DNA of 38,501 nucleotides, taken from assembly GCA_029856125.1 (NCBI GenBank), contig JAHQWJ010000056.1, forward strand, positions 1 to 38,501, in the 5' to 3' direction. Below the pieces are notes generated by a model. It made no database searches, had not been told where the DNA came from, and saw only the letters and a list, made by a program, of their open reading frames with translations. The stretch's first letter is position 1. The number at the start of each line of letters is the position of its first letter. This document shows, one piece after another, positions 1-38,501 of the stretch. The position numbers and the translations under genes were made by a program. Source of the DNA: Promethearchaeia archaeon. GTDB lineage: Archaea; Asgardarchaeota; Lokiarchaeia; Sigyniarchaeales; SOKP01.

Positions 1-1
1 C

Positions 2-181
2 GGTGGAAAAAGAAGCAAAGATATCGGAACCGTAATGATCAGAGGCGCATCAATAATATTCATTGGGCAAGATAGAGAGAAAATAATGTTCGCGGAAAAG
101 GAACCTGAAAAGGAACCTGAAAAGGAAAATGATGACGAATTGCATGATAAATTAATGCATCAAAAAGAGTCTGAATTTTAG
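2..181 (+). CDS. Sm/Lsm-like (SmAP) protein, C-terminal part (5' end outside window)
   Basis: Frame 2 reads GGKRSKDIGTVMIRGASIIFIGQDREK...KESEF* (TAG 179-181). G-x-V-x-I-R-G-x-x-I-I-F-I is the Sm2 motif, and the position directly upstream of rpl37e is the conserved archaeal lsm-rpl37e synteny. Not in ORF track. Confidence 0.85.
   Translation, partial: GGKRSKDIGTVMIRGASIIFIGQDREKIMFAEKEPEKEPEKENDDELHDKLMHQKESEF
95..127 (+). repeat. 12-bp tandem repeat (GAAAAGGAACCT x2.75) encoding EKEPEKEPEKE in the Lsm tail
   Basis: gaaaaggaacct-gaaaaggaacct-gaaaaggaa read directly. Confidence 0.85.
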
Positions 182-196
182 TTAAAACGATAATAG

Positions 197-406
197 GTGG
201 CTAAAGTGGGTAAAGGAACTCCAAGTAAGGGAAAAAAGAATAAAGCAGCAAGTCATAAAACATGTAGAAGATGTGGAAGGCATAGTTATCATAGAAGTAA
301 AAGATTCTGTGCTCAGTGTGGATTCGGAAGAACTGCCAAAAGACGTAAACCAAATTGGAGGACTAGATATAAAGCTTTTAACAAGACTAAAGGCTTCCAC
401 GCATAG
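197..406 (+). CDS. rpl37e: 50S ribosomal protein L37e
   Basis: KGTPSxGKKN...HxxCRRCGRHSYH...CAQCGFG zinc-finger signature; GTG start. Confidence 0.96.
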   Translation: MAKVGKGTPSKGKKNKAASHKTCRRCGRHSYHRSKRFCAQCGFGRTAKRRKPNWRTRYKAFNKTKGFHA

Positions 407-573
407 GCAATGTTTCCTAATTGTTTATAAATATATTTCTTAAAAGTTTTAAATTATCTAATTTTACTAATCAAAATCCTTAGGCAATTAAAAGGAACAC
501 ATATTTTTATATAATATTCAATTACTTCGTTATATTAGTTCACTTTTTTATATATACTATAAATCTCAAGAAA

Positions 574-951
574 ATGATTGAAGCACTAAAAAATAACATT
601 ATAACAAAAGAACTAAACAAATTAGATTTAGTCAACGGAATAAGTGGCACTGCTATAGTAAATCGAAATGGATTGATTATAATTTCTAGATTACCAAGGC
701 ACATAGACAATCGTAAATTTGGTGCCATGGCAGCTACAATGTTTGAGGCAATGGAAACCGCGGTAACAACATTTAGAGATAATGTCGTTAATTTAACTGT
801 AGAATTTGATGAGGAACAACTAATCATTTACGCAATCAATAAAGAGTTAATCTTCATTACCTTATTTGAATTGAATATTGACTTGGGAATAATTTTAATT
901 GAGATAGAAGAACTTATAAAATTTATTCAAAAATATTTAGAGGTTGAATGA
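574..951 (+). CDS. Roadblock/LC7 (MglB-like) domain protein
   Basis: GISGTAIVNRNGLIIISRLP...KFGAMAATMF pattern, 125 aa, typical of Roadblock proteins expanded in Asgard archaea. Confidence 0.88.
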   Translation: MIEALKNNIITKELNKLDLVNGISGTAIVNRNGLIIISRLPRHIDNRKFGAMAATMFEAMETAVTTFRDNVVNLTVEFDEEQLIIYAINKELIFITLFELNIDLGIILIEIEELIKFIQKYLEVE

Positions 952-1688
952 AAATTCTTACTGAATCACAAAGAAAAAGATATTCTAGGCAGATATTGTC
1001 TCCTTCAATTGGTGAAGAAGGTCAAGAAAAGTTGTCAAAAATTAGAGTCTTACAAATAGGAGCAGGTGGATTAGGATCCCCTTTTGCACTTTACCTTGTA
1101 GCAGCAGGTATAAAAGAATTAACAATCCTGGATAATGACACATTATCACTTTCCAATCTTCAAAGGCAAATTTTATATAAGGAATCTCAAATTGGAATAG
1201 AGAAAGTGCTAGCTGCTAAGGAAAGTTTAGCTACGCTAAATTCTGAGGTCGAGATTAACACTTATAATGAATATGTAGACGAAAATTCTGTCGTGAAGTA
1301 CATTGAAAACAAAGACTTTATCGTCGATTGTAGCGATAATTTTAAGACTAAATTTCTTGTGAATGAAGTAGCGGTGAATTATGGCATTAAAGCAGTCATT
1401 GCGGGTATTAAAGACTTCTTTGGTCAAATAATTACCATAGACCCAAAAAAAACTGCTTGTTATGAGTGTGTTTTTAATAAGCCAGGTTCACTCAATTCTT
1501 CAGAGGGGCCTTTACCCGTAATTGGAGTCACACCAGGGATTTTAGGCACTTTAGAGGCATTAGAGGTGATTAAAACGACATTAAATCTACCTAATTTAGA
1601 AAATAAACTCCTGGTGGTAAATCTATTAAACTTATCTTTCGATACTATTGATCTTGTAAGGAGTGAAAAGTGTTTTTGTTCAAAGTGA
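948..1688 (+). CDS. ThiF/MoeB/HesA family E1-like ubiquitin/sulfur-carrier adenylyltransferase
   Basis: RYSRQI, GEEGQEKL, GAGGLG, SNLQRQILY, DCSDNF and CYEC motifs; ATGA overlap with upstream gene. Confidence 0.93.
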   Translation: MKILTESQRKRYSRQILSPSIGEEGQEKLSKIRVLQIGAGGLGSPFALYLVAAGIKELTILDNDTLSLSNLQRQILYKESQIGIEKVLAAKESLATLNSEVEINTYNEYVDENSVVKYIENKDFIVDCSDNFKTKFLVNEVAVNYGIKAVIAGIKDFFGQIITIDPKKTACYECVFNKPGSLNSSEGPLPVIGVTPGILGTLEALEVIKTTLNLPNLENKLLVVNLLNLSFDTIDLVRSEKCFCSK

Positions 1689-1741
1689 GGCTTAAGCAAG
1701 ATAAAAATAAAAAAATGAATGATTTAATTAATTTATTCTTT

Positions 1742-2254
1742 TTAGAGTCCGCCTTTACTAAATAGAAACGAGAAACACCCATAGAAAATTCCATTAACGA
1801 CTCCAGCTATTATCATAAATAATATCGCACCGATAAATCCATACAATAATTCAAAAGACGCCCATGCAGCGCCAAGAATAGGGGACGCATCTTGACCTAG
1901 GATTAGAATCAAGAGATAAACAACACAGGAAATTACAGCGGTTAAAAACCAAGCTAAAAATGATGTTTTACCGGAATCTCCTAATCTCGCGCCAATGATT
2001 ACTGCTACTAATGGAGGAACTATTACTGTTAGAAATGATAAAAAATCTACTAAATCAAATCCCGCTGTTAGAGCAATAACCATCATGAAACTACTCCCAG
2101 GAGTAATTATAATCGGCGAAAATAGAGCAGATATAACATAATAGATATCATCAAGTGGAAAAGCAGGAGAGATAATAATCGATACAACAAGGAAAACAGC
2201 ATTTAATCCTAAGTAGATAGCAAGTGTTATGAAAAAAGTTTTTATAAAATTCAT
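1742..2254 (-). CDS. Hypothetical multi-pass membrane protein
   Basis: 170 aa with about 4-5 hydrophobic segments; no family recognised. Confidence 0.75.
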   Translation of the reverse strand: MNFIKTFFITLAIYLGLNAVFLVVSIIISPAFPLDDIYYVISALFSPIIITPGSSFMMVIALTAGFDLVDFLSFLTVIVPPLVAVIIGARLGDSGKTSFLAWFLTAVISCVVYLLILILGQDASPILGAAWASFELLYGFIGAILFMIIAGVVNGIFYGCFSFLFSKGGL

Positions 2255-2419
2255 TTTTTTTTACCTGTTTTTTTGTTTTATGTTTTTAGATTTCTTTATC
2301 TATCTAATGTATATAATCTTATATAAATTTTTTAGAGCCTCTACTTAAAAAGTAGAATCTTATCGTGATAGAAATGAGAATACTTAGATCTAAATAACAG
2401 AATTAGAGAAAAAAGATTT

Positions 2420-2968
2420 TTAATGTTTAAAAGATTCAGAATTCTTTTCAAAAAACTCCTTGAACAACCTTCCGTTTTCAGCATACACAACAGATGTTTT
2501 TGCTCCTTCCATCTTACCAGATTGAGGTAATTGCTTCTTAATTACAGCTGGAACGCCTACGGCTAAAGTTCTTGGGGGTATTTCCTTACCAACTAACACA
2601 CCACCCGCGCCTAAAATGGCTCCATCGCCCATCTTAGACCGATGTAATACATTAGCGCCTATTCCAACCAAGCATCCGTTTCCAATCGTGCACGGTCCAT
2701 GAATCATAGCGTGATGACCAATAATACAATCATTGCCTATGTTTACTGTAGAACCTATTTCATTATGAATAGATACATTTTCTTGAACGCTTGTATTGTC
2801 ACCAATAATTATTGTTCCCCAATCTCCCCTTAAAACAGCTCCAAACCAAATGTTGCTTCTTTCTCCAATTACAACATTCCCGATAATAACTGCTGTTGGA
2901 GCGATGTAAGCAGTTTCATGGATTTGAGGCACTTTGCCTGTTTTAGGGCTAGGCATTATAATCGTCAT
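2420..2968 (-). CDS. Gamma carbonic anhydrase-like hexapeptide-repeat protein (PaaY/YrdA family)
   Basis: IHETAYIAPTAVIIGNV.IG, AVLRGD, QEN, IGHHAMIHG, GVPA. Start placed at ATG 2968 (MTIIMPSP...); the upstream TTG extension looks non-coding. Confidence 0.9.
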   Translation of the reverse strand: MTIIMPSPKTGKVPQIHETAYIAPTAVIIGNVVIGERSNIWFGAVLRGDWGTIIIGDNTSVQENVSIHNEIGSTVNIGNDCIIGHHAMIHGPCTIGNGCLVGIGANVLHRSKMGDGAILGAGGVLVGKEIPPRTLAVGVPAVIKKQLPQSGKMEGAKTSVVYAENGRLFKEFFEKNSESFKH

Positions 2969-3058
2969 AATACATATTCCAAAATTCAGTATTTTAAGAA
3001 CTATGAAGTAGGGGTTAAATTTTAAAGTTATTGAATAAAAAAAATTAAGCAAAGTAAG

Positions 3059-4738
3059 TTAATTCAGTAAATTTGCGTCTTCTAATATTTTTTTGTGATC
3101 AAAAGCTAATTCAATGTCCTTAAGCTGGTTTTTAGGTATAAGTAGTACGTTTTTAGAATCATCACCGCTTCTCATTTTCTTGATATCTCCAATAATTGAA
3201 CATTTATAAACTGTTGAATGTATACTGCCTCTGGGATCTCGTCCTTCTTCAGTATATAAGCCAACTTTATGTAGAATTTTCACATCTAAATTAGTTTCTT
3301 CTTTGACTTCTCTTACTAATGCCCTAATCGCACTCTCGCCCTTTTCTATAAAACCTCCGGGTAATGCGTAGTAATCTTGAAAAGGAGGATATTTTCTTTT
3401 TATCAGAATTACATTACCTGCGTTATCCTCAATTACAGCATCAACTGTCTTTCTGATATCAGCCTTCTTCATTTGTATACGGTTGTTCAGGTAATATCCT
3501 ATTGTTGCTATTAGTATTCCGATTATAACGATTGCTATCGAACCATTTAATATGGATGTAAATAAGTTTCCCTTTTGTAAATTTAGCGAAATCACAATCA
3601 CGCCCGCTAAATCAGCTAAAATTCCTGCTCCGAAAAGTAAATTTAATAAGTTTAATCCACTTTCAGTTCTTTCTTGGTTCTCGTCATTCTTTCTATGATA
3701 CAAGTCTTGCATTACATCGTAAATTGAGCTAAACTTTTGATTTATTCGTTCTACTATATTCCCTATTTCAAATTCAGCTAATAGATGTTTCAATACGCTC
3801 GAATAATGTTGTCTTCTATTATAATCTAGCTCGTTATATATTACGCTAAGGGTAGTTTGAATCATTCCCCTCAATAATCTTAAGTTCCTAATTTTTTGTT
3901 CTATTATTTTTACTCCTTGAAATGCTTGTGTTTGAGTTTTTAGGAACAATAAGTCCAACGATTCATTTATTGAGCGTAAAGCAAAAAATACAGCCCTAAG
4001 TTTTGGGGTAGGAAATATAACATATTCCTTCATGTAGGATTCAAAGAATTTTTCATAATTTTCCTCAGCCATATAAATAAAACCAGAGTTTCTTCTTAAG
4101 AAATGTAATTCTGAAAGTCGATTGGATAAATTATTTTCAATTCTCTTGTTAAATAATGTTTCAGAATAATCTTCCCATTGACCTGAATAGATTTCAGTCC
4201 AATTAGCGATCTCTTTTTTATATTTTTCGATATTATAGGGATTCCAAACGATGTCCTTTGGTTCGCTTTTGTTAGAAGTCACAAACACATAAATAGGGCT
4301 TTCAGTATCAAGATGAATGCCTTCATTTTCAGACTTATAGTTATAATCTTTGAGGATATCTAGAACAAGAATGGGAATTTGCTGTATTAAAAGGGGTTTT
4401 AACGATTTTTTCCTCGATGGATCTTCTTTGTAGTGTTCTACTTCGAATTGGAAATATCCTAATGTATTAAAGCCTTTCTCAGAATTTTCATCCTTAAAAA
4501 GGAAATTAGATAAGCTTTTAACCCAATTGCATTTAATAGAAATATGCTTTATTAGTTCAAGGATTTCGTATTTAAGATCTTGTCGATAAATATCTTTTTC
4601 CTCTAAATTTTTAAACCTAGATTTTATTATATCCTCGATTTCCTTACTTTTTGTCTTTGTGTTAATATTAACGCCGTCTATGAAAGCACTAACAAACCAA
4701 AACTCCTCGCAATAAATAAAAGAAAGATCATCACTCAT
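3059..4738 (-). CDS. Fusion: CorA-like helical domain + 2 TM helices + C-terminal Nudix (ADP-ribose pyrophosphatase-like) hydrolase
   Basis: C-terminus has TVDAVI, ALPGGFIEKGESAIRALVREVKEETNL (Nudix box), GRDPRG, GDD and LAFDH. It is preceded by two hydrophobic helices and a long amphipathic stalk. The Nudix call is firm; the CorA-like call is inference. Confidence 0.8.
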   Translation of the reverse strand: MSDDLSFIYCEEFWFVSAFIDGVNINTKTKSKEIEDIIKSRFKNLEEKDIYRQDLKYEILELIKHISIKCNWVKSLSNFLFKDENSEKGFNTLGYFQFEVEHYKEDPSRKKSLKPLLIQQIPILVLDILKDYNYKSENEGIHLDTESPIYVFVTSNKSEPKDIVWNPYNIEKYKKEIANWTEIYSGQWEDYSETLFNKRIENNLSNRLSELHFLRRNSGFIYMAEENYEKFFESYMKEYVIFPTPKLRAVFFALRSINESLDLLFLKTQTQAFQGVKIIEQKIRNLRLLRGMIQTTLSVIYNELDYNRRQHYSSVLKHLLAEFEIGNIVERINQKFSSIYDVMQDLYHRKNDENQERTESGLNLLNLLFGAGILADLAGVIVISLNLQKGNLFTSILNGSIAIVIIGILIATIGYYLNNRIQMKKADIRKTVDAVIEDNAGNVILIKRKYPPFQDYYALPGGFIEKGESAIRALVREVKEETNLDVKILHKVGLYTEEGRDPRGSIHSTVYKCSIIGDIKKMRSGDDSKNVLLIPKNQLKDIELAFDHKKILEDANLLN

Positions 4739-4817
4739 AGATTTTTACCTTAAAAATATTATAAATTCAATTAAATTATATTAAATATTAATTACTTTTG
4801 ATTACTTTTAATAACTT

Positions 4818-5768
4818 TTGAAGAAAATGTCAGTCAAACAGATACAAGAAGAGATTTTAAAACTTAAAGAGGAAACGGCAACGACGATTCTAGCTCACTA
4901 TTACCAACCCCTAGAAATTCAAGAGATTGCTGATCATTTAGGAGGTTCTTTAGCTTTATCCCGGCTTGCGAATAAAGCAGACACTGATTATATCATATTT
5001 GCTGGCGTAGATTTTATGGCAGAAACAGCTTCAATTTTAAATCAAAATAAAAAGGTTCTGATACCAAATCCCGAGTCATGTTGCCCTATGGCAGCTTATT
5101 TAACAGTGGAAAAAGTAAAAAAGTTCAGATTGATAAATCCTAATTTACCAGTAGTGGTCTATGTTAACTCTACAGCCGCGGTTAAGGCTGAATCAGACAT
5201 CTGCTGTACCTCTGCAAACGCAGTTAAAATCGTAAAGCGAATCAGTTCAGAAATCAATACAAAAGCAGTTTTATTTGGACCCGATGCGAATCTGGCTGAT
5301 TATGCCGAGCAAAAATCAGGAATCAAATGCATTAAAATGCCCGAAGAAGGAAATTGCTATGTGCATTCTCAACTAACTATTGATGATATGGAAAAAATTA
5401 GAATTGCTTATCCCAAGGGTCAAATATTAGTTCACCCGGAGTGTATTAGAGAAGTCAGAGAATTAGCAGATTTTGTAGGTTCTACAAGCCAAATGTATAA
5501 CCGAGTAAAAAATGATACTAGATCGGAAAGCGATTTTTGTATAGGAACAGAAATAGGTTTAATGGAAAGAATGGCACAAGACTTCCCTAATAAGAATTTC
5601 CATTTAATCAGTGAAAAATTGGTATGCTATAATATGAAAAAGAACACGATTGAACTTATGAGATACGTTCTCGAAAATTTAGATGATCCGATGTTTGAGG
5701 TGAAGGTACCTCCTGAGATCGCTAAGAAAGCTTTAAAACCTATTGAGAAGATGCTGGAATATTCATAA
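4818..5768 (+). CDS. nadA: Quinolinate synthase A
   Basis: ILAHYYQ, GVDFMAE, CPMA, VVYVNSTAAVKA, CCTSANA, GPDANL, CYVH, HPEC, GSTS, GTE and C..MKK motifs. Confidence 0.96.
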   Translation: MKKMSVKQIQEEILKLKEETATTILAHYYQPLEIQEIADHLGGSLALSRLANKADTDYIIFAGVDFMAETASILNQNKKVLIPNPESCCPMAAYLTVEKVKKFRLINPNLPVVVYVNSTAAVKAESDICCTSANAVKIVKRISSEINTKAVLFGPDANLADYAEQKSGIKCIKMPEEGNCYVHSQLTIDDMEKIRIAYPKGQILVHPECIREVRELADFVGSTSQMYNRVKNDTRSESDFCIGTEIGLMERMAQDFPNKNFHLISEKLVCYNMKKNTIELMRYVLENLDDPMFEVKVPPEIAKKALKPIEKMLEYS

Positions 5769-5823
5769 ATTACGATAGTTAAAAAAAAATTAGAACAAAA
5801 AAAATATTTGGCGTTGATAATTT

Positions 5824-7500
5824 TTATTTCTTTGTTCTTTTCTTTGCTTCCTTTTCTCTTAAAGTTCTCCTTAGAATTTTTCCCACTCCACTTTTCGGGA
5901 GGCTTCGGACAAACTGTACTTCCCTAGGATACTTGTAGGCCGCTAAGTTTTCTTTTGTGAAATCAATAATGTCTTGTTCGGTAACTTTTCCCTTACTCTC
6001 CTTTTTAAGTAGGATAAAAGCCTTTATATCCTCACCTTTGATAGGATCGGGAACGCCAATCACTGCACATTCTTGTACTGCTGGATGTTCGTATAAAACT
6101 TCTTCAATTTCTCTCGGATAAACGCTGTGTCCCTTGTATTTTATTAGATCCTTAATCCGATCCAACAAAAACAAATAGTACTCGTTATCCAGTCGTCCAT
6201 AATCACCAGTTCGCAACCATTTATAGCCACCCGCTTCAAAGAACACAAGTTTATTTTCTTCAGGCCTATTGTGATAACCCACCATCACTTGAGGTCCAGA
6301 TATGACAACTTCTCCTTCTTCTCCCACAGGCAAAAATTCCAAATTTTCATTTACAATCCCAACTAGAGTATTGGGGAAAGGGTGACCTACGCTACCTCGC
6401 TTTAATTTTGACCAGACAGTAGCTGTTATAGCACCTGTGCTAGTTTCACTAAGACCATATCCTTCAGCCATTCTAAAACCAGTTCTTCGCTCCCATTCTA
6501 ATGCTAACTCGTCCGGAAGCGCACCTGCACCGCAATTGGCAAATTTTAAGGAAGTCATATCAACATCTTTCATGTGAGGTGAGTTTAAAATGTTAACAAA
6601 CATCGTAGGTACGCCAAGCATCATGTTTGGACGTCCTTCTCGAATCACTTCAGCGATTCGTTGAAGATCAAATGACGGAAGGACATAGGATTTCGAACCA
6701 AATAAACAACCAGCCAATAATTCGCAAGCTTGACCGTAGATATGGTACCAAGGTAACACAGACAGAGCGATGATGTTTTCTTTGAGATAATTCTCAATCA
6801 TATAATCAGAGCCTTGCTTAATAGCCCAAAGCATTGATACTATATTGCTATGCGATAAGAGAGCTCCTTTTGGAAGGCCTGTTGTTCCACCAGTATATTG
6901 TATTATAGCAATATCTTCTTTAGGATCGATCTTAGCATCAAACTCAAGAGGTTCTTGGTACTTTTCCAATAACTTATCGTAATGAATGATTTTGTCTGTT
7001 TCGGGAACGACAATTTCTTCGTCCATTACATTTAACATGATTACTTTACTTAATGATACTTTATCAGCGACTTTCTCATATTCCCGGGCGAATCGGTCGA
7101 TCATTATTAAATATTTAGCTCCAGAATCATTAATTTGGTAAGCAAGTTCTCTCCCAGTGAATAAGGGACTAATAGCAGTCAATGTAGCTCCAAGATATAC
7201 CGCAGCAAAATAAGTAATAGAGAATTGAGGGCAATTCGGAAGCCAAAGAGCCAAAACTTCACCTTTTTTTACTCCTAAATCTTTTAGCGCAGCTGCAAAT
7301 CTTCTAGTTAATAAATCTAACTGCTTAGTAGTAAACTCTTTTCCAAAAAAGTCCAACATGACATGATCTGGAAAATTTTCATCATTATACTTGTATACAT
7401 CAATTAACGACATATCTTCAGGAATATCAACTTCTGTGGTTATTCCATCTGCAAGGTAATCTTTCCAAGAACGATTTTTAATATAATCTGGAAGTTCCAT
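5824..7500 (-). CDS. Long-chain fatty acid--CoA ligase (AMP-binding family)
   Basis: QYTGGTTGLPKG, EGYGLSET, TGD, DRIKDLIK, YPREIEE and LPKSGVGKILRR; start placed at ATG 7500 after GATGTGA. Confidence 0.93.
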   Translation of the reverse strand: MELPDYIKNRSWKDYLADGITTEVDIPEDMSLIDVYKYNDENFPDHVMLDFFGKEFTTKQLDLLTRRFAAALKDLGVKKGEVLALWLPNCPQFSITYFAAVYLGATLTAISPLFTGRELAYQINDSGAKYLIMIDRFAREYEKVADKVSLSKVIMLNVMDEEIVVPETDKIIHYDKLLEKYQEPLEFDAKIDPKEDIAIIQYTGGTTGLPKGALLSHSNIVSMLWAIKQGSDYMIENYLKENIIALSVLPWYHIYGQACELLAGCLFGSKSYVLPSFDLQRIAEVIREGRPNMMLGVPTMFVNILNSPHMKDVDMTSLKFANCGAGALPDELALEWERRTGFRMAEGYGLSETSTGAITATVWSKLKRGSVGHPFPNTLVGIVNENLEFLPVGEEGEVVISGPQVMVGYHNRPEENKLVFFEAGGYKWLRTGDYGRLDNEYYLFLLDRIKDLIKYKGHSVYPREIEEVLYEHPAVQECAVIGVPDPIKGEDIKAFILLKKESKGKVTEQDIIDFTKENLAAYKYPREVQFVRSLPKSGVGKILRRTLREKEAKKRTKK

Positions 7501-7738
7501 ATAAATCACATCTTTTTTTTGTTGTTTTAAACTTAAAATATTTTATTATTGTAAAATCAAATTTTTTTAAGTAAGTCTTAAGATTCTCTAATCATATTAA
7601 AGCTTTTTTTAAAAAAAAAAAAGACAACTGATTGAAACATTAATGGAAATTACAGTATATGATCTTTCTCATCAGTATTAAAAAGAATAGATAATGTAAA
7701 TTTATCATAAAAATAATAAAAATCCTGAAGAAATCTTT

Positions 7739-9088
7739 TTATGGTTTGATAATTGGAGTTAAGCAATTAGGACAAACATCCCAATTTAATTTAACTTGGT
7801 AATTACAATTTGGATTGGGACATTCAATTTCTTTTTCTTCTTCAAGAGATGCTATTTTATATGCTACGCTCAACTCGCTTGCTGCCTCAATATCTTTTAG
7901 TAATCCAGATCCTTGAAAATTTAAACCGCACCTAATGCATATATTAGATAAATCATTTTTTAACACAGTCTTTCCACATTTAGGACAAAAACCCTGTAAT
8001 AACTTTAAACTTTGAAATAATTCGGTTTCCTCAGAATCTGAGATTGAAACTAGATTTAGATCTTCATAACGCTCAGAGTTGTTTATTATATTGTATAAAG
8101 AGTTTTTTCCTCCTTCTGCTTTTAACAGTTTTTTAGACTGTAATGCAATATCCATCAAGGATGCCTTTGGAATACTTATCTCTAGAGCATATTTAATTAT
8201 CATTTTCTCAACCAACATTTCATAAGGTTCTTTTATTCCGCTAATCCCTTGGGATTCATTCATATCCCATATTAATTCCATTCCTAATAATTTCTCAGTT
8301 ATTTCTTCGGCCAATCTATCTAAATCTAGGTCAGAGATCATTTTTTCTTCAGCTATGCTTACTTCAATTATCTCGTTTATTAAATTATCTTTAATTAATC
8401 GAATGGTAGTAACACCTAGTACATCTTCTCTGTGAAAAAAGAATTTATCCTCGCCCCGACTAAACATATATAATCCTAAATCGCTGGATAAAAGACGATC
8501 TACATAAAAATCTATCCTTAATTTTTTTACATTATAGTGTTTACAGAATTCTGTAATTTCAAATTTAAAATCTCTCGTCAGAACAGAATTATTGTAAATG
8601 TAAAAGAGCGTAAGATATAAATCACGATTTTGCTCTATAAGAAAATAATTTTCACCCATATTAATAATGTTTCGACTGATATCTGTTATTATGGAATCTG
8701 CAACGCTAATTTCTTTGTAGAAGGTTTTTAATTCAGATAGGTTCGAGATAAGATCATTTATTTCACTAAAATAAATCGATTCATCATAACTAATGTAATC
8801 CTCACCAAGCTTTTCTGTACCTAAATCTGTTATAAAATATCGCTGCTCTTGTAAGTTCTTGGAGGAATTTCTAAATATTTTTTTTTCAATGTTATTTTTA
8901 GAGAGATGGAACTTTATATATTTAGAAACTGTAGATCTACTTAAACCAGAATATTCTATAATATTTGTGAAACGTAATGGCCCTAAATTCCGTAATAAAT
9001 AAAGAATACGCATATCATTTTGATCAATTTTATTAATCTCAGATAAAACTTTTTCTTTTACTTTGGCAGTTATCGTGAATTTAGACAT
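7739..9088 (-). CDS. Winged-helix DNA-binding protein with C-terminal double zinc ribbon
   Basis: N-terminal GPLRFTNIIEYSGLSRSTVSKY...YFITDLG (wHTH); C-terminal CPKC, CIRC, CPNPNC and CPNC. Confidence 0.75.
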   Translation of the reverse strand: MSKFTITAKVKEKVLSEINKIDQNDMRILYLLRNLGPLRFTNIIEYSGLSRSTVSKYIKFHLSKNNIEKKIFRNSSKNLQEQRYFITDLGTEKLGEDYISYDESIYFSEINDLISNLSELKTFYKEISVADSIITDISRNIINMGENYFLIEQNRDLYLTLFYIYNNSVLTRDFKFEITEFCKHYNVKKLRIDFYVDRLLSSDLGLYMFSRGEDKFFFHREDVLGVTTIRLIKDNLINEIIEVSIAEEKMISDLDLDRLAEEITEKLLGMELIWDMNESQGISGIKEPYEMLVEKMIIKYALEISIPKASLMDIALQSKKLLKAEGGKNSLYNIINNSERYEDLNLVSISDSEETELFQSLKLLQGFCPKCGKTVLKNDLSNICIRCGLNFQGSGLLKDIEAASELSVAYKIASLEEEKEIECPNPNCNYQVKLNWDVCPNCLTPIIKP

Positions 9089-9321
9089 AAATATAAAAAA
9101 GAAACTAGGAAATTTATACTTTTGCCTATACTTATACTTTAGTTTTAGTATAGTTGACTCTAAAGGATTATGGATCTGGACCTTGCTTCATCTAAAAATA
9201 CATTCTTACCTAACTAAACTTCAATTTAATTAAAAATACCCTTGTTTTTAAGTAAAAATTTTCACATTACAATAGTAATAACTAGATTATTAAAAAAAAT
9301 AAAAAAAAGATGTGAAAAGAC

Positions 9322-9573
9322 ACGACTCAATATCGATTCAGATTAACTGGTGTTCCACCAGACCAAGCTATTAAATTAATTGAAGTAGATCCAAACCAAT
9401 CTATAGCAGAAATTAAGAAAACAGTTCAACGAGAATATAAACTTAATCCGATTCTTGCTATTCAATTTATCTTTAAAGGAAAAGTACTTCCAGACCAGCT
9501 AAAGTTTGCCAAGATAGGGATCCACCCCAAGAAAGACGTGATAACAGTTATGGCGACCCAGGCTGGCGGATAA
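9322..9573 (+). CDS. Ubiquitin-like protein (83 aa, C-terminal GG), probable ACG start; missed by ORF track
   Basis: (M)TQYRFRLTGVPPDQAIKLIEVDPNQSIAEIKKTVQREYKLNPILAIQFIFKGKVLPDQLKFAKIGIHPKKDVITVMATQAGG*. Segments LIEVDPNQS/IAEIKK/QFIFKGKVL parallel ubiquitin TLEVEPSDT/IENVKA/RLIFAGKQL. In-frame TGA at 9313-9315 bounds the frame. Confidence 0.88.
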   Translation, partial: TTQYRFRLTGVPPDQAIKLIEVDPNQSIAEIKKTVQREYKLNPILAIQFIFKGKVLPDQLKFAKIGIHPKKDVITVMATQAGG

Positions 9574-9579
9574 TAAATA

Positions 9580-9600
9580 TTTTTTTAATTTTTTCTCTTT
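9580..9600 (+). terminator. Oligo-T archaeal terminator-like tract after the ubiquitin-like gene
   Basis: tttttttaattttttctcttt begins a few nt after the TAA stop. Confidence 0.5.
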
Positions 9601-9635
9601 CTATTATATTTTGCAAAATCTTACAAAAATAGTAT

Positions 9636-9842
9636 TTAAGTTTTAAATAAACTTAAGGCCTTCTTAACCATTTCTCTATAATTATATTTATCTCGTTCAA
9701 AATCATAACCAATAGATCCTAACACAATTTCAACATTAAACTCATCATAATCATAACCCAGTTCTTCGATGAAGGCAATGCCGTCATAAACACCATTCAA
9801 CCCATTCCCAAGATCGTGCGAATAAATACCACAAAAATCAGA
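9636..9842 (-). pseudogene. Probable gene remnant (68 codons, N-terminus missing)
   Basis: SDFCGIYSHDLGNGLNGVYDGIAFIEELGYDYDEFNVEIVLGSIGYDFERDKYNYREMVKKALSLFKT* is protein-like but cut upstream by an in-frame (TAA)n tract. Confidence 0.4.
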
Positions 9843-9863
9843 TTATTATTATTATTATTATTA
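9842..9863. repeat. (ATT)7 trinucleotide microsatellite
   Basis: attattattattattattatta. Confidence 0.85.
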
Positions 9864-9918
9864 CTCTTCCCAAGGTAATAGCGTTTAACATGCAAGATTT
9901 ACCTGATAAATTTGATCC

Positions 9919-9942
9919 ATTCTCGTGAATTATCACGAGAAT
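9919..9942. promoter_or_regulatory. Perfect inverted repeat ATTCTCGTGA-N4-TCACGAGAAT; candidate operator or hairpin
   Basis: 10-bp arms with a 4-nt spacer, 70-100 nt upstream of the ICMT-like gene; function inferred. Confidence 0.5.
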
Positions 9943-10035
9943 AATCGTAAAGTTCTACGTTATTCACGACTAGTATCTTTTAAAATGATACTTATATTTT
10001 TAAAGTAATTCTACTTGAGGATAGATAAGAGCAAC

Positions 10036-11175
10036 ATGAAAACTAAAAAGATATTAACCATCCTATCAGTTTTGATCATATTTTTCTGTATTATTTCTTC
10101 TTTTGATATTGTAAACTATATTGATTATATTAAAGATGATCTTATTATAGATGAATATTATGGATATCTCGTGTTTTTTGTTTTATTGTATTCGATAATT
10201 TTGTCTATATTGACCTTAATCCTTGTTCGTTTAGAAAAACTCCTTTTTTTCCAAATCTTGTTCTCAATAATCATATTTGGACTAAATTTAGGAATATTAA
10301 TAAATTTTACAATCATTATTCGAGACTTTTGGATAAATCTTTCTATAAGAGAAACTTTATTTTATTTGCCAAGTATAGTTTCAATTTTTTGTTCTATACC
10401 TATTCTATTATTGTCTTATTTTCAAATCAAATCGAAAAAACATATGAAGTTTTCAATAGAGGTTTTAAAAAGTAAAATTAAGCTTATTTATTTACGATTA
10501 GTTACATTAGTGGCTTACTTTCCCATTATACTGGGAATTTTATACACTATGACTGCAATGCCCGCTATTGCATACATTTCGTGGAATATTTTTCGTTTAT
10601 GGCCCGGGATCGATTTTATGGCGTCATGGTTCTTTGTCCACGGTTATTACTCTACGAATTTTGCTATCTATTCACTCATGGGGATCGAACTCGTTATTTT
10701 TATGTGCGGATTTGGTTTGTTTTTGCTTGGCTTAATTCACTTAGTAAAAGCAAAAAAAGAGAAAATCAATATAGTCCAAACAGGGCTTTATAAATACATT
10801 CGACACCCCCAAAATTTAGGTATAATTATATTTTCTTTTCCGTTTTGCTTATACGTGCCTTTTCTTGGTGATTCTGGAGTAAAAGTGGGAGATATTATTT
10901 CTTGGACGCTATTTTTTTTATTGATAATTATTTATTCTGATATCGAAGAAATTCAGATGGCGAAAAGGTATCCAGATGAGTATAAACTTTATAGGTCAAC
11001 TACAGGATTTTTTATTCCAAGAATCATCAAAACTAAAAAGGAAAGAGCTAACATGGAAATTAAACATTATCTATTTCGTTGGCTTTTCCTCATTGGAGGC
11101 TATATCCTCTTAATTTCCATTCTTACGTTTATATTTAGTAAATTTCCTCTGGTAATCATTGCTTATTATACTTAG
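10036..11175 (+). CDS. Isoprenylcysteine carboxyl methyltransferase / PEMT-like membrane methyltransferase with extra N-terminal TM helices
   Basis: IVQTGLYKYIRHPQNLG...IEE..MAKRYPDEYKLYRSTTGFFIP; many TM segments; ATG 10036 (alternative TTG 10015). Confidence 0.8.
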   Translation: MKTKKILTILSVLIIFFCIISSFDIVNYIDYIKDDLIIDEYYGYLVFFVLLYSIILSILTLILVRLEKLLFFQILFSIIIFGLNLGILINFTIIIRDFWINLSIRETLFYLPSIVSIFCSIPILLLSYFQIKSKKHMKFSIEVLKSKIKLIYLRLVTLVAYFPIILGILYTMTAMPAIAYISWNIFRLWPGIDFMASWFFVHGYYSTNFAIYSLMGIELVIFMCGFGLFLLGLIHLVKAKKEKINIVQTGLYKYIRHPQNLGIIIFSFPFCLYVPFLGDSGVKVGDIISWTLFFLLIIIYSDIEEIQMAKRYPDEYKLYRSTTGFFIPRIIKTKKERANMEIKHYLFRWLFLIGGYILLISILTFIFSKFPLVIIAYYT

Positions 11176-11346
11176 AACTTCGTATTTTATATTTTTAATT
11201 AAATTTGTTTTTATTTGACTAATTTATGATTAGATAATCCAAATTGATCGGTGGAATATATTTAATACTTTTAGGTTTTTAAAAGGAGATAAAACTCTAA
11301 AGTCCACCATTCCCTCTGAATCCTGGTTCTCTTGATTTTGGATTAA

Positions 11347-11484
11347 ATCCGTGAGAAAACCTACTATAGCGATATAGATCTAACTTACTTTTTCTACACG
11401 AATAGTTATGGATTAGTCTTTAGCGGAGTAGCGATTGTAATTTTCATCGCGTTCGCTCTCCAGATCAAGAAAAAGAGCTTCTAA
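11347..11484 (+). pseudogene. Remnant C-terminus of a membrane-anchored protein
   Basis: IREKTYYSDIDLTYFFYTNSYGLVFSGVAIVIFIAFALQIKKKSF*: a TM helix plus basic tail with no in-frame canonical start; upstream frame broken by stops. Confidence 0.4.
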
Positions 11485-11706
11485 TAAAGATTGATTTTGG
11501 TTTTTTCAATAGAAAAAGGAAAGGTATTAACCTTCTTTATAAAGAAAAAAAGAAGCAAAATTAAGTGTTTAAGAAAGAAAAAATAGAGTAAAAACTCCGA
11601 AACACACTCCCACCTCAATTTTATATATCAAATTAGAAAGGTAGCAAAAATATTAAATAGCTTCCAAGGAAATTATAAAATAACACAAAAGGGTGAAAAG
11701 AAAACT

Positions 11707-12006
11707 ATGCTAAAAAACAAAAACAATCAGATAAAATGGCTCGGTATAAGCCTAACTAAAAAAAAGTCAATTTATTTAACCATGCTCAGTAGTATTGGTT
11801 CTTCCTTCTTTGCAGGAGCAATTTTCTTTGCCGTTCCAGTTTTATTTTACGCCAGGACTGACATTTTTCCACACGATAAAATAACATATTCCTATACTTT
11901 GTTGTTGTCCATCTCTAACTTCATTGCCAGTTCTATATGTATTGGTATATTCGGTTATACGCTTAGTAAGGTTAAAATGTTCAGAAAATCTCTAAAGAAT
12001 CAATAA
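11707..12006 (+). CDS. Hypothetical 2-TM membrane protein
   Basis: 99 aa, two hydrophobic helices, GGGTGA SD-like motif upstream. Confidence 0.7.
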   Translation: MLKNKNNQIKWLGISLTKKKSIYLTMLSSIGSSFFAGAIFFAVPVLFYARTDIFPHDKITYSYTLLLSISNFIASSICIGIFGYTLSKVKMFRKSLKNQ

Positions 12007-12051
12007 AATATAGAACATTTACTAAGGAAAAGGATACCAAAAGAGAATTGA

Positions 12052-12771
12052 GTGAAAATGAAAAGAAAGTTAGTGTATATCCCCGTAATAATAATAATAA
12101 CCGGATTAATCTTAACATTCTCGATAATTATCAACAACTCTATAATACTAACGAGAATATATTATAAAATTGATTATAAGGGTAATGTTCAAAATTTTGA
12201 AAGTATTATTGACAAAAGTGAATTATTTGAATATCAAAAATACTGCTTGTGTCGAGATTACTTAGGGGATGTTTATAACCTAAGTGATAAAGTTTATTTG
12301 TACCACATTGATAGAGAATTGATAGAATATCTTAAGCTACAAATTGAAGAGGATAAAACGATATTTCATCTTTTTCCTTTTTATAGTCATGATTTTATTT
12401 ATTCATTGGAAGCAACTAACGAATCTCTGATATATCTGACCTACAATAATAATTCAATAATTAATGCGGAGTATGTAAACCATACGGAGATATTTACTGC
12501 TAGGTGGGGGCTTTATGATCTTTATGATAATAATTCGCTCTATTGGGAAGGAAATTGGTATCTTAATTTTACCTTTATCCCCTTTGCTCCCAACAGTTCA
12601 TCTACTATTGTATTAAATGATGTCATTTTAGTTAAAATGAATCTAAAATATCATCATGATTATATGTTTGGAGGATCCTTAGATTTAAGAATTGAGCCCT
12701 TTTTATGTTTTAACTCTAATCTTCAGATGATGTTTGTTTACTTTCCTTTTACATATAGTATTGTACAATAA
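12052..12771 (+). CDS. Hypothetical protein with N-terminal signal/TM anchor
   Basis: Basic N-terminus followed by a hydrophobic helix; Asn/Tyr-rich, with several NxS/T sequons. Confidence 0.7.
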   Translation: MKMKRKLVYIPVIIIITGLILTFSIIINNSIILTRIYYKIDYKGNVQNFESIIDKSELFEYQKYCLCRDYLGDVYNLSDKVYLYHIDRELIEYLKLQIEEDKTIFHLFPFYSHDFIYSLEATNESLIYLTYNNNSIINAEYVNHTEIFTARWGLYDLYDNNSLYWEGNWYLNFTFIPFAPNSSSTIVLNDVILVKMNLKYHHDYMFGGSLDLRIEPFLCFNSNLQMMFVYFPFTYSIVQ

Positions 12772-13019
12772 GAGAAATAAGACCAAAGTAGTGTGTGTGT
12801 TTATTTCCTTATTATTTTAAATTTCTTCAAACAAAAGAAAATTATCACCACAATATTTATTAGGAAACGAAAAAGAATTATAAGCAAAGTATCGCCGTGA
12901 GATTAAGATTATGCTCAAAGGGTGAAGAAGTAAAGTTGTTATCAAAATTATCACGGGACTGCTAATTCTTTCTGTATCAACCATATTATTGTATAAATTA
13001 TAATTTAAAGTGATTAAAA

Positions 13020-13592
13020 ATACCTGCTACACTGTTACACTATCCCGTTGCATGGGGGCTTTCAAAATTAGACAAACGGTTAAATCTGCCAGGTTTAATT
13101 GTGGGCTCATTTATACCTGATATCGAGGTTCCTATTTTAATGATTTTCTTTAATGGGGTGCTTCCAGATCATTTCATCTTGCACAGCTTGATTGGGGCAC
13201 TTACTATAGGTACTGTTATCTCAACTATGGTTACCGTTATGTTTTATCCATTTTTAACTTCGTTGTTCTTTCGAATCGATATAGATAAAACAAAGGAGAT
13301 ATGTAGATTAAGTCCTGCTCTAGTGTTATCCTGTATGCTTGGAAATATTTTTCATATCCTGTTAGATGTTCCTATGCATCCATTTAATCCTGTCCTGTGG
13401 CCTTTTGTAGACCCATATAGTATTGTCGGATTTTTAGTCATTGTCTTCTCCGTAGACGGAAGTTTTAGTTTAGGATTTCTAATAGCAAATATTCTGAATA
13501 ATGTGATAACGGGACTATTAATGCTTGCTATTATGATTAAAAGTAGGAAAAATTTATGGGAGCAAATTTTAATAGGAAGAATATACTCGTAA
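13020..13592 (+). CDS. DUF4184 / membrane-bound metal-dependent hydrolase-like protein, probable ATA start
   Basis: Frame extends 27 codons upstream of GTG 13101: (M)PATLLHYPVAWGLSKLDKRLNLPGLIVGSFIPD...HSL...HILLD...H. The family begins MPxTxxH. In-frame TGA at 13011-13013. Confidence 0.78.
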   Translation: MPATLLHYPVAWGLSKLDKRLNLPGLIVGSFIPDIEVPILMIFFNGVLPDHFILHSLIGALTIGTVISTMVTVMFYPFLTSLFFRIDIDKTKEICRLSPALVLSCMLGNIFHILLDVPMHPFNPVLWPFVDPYSIVGFLVIVFSVDGSFSLGFLIANILNNVITGLLMLAIMIKSRKNLWEQILIGRIYS

Positions 13593-13714
13593 TCTAAAAA
13601 TTCTTACCATTTTTTCTTAATTTCAAGTCATTTCTCATAATTTTAATGTTCATCAAGCAATCTTCAAAAGAAGTAATCAATTGAATAAAATAGCAATACT
13701 AGCTAATAAAAAGC

Positions 13715-13867
13715 TCAACAAACTGATAAAAATAAATCAATGTTTTTCTTAAAAAATAAAGAAAAATCCATACCGGAGTAGAATTTTCCATTGAATTTTA
13801 CTTCGATCGTAAAATCTTTACAAATTAAGTCAACTTCAATGCTAGGATAGGTATCTGAGCTCAACAT
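13715..13867 (-). pseudogene. Possible remnant of a PD-(D/E)xK nuclease-like gene
   Basis: MLSSDTYPSIEVDLICKDFTIEVKFNGKFYSG...: D...ExK spacing; short and flanked by broken frames. Confidence 0.3.
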
Positions 13868-13939
13868 TTTCCTAGCTTCGCAATCTAGTTTTCAAAATCT
13901 AGATTTAGAATCCAAATTCCTTTGGATTCACTACCTTTT

Positions 13940-14128
13940 TTAATCTCTACTTTCAGTTTTACAAATTTTTTCGTCGATTTCTTTTAAGGTATCTCGAAAC
14001 CCTTTAACTCCTTTAAGCTCTCTATTTCCTTTTCCTTTTTCTTTTTCTAAATCAATTTTTTTATTAAATTTTCTTTTCGCATATTCATATCCAAACAAAT
14101 ATGAATATATGTGTAATAATAATCCCAT
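13940..14128 (-). CDS. Small basic hypothetical protein or gene fragment
   Basis: 62 aa ORF with GGAGA upstream; no family recognised. Confidence 0.4.
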   Translation of the reverse strand: MGLLLHIYSYLFGYEYAKRKFNKKIDLEKEKGKGNRELKGVKGFRDTLKEIDEKICKTESRD

Positions 14129-14247
14129 ATAGTTTACATCTCCTGGAAGGAGTAATTTAATATTTACTAGATTGAATAGCAGATTTAAATGTTAGGAGAA
14201 AGGAGTTAAATAAATTTATTTCTGATTTTTACTATTTTCAAATAAAT

Positions 14248-14883
14248 TTAAGAGATCTTTCTTAACATACACCAAATTGGGATGTCAGTTTTGGGAATAA
14301 TTGCATATTCCAGTACTTCAAAACCATGTCTTTGATAAAATCCCACATTTTTCTCAGTATTTGTTTCTAAATAGATGGGTAGTTTCTCATTATCAATTAT
14401 TTTAAACATTTCCCTCAATAAAAGACTCCCATAACCCTTACCTTGCTCTTCTGGATCGACAGCAATAGATAGGAGATACCAATGATCAAATGGGGCAAGA
14501 CGTTTATGTACTGGAGTCATATAATTAAATACATCTATACTTCTCATCATTGAATTAAATTGGGATATTAATCCAGATTTGCGCATGGCCCGAAATCCGC
14601 CATGTCTTATCATACTCCAAGCAGTTTGATGCACTTCTTTCGGAGGCATCCATATTGCAATTCCTTCTAAATTCTCAGAAGTTGCCATTGCTTTACCTTT
14701 ATGTAATCCATATTTATAAATCATCTCAAATCCATATCGTAATTTTTCCTTTCGCTCATTTTCATCGGGAAAAGATAAAATAGTGACAGGATCATCTTGA
14801 AAAGCTCTTCCTGCTACTAGCCCCGCATCCTTTATTTGATCTTTTGAAAGATTTATTAGATTAGCTATAATAATCAATTCCAA
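14248..14883 (-). CDS. GNAT family N-acetyltransferase
   Basis: AFQDDP, HWYLLSIAVDPEEQGKGYGS, PIYLET, NVGFYQRHGF. Confidence 0.92.
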   Translation of the reverse strand: MELIIIANLINLSKDQIKDAGLVAGRAFQDDPVTILSFPDENERKEKLRYGFEMIYKYGLHKGKAMATSENLEGIAIWMPPKEVHQTAWSMIRHGGFRAMRKSGLISQFNSMMRSIDVFNYMTPVHKRLAPFDHWYLLSIAVDPEEQGKGYGSLLLREMFKIIDNEKLPIYLETNTEKNVGFYQRHGFEVLEYAIIPKTDIPIWCMLRKIS

Positions 14884-15059
14884 ATTCTGTTAAATAATAA
14901 ATTGTATATATATTATTTAAATTTATTGTTGATTCTACATAGTAGTAAATGATACTTTCAGTACTCCTATCACAATTTCCCTTGTGAATAACAAAAATTT
15001 ATTCATCTTTATCTAATAAAATTGATAATTTTCTTAAGTGTGACATATTTTCTTTCAAT

Positions 15060-16286
15060 ATGGTTGATAAAACTAAAATTGCTATTCAGAGAATTATTAG
15101 TGAAGATGTAAAAACAGCAGTATTTACCTCGCTAGATAACATTAATGCCCAAAAATTAATGCAAAAAGAAGGAATGATAATATTAATTAAACCTAACTTA
15201 TTAATGGGAAAACCACCGGAAAGAGGAGTAAATACTCATCCTGAGGTTGTGCGAGCAACTATTCAGTGGGTAAAACGATTCAACCCTGCAAAAATATATG
15301 TATGTGACTCTGCGGGAGGGGCAAAAGTAGGAATAACAGAAAAAGCAATTTTAGATAGTGGAATTGGGATAGTATGTGAAGAAGAAGGAGCTGAATGCTT
15401 ACCCTTTGAAAAAAGTGAAAGGAAGATTTACAAAATTGAAGATCCACTCGAATTAGAGGAAATTTCAAGTTCAAAACTGATTGAGGATGCTGATCTTATA
15501 ATCAATATTCCTAAAATAAAAACTCATTGGCAATGTACTTTAACTTGTTGCATAAAGAATATGTTTGGAACAGTTTTATTAGCAAATAAAGCAAAAACTC
15601 ACGCTCAGGCCGCCGTTCTTGATAGATTTTGTTCAGCATTAGCAGATATATATTCAGTGTCTAAACCACAATTGACAGTAATAGATGGGTATATTTGTAT
15701 GGAAGGTCAGGGACCTTCAAGCGGGGACGCAGTGAAATTAGACTTAATCTTGGCAGGATATGATCCTGTAGCATTAGATTCAGTAGTCTGCAAAATTATT
15801 GGATTTGACCCATCTGAAGTGTTATATTTAGCAAAAGCAGAACAAAAGGAATTGGGAAGTACAGATTTAGAGAAAGTCGAGATCATTGGTGAGACGATAG
15901 AGGAAGTATATCGTAAGTTTAAAAGACCTAAACTAAAACCAATTTCAATGCCTTTACCAAAGTGGTTAGCAGATTATCTTGGAAAGACAATTTTTAGAGC
16001 TACTGTAAAATTTAATAGAGAAAAATGTAAATTATGTTCTACTTGTTGGACTAATTGCCCAGTTAATGCGATTACTCCTCCAGAAATAATAAAAAAAGGA
16101 AATATTCCAATTTGGGATAAAAAGAAGTGTATAACTTGTTTTTGTTGCGTAGAATTGTGTCCTCACGAAGCAGTAAAATTTAAAATTAACTATGTTAAAA
16201 ATGCTCTATTTTCTTGGATGGGGTTAGCTTGCATCGCATTCTTAGCAATATTAACCTTGTTTTTCTCATGGATTCTAATGAATTAG
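15060..16286 (+). CDS. DUF362 domain protein with 2x[4Fe-4S] ferredoxin domain and C-terminal TM anchor
   Basis: LIKPNL, THPEVV, PKIKTH, KNMFG, MEGQGP, DPVALD; CxxCxxCxxxCP twice; hydrophobic tail. Confidence 0.9.
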   Translation: MVDKTKIAIQRIISEDVKTAVFTSLDNINAQKLMQKEGMIILIKPNLLMGKPPERGVNTHPEVVRATIQWVKRFNPAKIYVCDSAGGAKVGITEKAILDSGIGIVCEEEGAECLPFEKSERKIYKIEDPLELEEISSSKLIEDADLIINIPKIKTHWQCTLTCCIKNMFGTVLLANKAKTHAQAAVLDRFCSALADIYSVSKPQLTVIDGYICMEGQGPSSGDAVKLDLILAGYDPVALDSVVCKIIGFDPSEVLYLAKAEQKELGSTDLEKVEIIGETIEEVYRKFKRPKLKPISMPLPKWLADYLGKTIFRATVKFNREKCKLCSTCWTNCPVNAITPPEIIKKGNIPIWDKKKCITCFCCVELCPHEAVKFKINYVKNALFSWMGLACIAFLAILTLFFSWILMN

Positions 16287-16422
16287 ACTTATTTACTTAA
16301 AAGGAATTCTAAACCTTATATTTTTATATGGTTTAAAAGGCTATTTTATTTCTTGAAAATCTTATAAAGCTTTGAGATTAATATATCATATCATTTAAAA
16401 AAATGTTAAACAATGCAATAAA

Positions 16423-17814
16423 ATGAAGTTCACTATATTAAATGGGAGTCCTAAAGGCGCTGAGAGCGTCACCATGCAGTATATCTTATACATTAAGAAA
16501 AAACACCCGGAACACGAATATAATATAATAAACATAGCACAAGCAATTAAAAAGATCGAAAATGACGAAAAGAGATTCGAAGACATTATTCTTCAGGTAA
16601 AAAAATCAGATGGAGTAATATGGGGATTTCCTTTATATGTGATGTTGGTCTGTTCCCAATATAAACGGTTTATTGAATTGATTACCGAAAGAAATGTTGA
16701 AGCTGCCTTTGAAAATAAGTACACAATTGTCCTATCAACCTCGATTCATTTCTACGATCACACTGCCCAGAATTATATGCATAGTATTTGCGATGACTTA
16801 AAAATGAAGTATGTAGGAAATTATCCTGCAGACAGTTGGGATCTTCTTTACCCAAAGCGGCGAGCAAGATGGCTTTTATTCGTTGAGGAATTTATAAATC
16901 ACATCGAAAATAAATATCCTACTTCAAAACACTACGCTCCATTGAAAATAAGAGACTTTCAATATACTCCCGGAAAAAATATAGAAGATGCAGAGAAAAT
17001 TGATACACATAGCAAAAAAATTCTTGTTGTTAGTGATGAAACTAATGAAAACACAAATATAGGAAAAATGATAAAGAGGTTTACAGAGTCTTTTTCAAGC
17101 GAGATTGAAATCATAAACTTATACGACATCGATGTTAAAGGGGGGTGTATTTCGTGTTTACAATGTGGTTACGATCATAAATGCTCCTATATAGGAAAGG
17201 ATGGCTTTTTTGAGTTTTGGGAAGATGTAGTAATGACTTCGGACATCATCGTTTTTGCTGGTGTTATTAAAGATAGATATCTTTCATCCAGATGGAAGAT
17301 GGTTCTAGACCGAGCTTTTTATATGACGCATACACCGACTCTAATAGGAAAACAGATGGGTTATCTTATCTCTGGACCTGTAAATCAAATTCCAAATCTT
17401 TCTCAAATGTTTCAAGCTCACATAGAAATTCAAGACTCAAATTTTGTGGATATTATTACTGATGAATTTGGGACATCAGAAGACATAGATGCCTTACTCC
17501 ACGATTTTGCTAGGAAATTAGTTACATTTTCCAAAACAGATTACTTCAAGCCAATAACTTTTTTGGGAGAAGGAGGTAAAAAAATATTTCGAGACGATAT
17601 CTATGGGAGAAATCGATTTGTATTTTTAGCAGATCACGATTACTACGAGAAACATGGTTTTTATGACTCTTTCCCGCAAAATGACGAACGCGCAAAAAAA
17701 TTAAATGAAAAATTGATTCCTTTAATGAGAATGGATAAGCTTAGGAATAAAATCAATATGAAGCAAGAATTTCTTCGTCCATTCATGAAGGTACTTGAAG
17801 ATCCAGATAAATAA
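16423..17814 (+). CDS. Tandem flavodoxin-fold / iron-sulfur flavoprotein (NADPH-dependent FMN reductase family)
   Basis: ILNGSPKG N-terminus, FPLY; second domain has GCISCLQCG...C. Confidence 0.85.
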   Translation: MKFTILNGSPKGAESVTMQYILYIKKKHPEHEYNIINIAQAIKKIENDEKRFEDIILQVKKSDGVIWGFPLYVMLVCSQYKRFIELITERNVEAAFENKYTIVLSTSIHFYDHTAQNYMHSICDDLKMKYVGNYPADSWDLLYPKRRARWLLFVEEFINHIENKYPTSKHYAPLKIRDFQYTPGKNIEDAEKIDTHSKKILVVSDETNENTNIGKMIKRFTESFSSEIEIINLYDIDVKGGCISCLQCGYDHKCSYIGKDGFFEFWEDVVMTSDIIVFAGVIKDRYLSSRWKMVLDRAFYMTHTPTLIGKQMGYLISGPVNQIPNLSQMFQAHIEIQDSNFVDIITDEFGTSEDIDALLHDFARKLVTFSKTDYFKPITFLGEGGKKIFRDDIYGRNRFVFLADHDYYEKHGFYDSFPQNDERAKKLNEKLIPLMRMDKLRNKINMKQEFLRPFMKVLEDPDK

Positions 17815-17834
17815 AAATTAAACAGATAGAGGGT

Positions 17835-18041
17835 ATGAAAATGGCATGGGGCGGCTCGTTAAATAAAGATGGTTCTGATTACGTGAGAAATCTAAGAGAA
17901 GCTGATAAGGCAATAAAGTTTCTTGAAGGATTAAAGAGTGAATTAAATGAGGAAGAAAAACAAATCGTTTCAGACACTATCAATATTATTGTAAACAAAT
18001 ACACTAAAGAATCTAAAAATGATTCTCAAACCTTAAAGTGA
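17835..18041 (+). CDS. Small hypothetical protein
   Basis: 68 aa, helical and charged, GAGGG upstream, co-oriented with previous gene. Confidence 0.65.
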   Translation: MKMAWGGSLNKDGSDYVRNLREADKAIKFLEGLKSELNEEEKQIVSDTINIIVNKYTKESKNDSQTLK

Positions 18042-18602
18042 GTCAATTAATTTCTTAATTATTCCTATTAGTTTATCTGCTTCCGTTTTTATTGTTTTAG
18101 TCAGATTTATTTCGAAAAATGGTAGATCAATGTTATCTGATCGCTCCTCAAGAGTCAGTTCATCTTGTTTGTAAAGTTTTAATTCTTGAAAACCTTCAAG
18201 ACTTTCAGGAACAAACCCAATCATAAAAACATTCAGAGATGGTAATTTATCAACAATTAAATCAATAACAATGTGAACTGGTATTGTGTGAGTAGATATT
18301 GGCACATATTCTTTAATGGTTTCACGCTCCAATATCGCAATCGTTCCCGGAGGTTTATTCAGAGTACATGTATCTATAAGAATCAGGTATGTGGGTTTAA
18401 AATTAACAACATCATCAATTCGAGCCATGGGATCTGTTCCAGCGTTTATGAATAGAACTTTTTCGTTTGAATATTCTAATAGCTCACTTATGATATAAGG
18501 TCCTAAACCGTCATCACTTAATTTTTCTTCTCCAATCCCCATAAAAACTAAGCTATTAATGCCGCTAAGTCTATTCAAGAGTTTTTCATACAAATTTTCC
18601 AT
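18033..18602 (-). CDS. hycI: Hydrogenase maturation endopeptidase (HycI-like)
   Basis: FMGIGEEKLSDDGLG, INAGTDP, LIDT...PG, ISTHTIP. Confidence 0.85.
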   Translation of the reverse strand: MENLYEKLLNRLSGINSLVFMGIGEEKLSDDGLGPYIISELLEYSNEKVLFINAGTDPMARIDDVVNFKPTYLILIDTCTLNKPPGTIAILERETIKEYVPISTHTIPVHIVIDLIVDKLPSLNVFMIGFVPESLEGFQELKLYKQDELTLEERSDNIDLPFFEINLTKTIKTEADKLIGIIKKLIDSL

Positions 18603-18646
18603 GGTTAGGTGATAAATTCTTTAATTGAACATTAATTTTTGCATTT

Positions 18647-19528
18647 ATGTTATTAAAAGGGAAAACCATAGTAATCACAGGTTCGGGAAGAGGTATCGGA
18701 AAATCTATAGCTATCGCTTGTGCAAAAGAAGGGGCTAATATTGGTCTTACATCAAGATCTCTCGATGAACTGAATGAAGTTAAAGATGAGATTCTTAAAT
18801 TAGGTATTGAAGTAAGGGTATCAGTTAAAACTGCAGATATAACTAAATACGAAGAAATTGAGGTGGCATTTAAGGCATTTCATGAAGAATTAGGAAAATT
18901 TAATGGAGTGATTGCCAACGCTGGGTATTCAAGAATGTGGAATAGCCATGAATTTGATAGCAATAAATTTTCTGAGATAATGACTATCAATGTATCTGGA
19001 GTATTTTATGCTTTTAAAGCGGCTTATCCCTATCTTAAGAAAGATGATAAGAATAATAAATCAAGATTCATTATCACTGGAAGCGCAGCGTTTACTAATC
19101 CTATGCCAAAACTTGCTGCCTACACCGCAAGTAAATACGCCGTAGTAGGATTACAAAGTGCATTAGCGTTAGAATATAAAAAAGAGAATATTACCTTTAA
19201 CATGGTTCTACCAACTCAAGTTGATACGCGCATGCTGAGAGGTCGTAATGCAGGAGATGGAAACAAACCTCCGAACGTTATGAACGCCCAAGAGCTAAAT
19301 GATTATTACCTATTTCTTCTGAGCGATAATGCAAATAAAATAGATAACGCACTAATTTTTACTAACGATTTTGGCGAAATAAGAAATCTATTATCTAAGG
19401 CTCCTCCCGTAAAACGAGAAAATTGGGAAATTTTTAAACCATACTTAGAAGAAAATGCACCCAAAATCTATTCTAACGTTAGGAAGCTTGGAAAATTAGT
19501 AGAATTTATAATAAATACTAATGAATAA
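18647..19528 (+). CDS. Short-chain dehydrogenase/reductase
   Basis: ITGSGRGIG, ANAG, YTASK. Confidence 0.93.
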   Translation: MLLKGKTIVITGSGRGIGKSIAIACAKEGANIGLTSRSLDELNEVKDEILKLGIEVRVSVKTADITKYEEIEVAFKAFHEELGKFNGVIANAGYSRMWNSHEFDSNKFSEIMTINVSGVFYAFKAAYPYLKKDDKNNKSRFIITGSAAFTNPMPKLAAYTASKYAVVGLQSALALEYKKENITFNMVLPTQVDTRMLRGRNAGDGNKPPNVMNAQELNDYYLFLLSDNANKIDNALIFTNDFGEIRNLLSKAPPVKRENWEIFKPYLEENAPKIYSNVRKLGKLVEFIINTNE

Positions 19529-19619
19529 TTATTTCAATAAATCTTACACCAATAATTGGAGTCCAGTCCATTTAAAGCGTTAAATTCATTAATTATTAAC
19601 TGCTAGGTTATATTAGAAT

Positions 19620-20225
19620 ATGAATGAAACACCAAATGAAAAGGTCGAAAAAGTCCAGTTCGAGGGAATAATCGACAACGAAAAGGTTATTATTACTGAT
19701 AAGGATTGCATTGAAGAGTTTTATAGGAAAGCATATATTGGCACGCTCGAAAAGAATAGCGAAGGTGAAGAAATATTAGTTTTAGGACCTTTAGAAGTTC
19801 TATTATTATGTGAAAGAAATCGGATTTTATTGTATAATAATAATGATAGGAATAGTGATCTACACGATTTTGAGGGTTTATTAACGTATTTCATTCAATA
19901 TGACGATAAATTATGGCGAAAGTACATTATTTACATGGATTTGCGAAAAAGGGGTTATATAGTAAGAACGGGATACGGAGAAGGGATTGATTTTCTGGTG
20001 TACAAACGCGGGGCTGATTTTGAAAAAGATTCCGCTAAATTCTTAATTTATCCGGTATTTGAAGGTTCACCTATAGATTTAAGGGAATTAGATAAAATGT
20101 CTCGCGTAGCTATGAGCTCTCGCAAGGACCTCATTGTAGCTACCGTCGATAGGCTAAGTAAGCCAATATATTATAGTGTGAAAAAATTTGAAATTATGAA
20201 TAAAGTTGAGAAAAGCGAAGACTAA
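19620..20225 (+). CDS. endA: tRNA-splicing endonuclease subunit (probably the structural, non-catalytic subunit)
   Basis: LEVLLL, YIIYMDLRKRGYIVRTG..GIDFLVY.RG, R.A.SSRK.LIVA.VD; no His at the catalytic position. Confidence 0.85.
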   Translation: MNETPNEKVEKVQFEGIIDNEKVIITDKDCIEEFYRKAYIGTLEKNSEGEEILVLGPLEVLLLCERNRILLYNNNDRNSDLHDFEGLLTYFIQYDDKLWRKYIIYMDLRKRGYIVRTGYGEGIDFLVYKRGADFEKDSAKFLIYPVFEGSPIDLRELDKMSRVAMSSRKDLIVATVDRLSKPIYYSVKKFEIMNKVEKSED

Positions 20226-20226
20226 A

Positions 20227-21888
20227 ATGTCAGACAAATATGCTTGCGATACTTCTGTTATTTTTAATGGTCTCATCTTAAATTTAATCGAAGATGGAGA
20301 ATTGGGGGAAAACCCCGAAATTTACATCCCAAATGTGGTTGTTGCTGAGGTTGAGTACCGTACAAATGTTCAAAAAGAAATAGGATTCCATGGTTTAAAT
20401 GTATTAAAAGAATTACGAAAATTGCATCAGGAAGAGAAAATAACGCTTAAAATTGTGGGAAAAAGACCAACAAGGGAAGAAATTAAAATGAGTCCAGGAG
20501 GGGAACTTGATGCGCTTATTAGAAAATCGGCTTTAGAATATGGCGCCATTTTAATTACAGCAGATCGAATCCAGGGTGATGTAGGAATTTTCGAAGGGAT
20601 TCAAATAATGTATGTAAAGGAAAAATACTTTCCAAAAGAATCTGACCCTTCTTCTCTTAAGTTGTTAGAATTTTTCGATGAAACCACAATGAGCGTGCAT
20701 CTAAAACAAGGATTACCTCCTTATGCCAAGAAAGGAAGCCCCGGAAATTGGCATTTAGAAAAGATTGGCGAAGAACCATTATCTACTAAAATTATTGAAG
20801 AAATTGCCATCGAAATAATAGAAATGGTTAGGGAAGACGATCACTCATTTATAGAAATTGAGAAACACGGCGTTGTAGTTGCCCAGTTGAGAGAATTTAG
20901 AATAGTTATGACCAGACCTCCATTTTCAAAAGATGTTGAAATAACTGCTGTTCACCCGCTTGTTACGCTTTCATTGGAAGATTATTCAATTGATTCAAAA
21001 TTAGATAAGAGATTACAGAAAGCAGAAGGGATTTTAGTTGCTGGTGCTCCTGGGGCAGGTAAGAGTACTTTCTCAGCAGCTTTGGCAAATTATTATTTAG
21101 AACAAGGAAAAGTTGTGAAAACGCTAGAAAGCGTTCGAGATTTACAAGTTAGACCTGAAATTACGCAATATACCAAATTGGAGGGAAGCCTTGAAAATTC
21201 AGCGGACATTCTACTCTTGGTTAGACCAGATTTCACGATTTTTGACGAAGTACGCACTACAAAAGATTTTCAGATCTACGCTGATTTTCGTTTATCTGGA
21301 GTTGGAATGGTCGGAGTTGTTCATTCTTCATCGGCTATCGACGCAATACAGCGCTTTATTGGCCGTATAGAGCTTGGTATGCTTCCGTCAATTATTGATA
21401 CAATCGTATTTATTGAAGGAGGGGATATCTCTGCCGTTTTGATTATAAAAATGACAGTTAAAGTCCCTCATGGATTTAGGGATAAAGATTTGGCACGACC
21501 CGTTGTCGAAGTTAGAGATTTTAGAACAACTCGTCTTGCATATGAGATTTATTCTTTTGGTCAAGATATCGTCATCAATCCAATTAACCCTATAGAACCT
21601 AAGGACTCTTTTAGGCGTGATGAGCAATTTAAAAAAGAGTTTTCGAGTAAAAAAAAAAGAAATAAAAAAATTGAGTTAGATATCAAAGTTAGTAAGCAAA
21701 AGATATTAATCAAAGCAGATCCAATATACGCTAGTAGTAATATTATTGTTTATGCAGATGACTACGAAATCTTTACTGGGTCATTGAGTCGATCAAGCGT
21801 TATAGCGCTTTCCCTCTCAAATAAAGAAGGCAGAAAGGTCCTTAAGGAGTACGATAGAGATAAGCATATTTATGGAATTATAAAATAG
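20227..21888 (+). CDS. PINc/VapC-family ATPase (PINA, Holliday junction branch-migration ATPase)
   Basis: N-terminal PIN (DTS, E, D), SVHLK, RPPFS, GAPGAGKST, LLVRPD, DEVR, GVVH, DAIQRFIGR, DLARPV. Confidence 0.92.
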   Translation: MSDKYACDTSVIFNGLILNLIEDGELGENPEIYIPNVVVAEVEYRTNVQKEIGFHGLNVLKELRKLHQEEKITLKIVGKRPTREEIKMSPGGELDALIRKSALEYGAILITADRIQGDVGIFEGIQIMYVKEKYFPKESDPSSLKLLEFFDETTMSVHLKQGLPPYAKKGSPGNWHLEKIGEEPLSTKIIEEIAIEIIEMVREDDHSFIEIEKHGVVVAQLREFRIVMTRPPFSKDVEITAVHPLVTLSLEDYSIDSKLDKRLQKAEGILVAGAPGAGKSTFSAALANYYLEQGKVVKTLESVRDLQVRPEITQYTKLEGSLENSADILLLVRPDFTIFDEVRTTKDFQIYADFRLSGVGMVGVVHSSSAIDAIQRFIGRIELGMLPSIIDTIVFIEGGDISAVLIIKMTVKVPHGFRDKDLARPVVEVRDFRTTRLAYEIYSFGQDIVINPINPIEPKDSFRRDEQFKKEFSSKKKRNKKIELDIKVSKQKILIKADPIYASSNIIVYADDYEIFTGSLSRSSVIALSLSNKEGRKVLKEYDRDKHIYGIIK

Positions 21889-21991
21889 ATATCTTATCGT
21901 TTTGTCATTTTTAAAGAAAGATTTCTACTTGATAATTAACGAATATCAATCTATCTTGATAATTGACTTGTTCTAATAACTACTCGTTTGG

Positions 21992-22372
21992 TTATTTTGC
22001 TAATGCATTTTGGGCTCTATTTATATCATCTACTCCGATGACTAACTTATTATGCTCAGCTAAATAGATCAAATCAATGTTGACGCCAACATTGCCTATT
22101 TTACGAGCCATCTTCCCACCAGACCCTGGTTTCCCTGCAATAGGACTAATATCCATGACAAGCACTTCACGGATAGCACTAATTTCATATCCTGCATCTT
22201 CAAGTATAAAGCGTGCAACGCTTTCGTCTTCAACCAATATATGTATAATTGCGTCATCTTTTAGAGGAATTCCACATAAACCTTCCATATTTATACCATT
22301 TTTCCCTAATAGCTCACCCAAATCAGCTAGTGCTCCTGGTCGATTTTCTATAATAACTGCTACATCTTTCAT
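21992..22372 (-). CDS. Tandem ACT domain protein
   Basis: ENRPGALADL...GINM and KPGSG...GVNIDLIY. Confidence 0.88.
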   Translation of the reverse strand: MKDVAVIIENRPGALADLGELLGKNGINMEGLCGIPLKDDAIIHILVEDESVARFILEDAGYEISAIREVLVMDISPIAGKPGSGGKMARKIGNVGVNIDLIYLAEHNKLVIGVDDINRAQNALAK

Positions 22373-22510
22373 AATTTTTTACCTCCTATATTTATTATTT
22401 GGATATCAAAGATAGAATCTAACGAGATACTTTTCTAAAGCTTAATTATGTTTACTCTATATTTAAGCTTTCTTTCGAATTTTAAAAATCATTTCTCACT
22501 TAAGATCAAT

Positions 22511-24430
22511 TCATTTTGAAATATCAAGTGTAAATAGAACCTCTCCATATTCCACACTTTTTGATTTCATTGGGTATCCGCTGTTATTAAGAAAATGAAG
22601 CATTGCTTTGTTTTCAAGGAGAATTGAGCCTGTAAAAAATTTGTAATTTAATTCCCTAGCAATTATAACTAGATAATTTAATAAAAATGTAGCAATTCCA
22701 GTTCTGCGAAAATCTTTCTTCACAACTATAGCTAATTCAACTGTTGAGGGTTTACTGGTTTTAAAAAACGCTGCTGAAGCAATTATTTTCTGTTCACCTT
22801 CTTGAAGAGAGTCTCCCACTAATATCATATCAGTTTGATAATCTATATTTGTTAAAGGTTGTACAAATTTGTGAGGAAATTTTCGATCCCGTGAGAAAAA
22901 TCTTAGATATTTATCATCGTCACTTAAAGAATAGTAAAATCCTTGGAGCATTTTCTCATCGGTTGGTTTTATTGGACGAATTTTGATATTTTTTCCATCT
23001 TTCATTTGAAAAGTCGTTTCATATTTATCCGGATATAAGCTCAATCGACCACTTATGGAAAGAGGTAGTTTTTGATCCGCATAGACATATTTTACTTTTT
23101 TAGCTTGTTCTAAAAGTTCTTCTCTAAAGTCTGGGTGGGCGATATTTATCATTTGTAACACTCGCTCCCTAATACTCTTACCAAATAAATAAGCAATTCC
23201 CCATTCGGTAACAACATAATGAATATCTCCGCGAGTAATTACAACTCCAGAACCAGGTTTAAGATTTGGAACAATTCTGGACACTACCGTTCCATCCTTT
23301 AAAGTCGCAGTGCTAGGAAGAACGGCTATAGGTTTTCCGTCTTCAGAACGATTGGCTCCTCTAACAAAATCTACTTGACCTCCTATACCACTATAAAATA
23401 ATGGCCCAAGCGAGTCTGCATTAATCTGTCCCGTTAAATCTATTGTTAGCGCTGCGTTTATGGCCACTTGCTTTTTATTTCGGCTGATAATGAAAGGATC
23501 GTTGCAATAATTAACGGGATGAAATTCTACAAAGGGATTGTTATCTACAAAATCATAAAGCCGCCGGGAGCCCATGACAAAAGAACAAATTATTTTTCCC
23601 TTATGGATAGTCTTTTTTTTACATGTGATTACCCCCTTTTCAACGAGATCAACAATTCCATCCGAGAAAACTTCGCTATGCACTCCTAAATCTTTTTTAT
23701 CTTCTAATTCGATTGTTAATGCGTTAGGAATTTTCCCAATTCCCATTTGAATCGTAGATTCATCTTCAATAAGGGATGCGACATATTTTGCAATCTTTTT
23801 AATGGATTCATCTGGGGGATCATACTTAAACTCAATAATATCGTGATCTGATAAAATATAGGCGTCGATATCGTTCATATGAATGAATGAATCACCGAGC
23901 GTGCGTGGCATCTTAGGATTAATTTCAGCTACCACAAATTCAGCTATCTCTGCTATAGGTTTCGCAATATCTACGTTAATACCATAACTACAAAATCCAA
24001 ATTGGTCAGGAGGGCTAACTTGAATAAGAGCAGTCTTTACATGCATTTGTCCCCTTTCAAAGAATCCTGGAATGTCTGAAAGTAGCATTGGAGTGTAATC
24101 TGCAACTCCCCTTTTTACGGCGTCTCGAAGATTTTCACTAATAAAAAAAACATTGTGCCGAAACAAATCTTCATTACCTCCCGCAGTTTTATAATAATCG
24201 AGATCGGACAGGCTGATAAAATGAATCATCTCTACATCAGAAAGCTGAGGACCGAGTTCAATAAGTTTTGACGTAAGATCTATTGGTTCAGAACATCCAG
24301 AATCGATAAAAACACGATCTCCTGGTTTAATGTATCGTTTAATTGCTTGCTCTACATCAACATGTTTCTGCTTATATTTATCTAAATTAGGAAATCTATT
24401 GATATTCACTTCTTTTGATATCATCTTCAC
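22511..24430 (-). CDS. Acetyl-CoA hydrolase/4-hydroxybutyrate CoA-transferase fused to Pat-like GNAT domain
   Basis: QVSPPD, IQMGIG.IP, HSEVFSDG (catalytic Glu), SGIGGQVDF, IAHPDFR; C-terminal KDG..IRPIKPTD...YLRFF...RRTGIA...ENKAM. Confidence 0.92.
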   Translation of the reverse strand: MKMISKEVNINRFPNLDKYKQKHVDVEQAIKRYIKPGDRVFIDSGCSEPIDLTSKLIELGPQLSDVEMIHFISLSDLDYYKTAGGNEDLFRHNVFFISENLRDAVKRGVADYTPMLLSDIPGFFERGQMHVKTALIQVSPPDQFGFCSYGINVDIAKPIAEIAEFVVAEINPKMPRTLGDSFIHMNDIDAYILSDHDIIEFKYDPPDESIKKIAKYVASLIEDESTIQMGIGKIPNALTIELEDKKDLGVHSEVFSDGIVDLVEKGVITCKKKTIHKGKIICSFVMGSRRLYDFVDNNPFVEFHPVNYCNDPFIISRNKKQVAINAALTIDLTGQINADSLGPLFYSGIGGQVDFVRGANRSEDGKPIAVLPSTATLKDGTVVSRIVPNLKPGSGVVITRGDIHYVVTEWGIAYLFGKSIRERVLQMINIAHPDFREELLEQAKKVKYVYADQKLPLSISGRLSLYPDKYETTFQMKDGKNIKIRPIKPTDEKMLQGFYYSLSDDDKYLRFFSRDRKFPHKFVQPLTNIDYQTDMILVGDSLQEGEQKIIASAAFFKTSKPSTVELAIVVKKDFRRTGIATFLLNYLVIIARELNYKFFTGSILLENKAMLHFLNNSGYPMKSKSVEYGEVLFTLDISK

Positions 24431-24453
24431 CCATTTTTAATGATACTAACAGT

Positions 24454-25212
24454 TTAATTGGTATTCATCATTTCTTTTACTTTCAGAATAATGTTGGGAA
24501 GGACATCTCCGATTTGATCAAAGAACCTCAAATCAGCTTCACTATCGTATGGAGTTTCGCCCTTGTTAAGAATTATTAATTTGGCACCACTCCTCCAAGC
24601 AATTCCAGGCATATTTGCGGCAGGGGTCACAACTAGAGATGAACCGATTACAAAGAAAACTTCGGCCTTTTCGGACATCCTCATAGATTCTTCAAGTTCG
24701 TCAATAGGTAACGGATCACCAAAATTAACAATACTTGAAATAAGCCTTCCACTACAATTTGGACATTCAGGTTGCTTGTTTTGGACCCGATCTGTTCTAA
24801 ATCCATTACCCCACTTTTTTTTATCCCATTTAGCCTCTTCAAATGTCAATTTTTTTCCACACTCCAAGCATTTCATAAAATAACGATTTCCATGAAGTTC
24901 TGCTAATTTTTCAAATGGGATTCCAGATTTAGCGTGAAGGCCATCTACATTTTGAGAAATTAAATAAATCAATTTACCCAGATTTAATAAGTCTAATACA
25001 GCATAGTGTCCTTGATTTGGTTTAACTTGATCATATGGCACAGCCATTTTAGGAGGGGGTAAACCCTTATCACGGCGTGTCCATACTCCATCTGGACCTC
25101 TAAAATCGGGTATCCCACTTTCAGTAGAAATTCCCGCACCAGTGAAGATGACGAGATTATTTGATTCATAAATCCACTTTGCGGCTAAATCAATTTTTGC
25201 ATCCAATTCCAT
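24454..25212 (-). CDS. cobB: Sir2-family NAD+-dependent protein deacylase
   Basis: FTGAGISTESGIPDFRG, QNVDGLH, ELHGN, CxxC twice, FGDPL, GSSLVVTPAA; start placed at second Met (25212). Confidence 0.93.
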   Translation of the reverse strand: MELDAKIDLAAKWIYESNNLVIFTGAGISTESGIPDFRGPDGVWTRRDKGLPPPKMAVPYDQVKPNQGHYAVLDLLNLGKLIYLISQNVDGLHAKSGIPFEKLAELHGNRYFMKCLECGKKLTFEEAKWDKKKWGNGFRTDRVQNKQPECPNCSGRLISSIVNFGDPLPIDELEESMRMSEKAEVFFVIGSSLVVTPAANMPGIAWRSGAKLIILNKGETPYDSEADLRFFDQIGDVLPNIILKVKEMMNTN

Positions 25213-25426
25213 ATAAATATGAAGCATTTTTGTAAATAAAAATATATTTCATTTGGTTTTTATTATCAATTTTACTCTGTTCAGTTAAAATATTGACACG
25301 AACGTCTAAAATTACCAGTTACTTTATAAAGATAAATTCTAATTTCTTTTTAGGTATAGGATTTTTGTAGATCTTTATATTCTTTTAAGTTGAAGTATTA
25401 TTAGGATAAATTAGGTAGGATATATC

Positions 25427-25819
25427 TTGACGTATATGTTAAATTTTAATAAAGAAGAAATTTCATCGAGACGAATTGATTATGCAAGAGTTAAGTTTAA
25501 ACCTGAACAACAAAAGCTAATTAAAACAATCTCGAGCCTCATTTGCGAACAAATAGAAATTCCCGAATTAGCAATGCGCTGTATTACTTGGTCTGCAATA
25601 ACCGATTGGCAGAAAATGAAAGATAAACCAATATCAGAAATTGCCAATATGGAAATATCAGAAAAGTTAACTACATTTAAAGAATTATTTAACATAGGAA
25701 AATTTCAATTAAAAGAAATACTATCATATCCGAAAGAGCAAAGTGAATTACTCCTTGATATTGCCTTTGAAAGGGCATTTAAGTATTATCTCAAACACAT
25801 TCATAGAACACAGAAATAA
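25427..25819 (+). CDS. Hypothetical protein
   Basis: 130 aa helical ORF with AGGTAGGA upstream. Confidence 0.7.
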   Translation: MTYMLNFNKEEISSRRIDYARVKFKPEQQKLIKTISSLICEQIEIPELAMRCITWSAITDWQKMKDKPISEIANMEISEKLTTFKELFNIGKFQLKEILSYPKEQSELLLDIAFERAFKYYLKHIHRTQK

Positions 25820-25838
25820 TAGCTCAATTTTAATGTTT

Positions 25839-26579
25839 TCAAATCCTCTTTTTGTCTAGAATTTGAACTAAGTCAATGAGATTGCTTTCTAACTCGTAAA
25901 ATTTTATTCTATCGTAAACTTCTTCTATGTCTTTTAAACGTGATATATGATGAGAATCACAACCAATTGAAACTAATACGTTTCTTTTTTTCAACTGGTC
26001 AAAAAAAGAGTGATATTTCTGGGAATAAAATTGTGGATAGCTTGAATTAAATTCAAAGAAGATTTGGTTCTGTGTTAAAAAATCTATAAGAATGTTCATA
26101 CCATTAATAACGAAAAACGAAGGTTCAAAATGTGCGAGACCTATTAAAGGAAAAACCTTAGAGTTTTTAGAGTTTTTTCTCCAATAGTTTATGATTTTTT
26201 TAATAAAGGATATGCCTTCAATGCTTTCAAGATATTCAAATATTATGATATCAAATTTAGCAGGTGAGATACTATTAAGAATGAACTTTTCTGTACTATT
26301 TAAATCAATTTCTATTCCCTTAAACAGAGCCATTTGCCTTTCTTCATCAAGAAGATATTTTTGAAATTGACCAATTTCCTCTAAATACATTTCAATTTTA
26401 TCAAGACTGTTAAGATTAGGAATTATATCGGCTTTCCAAGAATTTGTAAAGTGATCCGTGATACAAATATAATCCAAACCCTTATCAAGGGCAGATGAAA
26501 CTATTTGAGATATAGAATTTTTTCCATCAGAATAGGTAGAATGAATATGTAAATTCAACTTAGGTAATTTCATTTTCAT
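25839..26579 (-). CDS. PHP-family phosphoesterase
   Basis: LHIHSTYSDG, ITDH, GIE, AH, GCDSH. Confidence 0.88.
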   Translation of the reverse strand: MKMKLPKLNLHIHSTYSDGKNSISQIVSSALDKGLDYICITDHFTNSWKADIIPNLNSLDKIEMYLEEIGQFQKYLLDEERQMALFKGIEIDLNSTEKFILNSISPAKFDIIIFEYLESIEGISFIKKIINYWRKNSKNSKVFPLIGLAHFEPSFFVINGMNILIDFLTQNQIFFEFNSSYPQFYSQKYHSFFDQLKKRNVLVSIGCDSHHISRLKDIEEVYDRIKFYELESNLIDLVQILDKKRI

Positions 26580-26623
26580 AAAAATACGTCATATCGTGTT
26601 GTAAAATGTTAATTCTCAGCTGT

Positions 26624-28501
26624 TTAAAGTCCAAGCGACTTTATTTCTTTACACCGGTACCATGACAATATGCCACATATGACAAGAATTAAACCAAAAA
26701 TAAATAATATTAAGGTAAAAAGCGTTGATCCTGCCAAACTATGAATAATGGAAACATTCGTACCAATAGTGAGAGTGATATCTTGGATAGCAATATTATG
26801 ATTTCCTAACATAAACACAATTATTAGTATCACACCACCAGCGCCAAATTGTAAAAAAGCTATCACTAAATTCATGTAATGAATAACTTTAGATCTTTTT
26901 TTACCCAAATCAATAATCTGAGCGCTACCAATATTAATTGCGACTTTTTCTTTATCTACAAATTTTACATAATAATAAGCCAATTCTCTTAAAGGCATTA
27001 AATCAAAAATAACTGTAATGATTGTGATTACACCCACAATTATTAAGATTCTATTAATTAATACTACCTCTGGAAAAACTACCGAAAAATTGTTAATAAC
27101 CCATACAAAAAGACCTATTATGATTGAAAAGAAAAATTTAATTCCTGTTAACGTCAAATTTATTGACGGTTTGTCACTGATTACTAACAGTTCGTAAGTA
27201 AATCCTATTATTAAAATGATTAACCCTAAAATCAACGCTTCCAAAGAGATAATTATACCTAGTACTACTGCAAAAGCTAGGAAGCATACAAAAAGAAAAA
27301 TTGGTAATATTGGGTAGAATGGAGCCTTAAATGGACGATCTAATTCCTTTCTTTTACGTCGTAGTTTTACAGTAGCATAATTTACAAATGCAAGTGCAAA
27401 GAAATAGATGAAATTAGTAATTTCGGCGGTAAATCCAATACCAGCAAAAATTGTGAAAAGAAGAATCACAATTACGGATATAAGTAATCCAAAAACGGGC
27501 ATATCAGATTTTGTATTTGGTTTTGTTTTTCTTATTTTTTCAGGAAAAAATCGATCTCTTGCTAAAGCGGATATAACACTAACCGCAGATCCTAATGACG
27601 AATTAATAGCTATTAATGTTGAAATTATCGCCGCTATAACCATAGTAAAAAACCCCAACGGTCCAATCACGCTCTCAAATACATCCGCTAACAAGACAGG
27701 ATTTCCACTTACACCCGTAGGATTTTCTCCAAGAGCTATTAACACGACAAATGTAATTGAAAGATATAAAACAAGCGTTATTAAAATAGCATATATAATA
27801 GTTTTAGGGATGTTTTTTGAAGGATTTTTTAACTCTGGATTGAGATACGCTAAATTTGAAGTAATTGAAGTAAATAATATAAATAATAATAAAAAAGCGG
27901 GTATTATCCCCTCAAATTTAATTTGGGGCAATGCAAATATTGGATTAGTAATTGGGGCGATAATTAATCCTGAGATAATAAAGAATGCGAACAACGCGAT
28001 TAAAATAAATGTGAATAGTAATAATATCCTAATTGCTATTTTCTGTGTTCTAAAAATAAATAAGCTTGTTAGTAGTACTGGTAAAATTGATATTAAGGTT
28101 AGAACAGTGTCCGGAATTAGTATGTTAATTTTAGCAAAAACTTCATTAAACACGAGAGCAAAAATTTGAGCTGAAAATGCACACATTGCAACATTTGCAA
28201 TCCATAAGAAGAAGCCAATTATAAAAGCTAAGAACCCTCCTATTCCTTCTTTTCCAAAGTTATACGCACCGCCCGCCATAGGTAAGCTCGTTGAGAGTTC
28301 AGCATAATTCAACCCAGTGAAGAATATTAAAATTCCACCTAATAATAAGCTTAAAAGTAAACCTGATCCAGCAATTTCAATCCCCAATCCTAACAGTACG
28401 AAAATGGAACCACCAATTCCACATCCTATACCATATACTACCGCTTGGGACAATTTTAGCGTTCTTTGGGGTAGAACTTCTTTGGGTTTGGTTTCGTTCA
28501 A
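26624..28501 (-). CDS. APC-family amino acid permease with extra C-terminal TM region
   Basis: GIGCGIGGSIF, YAELSTSLPMAGGAY, ELKNPSKNIP, ALARD, LR..R.ELDRPFKAPFYP. Confidence 0.9.
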   Translation of the reverse strand: MNETKPKEVLPQRTLKLSQAVVYGIGCGIGGSIFVLLGLGIEIAGSGLLLSLLLGGILIFFTGLNYAELSTSLPMAGGAYNFGKEGIGGFLAFIIGFFLWIANVAMCAFSAQIFALVFNEVFAKINILIPDTVLTLISILPVLLTSLFIFRTQKIAIRILLLFTFILIALFAFFIISGLIIAPITNPIFALPQIKFEGIIPAFLLLFILFTSITSNLAYLNPELKNPSKNIPKTIIYAILITLVLYLSITFVVLIALGENPTGVSGNPVLLADVFESVIGPLGFFTMVIAAIISTLIAINSSLGSAVSVISALARDRFFPEKIRKTKPNTKSDMPVFGLLISVIVILLFTIFAGIGFTAEITNFIYFFALAFVNYATVKLRRKRKELDRPFKAPFYPILPIFLFVCFLAFAVVLGIIISLEALILGLIILIIGFTYELLVISDKPSINLTLTGIKFFFSIIIGLFVWVINNFSVVFPEVVLINRILIIVGVITIITVIFDLMPLRELAYYYVKFVDKEKVAINIGSAQIIDLGKKRSKVIHYMNLVIAFLQFGAGGVILIIVFMLGNHNIAIQDITLTIGTNVSIIHSLAGSTLFTLILFIFGLILVICGILSWYRCKEIKSLGL

Positions 28502-28562
28502 TTTTCTTTTTGGAATTTATTATTTTATAATTAAAGGATCTTATTATATAAAAAGTATCCAA

Positions 28563-30017
28563 TTACGATTTCTCCAAATGAAAGATTCCACTAACAACTG
28601 AGAAGATTCCCGCTATTATAAGTATGATAAAAAGTATTACTTCAATATCAGCGAAATTTAATATTCCCGTAAGGCCGAAAAGTACTAAAATTAATATAAG
28701 AATTCCTACACCAATAAGAATCCCACCAAAAAATTTTGACAATCTGTAAACCAATGAGAGGAACTCTAACCGATGAATTCTACTTTCTTTATCTCGAATT
28801 TCTTCCTCTTGAGTATCGAGCTCTAGTTTTAACTTTTGAAGAAGTTGTTTAGCATCATTTGTACTGTGATCTATTACTTCCTTAGATTTTACAAGTTTTT
28901 CATGCTCTATATTCATATATTCTAATTTTTCGCCGAGAGAAGCTATTCTTTCCTCTCTTTCAGCATACTCCAAATTAGATCCCTCAATATCTTTTTTGAT
29001 ATCTTCTAATCTTGTCTCATTAGCTTTTACTAGGTTTTCTTTACTTAAAATCTGTTCATCAACAGAGGTTATTACATCATTATGCTGTTGAATTTTAGAT
29101 TCAACATCAATTAATAACTCCTGTTTTTCAGAGAGTTGAATTTTGTATTTTGCGATTAGTTCCTCGTACGTTTCTCTTTGTTTTTCCATTTCAGGAAAAC
29201 CATCTTTATAATCCTCTATGTTTTTTTCTATAATTTTAATACGAGTTTCGTTTTTCTCAATTTGTTCGGATAAAAGCTTTTTCTCTTCTTCTTTAGCTTC
29301 AATTTCGTTGTTTGTGTGTTCTAATTCAAACTTATTTTTAACAATAGAAACTTTAAGAGTCTCGTTTTCGGCCGTTAGACTCTTGATTTTTTTCTCTAAA
29401 GCCTCCGCATTTTCTCCTTGTCTCTCAAGTAAAGACTCTTTCTCTTGAATTTCTTGATTCAGTTTGACAAGTTTAGAGCGTAATTCTTCTTGATTAGAAA
29501 CTTTCTCTTTAACACTATCTGTAAGTACAATTAAATCAACTTGTCTAGTTTCAAAAGTATTTACTAATTGCTCGTTATTCCTTAAGAGTTCCTTATACTC
29601 CACCTCTAGAGTATCCTTACTTTCCGTAACAATTTCAAAACGTTCCTCTAAATGTTGCATATCTTCATTTTTATGATTATATCTCTCTTCAAGTACTTTA
29701 ATAGTCTCTTCAATCGCAGTTAAATACTCTTCCTTATCATCAATTTTAGCTTGAATCGACTCTAACTTTACTTGTCTTTCCCGAATTTCTTCGCTTAAAT
29801 TCTCATGTTTCTTCTCCTTTTTTTCTGGTACCGCATCATTATTTTTTATCGTGTCAGAGATGTCTTCAATGCTATCTTCAAAAGTTCTAAGTTTCTTATC
29901 AATGAGATCTCTGGAATTTTTAGCTTTTGATAAGTACTCTTTGTCTATTTTTTCAATGTCTTTTTCAGACTTATCTTCCGCTTTTTCCGTTTCTTCTTCT
30001 TTGATCTCGTCAGTCAT
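28563..30017 (-). CDS. Long coiled-coil protein with C-terminal two-TM anchor
   Basis: About 420 aa of E/K/L/I-rich heptad-like sequence followed by two hydrophobic helices. Confidence 0.85.
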   Translation of the reverse strand: MTDEIKEEETEKAEDKSEKDIEKIDKEYLSKAKNSRDLIDKKLRTFEDSIEDISDTIKNNDAVPEKKEKKHENLSEEIRERQVKLESIQAKIDDKEEYLTAIEETIKVLEERYNHKNEDMQHLEERFEIVTESKDTLEVEYKELLRNNEQLVNTFETRQVDLIVLTDSVKEKVSNQEELRSKLVKLNQEIQEKESLLERQGENAEALEKKIKSLTAENETLKVSIVKNKFELEHTNNEIEAKEEEKKLLSEQIEKNETRIKIIEKNIEDYKDGFPEMEKQRETYEELIAKYKIQLSEKQELLIDVESKIQQHNDVITSVDEQILSKENLVKANETRLEDIKKDIEGSNLEYAEREERIASLGEKLEYMNIEHEKLVKSKEVIDHSTNDAKQLLQKLKLELDTQEEEIRDKESRIHRLEFLSLVYRLSKFFGGILIGVGILILILVLFGLTGILNFADIEVILFIILIIAGIFSVVSGIFHLEKS

Positions 30018-30383
30018 TAAATTTCATTTAATAAAAAGAGAATTGGGAATTTATAATTTAATATTTATTACAGTGCAAAAAATTGGGTTTTTTTTGTTCA
30101 ACTAAATGTTGAGGCAAATAAATATTCATTTCCTACAACTCACTTACTTCTTTATAAAATATACTCATTACAAATATTTAAACTTTTGAGTTTATTTTCT
30201 TATAGAGGTATCTCGTCTCTATTTCAAGCAATAAGTCTCTATAGAATTTAATATTTTGCTGCCCAATTAGAGTAATGTCTAGTAATTTACGTGTAAATTA
30301 TGGCTTTAGGGCGTTCAATGGATTTTTAATCTATAATGCTTGGTAATTCTATTACTACTATGGATTGAATAAAATGTTTGGAG

Positions 30384-31853
30384 TTATTTGTTTTTAGTTA
30401 GTTTTAACTTAATGTGAATGTTAAATGTTCTAGGACCAAAAGTTACTAATGCATAGAAATTTTCACGCCCGCCAATTTTGATCTTCCCATCAAGAACGGG
30501 TAAAATTAATTGCCGATTGCCATAAAGATTTGCCAAATCATGATCAAAGGAGTTGAAATCGGGGCGGTTCTCTAATGCTTTTACTGTATGTAGGGATTGA
30601 GAACTATCTCTTGAAGATAATTCTGCAAACTTGTAATGCATATCAAGGTAATTACCGAATTCGTGTTCGTTAATAATTAGACTAACAGTTGTATGATAGG
30701 ATCTAATTAAAATTTCTCCATCTTTAAAATTAGGGTTTTTTTCTAAATTAGATTTGAAAAGATCTTTTAATATATCTGTTATAAATAATAATTGAGTAAT
30801 AGCAAAACTTCGCATCTTTACATTGTATGAAATAATTACCTCGTTATCATTTTCAATCTGTTTAATTTTTTTTATATCTTTAACGGCTCCAAACAAATTC
30901 GATTCGAAAATAGGCTCAAATATCGCGGGACTTAACCTATTAGCGTTTCTGAAAGCCCAACTTCGCAATAGATTTCTTTGTGGAAAACTCAACATCTCTG
31001 TTGCTTCCAAGAACCCTCTTTTCATCTGGCAGATTTCTAAGGTGGGTGTCGCACTTCCTATTATTAATCTATGCCAAGCATTTTGAATAAGTCCTTTGAT
31101 TGAGAAAAGTTCCTTAAAACAATCAGTTGGCGTCATTCCTCCAAAATTTCGCGGATCAACCTCAATCCATAAGTTATTGTACAATTTTAAAAGTTGGTAA
31201 TATAGATTAAAATCTCCTGAAATATCCAATCCACTTAAAATGATAACAACATCCTGATTTCTTGATAAAAAAGACTTAAATTTATCACAAGTTGTATACT
31301 CAGCGCTATTTCCTGGTAGATTCATATTTCCTACATCAATCTTCACGAAGTATTCCTTTTTTTTACAATAGTTAAGTAACTCGCCTAAATTCTGGTTATC
31401 AACATCATTTATATCAATTTTGCAGAAGGAGGGATAAAGAGCAACTCCAACGACTGGAATTTGACTTTCTATTGATTCTAAACTTACGATAGCACTATTC
31501 TCAAGATTAAAGGATAAAATTCCTTTAAATATCTCTGGGTCACTTTTTACGACAGATAAAACGTCCTCATTGGCAATCCCGTAAGATCTATTTAAATCCA
31601 TTGCTTGAACAAATCCGTAATTAATATTTGAAGAAAACAACTCTACATTCTCATCTTCAATACTAATTTTTCTATTATAAAAGTAGTTTCTTCCGTCGTG
31701 ATTTTTTTGCTCTAAAAGATTTGTTAAAGCTTTTGATCCCTCGATCTCGTTAAAAATTGGCCATATTAAAGAATCAATTTGTCCATAGGTAAACGCATTT
31801 GCATATCTTGCCCCAAATATAGAACTAAAATCTGGCTGGTATAACCTTTCCAT
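30384..31853 (-). CDS. Degenerate amidohydrolase (TIM barrel) fused to YjbQ/UPF0047-like domain
   Basis: N-terminal NEDVL..V...P..FKG, GVALYP, NLWIE, RLIIGS, NANRL; C-terminal HTTVSLIINE...H...N...H...G..LILPVLDGKIKIG...GPR. Confidence 0.72.
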   Translation of the reverse strand: MERLYQPDFSSIFGARYANAFTYGQIDSLIWPIFNEIEGSKALTNLLEQKNHDGRNYFYNRKISIEDENVELFSSNINYGFVQAMDLNRSYGIANEDVLSVVKSDPEIFKGILSFNLENSAIVSLESIESQIPVVGVALYPSFCKIDINDVDNQNLGELLNYCKKKEYFVKIDVGNMNLPGNSAEYTTCDKFKSFLSRNQDVVIILSGLDISGDFNLYYQLLKLYNNLWIEVDPRNFGGMTPTDCFKELFSIKGLIQNAWHRLIIGSATPTLEICQMKRGFLEATEMLSFPQRNLLRSWAFRNANRLSPAIFEPIFESNLFGAVKDIKKIKQIENDNEVIISYNVKMRSFAITQLLFITDILKDLFKSNLEKNPNFKDGEILIRSYHTTVSLIINEHEFGNYLDMHYKFAELSSRDSSQSLHTVKALENRPDFNSFDHDLANLYGNRQLILPVLDGKIKIGGRENFYALVTFGPRTFNIHIKLKLTKNK

Positions 31854-31974
31854 GGAAAAGCACTTATTTTAACAAAAATTGTTATGTAAAAATTATTCTA
31901 ACTAAATTATTTTAATGTAAGAAATCAAATAATAATTATTAACTTAATTTCATCAAAGGTTTATCGCGTTTTAT

Positions 31975-33960
31975 ATGATTGATCTGACACTAGGAAGTTA
32001 TCCTATTATAATTTCTCCGAATTTAGGCAAACCGCTACTTCTAAACATGAGAGATTATAAACAAAGAGCTCAGTTTCCAATTAAGAATTTGTCGTTCGAA
32101 GCGCTTATCATTGCATCAAAATTCCATTCAACCCAAAACATTTTGGAGCATTTTCACCAAAATTTATTTATTCAGCCAATTTTAAAGGCAAGTGGCGATT
32201 TTGAAAAGAGAAGAGGAACCTTAATCGATTTACATTTAGTTCAAATCGAAAAAATCGAAAAATTAGATTTCAGAGATCAACCCGTTTTAGAAGAAGAGAA
32301 TTGTATTGTATGGGATATTAACAATTGTGTATTTCAATTTGACGATGTATTTGGAAAAAGAAAAGAGCTCTATAGAATTAAGGTTGAAATTCGTGATATC
32401 TTAAGCATTGAGAAATTGCTAAAAAATAATAATAGAGATTTTCTTTTATTTGATATCGTACATGATATCCCTAATTTCACTGAGAATAAAACAAATTACC
32501 ATAGCATCGCTATTTTTGATAAAGATTGGAATGATTTCAGCTTCATTCACGCTACTGACTTTCATATTGCTCGAAGAAATGACTTCATCTTACATTATCT
32601 AAAAGATAAAGCAAGGGCTAAGATCGAGCGATGTGGAACTAATGAAAAGAAAAGAAAAAAAATAGATACATTTGTTCTCACAAGAGATTTCGAATTTAAA
32701 GAAGAGTTTCAAGAAGAACGATACGAAGATTTAAGAAAAGCAAAATTTAACTTTAATTCCAACCTGAGAAAGTTAATTAGTTTTGCAAACGATAAGTCCA
32801 CTCAGAAGAACTTAGATTTTATGCTTATGACGGGGGATTTAATAGACTATCTAAACATCGCTAGAGGAAACTATCAATATAAGAATAATTACCTTGTCTT
32901 TTTAGATATTTTGCTCGGAAGAAATAAAGGATTGGACAATCCTCCTTATCTAGGTTCTGATGATGAGTTTGTTAATTCCCAAGAAATTATGGTTCCTATT
33001 TTTACATCAATAGGTAACCATGACTACAGGTCAAATCACTATGGAATGCGTTTTGGTCAGATTCATAAAATTTTTGGGATGACACATTCAGATACGAAGG
33101 GATATTACGATACTAAATTCTTTAACTACTTCACGGCTCTTAGATCTAAAGACAAGTATTTGAAAGACTATTTTAGGTATATCAATCCTAACCTCAACTT
33201 TAATCTTAAGATAGGAGACCATTATAATTTTATATTCCTCGATACAGGTCAAGACTCAATTGCAGATATGCATGATTTATTAAAAGGTGGACCAAGTACA
33301 AAAGGAATTAAAGAATATCAAGTAGATTTATTACGTGCTTTTATTCAAATAGCCCATAATGAAAAGGTTATCGTAGTTATGCATACTCCTCCAGTTTCCC
33401 CAAACCTTAGTCGATACAAGAGGAGAAAATATAAAAAAAAATTGAATATCAAGAATAGACCATTACAATGGTCAGATTTCTATGAGGGTAATTTAACGCG
33501 TTATAATGGAACTGGACGATTGGATACGATATTAAATCTCAAATATCAAACAATTATGTATAACTGGTCAACAGTTTTAAAAATCTTTACTGGTTCAGAT
33601 AAGATCATTAGAAGAAAAGTAGATCTTGTAGTGTGTGGGCATACTCACACTTTAAAAGAGTATAGGTTAAAAGAAGCTAAAAAAACAGATAGAATAAATT
33701 TTGGTTTTTGGTTTTTTCCAATTTACATTGAGGTACCATGTGAAATTTACACCTCACGATATCGGGATAAATTTAAAGAATTCAAAAATCCACTCGAATT
33801 AAGGACATGGTTTGATGTTAATAAACCCTTTATATTTCAAACGCAAGCGGTTGGTCCCCTTTCTGCGAAATTTAAATTTAAGCCCCCAGGATTTAGATAT
33901 TATACTATTAAGAATGATCAAGTAATCAGTGCTAAAGTATTTTCTTTACATTTAAAATGA
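31975..33960 (+). CDS. Large calcineurin-like metallophosphoesterase
   Basis: TDFH, GDLID, GNHD, MH and GHTH motifs, all in order. Confidence 0.88.
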   Translation: MIDLTLGSYPIIISPNLGKPLLLNMRDYKQRAQFPIKNLSFEALIIASKFHSTQNILEHFHQNLFIQPILKASGDFEKRRGTLIDLHLVQIEKIEKLDFRDQPVLEEENCIVWDINNCVFQFDDVFGKRKELYRIKVEIRDILSIEKLLKNNNRDFLLFDIVHDIPNFTENKTNYHSIAIFDKDWNDFSFIHATDFHIARRNDFILHYLKDKARAKIERCGTNEKKRKKIDTFVLTRDFEFKEEFQEERYEDLRKAKFNFNSNLRKLISFANDKSTQKNLDFMLMTGDLIDYLNIARGNYQYKNNYLVFLDILLGRNKGLDNPPYLGSDDEFVNSQEIMVPIFTSIGNHDYRSNHYGMRFGQIHKIFGMTHSDTKGYYDTKFFNYFTALRSKDKYLKDYFRYINPNLNFNLKIGDHYNFIFLDTGQDSIADMHDLLKGGPSTKGIKEYQVDLLRAFIQIAHNEKVIVVMHTPPVSPNLSRYKRRKYKKKLNIKNRPLQWSDFYEGNLTRYNGTGRLDTILNLKYQTIMYNWSTVLKIFTGSDKIIRRKVDLVVCGHTHTLKEYRLKEAKKTDRINFGFWFFPIYIEVPCEIYTSRYRDKFKEFKNPLELRTWFDVNKPFIFQTQAVGPLSAKFKFKPPGFRYYTIKNDQVISAKVFSLHLK

Positions 33961-33962
33961 TT

Positions 33963-34931
33963 TTAAGCGGTTTCCATTAACTTCAATACTTCTTCGTATG
34001 TACTATCAACCATAGGCCCTAAAAACTGAACTTTCAGAGCTCCAGCGGCATTTGCAAACATTCCAATTCTTTTTAAATCCCACCCTGCTAAATAACCAAC
34101 AATAAAAGCCCCATCAAACGAATCACCCGCTCCAGTTGGGTCTATTTCCTCAACCTCAAATCCTGGAACCCTTATTTCATCTACTAATCCAGAAGAAAAT
34201 ATAGAACACCCTTCTTTTCCTTGTTTCAAAACGACTAATTTTAAACCTTTCTTTAGTAATTTCCTACAGGCTTTGACCTCTCCCTTGACTCCTGCTAACA
34301 TTTCTGCTTCTTCTCCACTTGGGAATAATATAGTAGTCTTATCTAATACTGGTTTAGATATTTCTATAATCGTTTTTATGTCTAGCATTTCTGGGCGTAA
34401 ATTTGGATCAAATGAAATAATGGTTTGAGGGTTTAGAGATTTTGCAATTTCAATTGCTTTATAACATGATTCCCGGGAATTTTCACTTATTGAAAGAGAA
34501 CTACCCATAATGTGAAGAACTTTTACGTTCGAAAAGTATTCTTCGTCAATATCGTCTGGAGAAGTTTGTCCTGCCGCTCCAGCAGCAAAAATAAATTTTC
34601 GAGAGCCATCTGAATTATATTGATTAAAAGCTATTCCTGTAGTTCTTGAATTATCTATCCGTATTTTAGAAATATCAACTCCATCAGATTGTAATTTTTT
34701 AAGAACTCCTTCTCCAAATTCATCGTTTCCAACAACACCAATAAAACCTGTGGTTAAATTAAACGATTTAGACATTCGGGTAGCCGAGTCTATAAATATA
34801 GCAGGAGCTCCACTTGGAAATGGACCCTTATAATAAGAACCAATTCTTCCGTGTGGTACGTCAACTTCCGTACGCATTATCTCGACTAATAGTTCTCCTA
34901 AACTAATTATATTAGGCTTCATTTTCATCAA
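33963..34931 (-). CDS. PfkB-family sugar kinase
   Basis: GELLVE, SGAPAI, GVVGNDEFG, FDPNLR, DPTGAGDSF. Confidence 0.94.
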   Translation of the reverse strand: MMKMKPNIISLGELLVEIMRTEVDVPHGRIGSYYKGPFPSGAPAIFIDSATRMSKSFNLTTGFIGVVGNDEFGEGVLKKLQSDGVDISKIRIDNSRTTGIAFNQYNSDGSRKFIFAAGAAGQTSPDDIDEEYFSNVKVLHIMGSSLSISENSRESCYKAIEIAKSLNPQTIISFDPNLRPEMLDIKTIIEISKPVLDKTTILFPSGEEAEMLAGVKGEVKACRKLLKKGLKLVVLKQGKEGCSIFSSGLVDEIRVPGFEVEEIDPTGAGDSFDGAFIVGYLAGWDLKRIGMFANAAGALKVQFLGPMVDSTYEEVLKLMETA

Positions 34932-35005
34932 TTTCTATTTATACCATTAAAATAAGTTAATTTAACAGAGTAAGTAATAGAATTTAATATTTTATAAGCT
35001 TAAAC

Positions 35006-35524
35006 TTATTTTTTACCTTGATCTATTTTAGTAGAATCAGATTCTTTGCGGAGTAAGATCAAAGATATAATTCCTATTAAAGGTCCTACAGCTAAAAGTG
35101 TAAAACCGAATACCCAACTAACTAAATTTACAAAATTTGGTAATAGCTGTATAGATATAAGGGTAATTCCAAAACCCACAGAGGTTTGGACGGTTAAAGA
35201 AGTGCCAATATAATCTTGATCACTTAACTCAGTTATCATAACGGAATATTGAGGCGAGTCTGGCACAACAGTAATTCCCCAGATTACAGCAATTATTAAA
35301 GCTACTATTGTATTATTAAAAAAAAATCCAATAACAACCGAACTAGATCCGCTTAAGATTAGCATTATAATGCTAAATTTTGTCCTTCCTATTCGATCGG
35401 CGAGCAATCCTCCAAAAGTGTTGCCTAAAGCACCACTAATGAATACTATAAACGTTCCAATTGAAAAAAATAATGTAGCATCTCCGCTTGGATATGATAA
35501 AATATAGGATTCTTTAAGAAAAAT
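35006..35524 (-). pseudogene. N-terminally truncated MFS transporter (C-terminal ~172 aa only)
   Basis: Frame opens after TAA 35525-35527 at IFLKES...GGLLADRIGR (MFS motif A of second half), DSPQYS..TELS...GTSLT.Q...GF; the first ~6-7 helices are absent. Confidence 0.75.
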
Positions 35525-35626
35525 TTAATTTTTCACTTTTCTTAATAAAATTTTCACCTATACTTTTTTTATATCTTAGACTCATATTATAATAAAGATT
35601 TTTATATAGAGAATTAGGTGTGAAAA

Positions 35627-35866
35627 ATTAACAATAGGAAAAAAGTTGAGTTAATTGCTGAAATTTTAGATAGATATGACGATAGTGAATGCTTTTATTG
35701 CGGTGGGACTTTAAATGGTGATTTAGAAAGCGACGATTTCGATGACGGATATTCCGACGATTGGTGTTCTGACTGTTCCAAAGGAATTGACCCGAATGAT
35801 GACTGGGAGGAAGCCTGTTTAAATGCGATAGAGAAAATTATTCACGATAAACCTTTCAAAGCATAA
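35627..35866 (+). CDS. Small acidic Cys-rich (CxxC...CxxC) protein, probable ATT start; missed by ORF track
   Basis: (M)NNRKKVELIAEILDRYDDSECFYCGGTLNGDLESDDFDDGYSDDWCSDCSKGIDPNDDWEEACLNAIEKIIHDKPFKA*; TTTATATA box at 35601-35608 and AGGTGTGA directly upstream; in-frame TGA at 35621. Confidence 0.75.
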   Translation: MNNRKKVELIAEILDRYDDSECFYCGGTLNGDLESDDFDDGYSDDWCSDCSKGIDPNDDWEEACLNAIEKIIHDKPFKA

Positions 35867-35870
35867 ATTA

Positions 35871-36299
35871 TTATACTCTATTTTTTATATCGGTCGCACA
35901 TGCACAGTGGCTAGAACTTAAGATTACCTCACCACAAGGACATTTTTTTGGATGCTCATATTTCTTACAAATTTTATTTATGGTTTCACAGGAGAAAAGC
36001 AGATTTAAATTTTCACTTTCCCGATGAGCAAGTTCTGGTTTTAAGCCTAATTCGTTATGTAGAAAAATTTCCAAGAGTCTTGCGTGTCTATTTAACTCTA
36101 TTGCTAAATCTCTACCCTTGGAAGTTAATTCGACTTCACGGTAAGCTTCATATTTTACAAAACCTTTTGCTTTTAATCTCGTAATGCAACTCCCCAATGT
36201 AGAGTGAGGGATACTGAGCTCCTTAGCAAGTTTTCCAACTTTTATAGGAACATTATTTCGAAATAAAAACTTAATGACAATATAATCTAAATTTTGCAT
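35871..36299 (-). CDS. DtxR/MntR-family metal-dependent transcriptional regulator
   Basis: LAKELSI...L..KGFVKYEAYREVELTSKG.....L.RHARLLE.FL...LG....AHRES, HPKKCPCG; start placed at ATG 36299. Confidence 0.88.
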   Translation of the reverse strand: MQNLDYIVIKFLFRNNVPIKVGKLAKELSIPHSTLGSCITRLKAKGFVKYEAYREVELTSKGRDLAIELNRHARLLEIFLHNELGLKPELAHRESENLNLLFSCETINKICKKYEHPKKCPCGEVILSSSHCACATDIKNRV

Positions 36300-36327
36300 A
36301 GATCGATTTATTACTCGTTTTGATAAA

Positions 36328-37089
36328 TTAATGATTATGACCCATGACACTCATGGTTAAGACCATTACCGTTACTCCTAATAGGATTAAAATTAATTGT
36401 TGTACTGAGTGCTTTAATCCCCACTTTTGATGTAACTCCGGTGTTAAATCTGATAATGCAATGTATAAAAAACTTGCTGCTGAAATTGCTAGGGCGTAAG
36501 GCACGATAAATGATATTTCTCCTAAAATGAAAAAGCTAACTATTGCTGCTGGAATTGTTGTTATACTTGATAGTGTGTTAAGAATAAAAGCTTTCTTTTT
36601 TGAATAACCACCATGTAAAAGGATTCCAAAATCTCCTGTCTCCTGTGGAACTTCGTGTGCAATTATCGCTAAACTTACGGATATTCCAACCGTAAAGTTT
36701 GTAAGAAAGCTCGCAGCAATGACGATTCCATCTATAAAATTATGAAAAGCATCACCAATCAAGACAATAGGACCAGCTGCTGCGTGAACATCGCAGTCCT
36801 CGTCAGCGCAATTTCGCCATATAATTATTTTTTCCAGGAAAAAGAAAAAAAGAATGCCACCTAAAACAAACGGCATTACAGTATGGGGTTCCCCCCCAGC
36901 ACTCTCTATTGCTTCAGGTATTAATCCATATAACGCTGCTGTGAGCAAAGTTCCAGTCGCAAACGAGATCAACATTGAAATGAGCGATTTTTGAGCTCTT
37001 TCCGTTAATAGTACAAAAAGAGCGGCTGCTGAAATAGCTCCAATACTACCTAAAATACTAAATAAAATTATCCATCCAAGAATGATAAT
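36328..37089 (-). CDS. ZIP-family zinc/metal transporter, probable ATT/ATC start
   Basis: FATGTLL, LIPEA, GDAFHNFIDG, AHEVPQE.GD, SFLYIALSDL.PELH. The frame extends 38 codons above ATG 36975 with TM1 (IIILGWIILFSILGSIGAISAAALFVLL). Confidence 0.9.
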   Translation of the reverse strand: MIILGWIILFSILGSIGAISAAALFVLLTERAQKSLISMLISFATGTLLTAALYGLIPEAIESAGGEPHTVMPFVLGGILFFFFLEKIIIWRNCADEDCDVHAAAGPIVLIGDAFHNFIDGIVIAASFLTNFTVGISVSLAIIAHEVPQETGDFGILLHGGYSKKKAFILNTLSSITTIPAAIVSFFILGEISFIVPYALAISAASFLYIALSDLTPELHQKWGLKHSVQQLILILLGVTVMVLTMSVMGHNH

Positions 37090-37125
37090 TACACCAAATT
37101 ATTAGATGATTTCAAAAATATAAAT

Positions 37126-37143
37126 TTTACGATCGATCGTAAA
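37126..37143. promoter_or_regulatory. Perfect 18-bp palindrome TTTACGATCGATCGTAAA abutting the TATA box of the ZIP-DtxR operon; candidate operator
   Basis: Self-complementary 18-mer immediately followed on the minus strand by ATTTATAT; function inferred. Confidence 0.6.
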
Positions 37144-37174
37144 TTTAAGTGCTTCCACTTGGGACTTAATTTAA

Positions 37175-37774
37175 TTATTCAGTTAATTCAGGAGAGAAGT
37201 ATATCTTATCGAACACTTGTGGCAAACTAGTCTTAATATTCCTTCTTGCTGTGAAAATAAATGCTAAGGCTATTACAGAACCTAACCCAAATTGGATTAT
37301 ACTGTTTAAAACAAATTCATATAGAGCACTAGGTATTCCATATATCATAACCTCGTAAAGAAAATATCCAATTATCATTATAAATCCCCCTACTATAACA
37401 GCAATAAAATCTCTGTAATTCCATTTATAATTCTTCTTTGGATTTGCTATTAATCCTACAAAAAAACCTTCTAAGCCTTTTATGACGAGTGTAGCAGGGG
37501 CATAAATTGTAAAACCTAAGAATAAATCGGCTAAAGAAGACCCTATACCTCCGGCAATACCTCCAATAATTGGTCCAAACATTAATCCAGTTATCATAAC
37601 AACAGCATCTCCAATATTTATAAAACCGTTAGTAGCGGGGATGGGAAATGCTATTACCATAGTAACCACACAAGTAAAAGCTCCAAAAATTCCAATCATA
37701 GACAATACGGTTAAGTTAGCGGGAAGTAAATATCCTAAAAAATTTGGTTTTCTTGATATGTTTTGACTATTCAT
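37175..37774 (-). CDS. ECF transporter substrate-binding (S) component
   Basis: IPIP-like FPIPATNGFINIGDA...FGP..G...GGIGSSLADL..G...YAPATLVIKGLEG. Confidence 0.9.
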   Translation of the reverse strand: MNSQNISRKPNFLGYLLPANLTVLSMIGIFGAFTCVVTMVIAFPIPATNGFINIGDAVVMITGLMFGPIIGGIAGGIGSSLADLFLGFTIYAPATLVIKGLEGFFVGLIANPKKNYKWNYRDFIAVIVGGFIMIIGYFLYEVMIYGIPSALYEFVLNSIIQFGLGSVIALAFIFTARRNIKTSLPQVFDKIYFSPELTE

Positions 37775-38005
37775 AATAACAATACAAGCACATAAGAGTT
37801 CAATGTTTTTCCAATTTATTATATGAAGAATCTATATTTATAATTTTTCTCTCGCGTTAAGCATGAGCTTGACGAAATTTGAGCAATACATAAAATGTTA
37901 AAGCGAATTTATTGAGAACAAGTTTGCCAATTACAATAAAGTTGAAATCTCTCGTTTCTTTAAATAATAAATATTAAAATTAATCGATTAGTATAATTTA
38001 TAATT

Positions 38006-38501
38006 ATGTTAATTTGTATAAATAGCTTAATTAAAACTGAAAGAGATTCAAAAGACATTTCGTTACTTCCGGTTCCTCTCTACTATAAGCTAACAGATAC
38101 TCAACTGTTGCAATTCAGTGGAAAGTCTTTAATTTTAACTGATATACTTAAAGAAGATTGGTTTGTTTTTGATCAGCTTTTAGATCATTTCCATCGTTAC
38201 GAAAAAGAATTTGAATTGGAGATACAGTCCGAAAAGAATTTGCAAAATACAGCAGAGAGCGATAAAGTGATTTCGAGTTTGTGCGAAAATTATTTCCCAA
38301 AACTAGATTTAAATAGCATTAAAAGAAATACAAACGCAATCGAACAAGGATACTTTCTTTTTTCTGAAGATTCTACAATGTACTTAAAAGCAGATTCTCT
38401 TCAAGGCATTTATTATGGTATCCAAACCATAATTCAGCTTCTAAATTCTACGAACTCAAAAAACTTACTCAGACAAGTAGCTATTATCGATTATCCTAGA
38501 T
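38006..38501 (+). CDS. Glycoside hydrolase family 20 (beta-N-acetylhexosaminidase), N-terminal domain; runs off window
   Basis: LLPVP...EQGYFL.......LKADSLQGIYYGIQTIIQLL.......V.IIDYPR matches GH20 domain 2; not in ORF track because no stop lies in the window. Confidence 0.85.
   Translation, partial: MLICINSLIKTERDSKDISLLPVPLYYKLTDTQLLQFSGKSLILTDILKEDWFVFDQLLDHFHRYEKEFELEIQSEKNLQNTAESDKVISSLCENYFPKLDLNSIKRNTNAIEQGYFLFSEDSTMYLKADSLQGIYYGIQTIIQLLNSTNSKNLLRQVAIIDYPR

Follow-up and report, generated by a model that had tools for sequence, protein, structure and literature searches.

An ACG codon at the initiator position of a conserved ubiquitin-family gene in Lokiarchaeia-type Asgard archaea

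A frame encoding a ubiquitin-like protein (Ubl) and lacking any canonical start codon lies in the stretch of DNA analyzed here, which is 38,501 nucleotides long, is contig C56 of its genome, and is called the window below. The locus raises the question of whether this frame is a gene and, if it is, from which codon it is translated. A sequence-only reading of the window had described an 83-codon frame ending in VMATQAGG and TAA, sitting in a gap of the open reading frame (ORF) track with an oligo-T tract behind it, and had placed the start at the ACG codon at 9322. The description of the frame was confirmed throughout when re-read from the sequence. The plus strand reads AAAAAAAAG ATG TGA AAA GAC ACG (9322) ACT CAA TAT CGA TTC AGA, and so on to GCT GGC GGA (9568 to 9570) TAA TAA, and the product read from ACG 9322 is TTQYRFRL...VMATQAGG. 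Equally correct was the observation that the sole in-frame ATG before the body of the frame, at 9310, is directly followed by TGA at 9313. No ATG, GTG, or TTG occurs in the Ubl frame between this TGA and strand 1, nor anywhere before the C-terminal VMAT, and for that reason the ORF list of the window contains no ORF covering the position of the gene. The opposite strand offers frames of 40 codons at most, and an Rfam search of the window returned no RNA family. Archaeal transcription terminates at oligo-T tracts, and the two T runs behind the double stop are probably a terminator. The features of the locus are collected in Table 1.

Table 1. Features of the Ubl locus, with positions counted from the first letter of the window
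Feature	Position	Strand	Details
Divergent partner gene	7739..9088	-	449 amino acids; N-terminal winged helix, helical domain, two C-terminal zinc ribbons; weak Pfam/NCBIfam matches to MarR, HTH_5, and Zn_ribbon
Divergent intergenic region	9089..9306	.	Blocks of strong conservation: 9112-9147, with three TATAC repeats; 9215-9251, A/T-rich and TATA-like
Shine-Dalgarno-like sequence	9307..9315	+	AAGATGTGA; contains ATG-TGA; 6-nt spacer to ACG
ACG at initiator position, putative near-cognate start	9322..9324	+	Aligned with ATG/ATT/ATA/TTG/GTG of orthologues
Ubiquitin-family gene	9322..9573	+	83 codons, ACG 9322 to GGA 9570; TAA 9571-9573; second TAA 9574-9576
Two oligo-T runs	9580..9594	+	T7 at 9580-9586 and T6 at 9589-9594, just 3' of the double stop

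The identity of the encoded protein was addressed by family searches and by structure prediction. The Ubl matches the Pfam ubiquitin family PF00240 over residues 17 to 80 (39.5 bits; cut-off, 25.4) and is the top PF00240 match in the whole genome. Its best sequence matches in the PDB are ubiquitin and the Ubl chains of Get5/Mdy2, with the ubiquitin chains aligning over LEVEPSDTIENVKAKIQ and LIFAGKQL. An AlphaFold2 model computed with 25 relatives as input (pLDDT of 93, pTM of 0.82) shows the beta-grasp order of elements, beta-beta-alpha-beta-beta-3(10)-beta, with strands at residues 2 to 8, 17 to 22, 45 to 51, and 73 to 80 and helices at residues 28 to 38 and 62 to 65, and a short additional helix, VPPDQAI, inside the beta1-beta2 loop of the first hairpin. 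The top Foldseek matches of the model are ubiquitin, NEDD8, SUMO, and ISG15; compared with ubiquitin, the TM scores are 0.75 to 0.83 (0.77/0.83 for 1ubq) at an rmsd of about 2.1 to 2.4 Å. A sulfur-carrier protein of the MoaD/ThiS/SAMP/Urm1 type was considered and rejected: the ThiS, MoaD, and Urm1 families are absent among the Pfam matches, even at E values of up to 10, and all top structural matches are to the ubiquitin-type proteins named above. The assignment to ubiquitin proper rather than to MoaD, ThiS, or SAMP, made earlier from two sequence segments, thus withstood the family and structure searches, and so did the claim of a free terminal Gly-Gly. The protein ends in AGG immediately before the stop, G82 and G83 are invariant among the 25 relatives, and between zero and two residues trail the Gly-Gly in the orthologues. 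Taken together, sequence and model identify 9322 to 9573 as a functional gene that encodes a modifier of the ubiquitin type, whose conjugation is predicted. The gene is present once in the 3.69-Mb genome, which is 99% complete.

Of 41 related genomes, G000 among them, 37 have an orthologue of the Ubl, with protein identities of 96 to 100% inside the genus and 75 to 90% across the order. Scanning the GTDB species genomes added 80 loci, nearly all of them labeled Promethearchaeota or Promethearchaeia (Lokiarchaeia-type Asgard). The codon aligned to 9322 was extracted from all loci, and removal of duplicates left 89 distinct loci. That codon is ATG at 41 of them, ATT at 38, and ACG at 5, with TTG and ATA at 2 loci each and GTG at a single one, and every variant is a single-base neighbor of ATG. 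The ACG at 9322 falls exactly on the ATG of the orthologues, behind a matching ribosome-binding site, and this alignment supports the proposed start there. To judge from these sequences, the start codon of the family turns over freely among ATG, ATT, ACG, ATA, TTG, and GTG. The five ACG loci come from species-level genomes of different projects, and one metagenome contig in ENA (L150) provides a sixth sequence with ACG. A gene tree built on the 246 nucleotides of the Ubl is poorly resolved; parsimony on this tree counts three changes to ACG and nine to ATT, of which the well-supported branches force one and two, respectively, so that between one and three origins of ACG are compatible with it.

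The rarity of ACG starts, and nothing else, speaks for an assembly or sequencing error in which the true base at 9323 would be T. Two contigs from the Logan collection, derived from two other studies (X6 and X9), cover 9242 to 9389 (at a depth of 42) and 9249 to 9832 with zero differences from the window, ACG included. Since these independent contigs carry ACG, as do the five species-level genomes and the ENA contig, an error can be set aside, and we give it a vanishingly small probability. No run recorded as RNA contains the stretch from 8900 to 9900. Two runs labeled "metatranscriptomic," which are probably DNA, each gave one contig (9365 to 9569 and 9460 to 9702), neither of which reaches 9323.

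A real ACG could also mark a recently inactivated pseudogene that has lost its ATG, in keeping with the absence of a canonical start and with gene callers passing over the gene. However, pairwise comparison of four ACG genomes gave 9 to 32 synonymous and 0 nonsynonymous codon differences of 82 (dN = 0), the protein is identical across all six ACG sequences, and both the Shine-Dalgarno (SD) sequence and the ACG are conserved. The Ubl frames of the other ACG genomes showed neither frameshifts nor stops, and the gene is the sole copy of its family in the nearly complete genome. Among more distant members of the genus, 39 to 51 of the 82 codons differ at the synonymous level. The ACG itself is fixed in the ACG sequences, whereas the adjacent threonine codon varies among ACT, ACC, and ACA; in the long ORFs of this genome, ACG makes up 13.6% of threonine codons. 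Because the 83 codons are unchanged at the protein level over so much silent divergence, we regard a pseudogene as extremely unlikely. The ACG orthologues are under strict purifying selection rather than the relaxed selection expected of a decaying gene.

In this context, the sequence immediately upstream of the ACG deserves attention. The 3' end of the genome's own 16S rRNA reads ...GGATCACCTCCT, so the expected SD sequence is AGGAGGTGATCC. At the Ubl loci inspected, a purine-rich GGTG/GTGA motif complementary to the 16S tail stands 5 to 8 nt before the start codon. The leader is AAGATGTGA in the window, as against AGGATGTGA in the other ACG genomes, and fits the SD consensus with one internal mismatch. 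The 15-mer AAAAAAAAGATGTGA (A8-GATGTGA) occurs at 9301 to 9315 on the plus strand, 6 nt before the ACG, and again at 7520 to 7506 on the minus strand, where 5 nt separate it from the ATG (7500) of the AMP-binding ligase; the near-identical leader in front of the acyl-CoA ligase that had been pointed out earlier is therefore present upstream of both genes. The heptamer GATGTGA has 4 sites in the window against 3.3 expected, that is, without enrichment, and genome-wide it stands 4 to 8 nt ahead of several clear ATG gene starts. Since it is complementary to the 16S tail and precedes ordinary ATG starts elsewhere, we interpret GATGTGA as an SD variant and no longer as the start-stop element of the first description; only some of the ACG genomes have its ATG in the Ubl frame. 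From the SD to the ACG, the spacer measures 6 nt in two ACG genomes and 7 nt in three. Because it varies by indels, the sequence upstream of the ACG is noncoding, and neither the ATG nor the GTG of the SD can be a conserved start, as their frames differ between genomes.

These observations bear on a start at ATG 9310 or GTG 9312 within GATGTGA, with TGA 9313 read through or recoded or with a +1 frameshift. The ATG at 9310 shares the frame of the Ubl in three sequences (the window, G010, and the ENA contig L150), and one public gene call, the ENA protein P0002 (MWNNTTQ...), was made by reading the TGA as tryptophan. In the ACG genomes L003, L004, and L049, however, the 7-nt spacer means that the ATG does not share the Ubl frame, and a start at the GTG would require a different shift. 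Moreover, GGATGTGA stands likewise ahead of an ordinary ATG in the sister genomes L005 and L053, no second SD is present upstream of ATG 9310, and the motif itself matches the anti-SD. We consider initiation within the motif highly unlikely; the ATG-TGA at 9310 to 9315 is, on the strength of its pairing and placement, read as part of the ribosome-binding site.

The strength of SD pairing differs between classes of start codon. The predicted duplex energy is -5.1 kcal/mol for the window, as against -9.3 kcal/mol for the other ACG genomes, making the SD of the window the weakest in the ACG group. Across the loci, mean pairing is -9.9 kcal/mol where the start is ATT, ATA, or ACG versus -4.5 kcal/mol where it is ATG, and an SD of -7 kcal/mol or stronger was found at 38 of 45 near-cognate loci versus 8 of 41 ATG loci. 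A stronger SD at weak codons would fit compensation. The sequences are related, and a phylogenetic test of weak start against strong SD found one independent pair on supported branches and so had low power; for these reasons, we take the contrast as a descriptive pattern among related sequences only.

In light of these findings, the Ubl mRNA is very probably translated from ACG 9322 by near-cognate initiation with the initiator tRNA. The 30S subunit would be positioned through pairing of the leader AAGAUGUGA with the 3' tail of the 16S rRNA, and the initiator Met-tRNA, with its CAU anticodon, would accept ACG despite the mismatch at the second position and presumably decode it as methionine. 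The product would then be MTQYRFRL..., the same protein that relatives make from ATG. A leader of about 45 to 65 nt is predicted for the mRNA. A weak start codon might in addition tune expression. We know of no bacterium in which ACG, where measured, is other than a very poor initiator.

Two further routes to a Ubl product can be compared with near-cognate initiation. C-to-U editing of the mRNA, which is known to create start codons in plant organelles, would turn ACG into AUG and so supply a canonical start at the RNA level; ACG is the one near-cognate codon that a single C-to-U change makes into AUG, and it is conserved at several genes. Editing of this kind cannot repair the ATT present at 38 orthologous loci or the ATA at 2, whereas near-cognate pairing alone accounts for every variant, and to our knowledge no mRNA editing system has been found in archaea. 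We therefore consider editing very unlikely. Initiation further downstream, for instance at the in-frame ATT codons 17 or 20, would give a truncated protein. Although ATT apparently serves as a start elsewhere in the genome, these two codons have no SD, residues 2 to 16 are perfectly conserved at the protein level, and a protein begun there would be missing strand 1 of the beta-grasp fold along with its beta1-beta2 loop, all of which makes a downstream start hardly credible.

Near-cognate initiation at ACG 9322 would be less singular if other genes of the organism began in the same way. The genome was scanned for SDs followed, after 4 to 8 nt, by a codon at the head of a long frame that lacks a canonical start in the vicinity. 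Such frames were headed in 2.0% of SD-spaced occurrences of ATT, 1.3% of those of ATA, and 1.3% of those of ACG (4 sites), over a background of about 0.5%. A glyoxalase-family gene (C84:62937) has ACG in G000 and G003 and ATG in the sister species G010 behind an identical leader, AAAGGTGAATTCTAA, and more distant relatives have ATG or TTG. In the gene for A-type ATPase subunit C (C135:47538), a GGTG is followed by ACG in 17 of 22 genomes, including relatives whose protein is as little as 51% identical, with ATG at this codon in one relative and TTG in one. With these two genes also carrying it, ACG appears to be a recurrent and long-lived initiator in the genus, and the Ubl is one case of its use. 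Another candidate for an ACG start is a PIN-domain gene (C63).

The tRNA complement was searched with aragorn without intron handling, and the 16 tRNAs found are an incomplete set. One of them is a tRNA-Met(CAU) of the usual initiator type: it has A1:U72, and its anticodon stem contains three G:C pairs. Its presence is consistent with ordinary near-cognate pairing, and no unusual candidate for a special initiator tRNA is among the 16. The start of aIF1, the factor that polices start-codon choice, is ATT behind GGTTGTGA in 17 of 17 genus genomes inspected, and TTG, GTG, ATA, or ATG in other families of the order. By analogy, the ATT start of aIF1 recalls the AUU of bacterial infC, and feedback on stringency is a speculative thought. 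Near-cognate starts are evidently tolerated in the lineage, which may even make use of them. A bolder proposal is that near-cognate starts (ACG, AUU, and AUA) behind strong SDs form a programmed "start-stringency regulon" in Lokiarchaeia, in which an AUU-started aIF1 would autoregulate and set the output of a gene set including the Ubl and A-ATPase subunit C, in the manner of IF3 through infC and of eIF1 through its poor context. We think this rather unlikely; if true, it would mean that eIF1-type control of ACG and AUU starts, resembling that of eukaryotes, is already at work in their archaeal relatives.

Within 6 kb on either side of the Ubl are genes for an AMP-binding ligase, the 449-amino-acid winged-helix (wHTH)/zinc-ribbon protein, a DUF1295 membrane protein, NadA, a NUDIX protein, a GNAT protein, and several unassigned products, and no E1, E2, E3, or JAB gene is found in this range. 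A small ThiF-family gene lies at 948 to 1688, 8 kb upstream of the Ubl and beside a Roadblock gene. Elsewhere in the genome, contig C65 has a Ubl-E1-E2-JAB operon and contig C128 a second E1/E2 pair, the E1 and E2 being recognized as ThiF and UQ_con family matches, and there are six JAB matches genome-wide. The operon Ubl on C65 is a distant paralogue that matches PF00240 with 25 bits versus 39 bits for the Ubl at 9322. In the operon Ubl, E1, E2, and JAB genes, the open frame begins with ATG or reaches one within a few codons, and none of them needs a noncanonical start.

The divergently transcribed wHTH gene adjoins the Ubl at every one of 80 loci, whereas conservation does not extend to the downstream genes. 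The earlier view of a stand-alone Ubl accordingly holds insofar as no E1, E2, E3, or JAB gene is adjacent; it does not hold for the genome, which has E1/E2/JAB clusters, nor for the invariant partner. Aligned across eight related genomes, the intergenic region between the two genes has a mean identity of 84% with long invariant runs, and its blocks are more conserved than the silent sites of the coding region; the blocks are probably promoters or an operator, as their position and conservation suggest. Given its helix-turn-helix and its synteny, the wHTH neighbor is probably a transcription regulator of the gene pair. A complex prediction for the Ubl with this neighbor gave a score of 0.03, which bears on binding in neither direction.

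Standard gene callers accept only ATG, GTG, and TTG, and the Ubl is consequently dropped, truncated, or wrongly extended. The expectation that gene callers would miss this gene is matched by its treatment in public calls. The ESM Atlas entry of the ACG form begins only at residue 8, read as methionine, and the NCBI/ENA protein P0003 has 23 spurious residues added from an upstream TTG. The call for P0002 discussed above is a third case; its reading as a variant with an in-frame ATG followed by TGG was rejected, as the DNA shows ATG-TGA. Public proteins of the family carry the name "ubiquitin-like protein" or "hypothetical protein," one of them from Lokiarchaeum ossiferum, so the family is already annotated where ATG is present.

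With eukaryotic ubiquitin and NEDD8, the Ubl shares the beta-grasp fold, the C-terminal Gly-Gly, and extreme sequence conservation, and many orthologues have one residue beyond the Gly-Gly, as ubiquitin precursors do. It differs from ubiquitin in being only about 20% identical, in the extra beta1-beta2 helix, and in its tail (ATQAGG versus LRLRGG), and its gene is single, without poly-ubiquitin or ribosomal fusion, with conjugation a prediction only. Operon-encoded archaeal ubiquitin is known from Caldiarchaeum subterraneum, as Ub-E1-E2-RING-Rpn11 (PMC5654768, PMC6043591), and Asgard ubiquitin systems have been published in connection with ESCRT (Ub-ESCRT; PMC9192718). The Ubl at 9322 is likewise an archaeal ubiquitin-family modifier, in a genome that also has the operon on C65, but it stands outside the E1/E2/JAB clusters and is paired with the wHTH gene.

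Noncanonical initiators are familiar from other systems. The bacterial genes infC (encoding IF3) and pcnB start at AUU, and a study in E. coli reportedly found initiation from all 64 codons; we know of no natural ACG start in bacteria. Like infC and pcnB, the Ubl is a prokaryotic gene with a conserved noncanonical initiator behind an SD, in an organism whose aIF1 also has a weak start. Here, however, the codon is ACG, with a mismatch at the second position, and autoregulation is a proposal only. Eukaryotes and their viruses use ACG and CUG as near-cognate starts, and their initiator Met-tRNA reads ACG at reduced efficiency under the control of eIF1, of which aIF1 is the homologue. In those cases, the site is set by scanning and Kozak context, whereas here it would be set by SD pairing, and the ACG would be the sole start of the gene, with no alternative isoform.

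A "rare ATT start codon" has been proposed for atubA, a tubulin gene of Asgard archaea; the deposited annotation lacked the first beta strand and was repaired by positing a near-cognate start suitably spaced from the ribosome-binding site (PMC13394414). The atubA case is a single, anecdotal, Heimdall-type instance of ATT, whereas the Ubl has ACG and comparative support from about 90 genomes. In the literature, of which our coverage is incomplete, we found that one Asgard ATT case (PMC13394414); no paper found there deals with ACG starts or with systematic use of near-cognate codons for initiation in archaea. As far as could be found in that incomplete coverage, a conserved ACG initiator behind an SD is undescribed for archaea or bacteria. 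New here are the ACG state of the Ubl with dN = 0, the codon spectrum of 89 loci, the SD contrast, and the invariant wHTH partner.

The most ubiquitin-like and most conserved Ubl of Lokiarchaeia has ATT, ACG, or ATA at its start in about half of the genomes examined. Presence and absence surveys of Asgard ubiquitin that are based on predicted proteomes can therefore be wrong. The invariant pairing with the wHTH gene provides a concrete lead to the regulation of the Ubl. Several essential genes here, including that for A-ATPase subunit C, appear to start at ACG, and aIF1 at ATT; for this reason, start-codon stringency may be relaxed or regulated in the lineage closest to eukaryotes.

Several genes elsewhere in the same genome (G000) share the ACG that stands at the start position of the ubiquitin-family (Ubl) gene, or lack a canonical start codon in other ways (see the table). 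Of 22 related genomes, 17 carry the ACG of the gene for A-type ATP synthase subunit C, at protein identities as low as 51%; one relative has ATG at this position and another TTG. The glyoxalase/VOC-family gene begins with ACG in G000 and in the related genome G003 and with ATG in a second relative, G010, where the leader, AAAGGTGAATTCTAA, is identical. A further candidate is the PIN-domain and zinc-ribbon gene, in which a TAG stop is immediately followed by ACG and AAAGGTG lies 7 nt upstream of that codon; it may be another ACG-start gene.

Features discussed, with coordinates, strand and start
Feature	Position	Extracted locus	Strand	Start or context
A-type ATP synthase subunit C gene	G000:C135:47538-48590	L130:201-1253	+	ACG behind GGTGA
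Glyoxalase/VOC-family gene	G000:C84:62937-63377	L128:201-641	+	ACG
PIN-domain and zinc-ribbon gene	G000:C63:58765-59316	L129:201-752	-	candidate ACG
aIF1 (SUI1) gene	G000:C84:118620-118958	L149:1426-1764	+	no canonical start
Ribosomal protein uS4 gene	G000:C82:28861-29361	L131:201-701	+	apparent ATC
78-codon frame NNRKKVELIAEILDRYDDSECFYCGG...	window 35627-35863		+	no canonical start
wHTH and zinc-ribbon protein, 449 aa	window 7739-9088		-	divergent neighbor of Ubl gene
Intergenic region, wHTH gene to Ubl gene	window 9089-9321

Initiation factor aIF1 has ATT behind GGTTGTGA in all 17 genomes of the genus inspected, and TTG, GTG, ATA, or ATG occupies the position in other families of the order. 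The uS4 gene appears to start with ATC, 6 nt downstream of AAGGTGA, and its predicted product continues with GDPRRLKKK directly after this codon. In the 78-codon frame, ATT lies 4 nt downstream of TTAGGTGTGA; the frame has no Pfam match and may encode another small zinc-binding protein with ATT initiation. The longest open reading frame of the AMP-binding ligase begins at GTG (7509), within the GATGTGA of window 7498-7512 (minus strand). The true start is more likely ATG 7500, 5 nt downstream of GATGTGA as its Shine-Dalgarno sequence, than GTG 7509.

In each of 80 orthologous loci, the divergent wHTH gene is next to the Ubl gene; the C-terminal zinc ribbons of the wHTH protein are absent in some clades. 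Two blocks of the shared intergenic region, 9112-9147 (with three copies of TATAC) and 9215-9251, are near invariant. One public contig, DATKTW010000116.1 (L050), was deposited as "Candidatus Nanopelagicaceae bacterium" and carries a Lokiarchaeia-type Ubl locus identical to that of G010; it is probably a mislabeled or contaminated metagenome-assembled genome.

In the window's Ubl copy, Gly-Gly are the last residues. Among the orthologous loci (L008 to L127), about two-thirds encode one residue beyond Gly-Gly (S, F, L, V, I, N, C, A, Y, or K), a likeness to eukaryotic ubiquitin precursors, and one encodes two. Such predicted extensions imply that the Ubl protein would undergo C-terminal processing in the species so equipped.

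Follow-up and report, generated by a model that had tools for sequence, protein, structure and literature searches.

Introduction

Translation of the Escherichia coli genes infC and pcnB starts at AUU. In Staphylococcus aureus, four genes have been found genome-wide to use non-canonical starts (infC, ccpN and citZ at AUA, and cvfC1 at AUU), all with extended Shine-Dalgarno (SD) sequences and with about 10% of the output of AUG (PMC13009471). Eukaryotes likewise initiate at near-cognate codons (CUG, GUG, ACG, AUU and AUA), which Met-tRNAi reads under the surveillance of eIF1 (PMC4705826; PMC3105428). The archaeal orthologue of this factor, aIF1, discriminates against AUU in S. solfataricus in vitro assays (PMC4705826; PMC6237735). 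In surveys of start-codon usage in prokaryotes, ATG, GTG and TTG (NTG) are taken as the set (PMC5622118).

Here we analyzed a window of 38,501 nt (the whole stretch of DNA under study, contig JAHQWJ010000056.1) from a Promethearchaeia archaeon, in which four intact genes had been noted to lack an NTG codon at the expected N-terminus. We estimate a probability of about 0.8 that translation of these four genes, and of some 5 to 10% of all genes in this Lokiarchaeia-type Asgard archaeon and its genus, begins at near-cognate codons that are positioned by an SD and used under relaxed stringency. This reading is drawn from comparative sequence analysis.

Results

Four genes without a canonical start codon

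The original prediction that an NTG codon is absent from the homology-set N-terminus, and that an in-frame stop lies a short distance upstream, was true of all four genes. The first encodes a ubiquitin-like protein (Ubl) of 83 amino acids with a C-terminal GG (9322 to 9573, plus strand; Pfam ubiquitin, E=4.9e-10). It is preceded by the in-frame run ATG-TGA (9310-9315), AAA and GAC before ACG 9322, and its only in-frame NTG codons are codons 73 and 77. In congeners the position aligned with ACG 9322 is occupied by ATG in seven cases, ACG in four and ATT in one. Since 25 to 32 synonymous and 0 nonsynonymous codon differences were counted among the ACG-bearing genomes, the ACG is not attributable to error or to a pseudogene, and the Ubl gene is functional, being under purifying selection.

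The second gene, which encodes a DUF4184/YdjM-like membrane protein (13020 to 13592, plus strand), begins with ATA 13020 after the in-frame run TGA (13011-13013), TTA and AAA. Its match to Pfam DUF4184 begins at profile position 2, and its first in-frame NTG is a GTG at codon 28. The aligned codon was found to be ATG in G007, ATT in G014 and ATA in G013 and G029, and a paralogue in the same genome, on C126, also has ATA at this position. The third gene encodes a CxxC protein of 79 amino acids (35627 to 35866, plus strand) and starts at ATT 35627 after TAG-GTG-TGA and AAA. No ATG, GTG or TTG was detected in frame over the full length of its 79 codons, and its sequence was conserved in the same comparison of purifying selection as that used for Ubl. 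At the aligned codon seven congeners have ATG and six have ATT; in two (G013 and G014) an additional in-frame ATG lies four codons upstream, at a codon that is TAG in the present genome.

The fourth gene, on the minus strand (36328 to 37083), encodes a ZIP metal transporter (Pfam Zip, E=1.6e-35). Its in-frame run reads TAA (37101-37099), TTT, GGT, GTA, ATT, ATC and ATT, and its first in-frame NTG is ATG 36975 (codon 37), past the first transmembrane helix. Here the start had been placed at 37089 or 37086, a placement that we revise: orthologues put it at the third isoleucine codon, ATT 37083-37081. The aligned codon is ATG in two congeners (G006 and G021), ATT in seven (G003, G005, G007, G010, G016, G017 and G018) and GTT in two (G013 and G014), and in G016 an in-frame TAG lies two codons upstream of it. 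The proposed check of conservation in relatives therefore found both states, as the same non-ATG codons recur and an aligned ATG is present in some congeners for all four genes. Such near-cognate codons are stable, in that they persist through speciation and exchange with ATG at the same position.

These alignments bear on two other explanations. Sequencing or assembly errors, or recent start loss in dying genes, would give single-base differences from ATG, and the genome was binned from a metagenome, with an estimated contamination of 6%. The same codon was nevertheless found in independently assembled genomes (ACG of Ubl in 4 and ATT of the CxxC gene, eS19 and aIF1 in 6, 5 and 17, respectively), the essential genes eS19 and aIF1 are among those affected, and the Ubl substitutions are exclusively synonymous; we consider this explanation exceedingly improbable. 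It is hardly more credible that translation starts at the next downstream ATG, GTG or TTG to give shorter proteins, with the conserved upstream part left untranslated. Such codons do exist in the ZIP and DUF4184-like genes, and in some genes a conserved 5′ UTR resembles a short N-terminal extension. A shortened ZIP protein would, however, lack the first transmembrane helix, and a shortened DUF4184-like protein would lack the conserved N-terminus of its family, while the CxxC frame offers no NTG and Ubl none before codon 73 of 83. Furthermore, the upstream parts show conservation at the protein level and begin exactly at the ATG of congeners, and frames that lack NTG for at least 30 codons have coding-like codon use upstream.

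Shine-Dalgarno sites ahead of the proposed starts

The 3′ end of the 16S rRNA of this genome reads GGATCACCTCCT. The "GTGA motif" of the original prediction is, as judged by its complementarity to this end, a Shine-Dalgarno site, and the idea that such a motif positions the start is borne out by its occurrence 6 to 8 nt ahead of all four start codons. In the Ubl leader the SD-like GATGTGA (9309 to 9315, plus strand) is complementary to the 16S 3′ end and has a spacing of 7 nt from the G of its GTG to ACG. Other ACG-bearing congeners have GGATGTGA or AGGATGTGA as the SD-like motif. The DUF4184-like leader has AAGTGA (13008 to 13013, plus strand) 7 nt before ATA, with AGGTG or AAGTG at the equivalent place in orthologues, and the CxxC leader has AGGTG (35616 to 35620, plus strand) 6 nt before ATT. 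For ZIP, the GGTG core (37092 to 37095, minus strand; GGTGA, GGTGT or GAGGT in orthologues) lies 8 nt before ATT 37083, compared to 2 and 5 nt for the candidates at 37089 and 37086. In ATG genes the SD shows as a G-rich signal between positions -14 and -7, with a peak spacing that matches that of the four genes. Positioning by the 5′ end of the transcript, which had been offered as an alternative, is unsupported because SD sites are present; leaderless initiation, which supposes a 5′ end at the start codon itself and no SD, is likewise not favored, as an SD was found at all four sites.

A stop codon in or beside the SD also allows for start-stop reinitiation, in which ribosomes would initiate at an NTG followed at once by a stop (ATG-TGA, GTG-TGA, GTG-TAA or TTG-TGA) and then begin anew within a few bases, under less strict codon requirements. 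Pairs of this type are present for Ubl (ATG-TGA), the CxxC gene (GTG-TGA), ZIP (GTG-TAA) and aIF1 (TTG-TGA), and a GTG with an immediate stop precedes 11 of 49 non-NTG starts (22%) compared to 7 of 82 ATG starts (9%; p=0.035). By contrast, 78% of the GGTG-led non-NTG starts have no NTG-stop pair, the DUF4184-like gene has none in frame, and the NTG of such pairs overlaps the SD, with no separate SD ahead of it. In addition, the Ubl motif is kept in G010, G013 and G014, yet its frame relative to the open reading frame shifts among congeners. We leave only a slim chance to reinitiation.

Probable non-canonical starts across the genome

An SD-anchored test was run on genes in which 10 or more codons separate a strong SD from the first NTG. 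In the genome that carries the window (G000), an in-frame ATT, ATA or ATC was detected at a spacing of 6-8 nt in 47 of 125 cases (37.6%) compared to 110 of 1036 (10.6%) at 11-30 nt (p=3e-13), and the corresponding out-of-frame values were 9.2% and 9.8%. The result was replicated in 1.56 Mb of the congener G017 (41.7% versus 12.8%, p=3e-7). In 800 kb of a closed genome of another family (G026) no SD-anchored signal was observed among the only 15-16 sites available; the eS19 gene of this genome starts at ATT. When GGTG sites were examined, a near-cognate codon was found in frame at 5-10 nt in 46 of 65, compared to 15% and 14% for the two remaining frames (p=1e-14). Because the flagged codons align with ATG in congeners and the genome-wide tests are significant, it is confirmed that the flagged pattern exceeds chance. 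The relaxed start-codon selection proposed for this lineage is thus supported genome-wide in G000 and G017, with codons that are conserved or exchanged for ATG in congeners.

Frequency was approached by homology: a pair was counted if 15 or more conserved residues preceded the first NTG and a stop lay at most 15 codons before. This gave 29 of 785 orthologue pairs between G000 and G017 (3.7%), which puts non-NTG starts at no less than 3.7% of genes. The codon at the best SD in these genes (n=23) was ATT in 10, ATA in 3, CTG in 2, ACG in 1 and GTT in 1. Genus-wide, some 5-10% of genes (roughly one in ten to twenty) may have a near-cognate start; this remains an estimate because the class of orthologues with 6-12 conserved upstream residues is contaminated by conserved 5′ UTRs. 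A start model with no codon prior, the resolution of which is limited as it gives mass to second codons such as ACA, assigned 74% to ATG, 8.6% to TTG, 4.1% to GTG, 3.1% to ATT, 1.6% to ATA, 0.8% to ATC and 0.5% to ACG. A plain tally of the codon opposite the ATG of the partner gave no excess of ATT, ATA or ATC (5.8% versus 11.6% in the control). N-termini shift considerably among the pairs of this tally, and ATG is paired with ATG in only 53%.

Near-cognate starts tend to accompany longer SD sites. For the ribosomal protein eS19, ATT is accompanied by GGTG in 5 congeners, and ATG is found without GGTG in 15. To our knowledge, the frequency of near-cognate starts is far above that of any other microbe.

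aIF1 and the initiator tRNA

The single SUI1/aIF1 gene detected in this genome has an ATT start in 17 of the 17 genus members retrieved, with no NTG in its frame ahead of the C-terminus and with a sequence conserved in the purifying-selection comparison. Its leader AAGGTTGTGA is invariant in the 17 genomes. In other genera of the same order the aIF1 gene starts with TTG, ATG or GTG. We found no paper describing an AUU start of aIF1 in Lokiarchaeial genomes. The expectation that non-canonical starts hide or truncate genes in annotation held in part: JGI/ENA calls of aIF1 are truncated to 74-90 amino acids, or read the TTG-TGA of the leader as M-W, but the NCBI records of the genus are already full-length, with an M-K-D-D-D N-terminus that corresponds to the ATT start.

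The ENA call that reads the leader as M-W is in line with an explanation in which the codons are made canonical or cognate unseen, by RNA editing to AUG, by recoding of TGA behind an upstream NTG, or by extra initiator tRNAs. ACG-to-AUG editing is known from plant organelles, and the detection of tRNAs was incomplete (28 found). Editing would here have to be of no fewer than three types (U, A or C to G/U). Recoding, or an alternative code with read-through of TGA, was rejected: TGA ends 412 of 2803 long frames and is thus a normal stop, in the DUF4184-like gene the interval from the preceding stop to TGA contains no NTG, and in aIF1 the SD is invariant whereas the codons that separate TGA from ATT are free to vary. 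As to extra initiators, the search yielded only a single initiator-type tRNA, whose anticodon is CAU. Together these findings make unseen correction very unlikely.

Discussion

We favor SD-directed initiation at near-cognate codons. Among these, ATT would be used most often, ATA and ATC would come next, and ACG, CTG and GTT would account for some of the remainder. Pairing of a GGTG/GTGA core, 6-8 nt upstream, with the 16S 3′ end would position the 30S subunit, and the ordinary initiator tRNA (CAU) would read the mismatched codon under a stringency that is probably relaxed throughout the genus. The conserved ATT of aIF1 may form a feedback that holds proofreading low enough for near-cognate codons to work. 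A further step, which we put forward tentatively and regard as somewhat doubtful, is that aIF1, itself made from a conserved AUU behind an invariant leader, would reach a steady level at which AUU, AUA and ACG stay usable, freeing hundreds of genes for an expression dial of start codon plus SD strength.

This arrangement resembles SD-directed non-canonical initiation in bacteria, where AUU or AUA also lies behind a strong or extended SD and is conserved in relatives. It differs in scale, as bacteria have a handful of such genes compared to an estimated 5-10% here, including a ribosomal protein; in its codons, as ACG, CTG and GTT are also used; and in its machinery, which is archaeal (aIF1, aIF1A and aIF2) rather than based on IF3. 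The weak start of aIF1 recalls the AUU autoregulation of infC, which encodes IF3, and the poor-context autoregulation of eukaryotic eIF1, in that a factor responsible for rejecting non-AUG codons is itself encoded by a gene with a weak start. Unlike those cases, the feedback on aIF1 is a proposal, and the weak start is not special to aIF1 in the genus. With near-cognate initiation in eukaryotes it shares the set of one-base variants of AUG; eukaryotes, however, rely on scanning and Kozak context, mostly for extensions and uORFs and at low efficiency, whereas here the SD would set the codon, and the main protein would have no other start. As in ordinary archaeal and bacterial usage, ATG dominates (about 74%), with TTG at about 9% and GTG at about 4%; the estimated further 5-10% of other start codons is what sets this lineage apart.

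Gene callers restricted to ATG, GTG and TTG will overlook or shorten several per cent of the genes that these Asgard genomes encode, with eukaryote-type ubiquitin, small GTPases, eS19 and aIF1 among the examples, and this distorts both inventories of "eukaryotic signature proteins" and estimates of completeness. As a natural system, the lineage allows study of how near-cognate codons are tolerated on a large scale by archaeal initiation machinery of a eukaryote-like kind. Our findings suggest that the weak-start feedback of eIF1/aIF1 may predate eukaryotes or be convergent, and the genera that differ in the start codon of aIF1 make the setting of start-codon stringency testable by comparison.

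Four genes without a canonical start codon

The window is the complete 38.5-kb contig C56 of a genome bin of 3.69 Mb (153 contigs, 32.7% G+C) that holds an archaeal 16S rRNA and belongs to an Asgard archaeon of Lokiarchaeia type. Inspection of the sequence revealed that all four genes reported to lack ATG, GTG or TTG (NTG) at the expected N-terminus match that description, and the four start-less genes are a real observation. The ubiquitin-family gene (Ubl; 9322-9573, plus strand; 83 codons with a GG end; Pfam E = 4.9e-10) has the leader ATG-TGA-AAA-GAC-ACG, with ACG at 9322, and carries in-frame NTG at codons 73 and 77 only. The DUF4184/YdjM-like gene (plus strand) opens at ATA 13020 within TGA-TTA-AAA-ATA and matches Pfam from profile position 2. 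The CxxC gene (plus strand) opens at ATT 35627 within TAG-GTG-TGA-AAA-ATT, and NTG is absent across all 79 codons of its frame. The ZIP transporter gene (minus strand) is preceded by TAA-TTT-GGT-GTA-ATT-ATC-ATT, with the last ATT at 37083 and the first NTG 37 codons downstream, past the first transmembrane helix. Translation from downstream canonical starts is thus impossible for the CxxC and Ubl genes, and conserved parts of the DUF4184-like and ZIP proteins would go missing. Read-through of TGA from an upstream NTG also fails, as TGA is a common stop and an upstream NTG is absent in the DUF4184-like gene.

Elsewhere in the window, an MFS transporter frame (35006-35506, minus strand) is of half-length at 166 aa and covers positions 35-181 of the 347-position Pfam MFS_1 profile. 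The roughly 27 codons that precede its first NTG (35407) are coding-like, and the frame may be either a fragment or a further non-canonical start.

Shine-Dalgarno sites and genome-wide start-codon use

The original prediction had positioned the unusual starts by a GTGA-type motif. The 16S rRNA of this genome ends in ...GGATCACCTCCT, and the complementary mRNA sequence is therefore GGAGGTGATCC; GTGA/GGTG is complementary to this 3' end and is a Shine-Dalgarno (SD) site. Confident ATG genes were enriched in G from -14 to -7 and showed a GGTG/GTGA peak 6-10 nt upstream of the start. Measured from the last G of (G)GTG, the proposed codon lies at 7 nt in Ubl, 7 nt in the DUF4184-like gene and 6 nt in the CxxC gene, and the three successive Ile codons of ZIP lie at 2, 5 and 8 nt. 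Across the genome, 49 GGTG-led sites had spacings that track the SD optimum (5 nt, 8 sites; 6 nt, 7; 7 nt, 21; 8 nt, 12). At three window sites the ORF is in frame with GTG plus one further base; a quadruplet or +1 shift from the GTG of GTGA was rejected, as 27 of the 49 GGTG-led sites do not fit. The base after the GGTG core before non-NTG starts was T as often as A (e.g., GGTGTAA at 37095-37089 and GGTGTGA at 35617-35623).

Reinitiation after an NTG placed directly before a stop, such as the ATG-TGA ahead of Ubl, is a minor rival. GTG-stop was weakly enriched before non-NTG starts (22% vs 9% before ATG starts, p = 0.035), but most sites lack an NTG-stop pair, and the frame of the pair is not conserved. 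We offer no explanation for this excess, which may be meaningless.

For a genome-wide SD-anchored test, stop-to-stop frames of at least 120 codons were passed through a codon-usage filter (2577 genes), and strong SD matches (5-mer or longer) with the first NTG at least 10 codons further on were examined. By this approach, ATT, ATA and ATC accounted for 42%, 40% and 30% of in-frame codons at spacings of 6, 7 and 8 nt, compared to about 10% at spacings of 10-30 nt (pooled, 47/125 vs 110/1036, p = 3e-13). No such peak was found out of frame (9.2% vs 9.8%). Similarly, 46 of 65 GGTG sites (71%) heading frames of this kind had ATT, ATA, ATC, ACG, CTG or GTT (near-cognate codons) in frame at 5-10 nt, compared to 15% and 14% in the other two frames (p = 1e-14). 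Where a frame lacked NTG for at least 30 codons past the stop, codon usage there was coding-like. The relaxed start-codon selection suggested in the original prediction is supported genome-wide by the in-frame excess 6-8 nt after SD sites. Two small-GTPase-like genes on the plus strand (C63:10164 and C82:19779), with the G1 motif GxxxxGKT/S near the N-terminus, also lack a canonical start and have ATA or ATT soon after GATGTGA or GAGGTTGA.

The congener G017 (1.56 Mb sampled) repeated the peak (41.7% vs 12.8%, p = 3e-7), and its SD 5-mer sites had a near-cognate codon in frame in 64% of cases compared to 12-16% off-frame. In 0.8 Mb (1,000,001-1,800,000) of G026, a closed 4.36-Mb genome from another family, an in-frame excess after SD sites was not detected (2/15 and 6/16 sites, a small sample); this null is a weak negative control of the method, and it hints, given the small sample, that the trait is stronger in the genus of the window genome. 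The eS19 gene of G026 nevertheless starts with ATT, and its aIF1 gene with TTG.

RNA editing or extra initiator tRNAs would be unlikely alternatives at the near-cognate codons. A single initiator-type tRNA (A1:U72, GGG/CCC anticodon stem), with anticodon CAU, was identified in a tRNA set that is incomplete (17-24 by aragorn with and without introns, 28 by Rfam).

Conservation of start sites among relatives

Orthologues were sought in 30-40 relatives and the DNA around every match was inspected. Each of the four non-ATG codons aligned with ATG in at least one congener. At the Ubl ACG, seven congeners have ATG, four genomes have ACG (own genome counted) and one has ATT; opposite the CxxC ATT, seven congeners have ATG and six have ATT; and the DUF4184-like ATA aligns with ATG (G007), ATT (G014) and ATA (G013, G029 and a C126 paralogue). 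For ZIP, ATT 37083 corresponds to ATG in two genomes (G006 and G021), to ATT in seven and to GTT in two, and G016 carries TAG in frame two codons ahead of the aligned start; the start is therefore placed at 37083 and not at 37089/37086 as originally predicted.

The genes with non-ATG starts are not dying: between ACG-bearing genomes, 25-32 Ubl codons differ synonymously and none nonsynonymously. Across the genus the Ubl protein is 96-100% identical (91% in one of 16 matched congeners) although its gene has about 30-47 synonymous codon changes, a sign of very strong constraint. Sequencing or assembly errors and pseudogenes are excluded as an explanation by recurrence across independent assemblies and by purifying selection on the genes. 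In Ubl, ACG is accompanied by (A)GGATGTGA and ATG mostly by bare GTGA. In both eS19 and Ubl a weak codon goes with a stronger SD, which is consistent with compensation but suggestive only, as the genomes are related.

Estimated frequency of the proposed near-cognate starts

Among 785 reciprocal-best pairs of filtered genes between the window genome and G017, 29 (3.7%) had 15 or more conserved residues ahead of the first NTG and an in-frame stop no more than 15 codons before the homology. The codon at the best SD among 23 was ATT in 10, ATA in three, CTG in two, ACG in one and GTT in one; single-base near-cognate codons stood there in 16/23, against a background of about 20%. With NTG at about 4% of coding codons, the chance that a real gene lacks NTG in its first 15 codons is, by arithmetic, about 54%, and correction of the 3.7% suggests roughly 7%. 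A start model without codon prior gave ATT 3.1%, ATA 1.6%, ATC 0.8% and ACG 0.5%, and is rough in that some starts were misplaced onto the second codon (e.g., ACA after ATT). From the homology count, its correction and the start model, we estimate that near-cognate starts account for 5-10% of genes, in agreement with the four cases originally reported among about 40 window genes. A cut-off of six conserved residues ahead of the first NTG was rejected, since in-frame reading of conserved 5' UTR and SD sequence raises the count it gives. A tally, over all orthologue pairs, of the codons opposite the partner's ATG showed no enrichment because N-termini shift; this tally was informative only once absence of an available NTG was required (18 cases).

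In S. aureus, by comparison, start sites mapped at high resolution included four non-canonical ones in the entire genome, all with extended SDs (PMC13009471), unlike the 5-10% of genes estimated here. Literature on Asgard archaea, Lokiarchaeota and Prometheoarchaeum yielded no paper that describes non-canonical starts as widespread in Asgard archaea or their aIF1 as AUU-initiated. The original reading is essentially right, and this lineage probably uses SD-guided near-cognate starts on an unusual scale.

Proposed near-cognate starts of eS19 and aIF1

The ribosomal protein eS19 gene (C144:2473-2889) starts with ATT, which lies 8 nt downstream of GGTG, and its next NTG is 101 codons away. Its start is ATT with GGTG in five congeners and ATG without GGTG in 15, and is also ATT or ATA in genera g2 (G026 included) and g9, of another family.

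The aIF1/SUI1 gene (C84:118620-118958; positions 1426-1764 of locus L213), the sole SUI1/aIF1 match detected in the genome, starts with ATT and has no NTG ahead of its C-terminal end. The 17 genus members retrieved share an invariant leader, AAGGTTGTGA; the three codons past the leader TGA are variable, and an invariant ATT is followed by the zinc-knuckle N-terminus. The aIF1 start is ATA in two genomes of genus g5 and apparently also in g10 (G024 is among the genomes with ATA); elsewhere in the order, other genera have TTG, ATG or GTG.

Public aIF1 calls from related contigs (P0002, P0036, P0060 and P0098) disagree. NCBI records of related MAGs give a product of 113 aa that begins M-K-D-D-D, i.e., from ATT written as M; JGI/ENA calls are truncations of 74-90 aa; and in one ENA call TTG-TGA is translated M-W, as though TGA coded for Trp.

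aIF1 rejects non-AUG complexes and disfavours AUU in vitro in S. solfataricus (PMC4705826; PMC6237735). An AUU start lets bacterial IF3 limit its own synthesis, and a poor context does the same for eukaryotic eIF1 (PMC4705826). The conserved ATT start of aIF1 in this genus resembles the AUU start of the bacterial IF3 gene, and the conserved AUU is the most interesting mechanistic lead. By analogy to IF3/eIF1 autoregulation, an aIF1 feedback loop may give rise to a permissive set-point for start-codon selection in the genus, which would be an attractive explanation.
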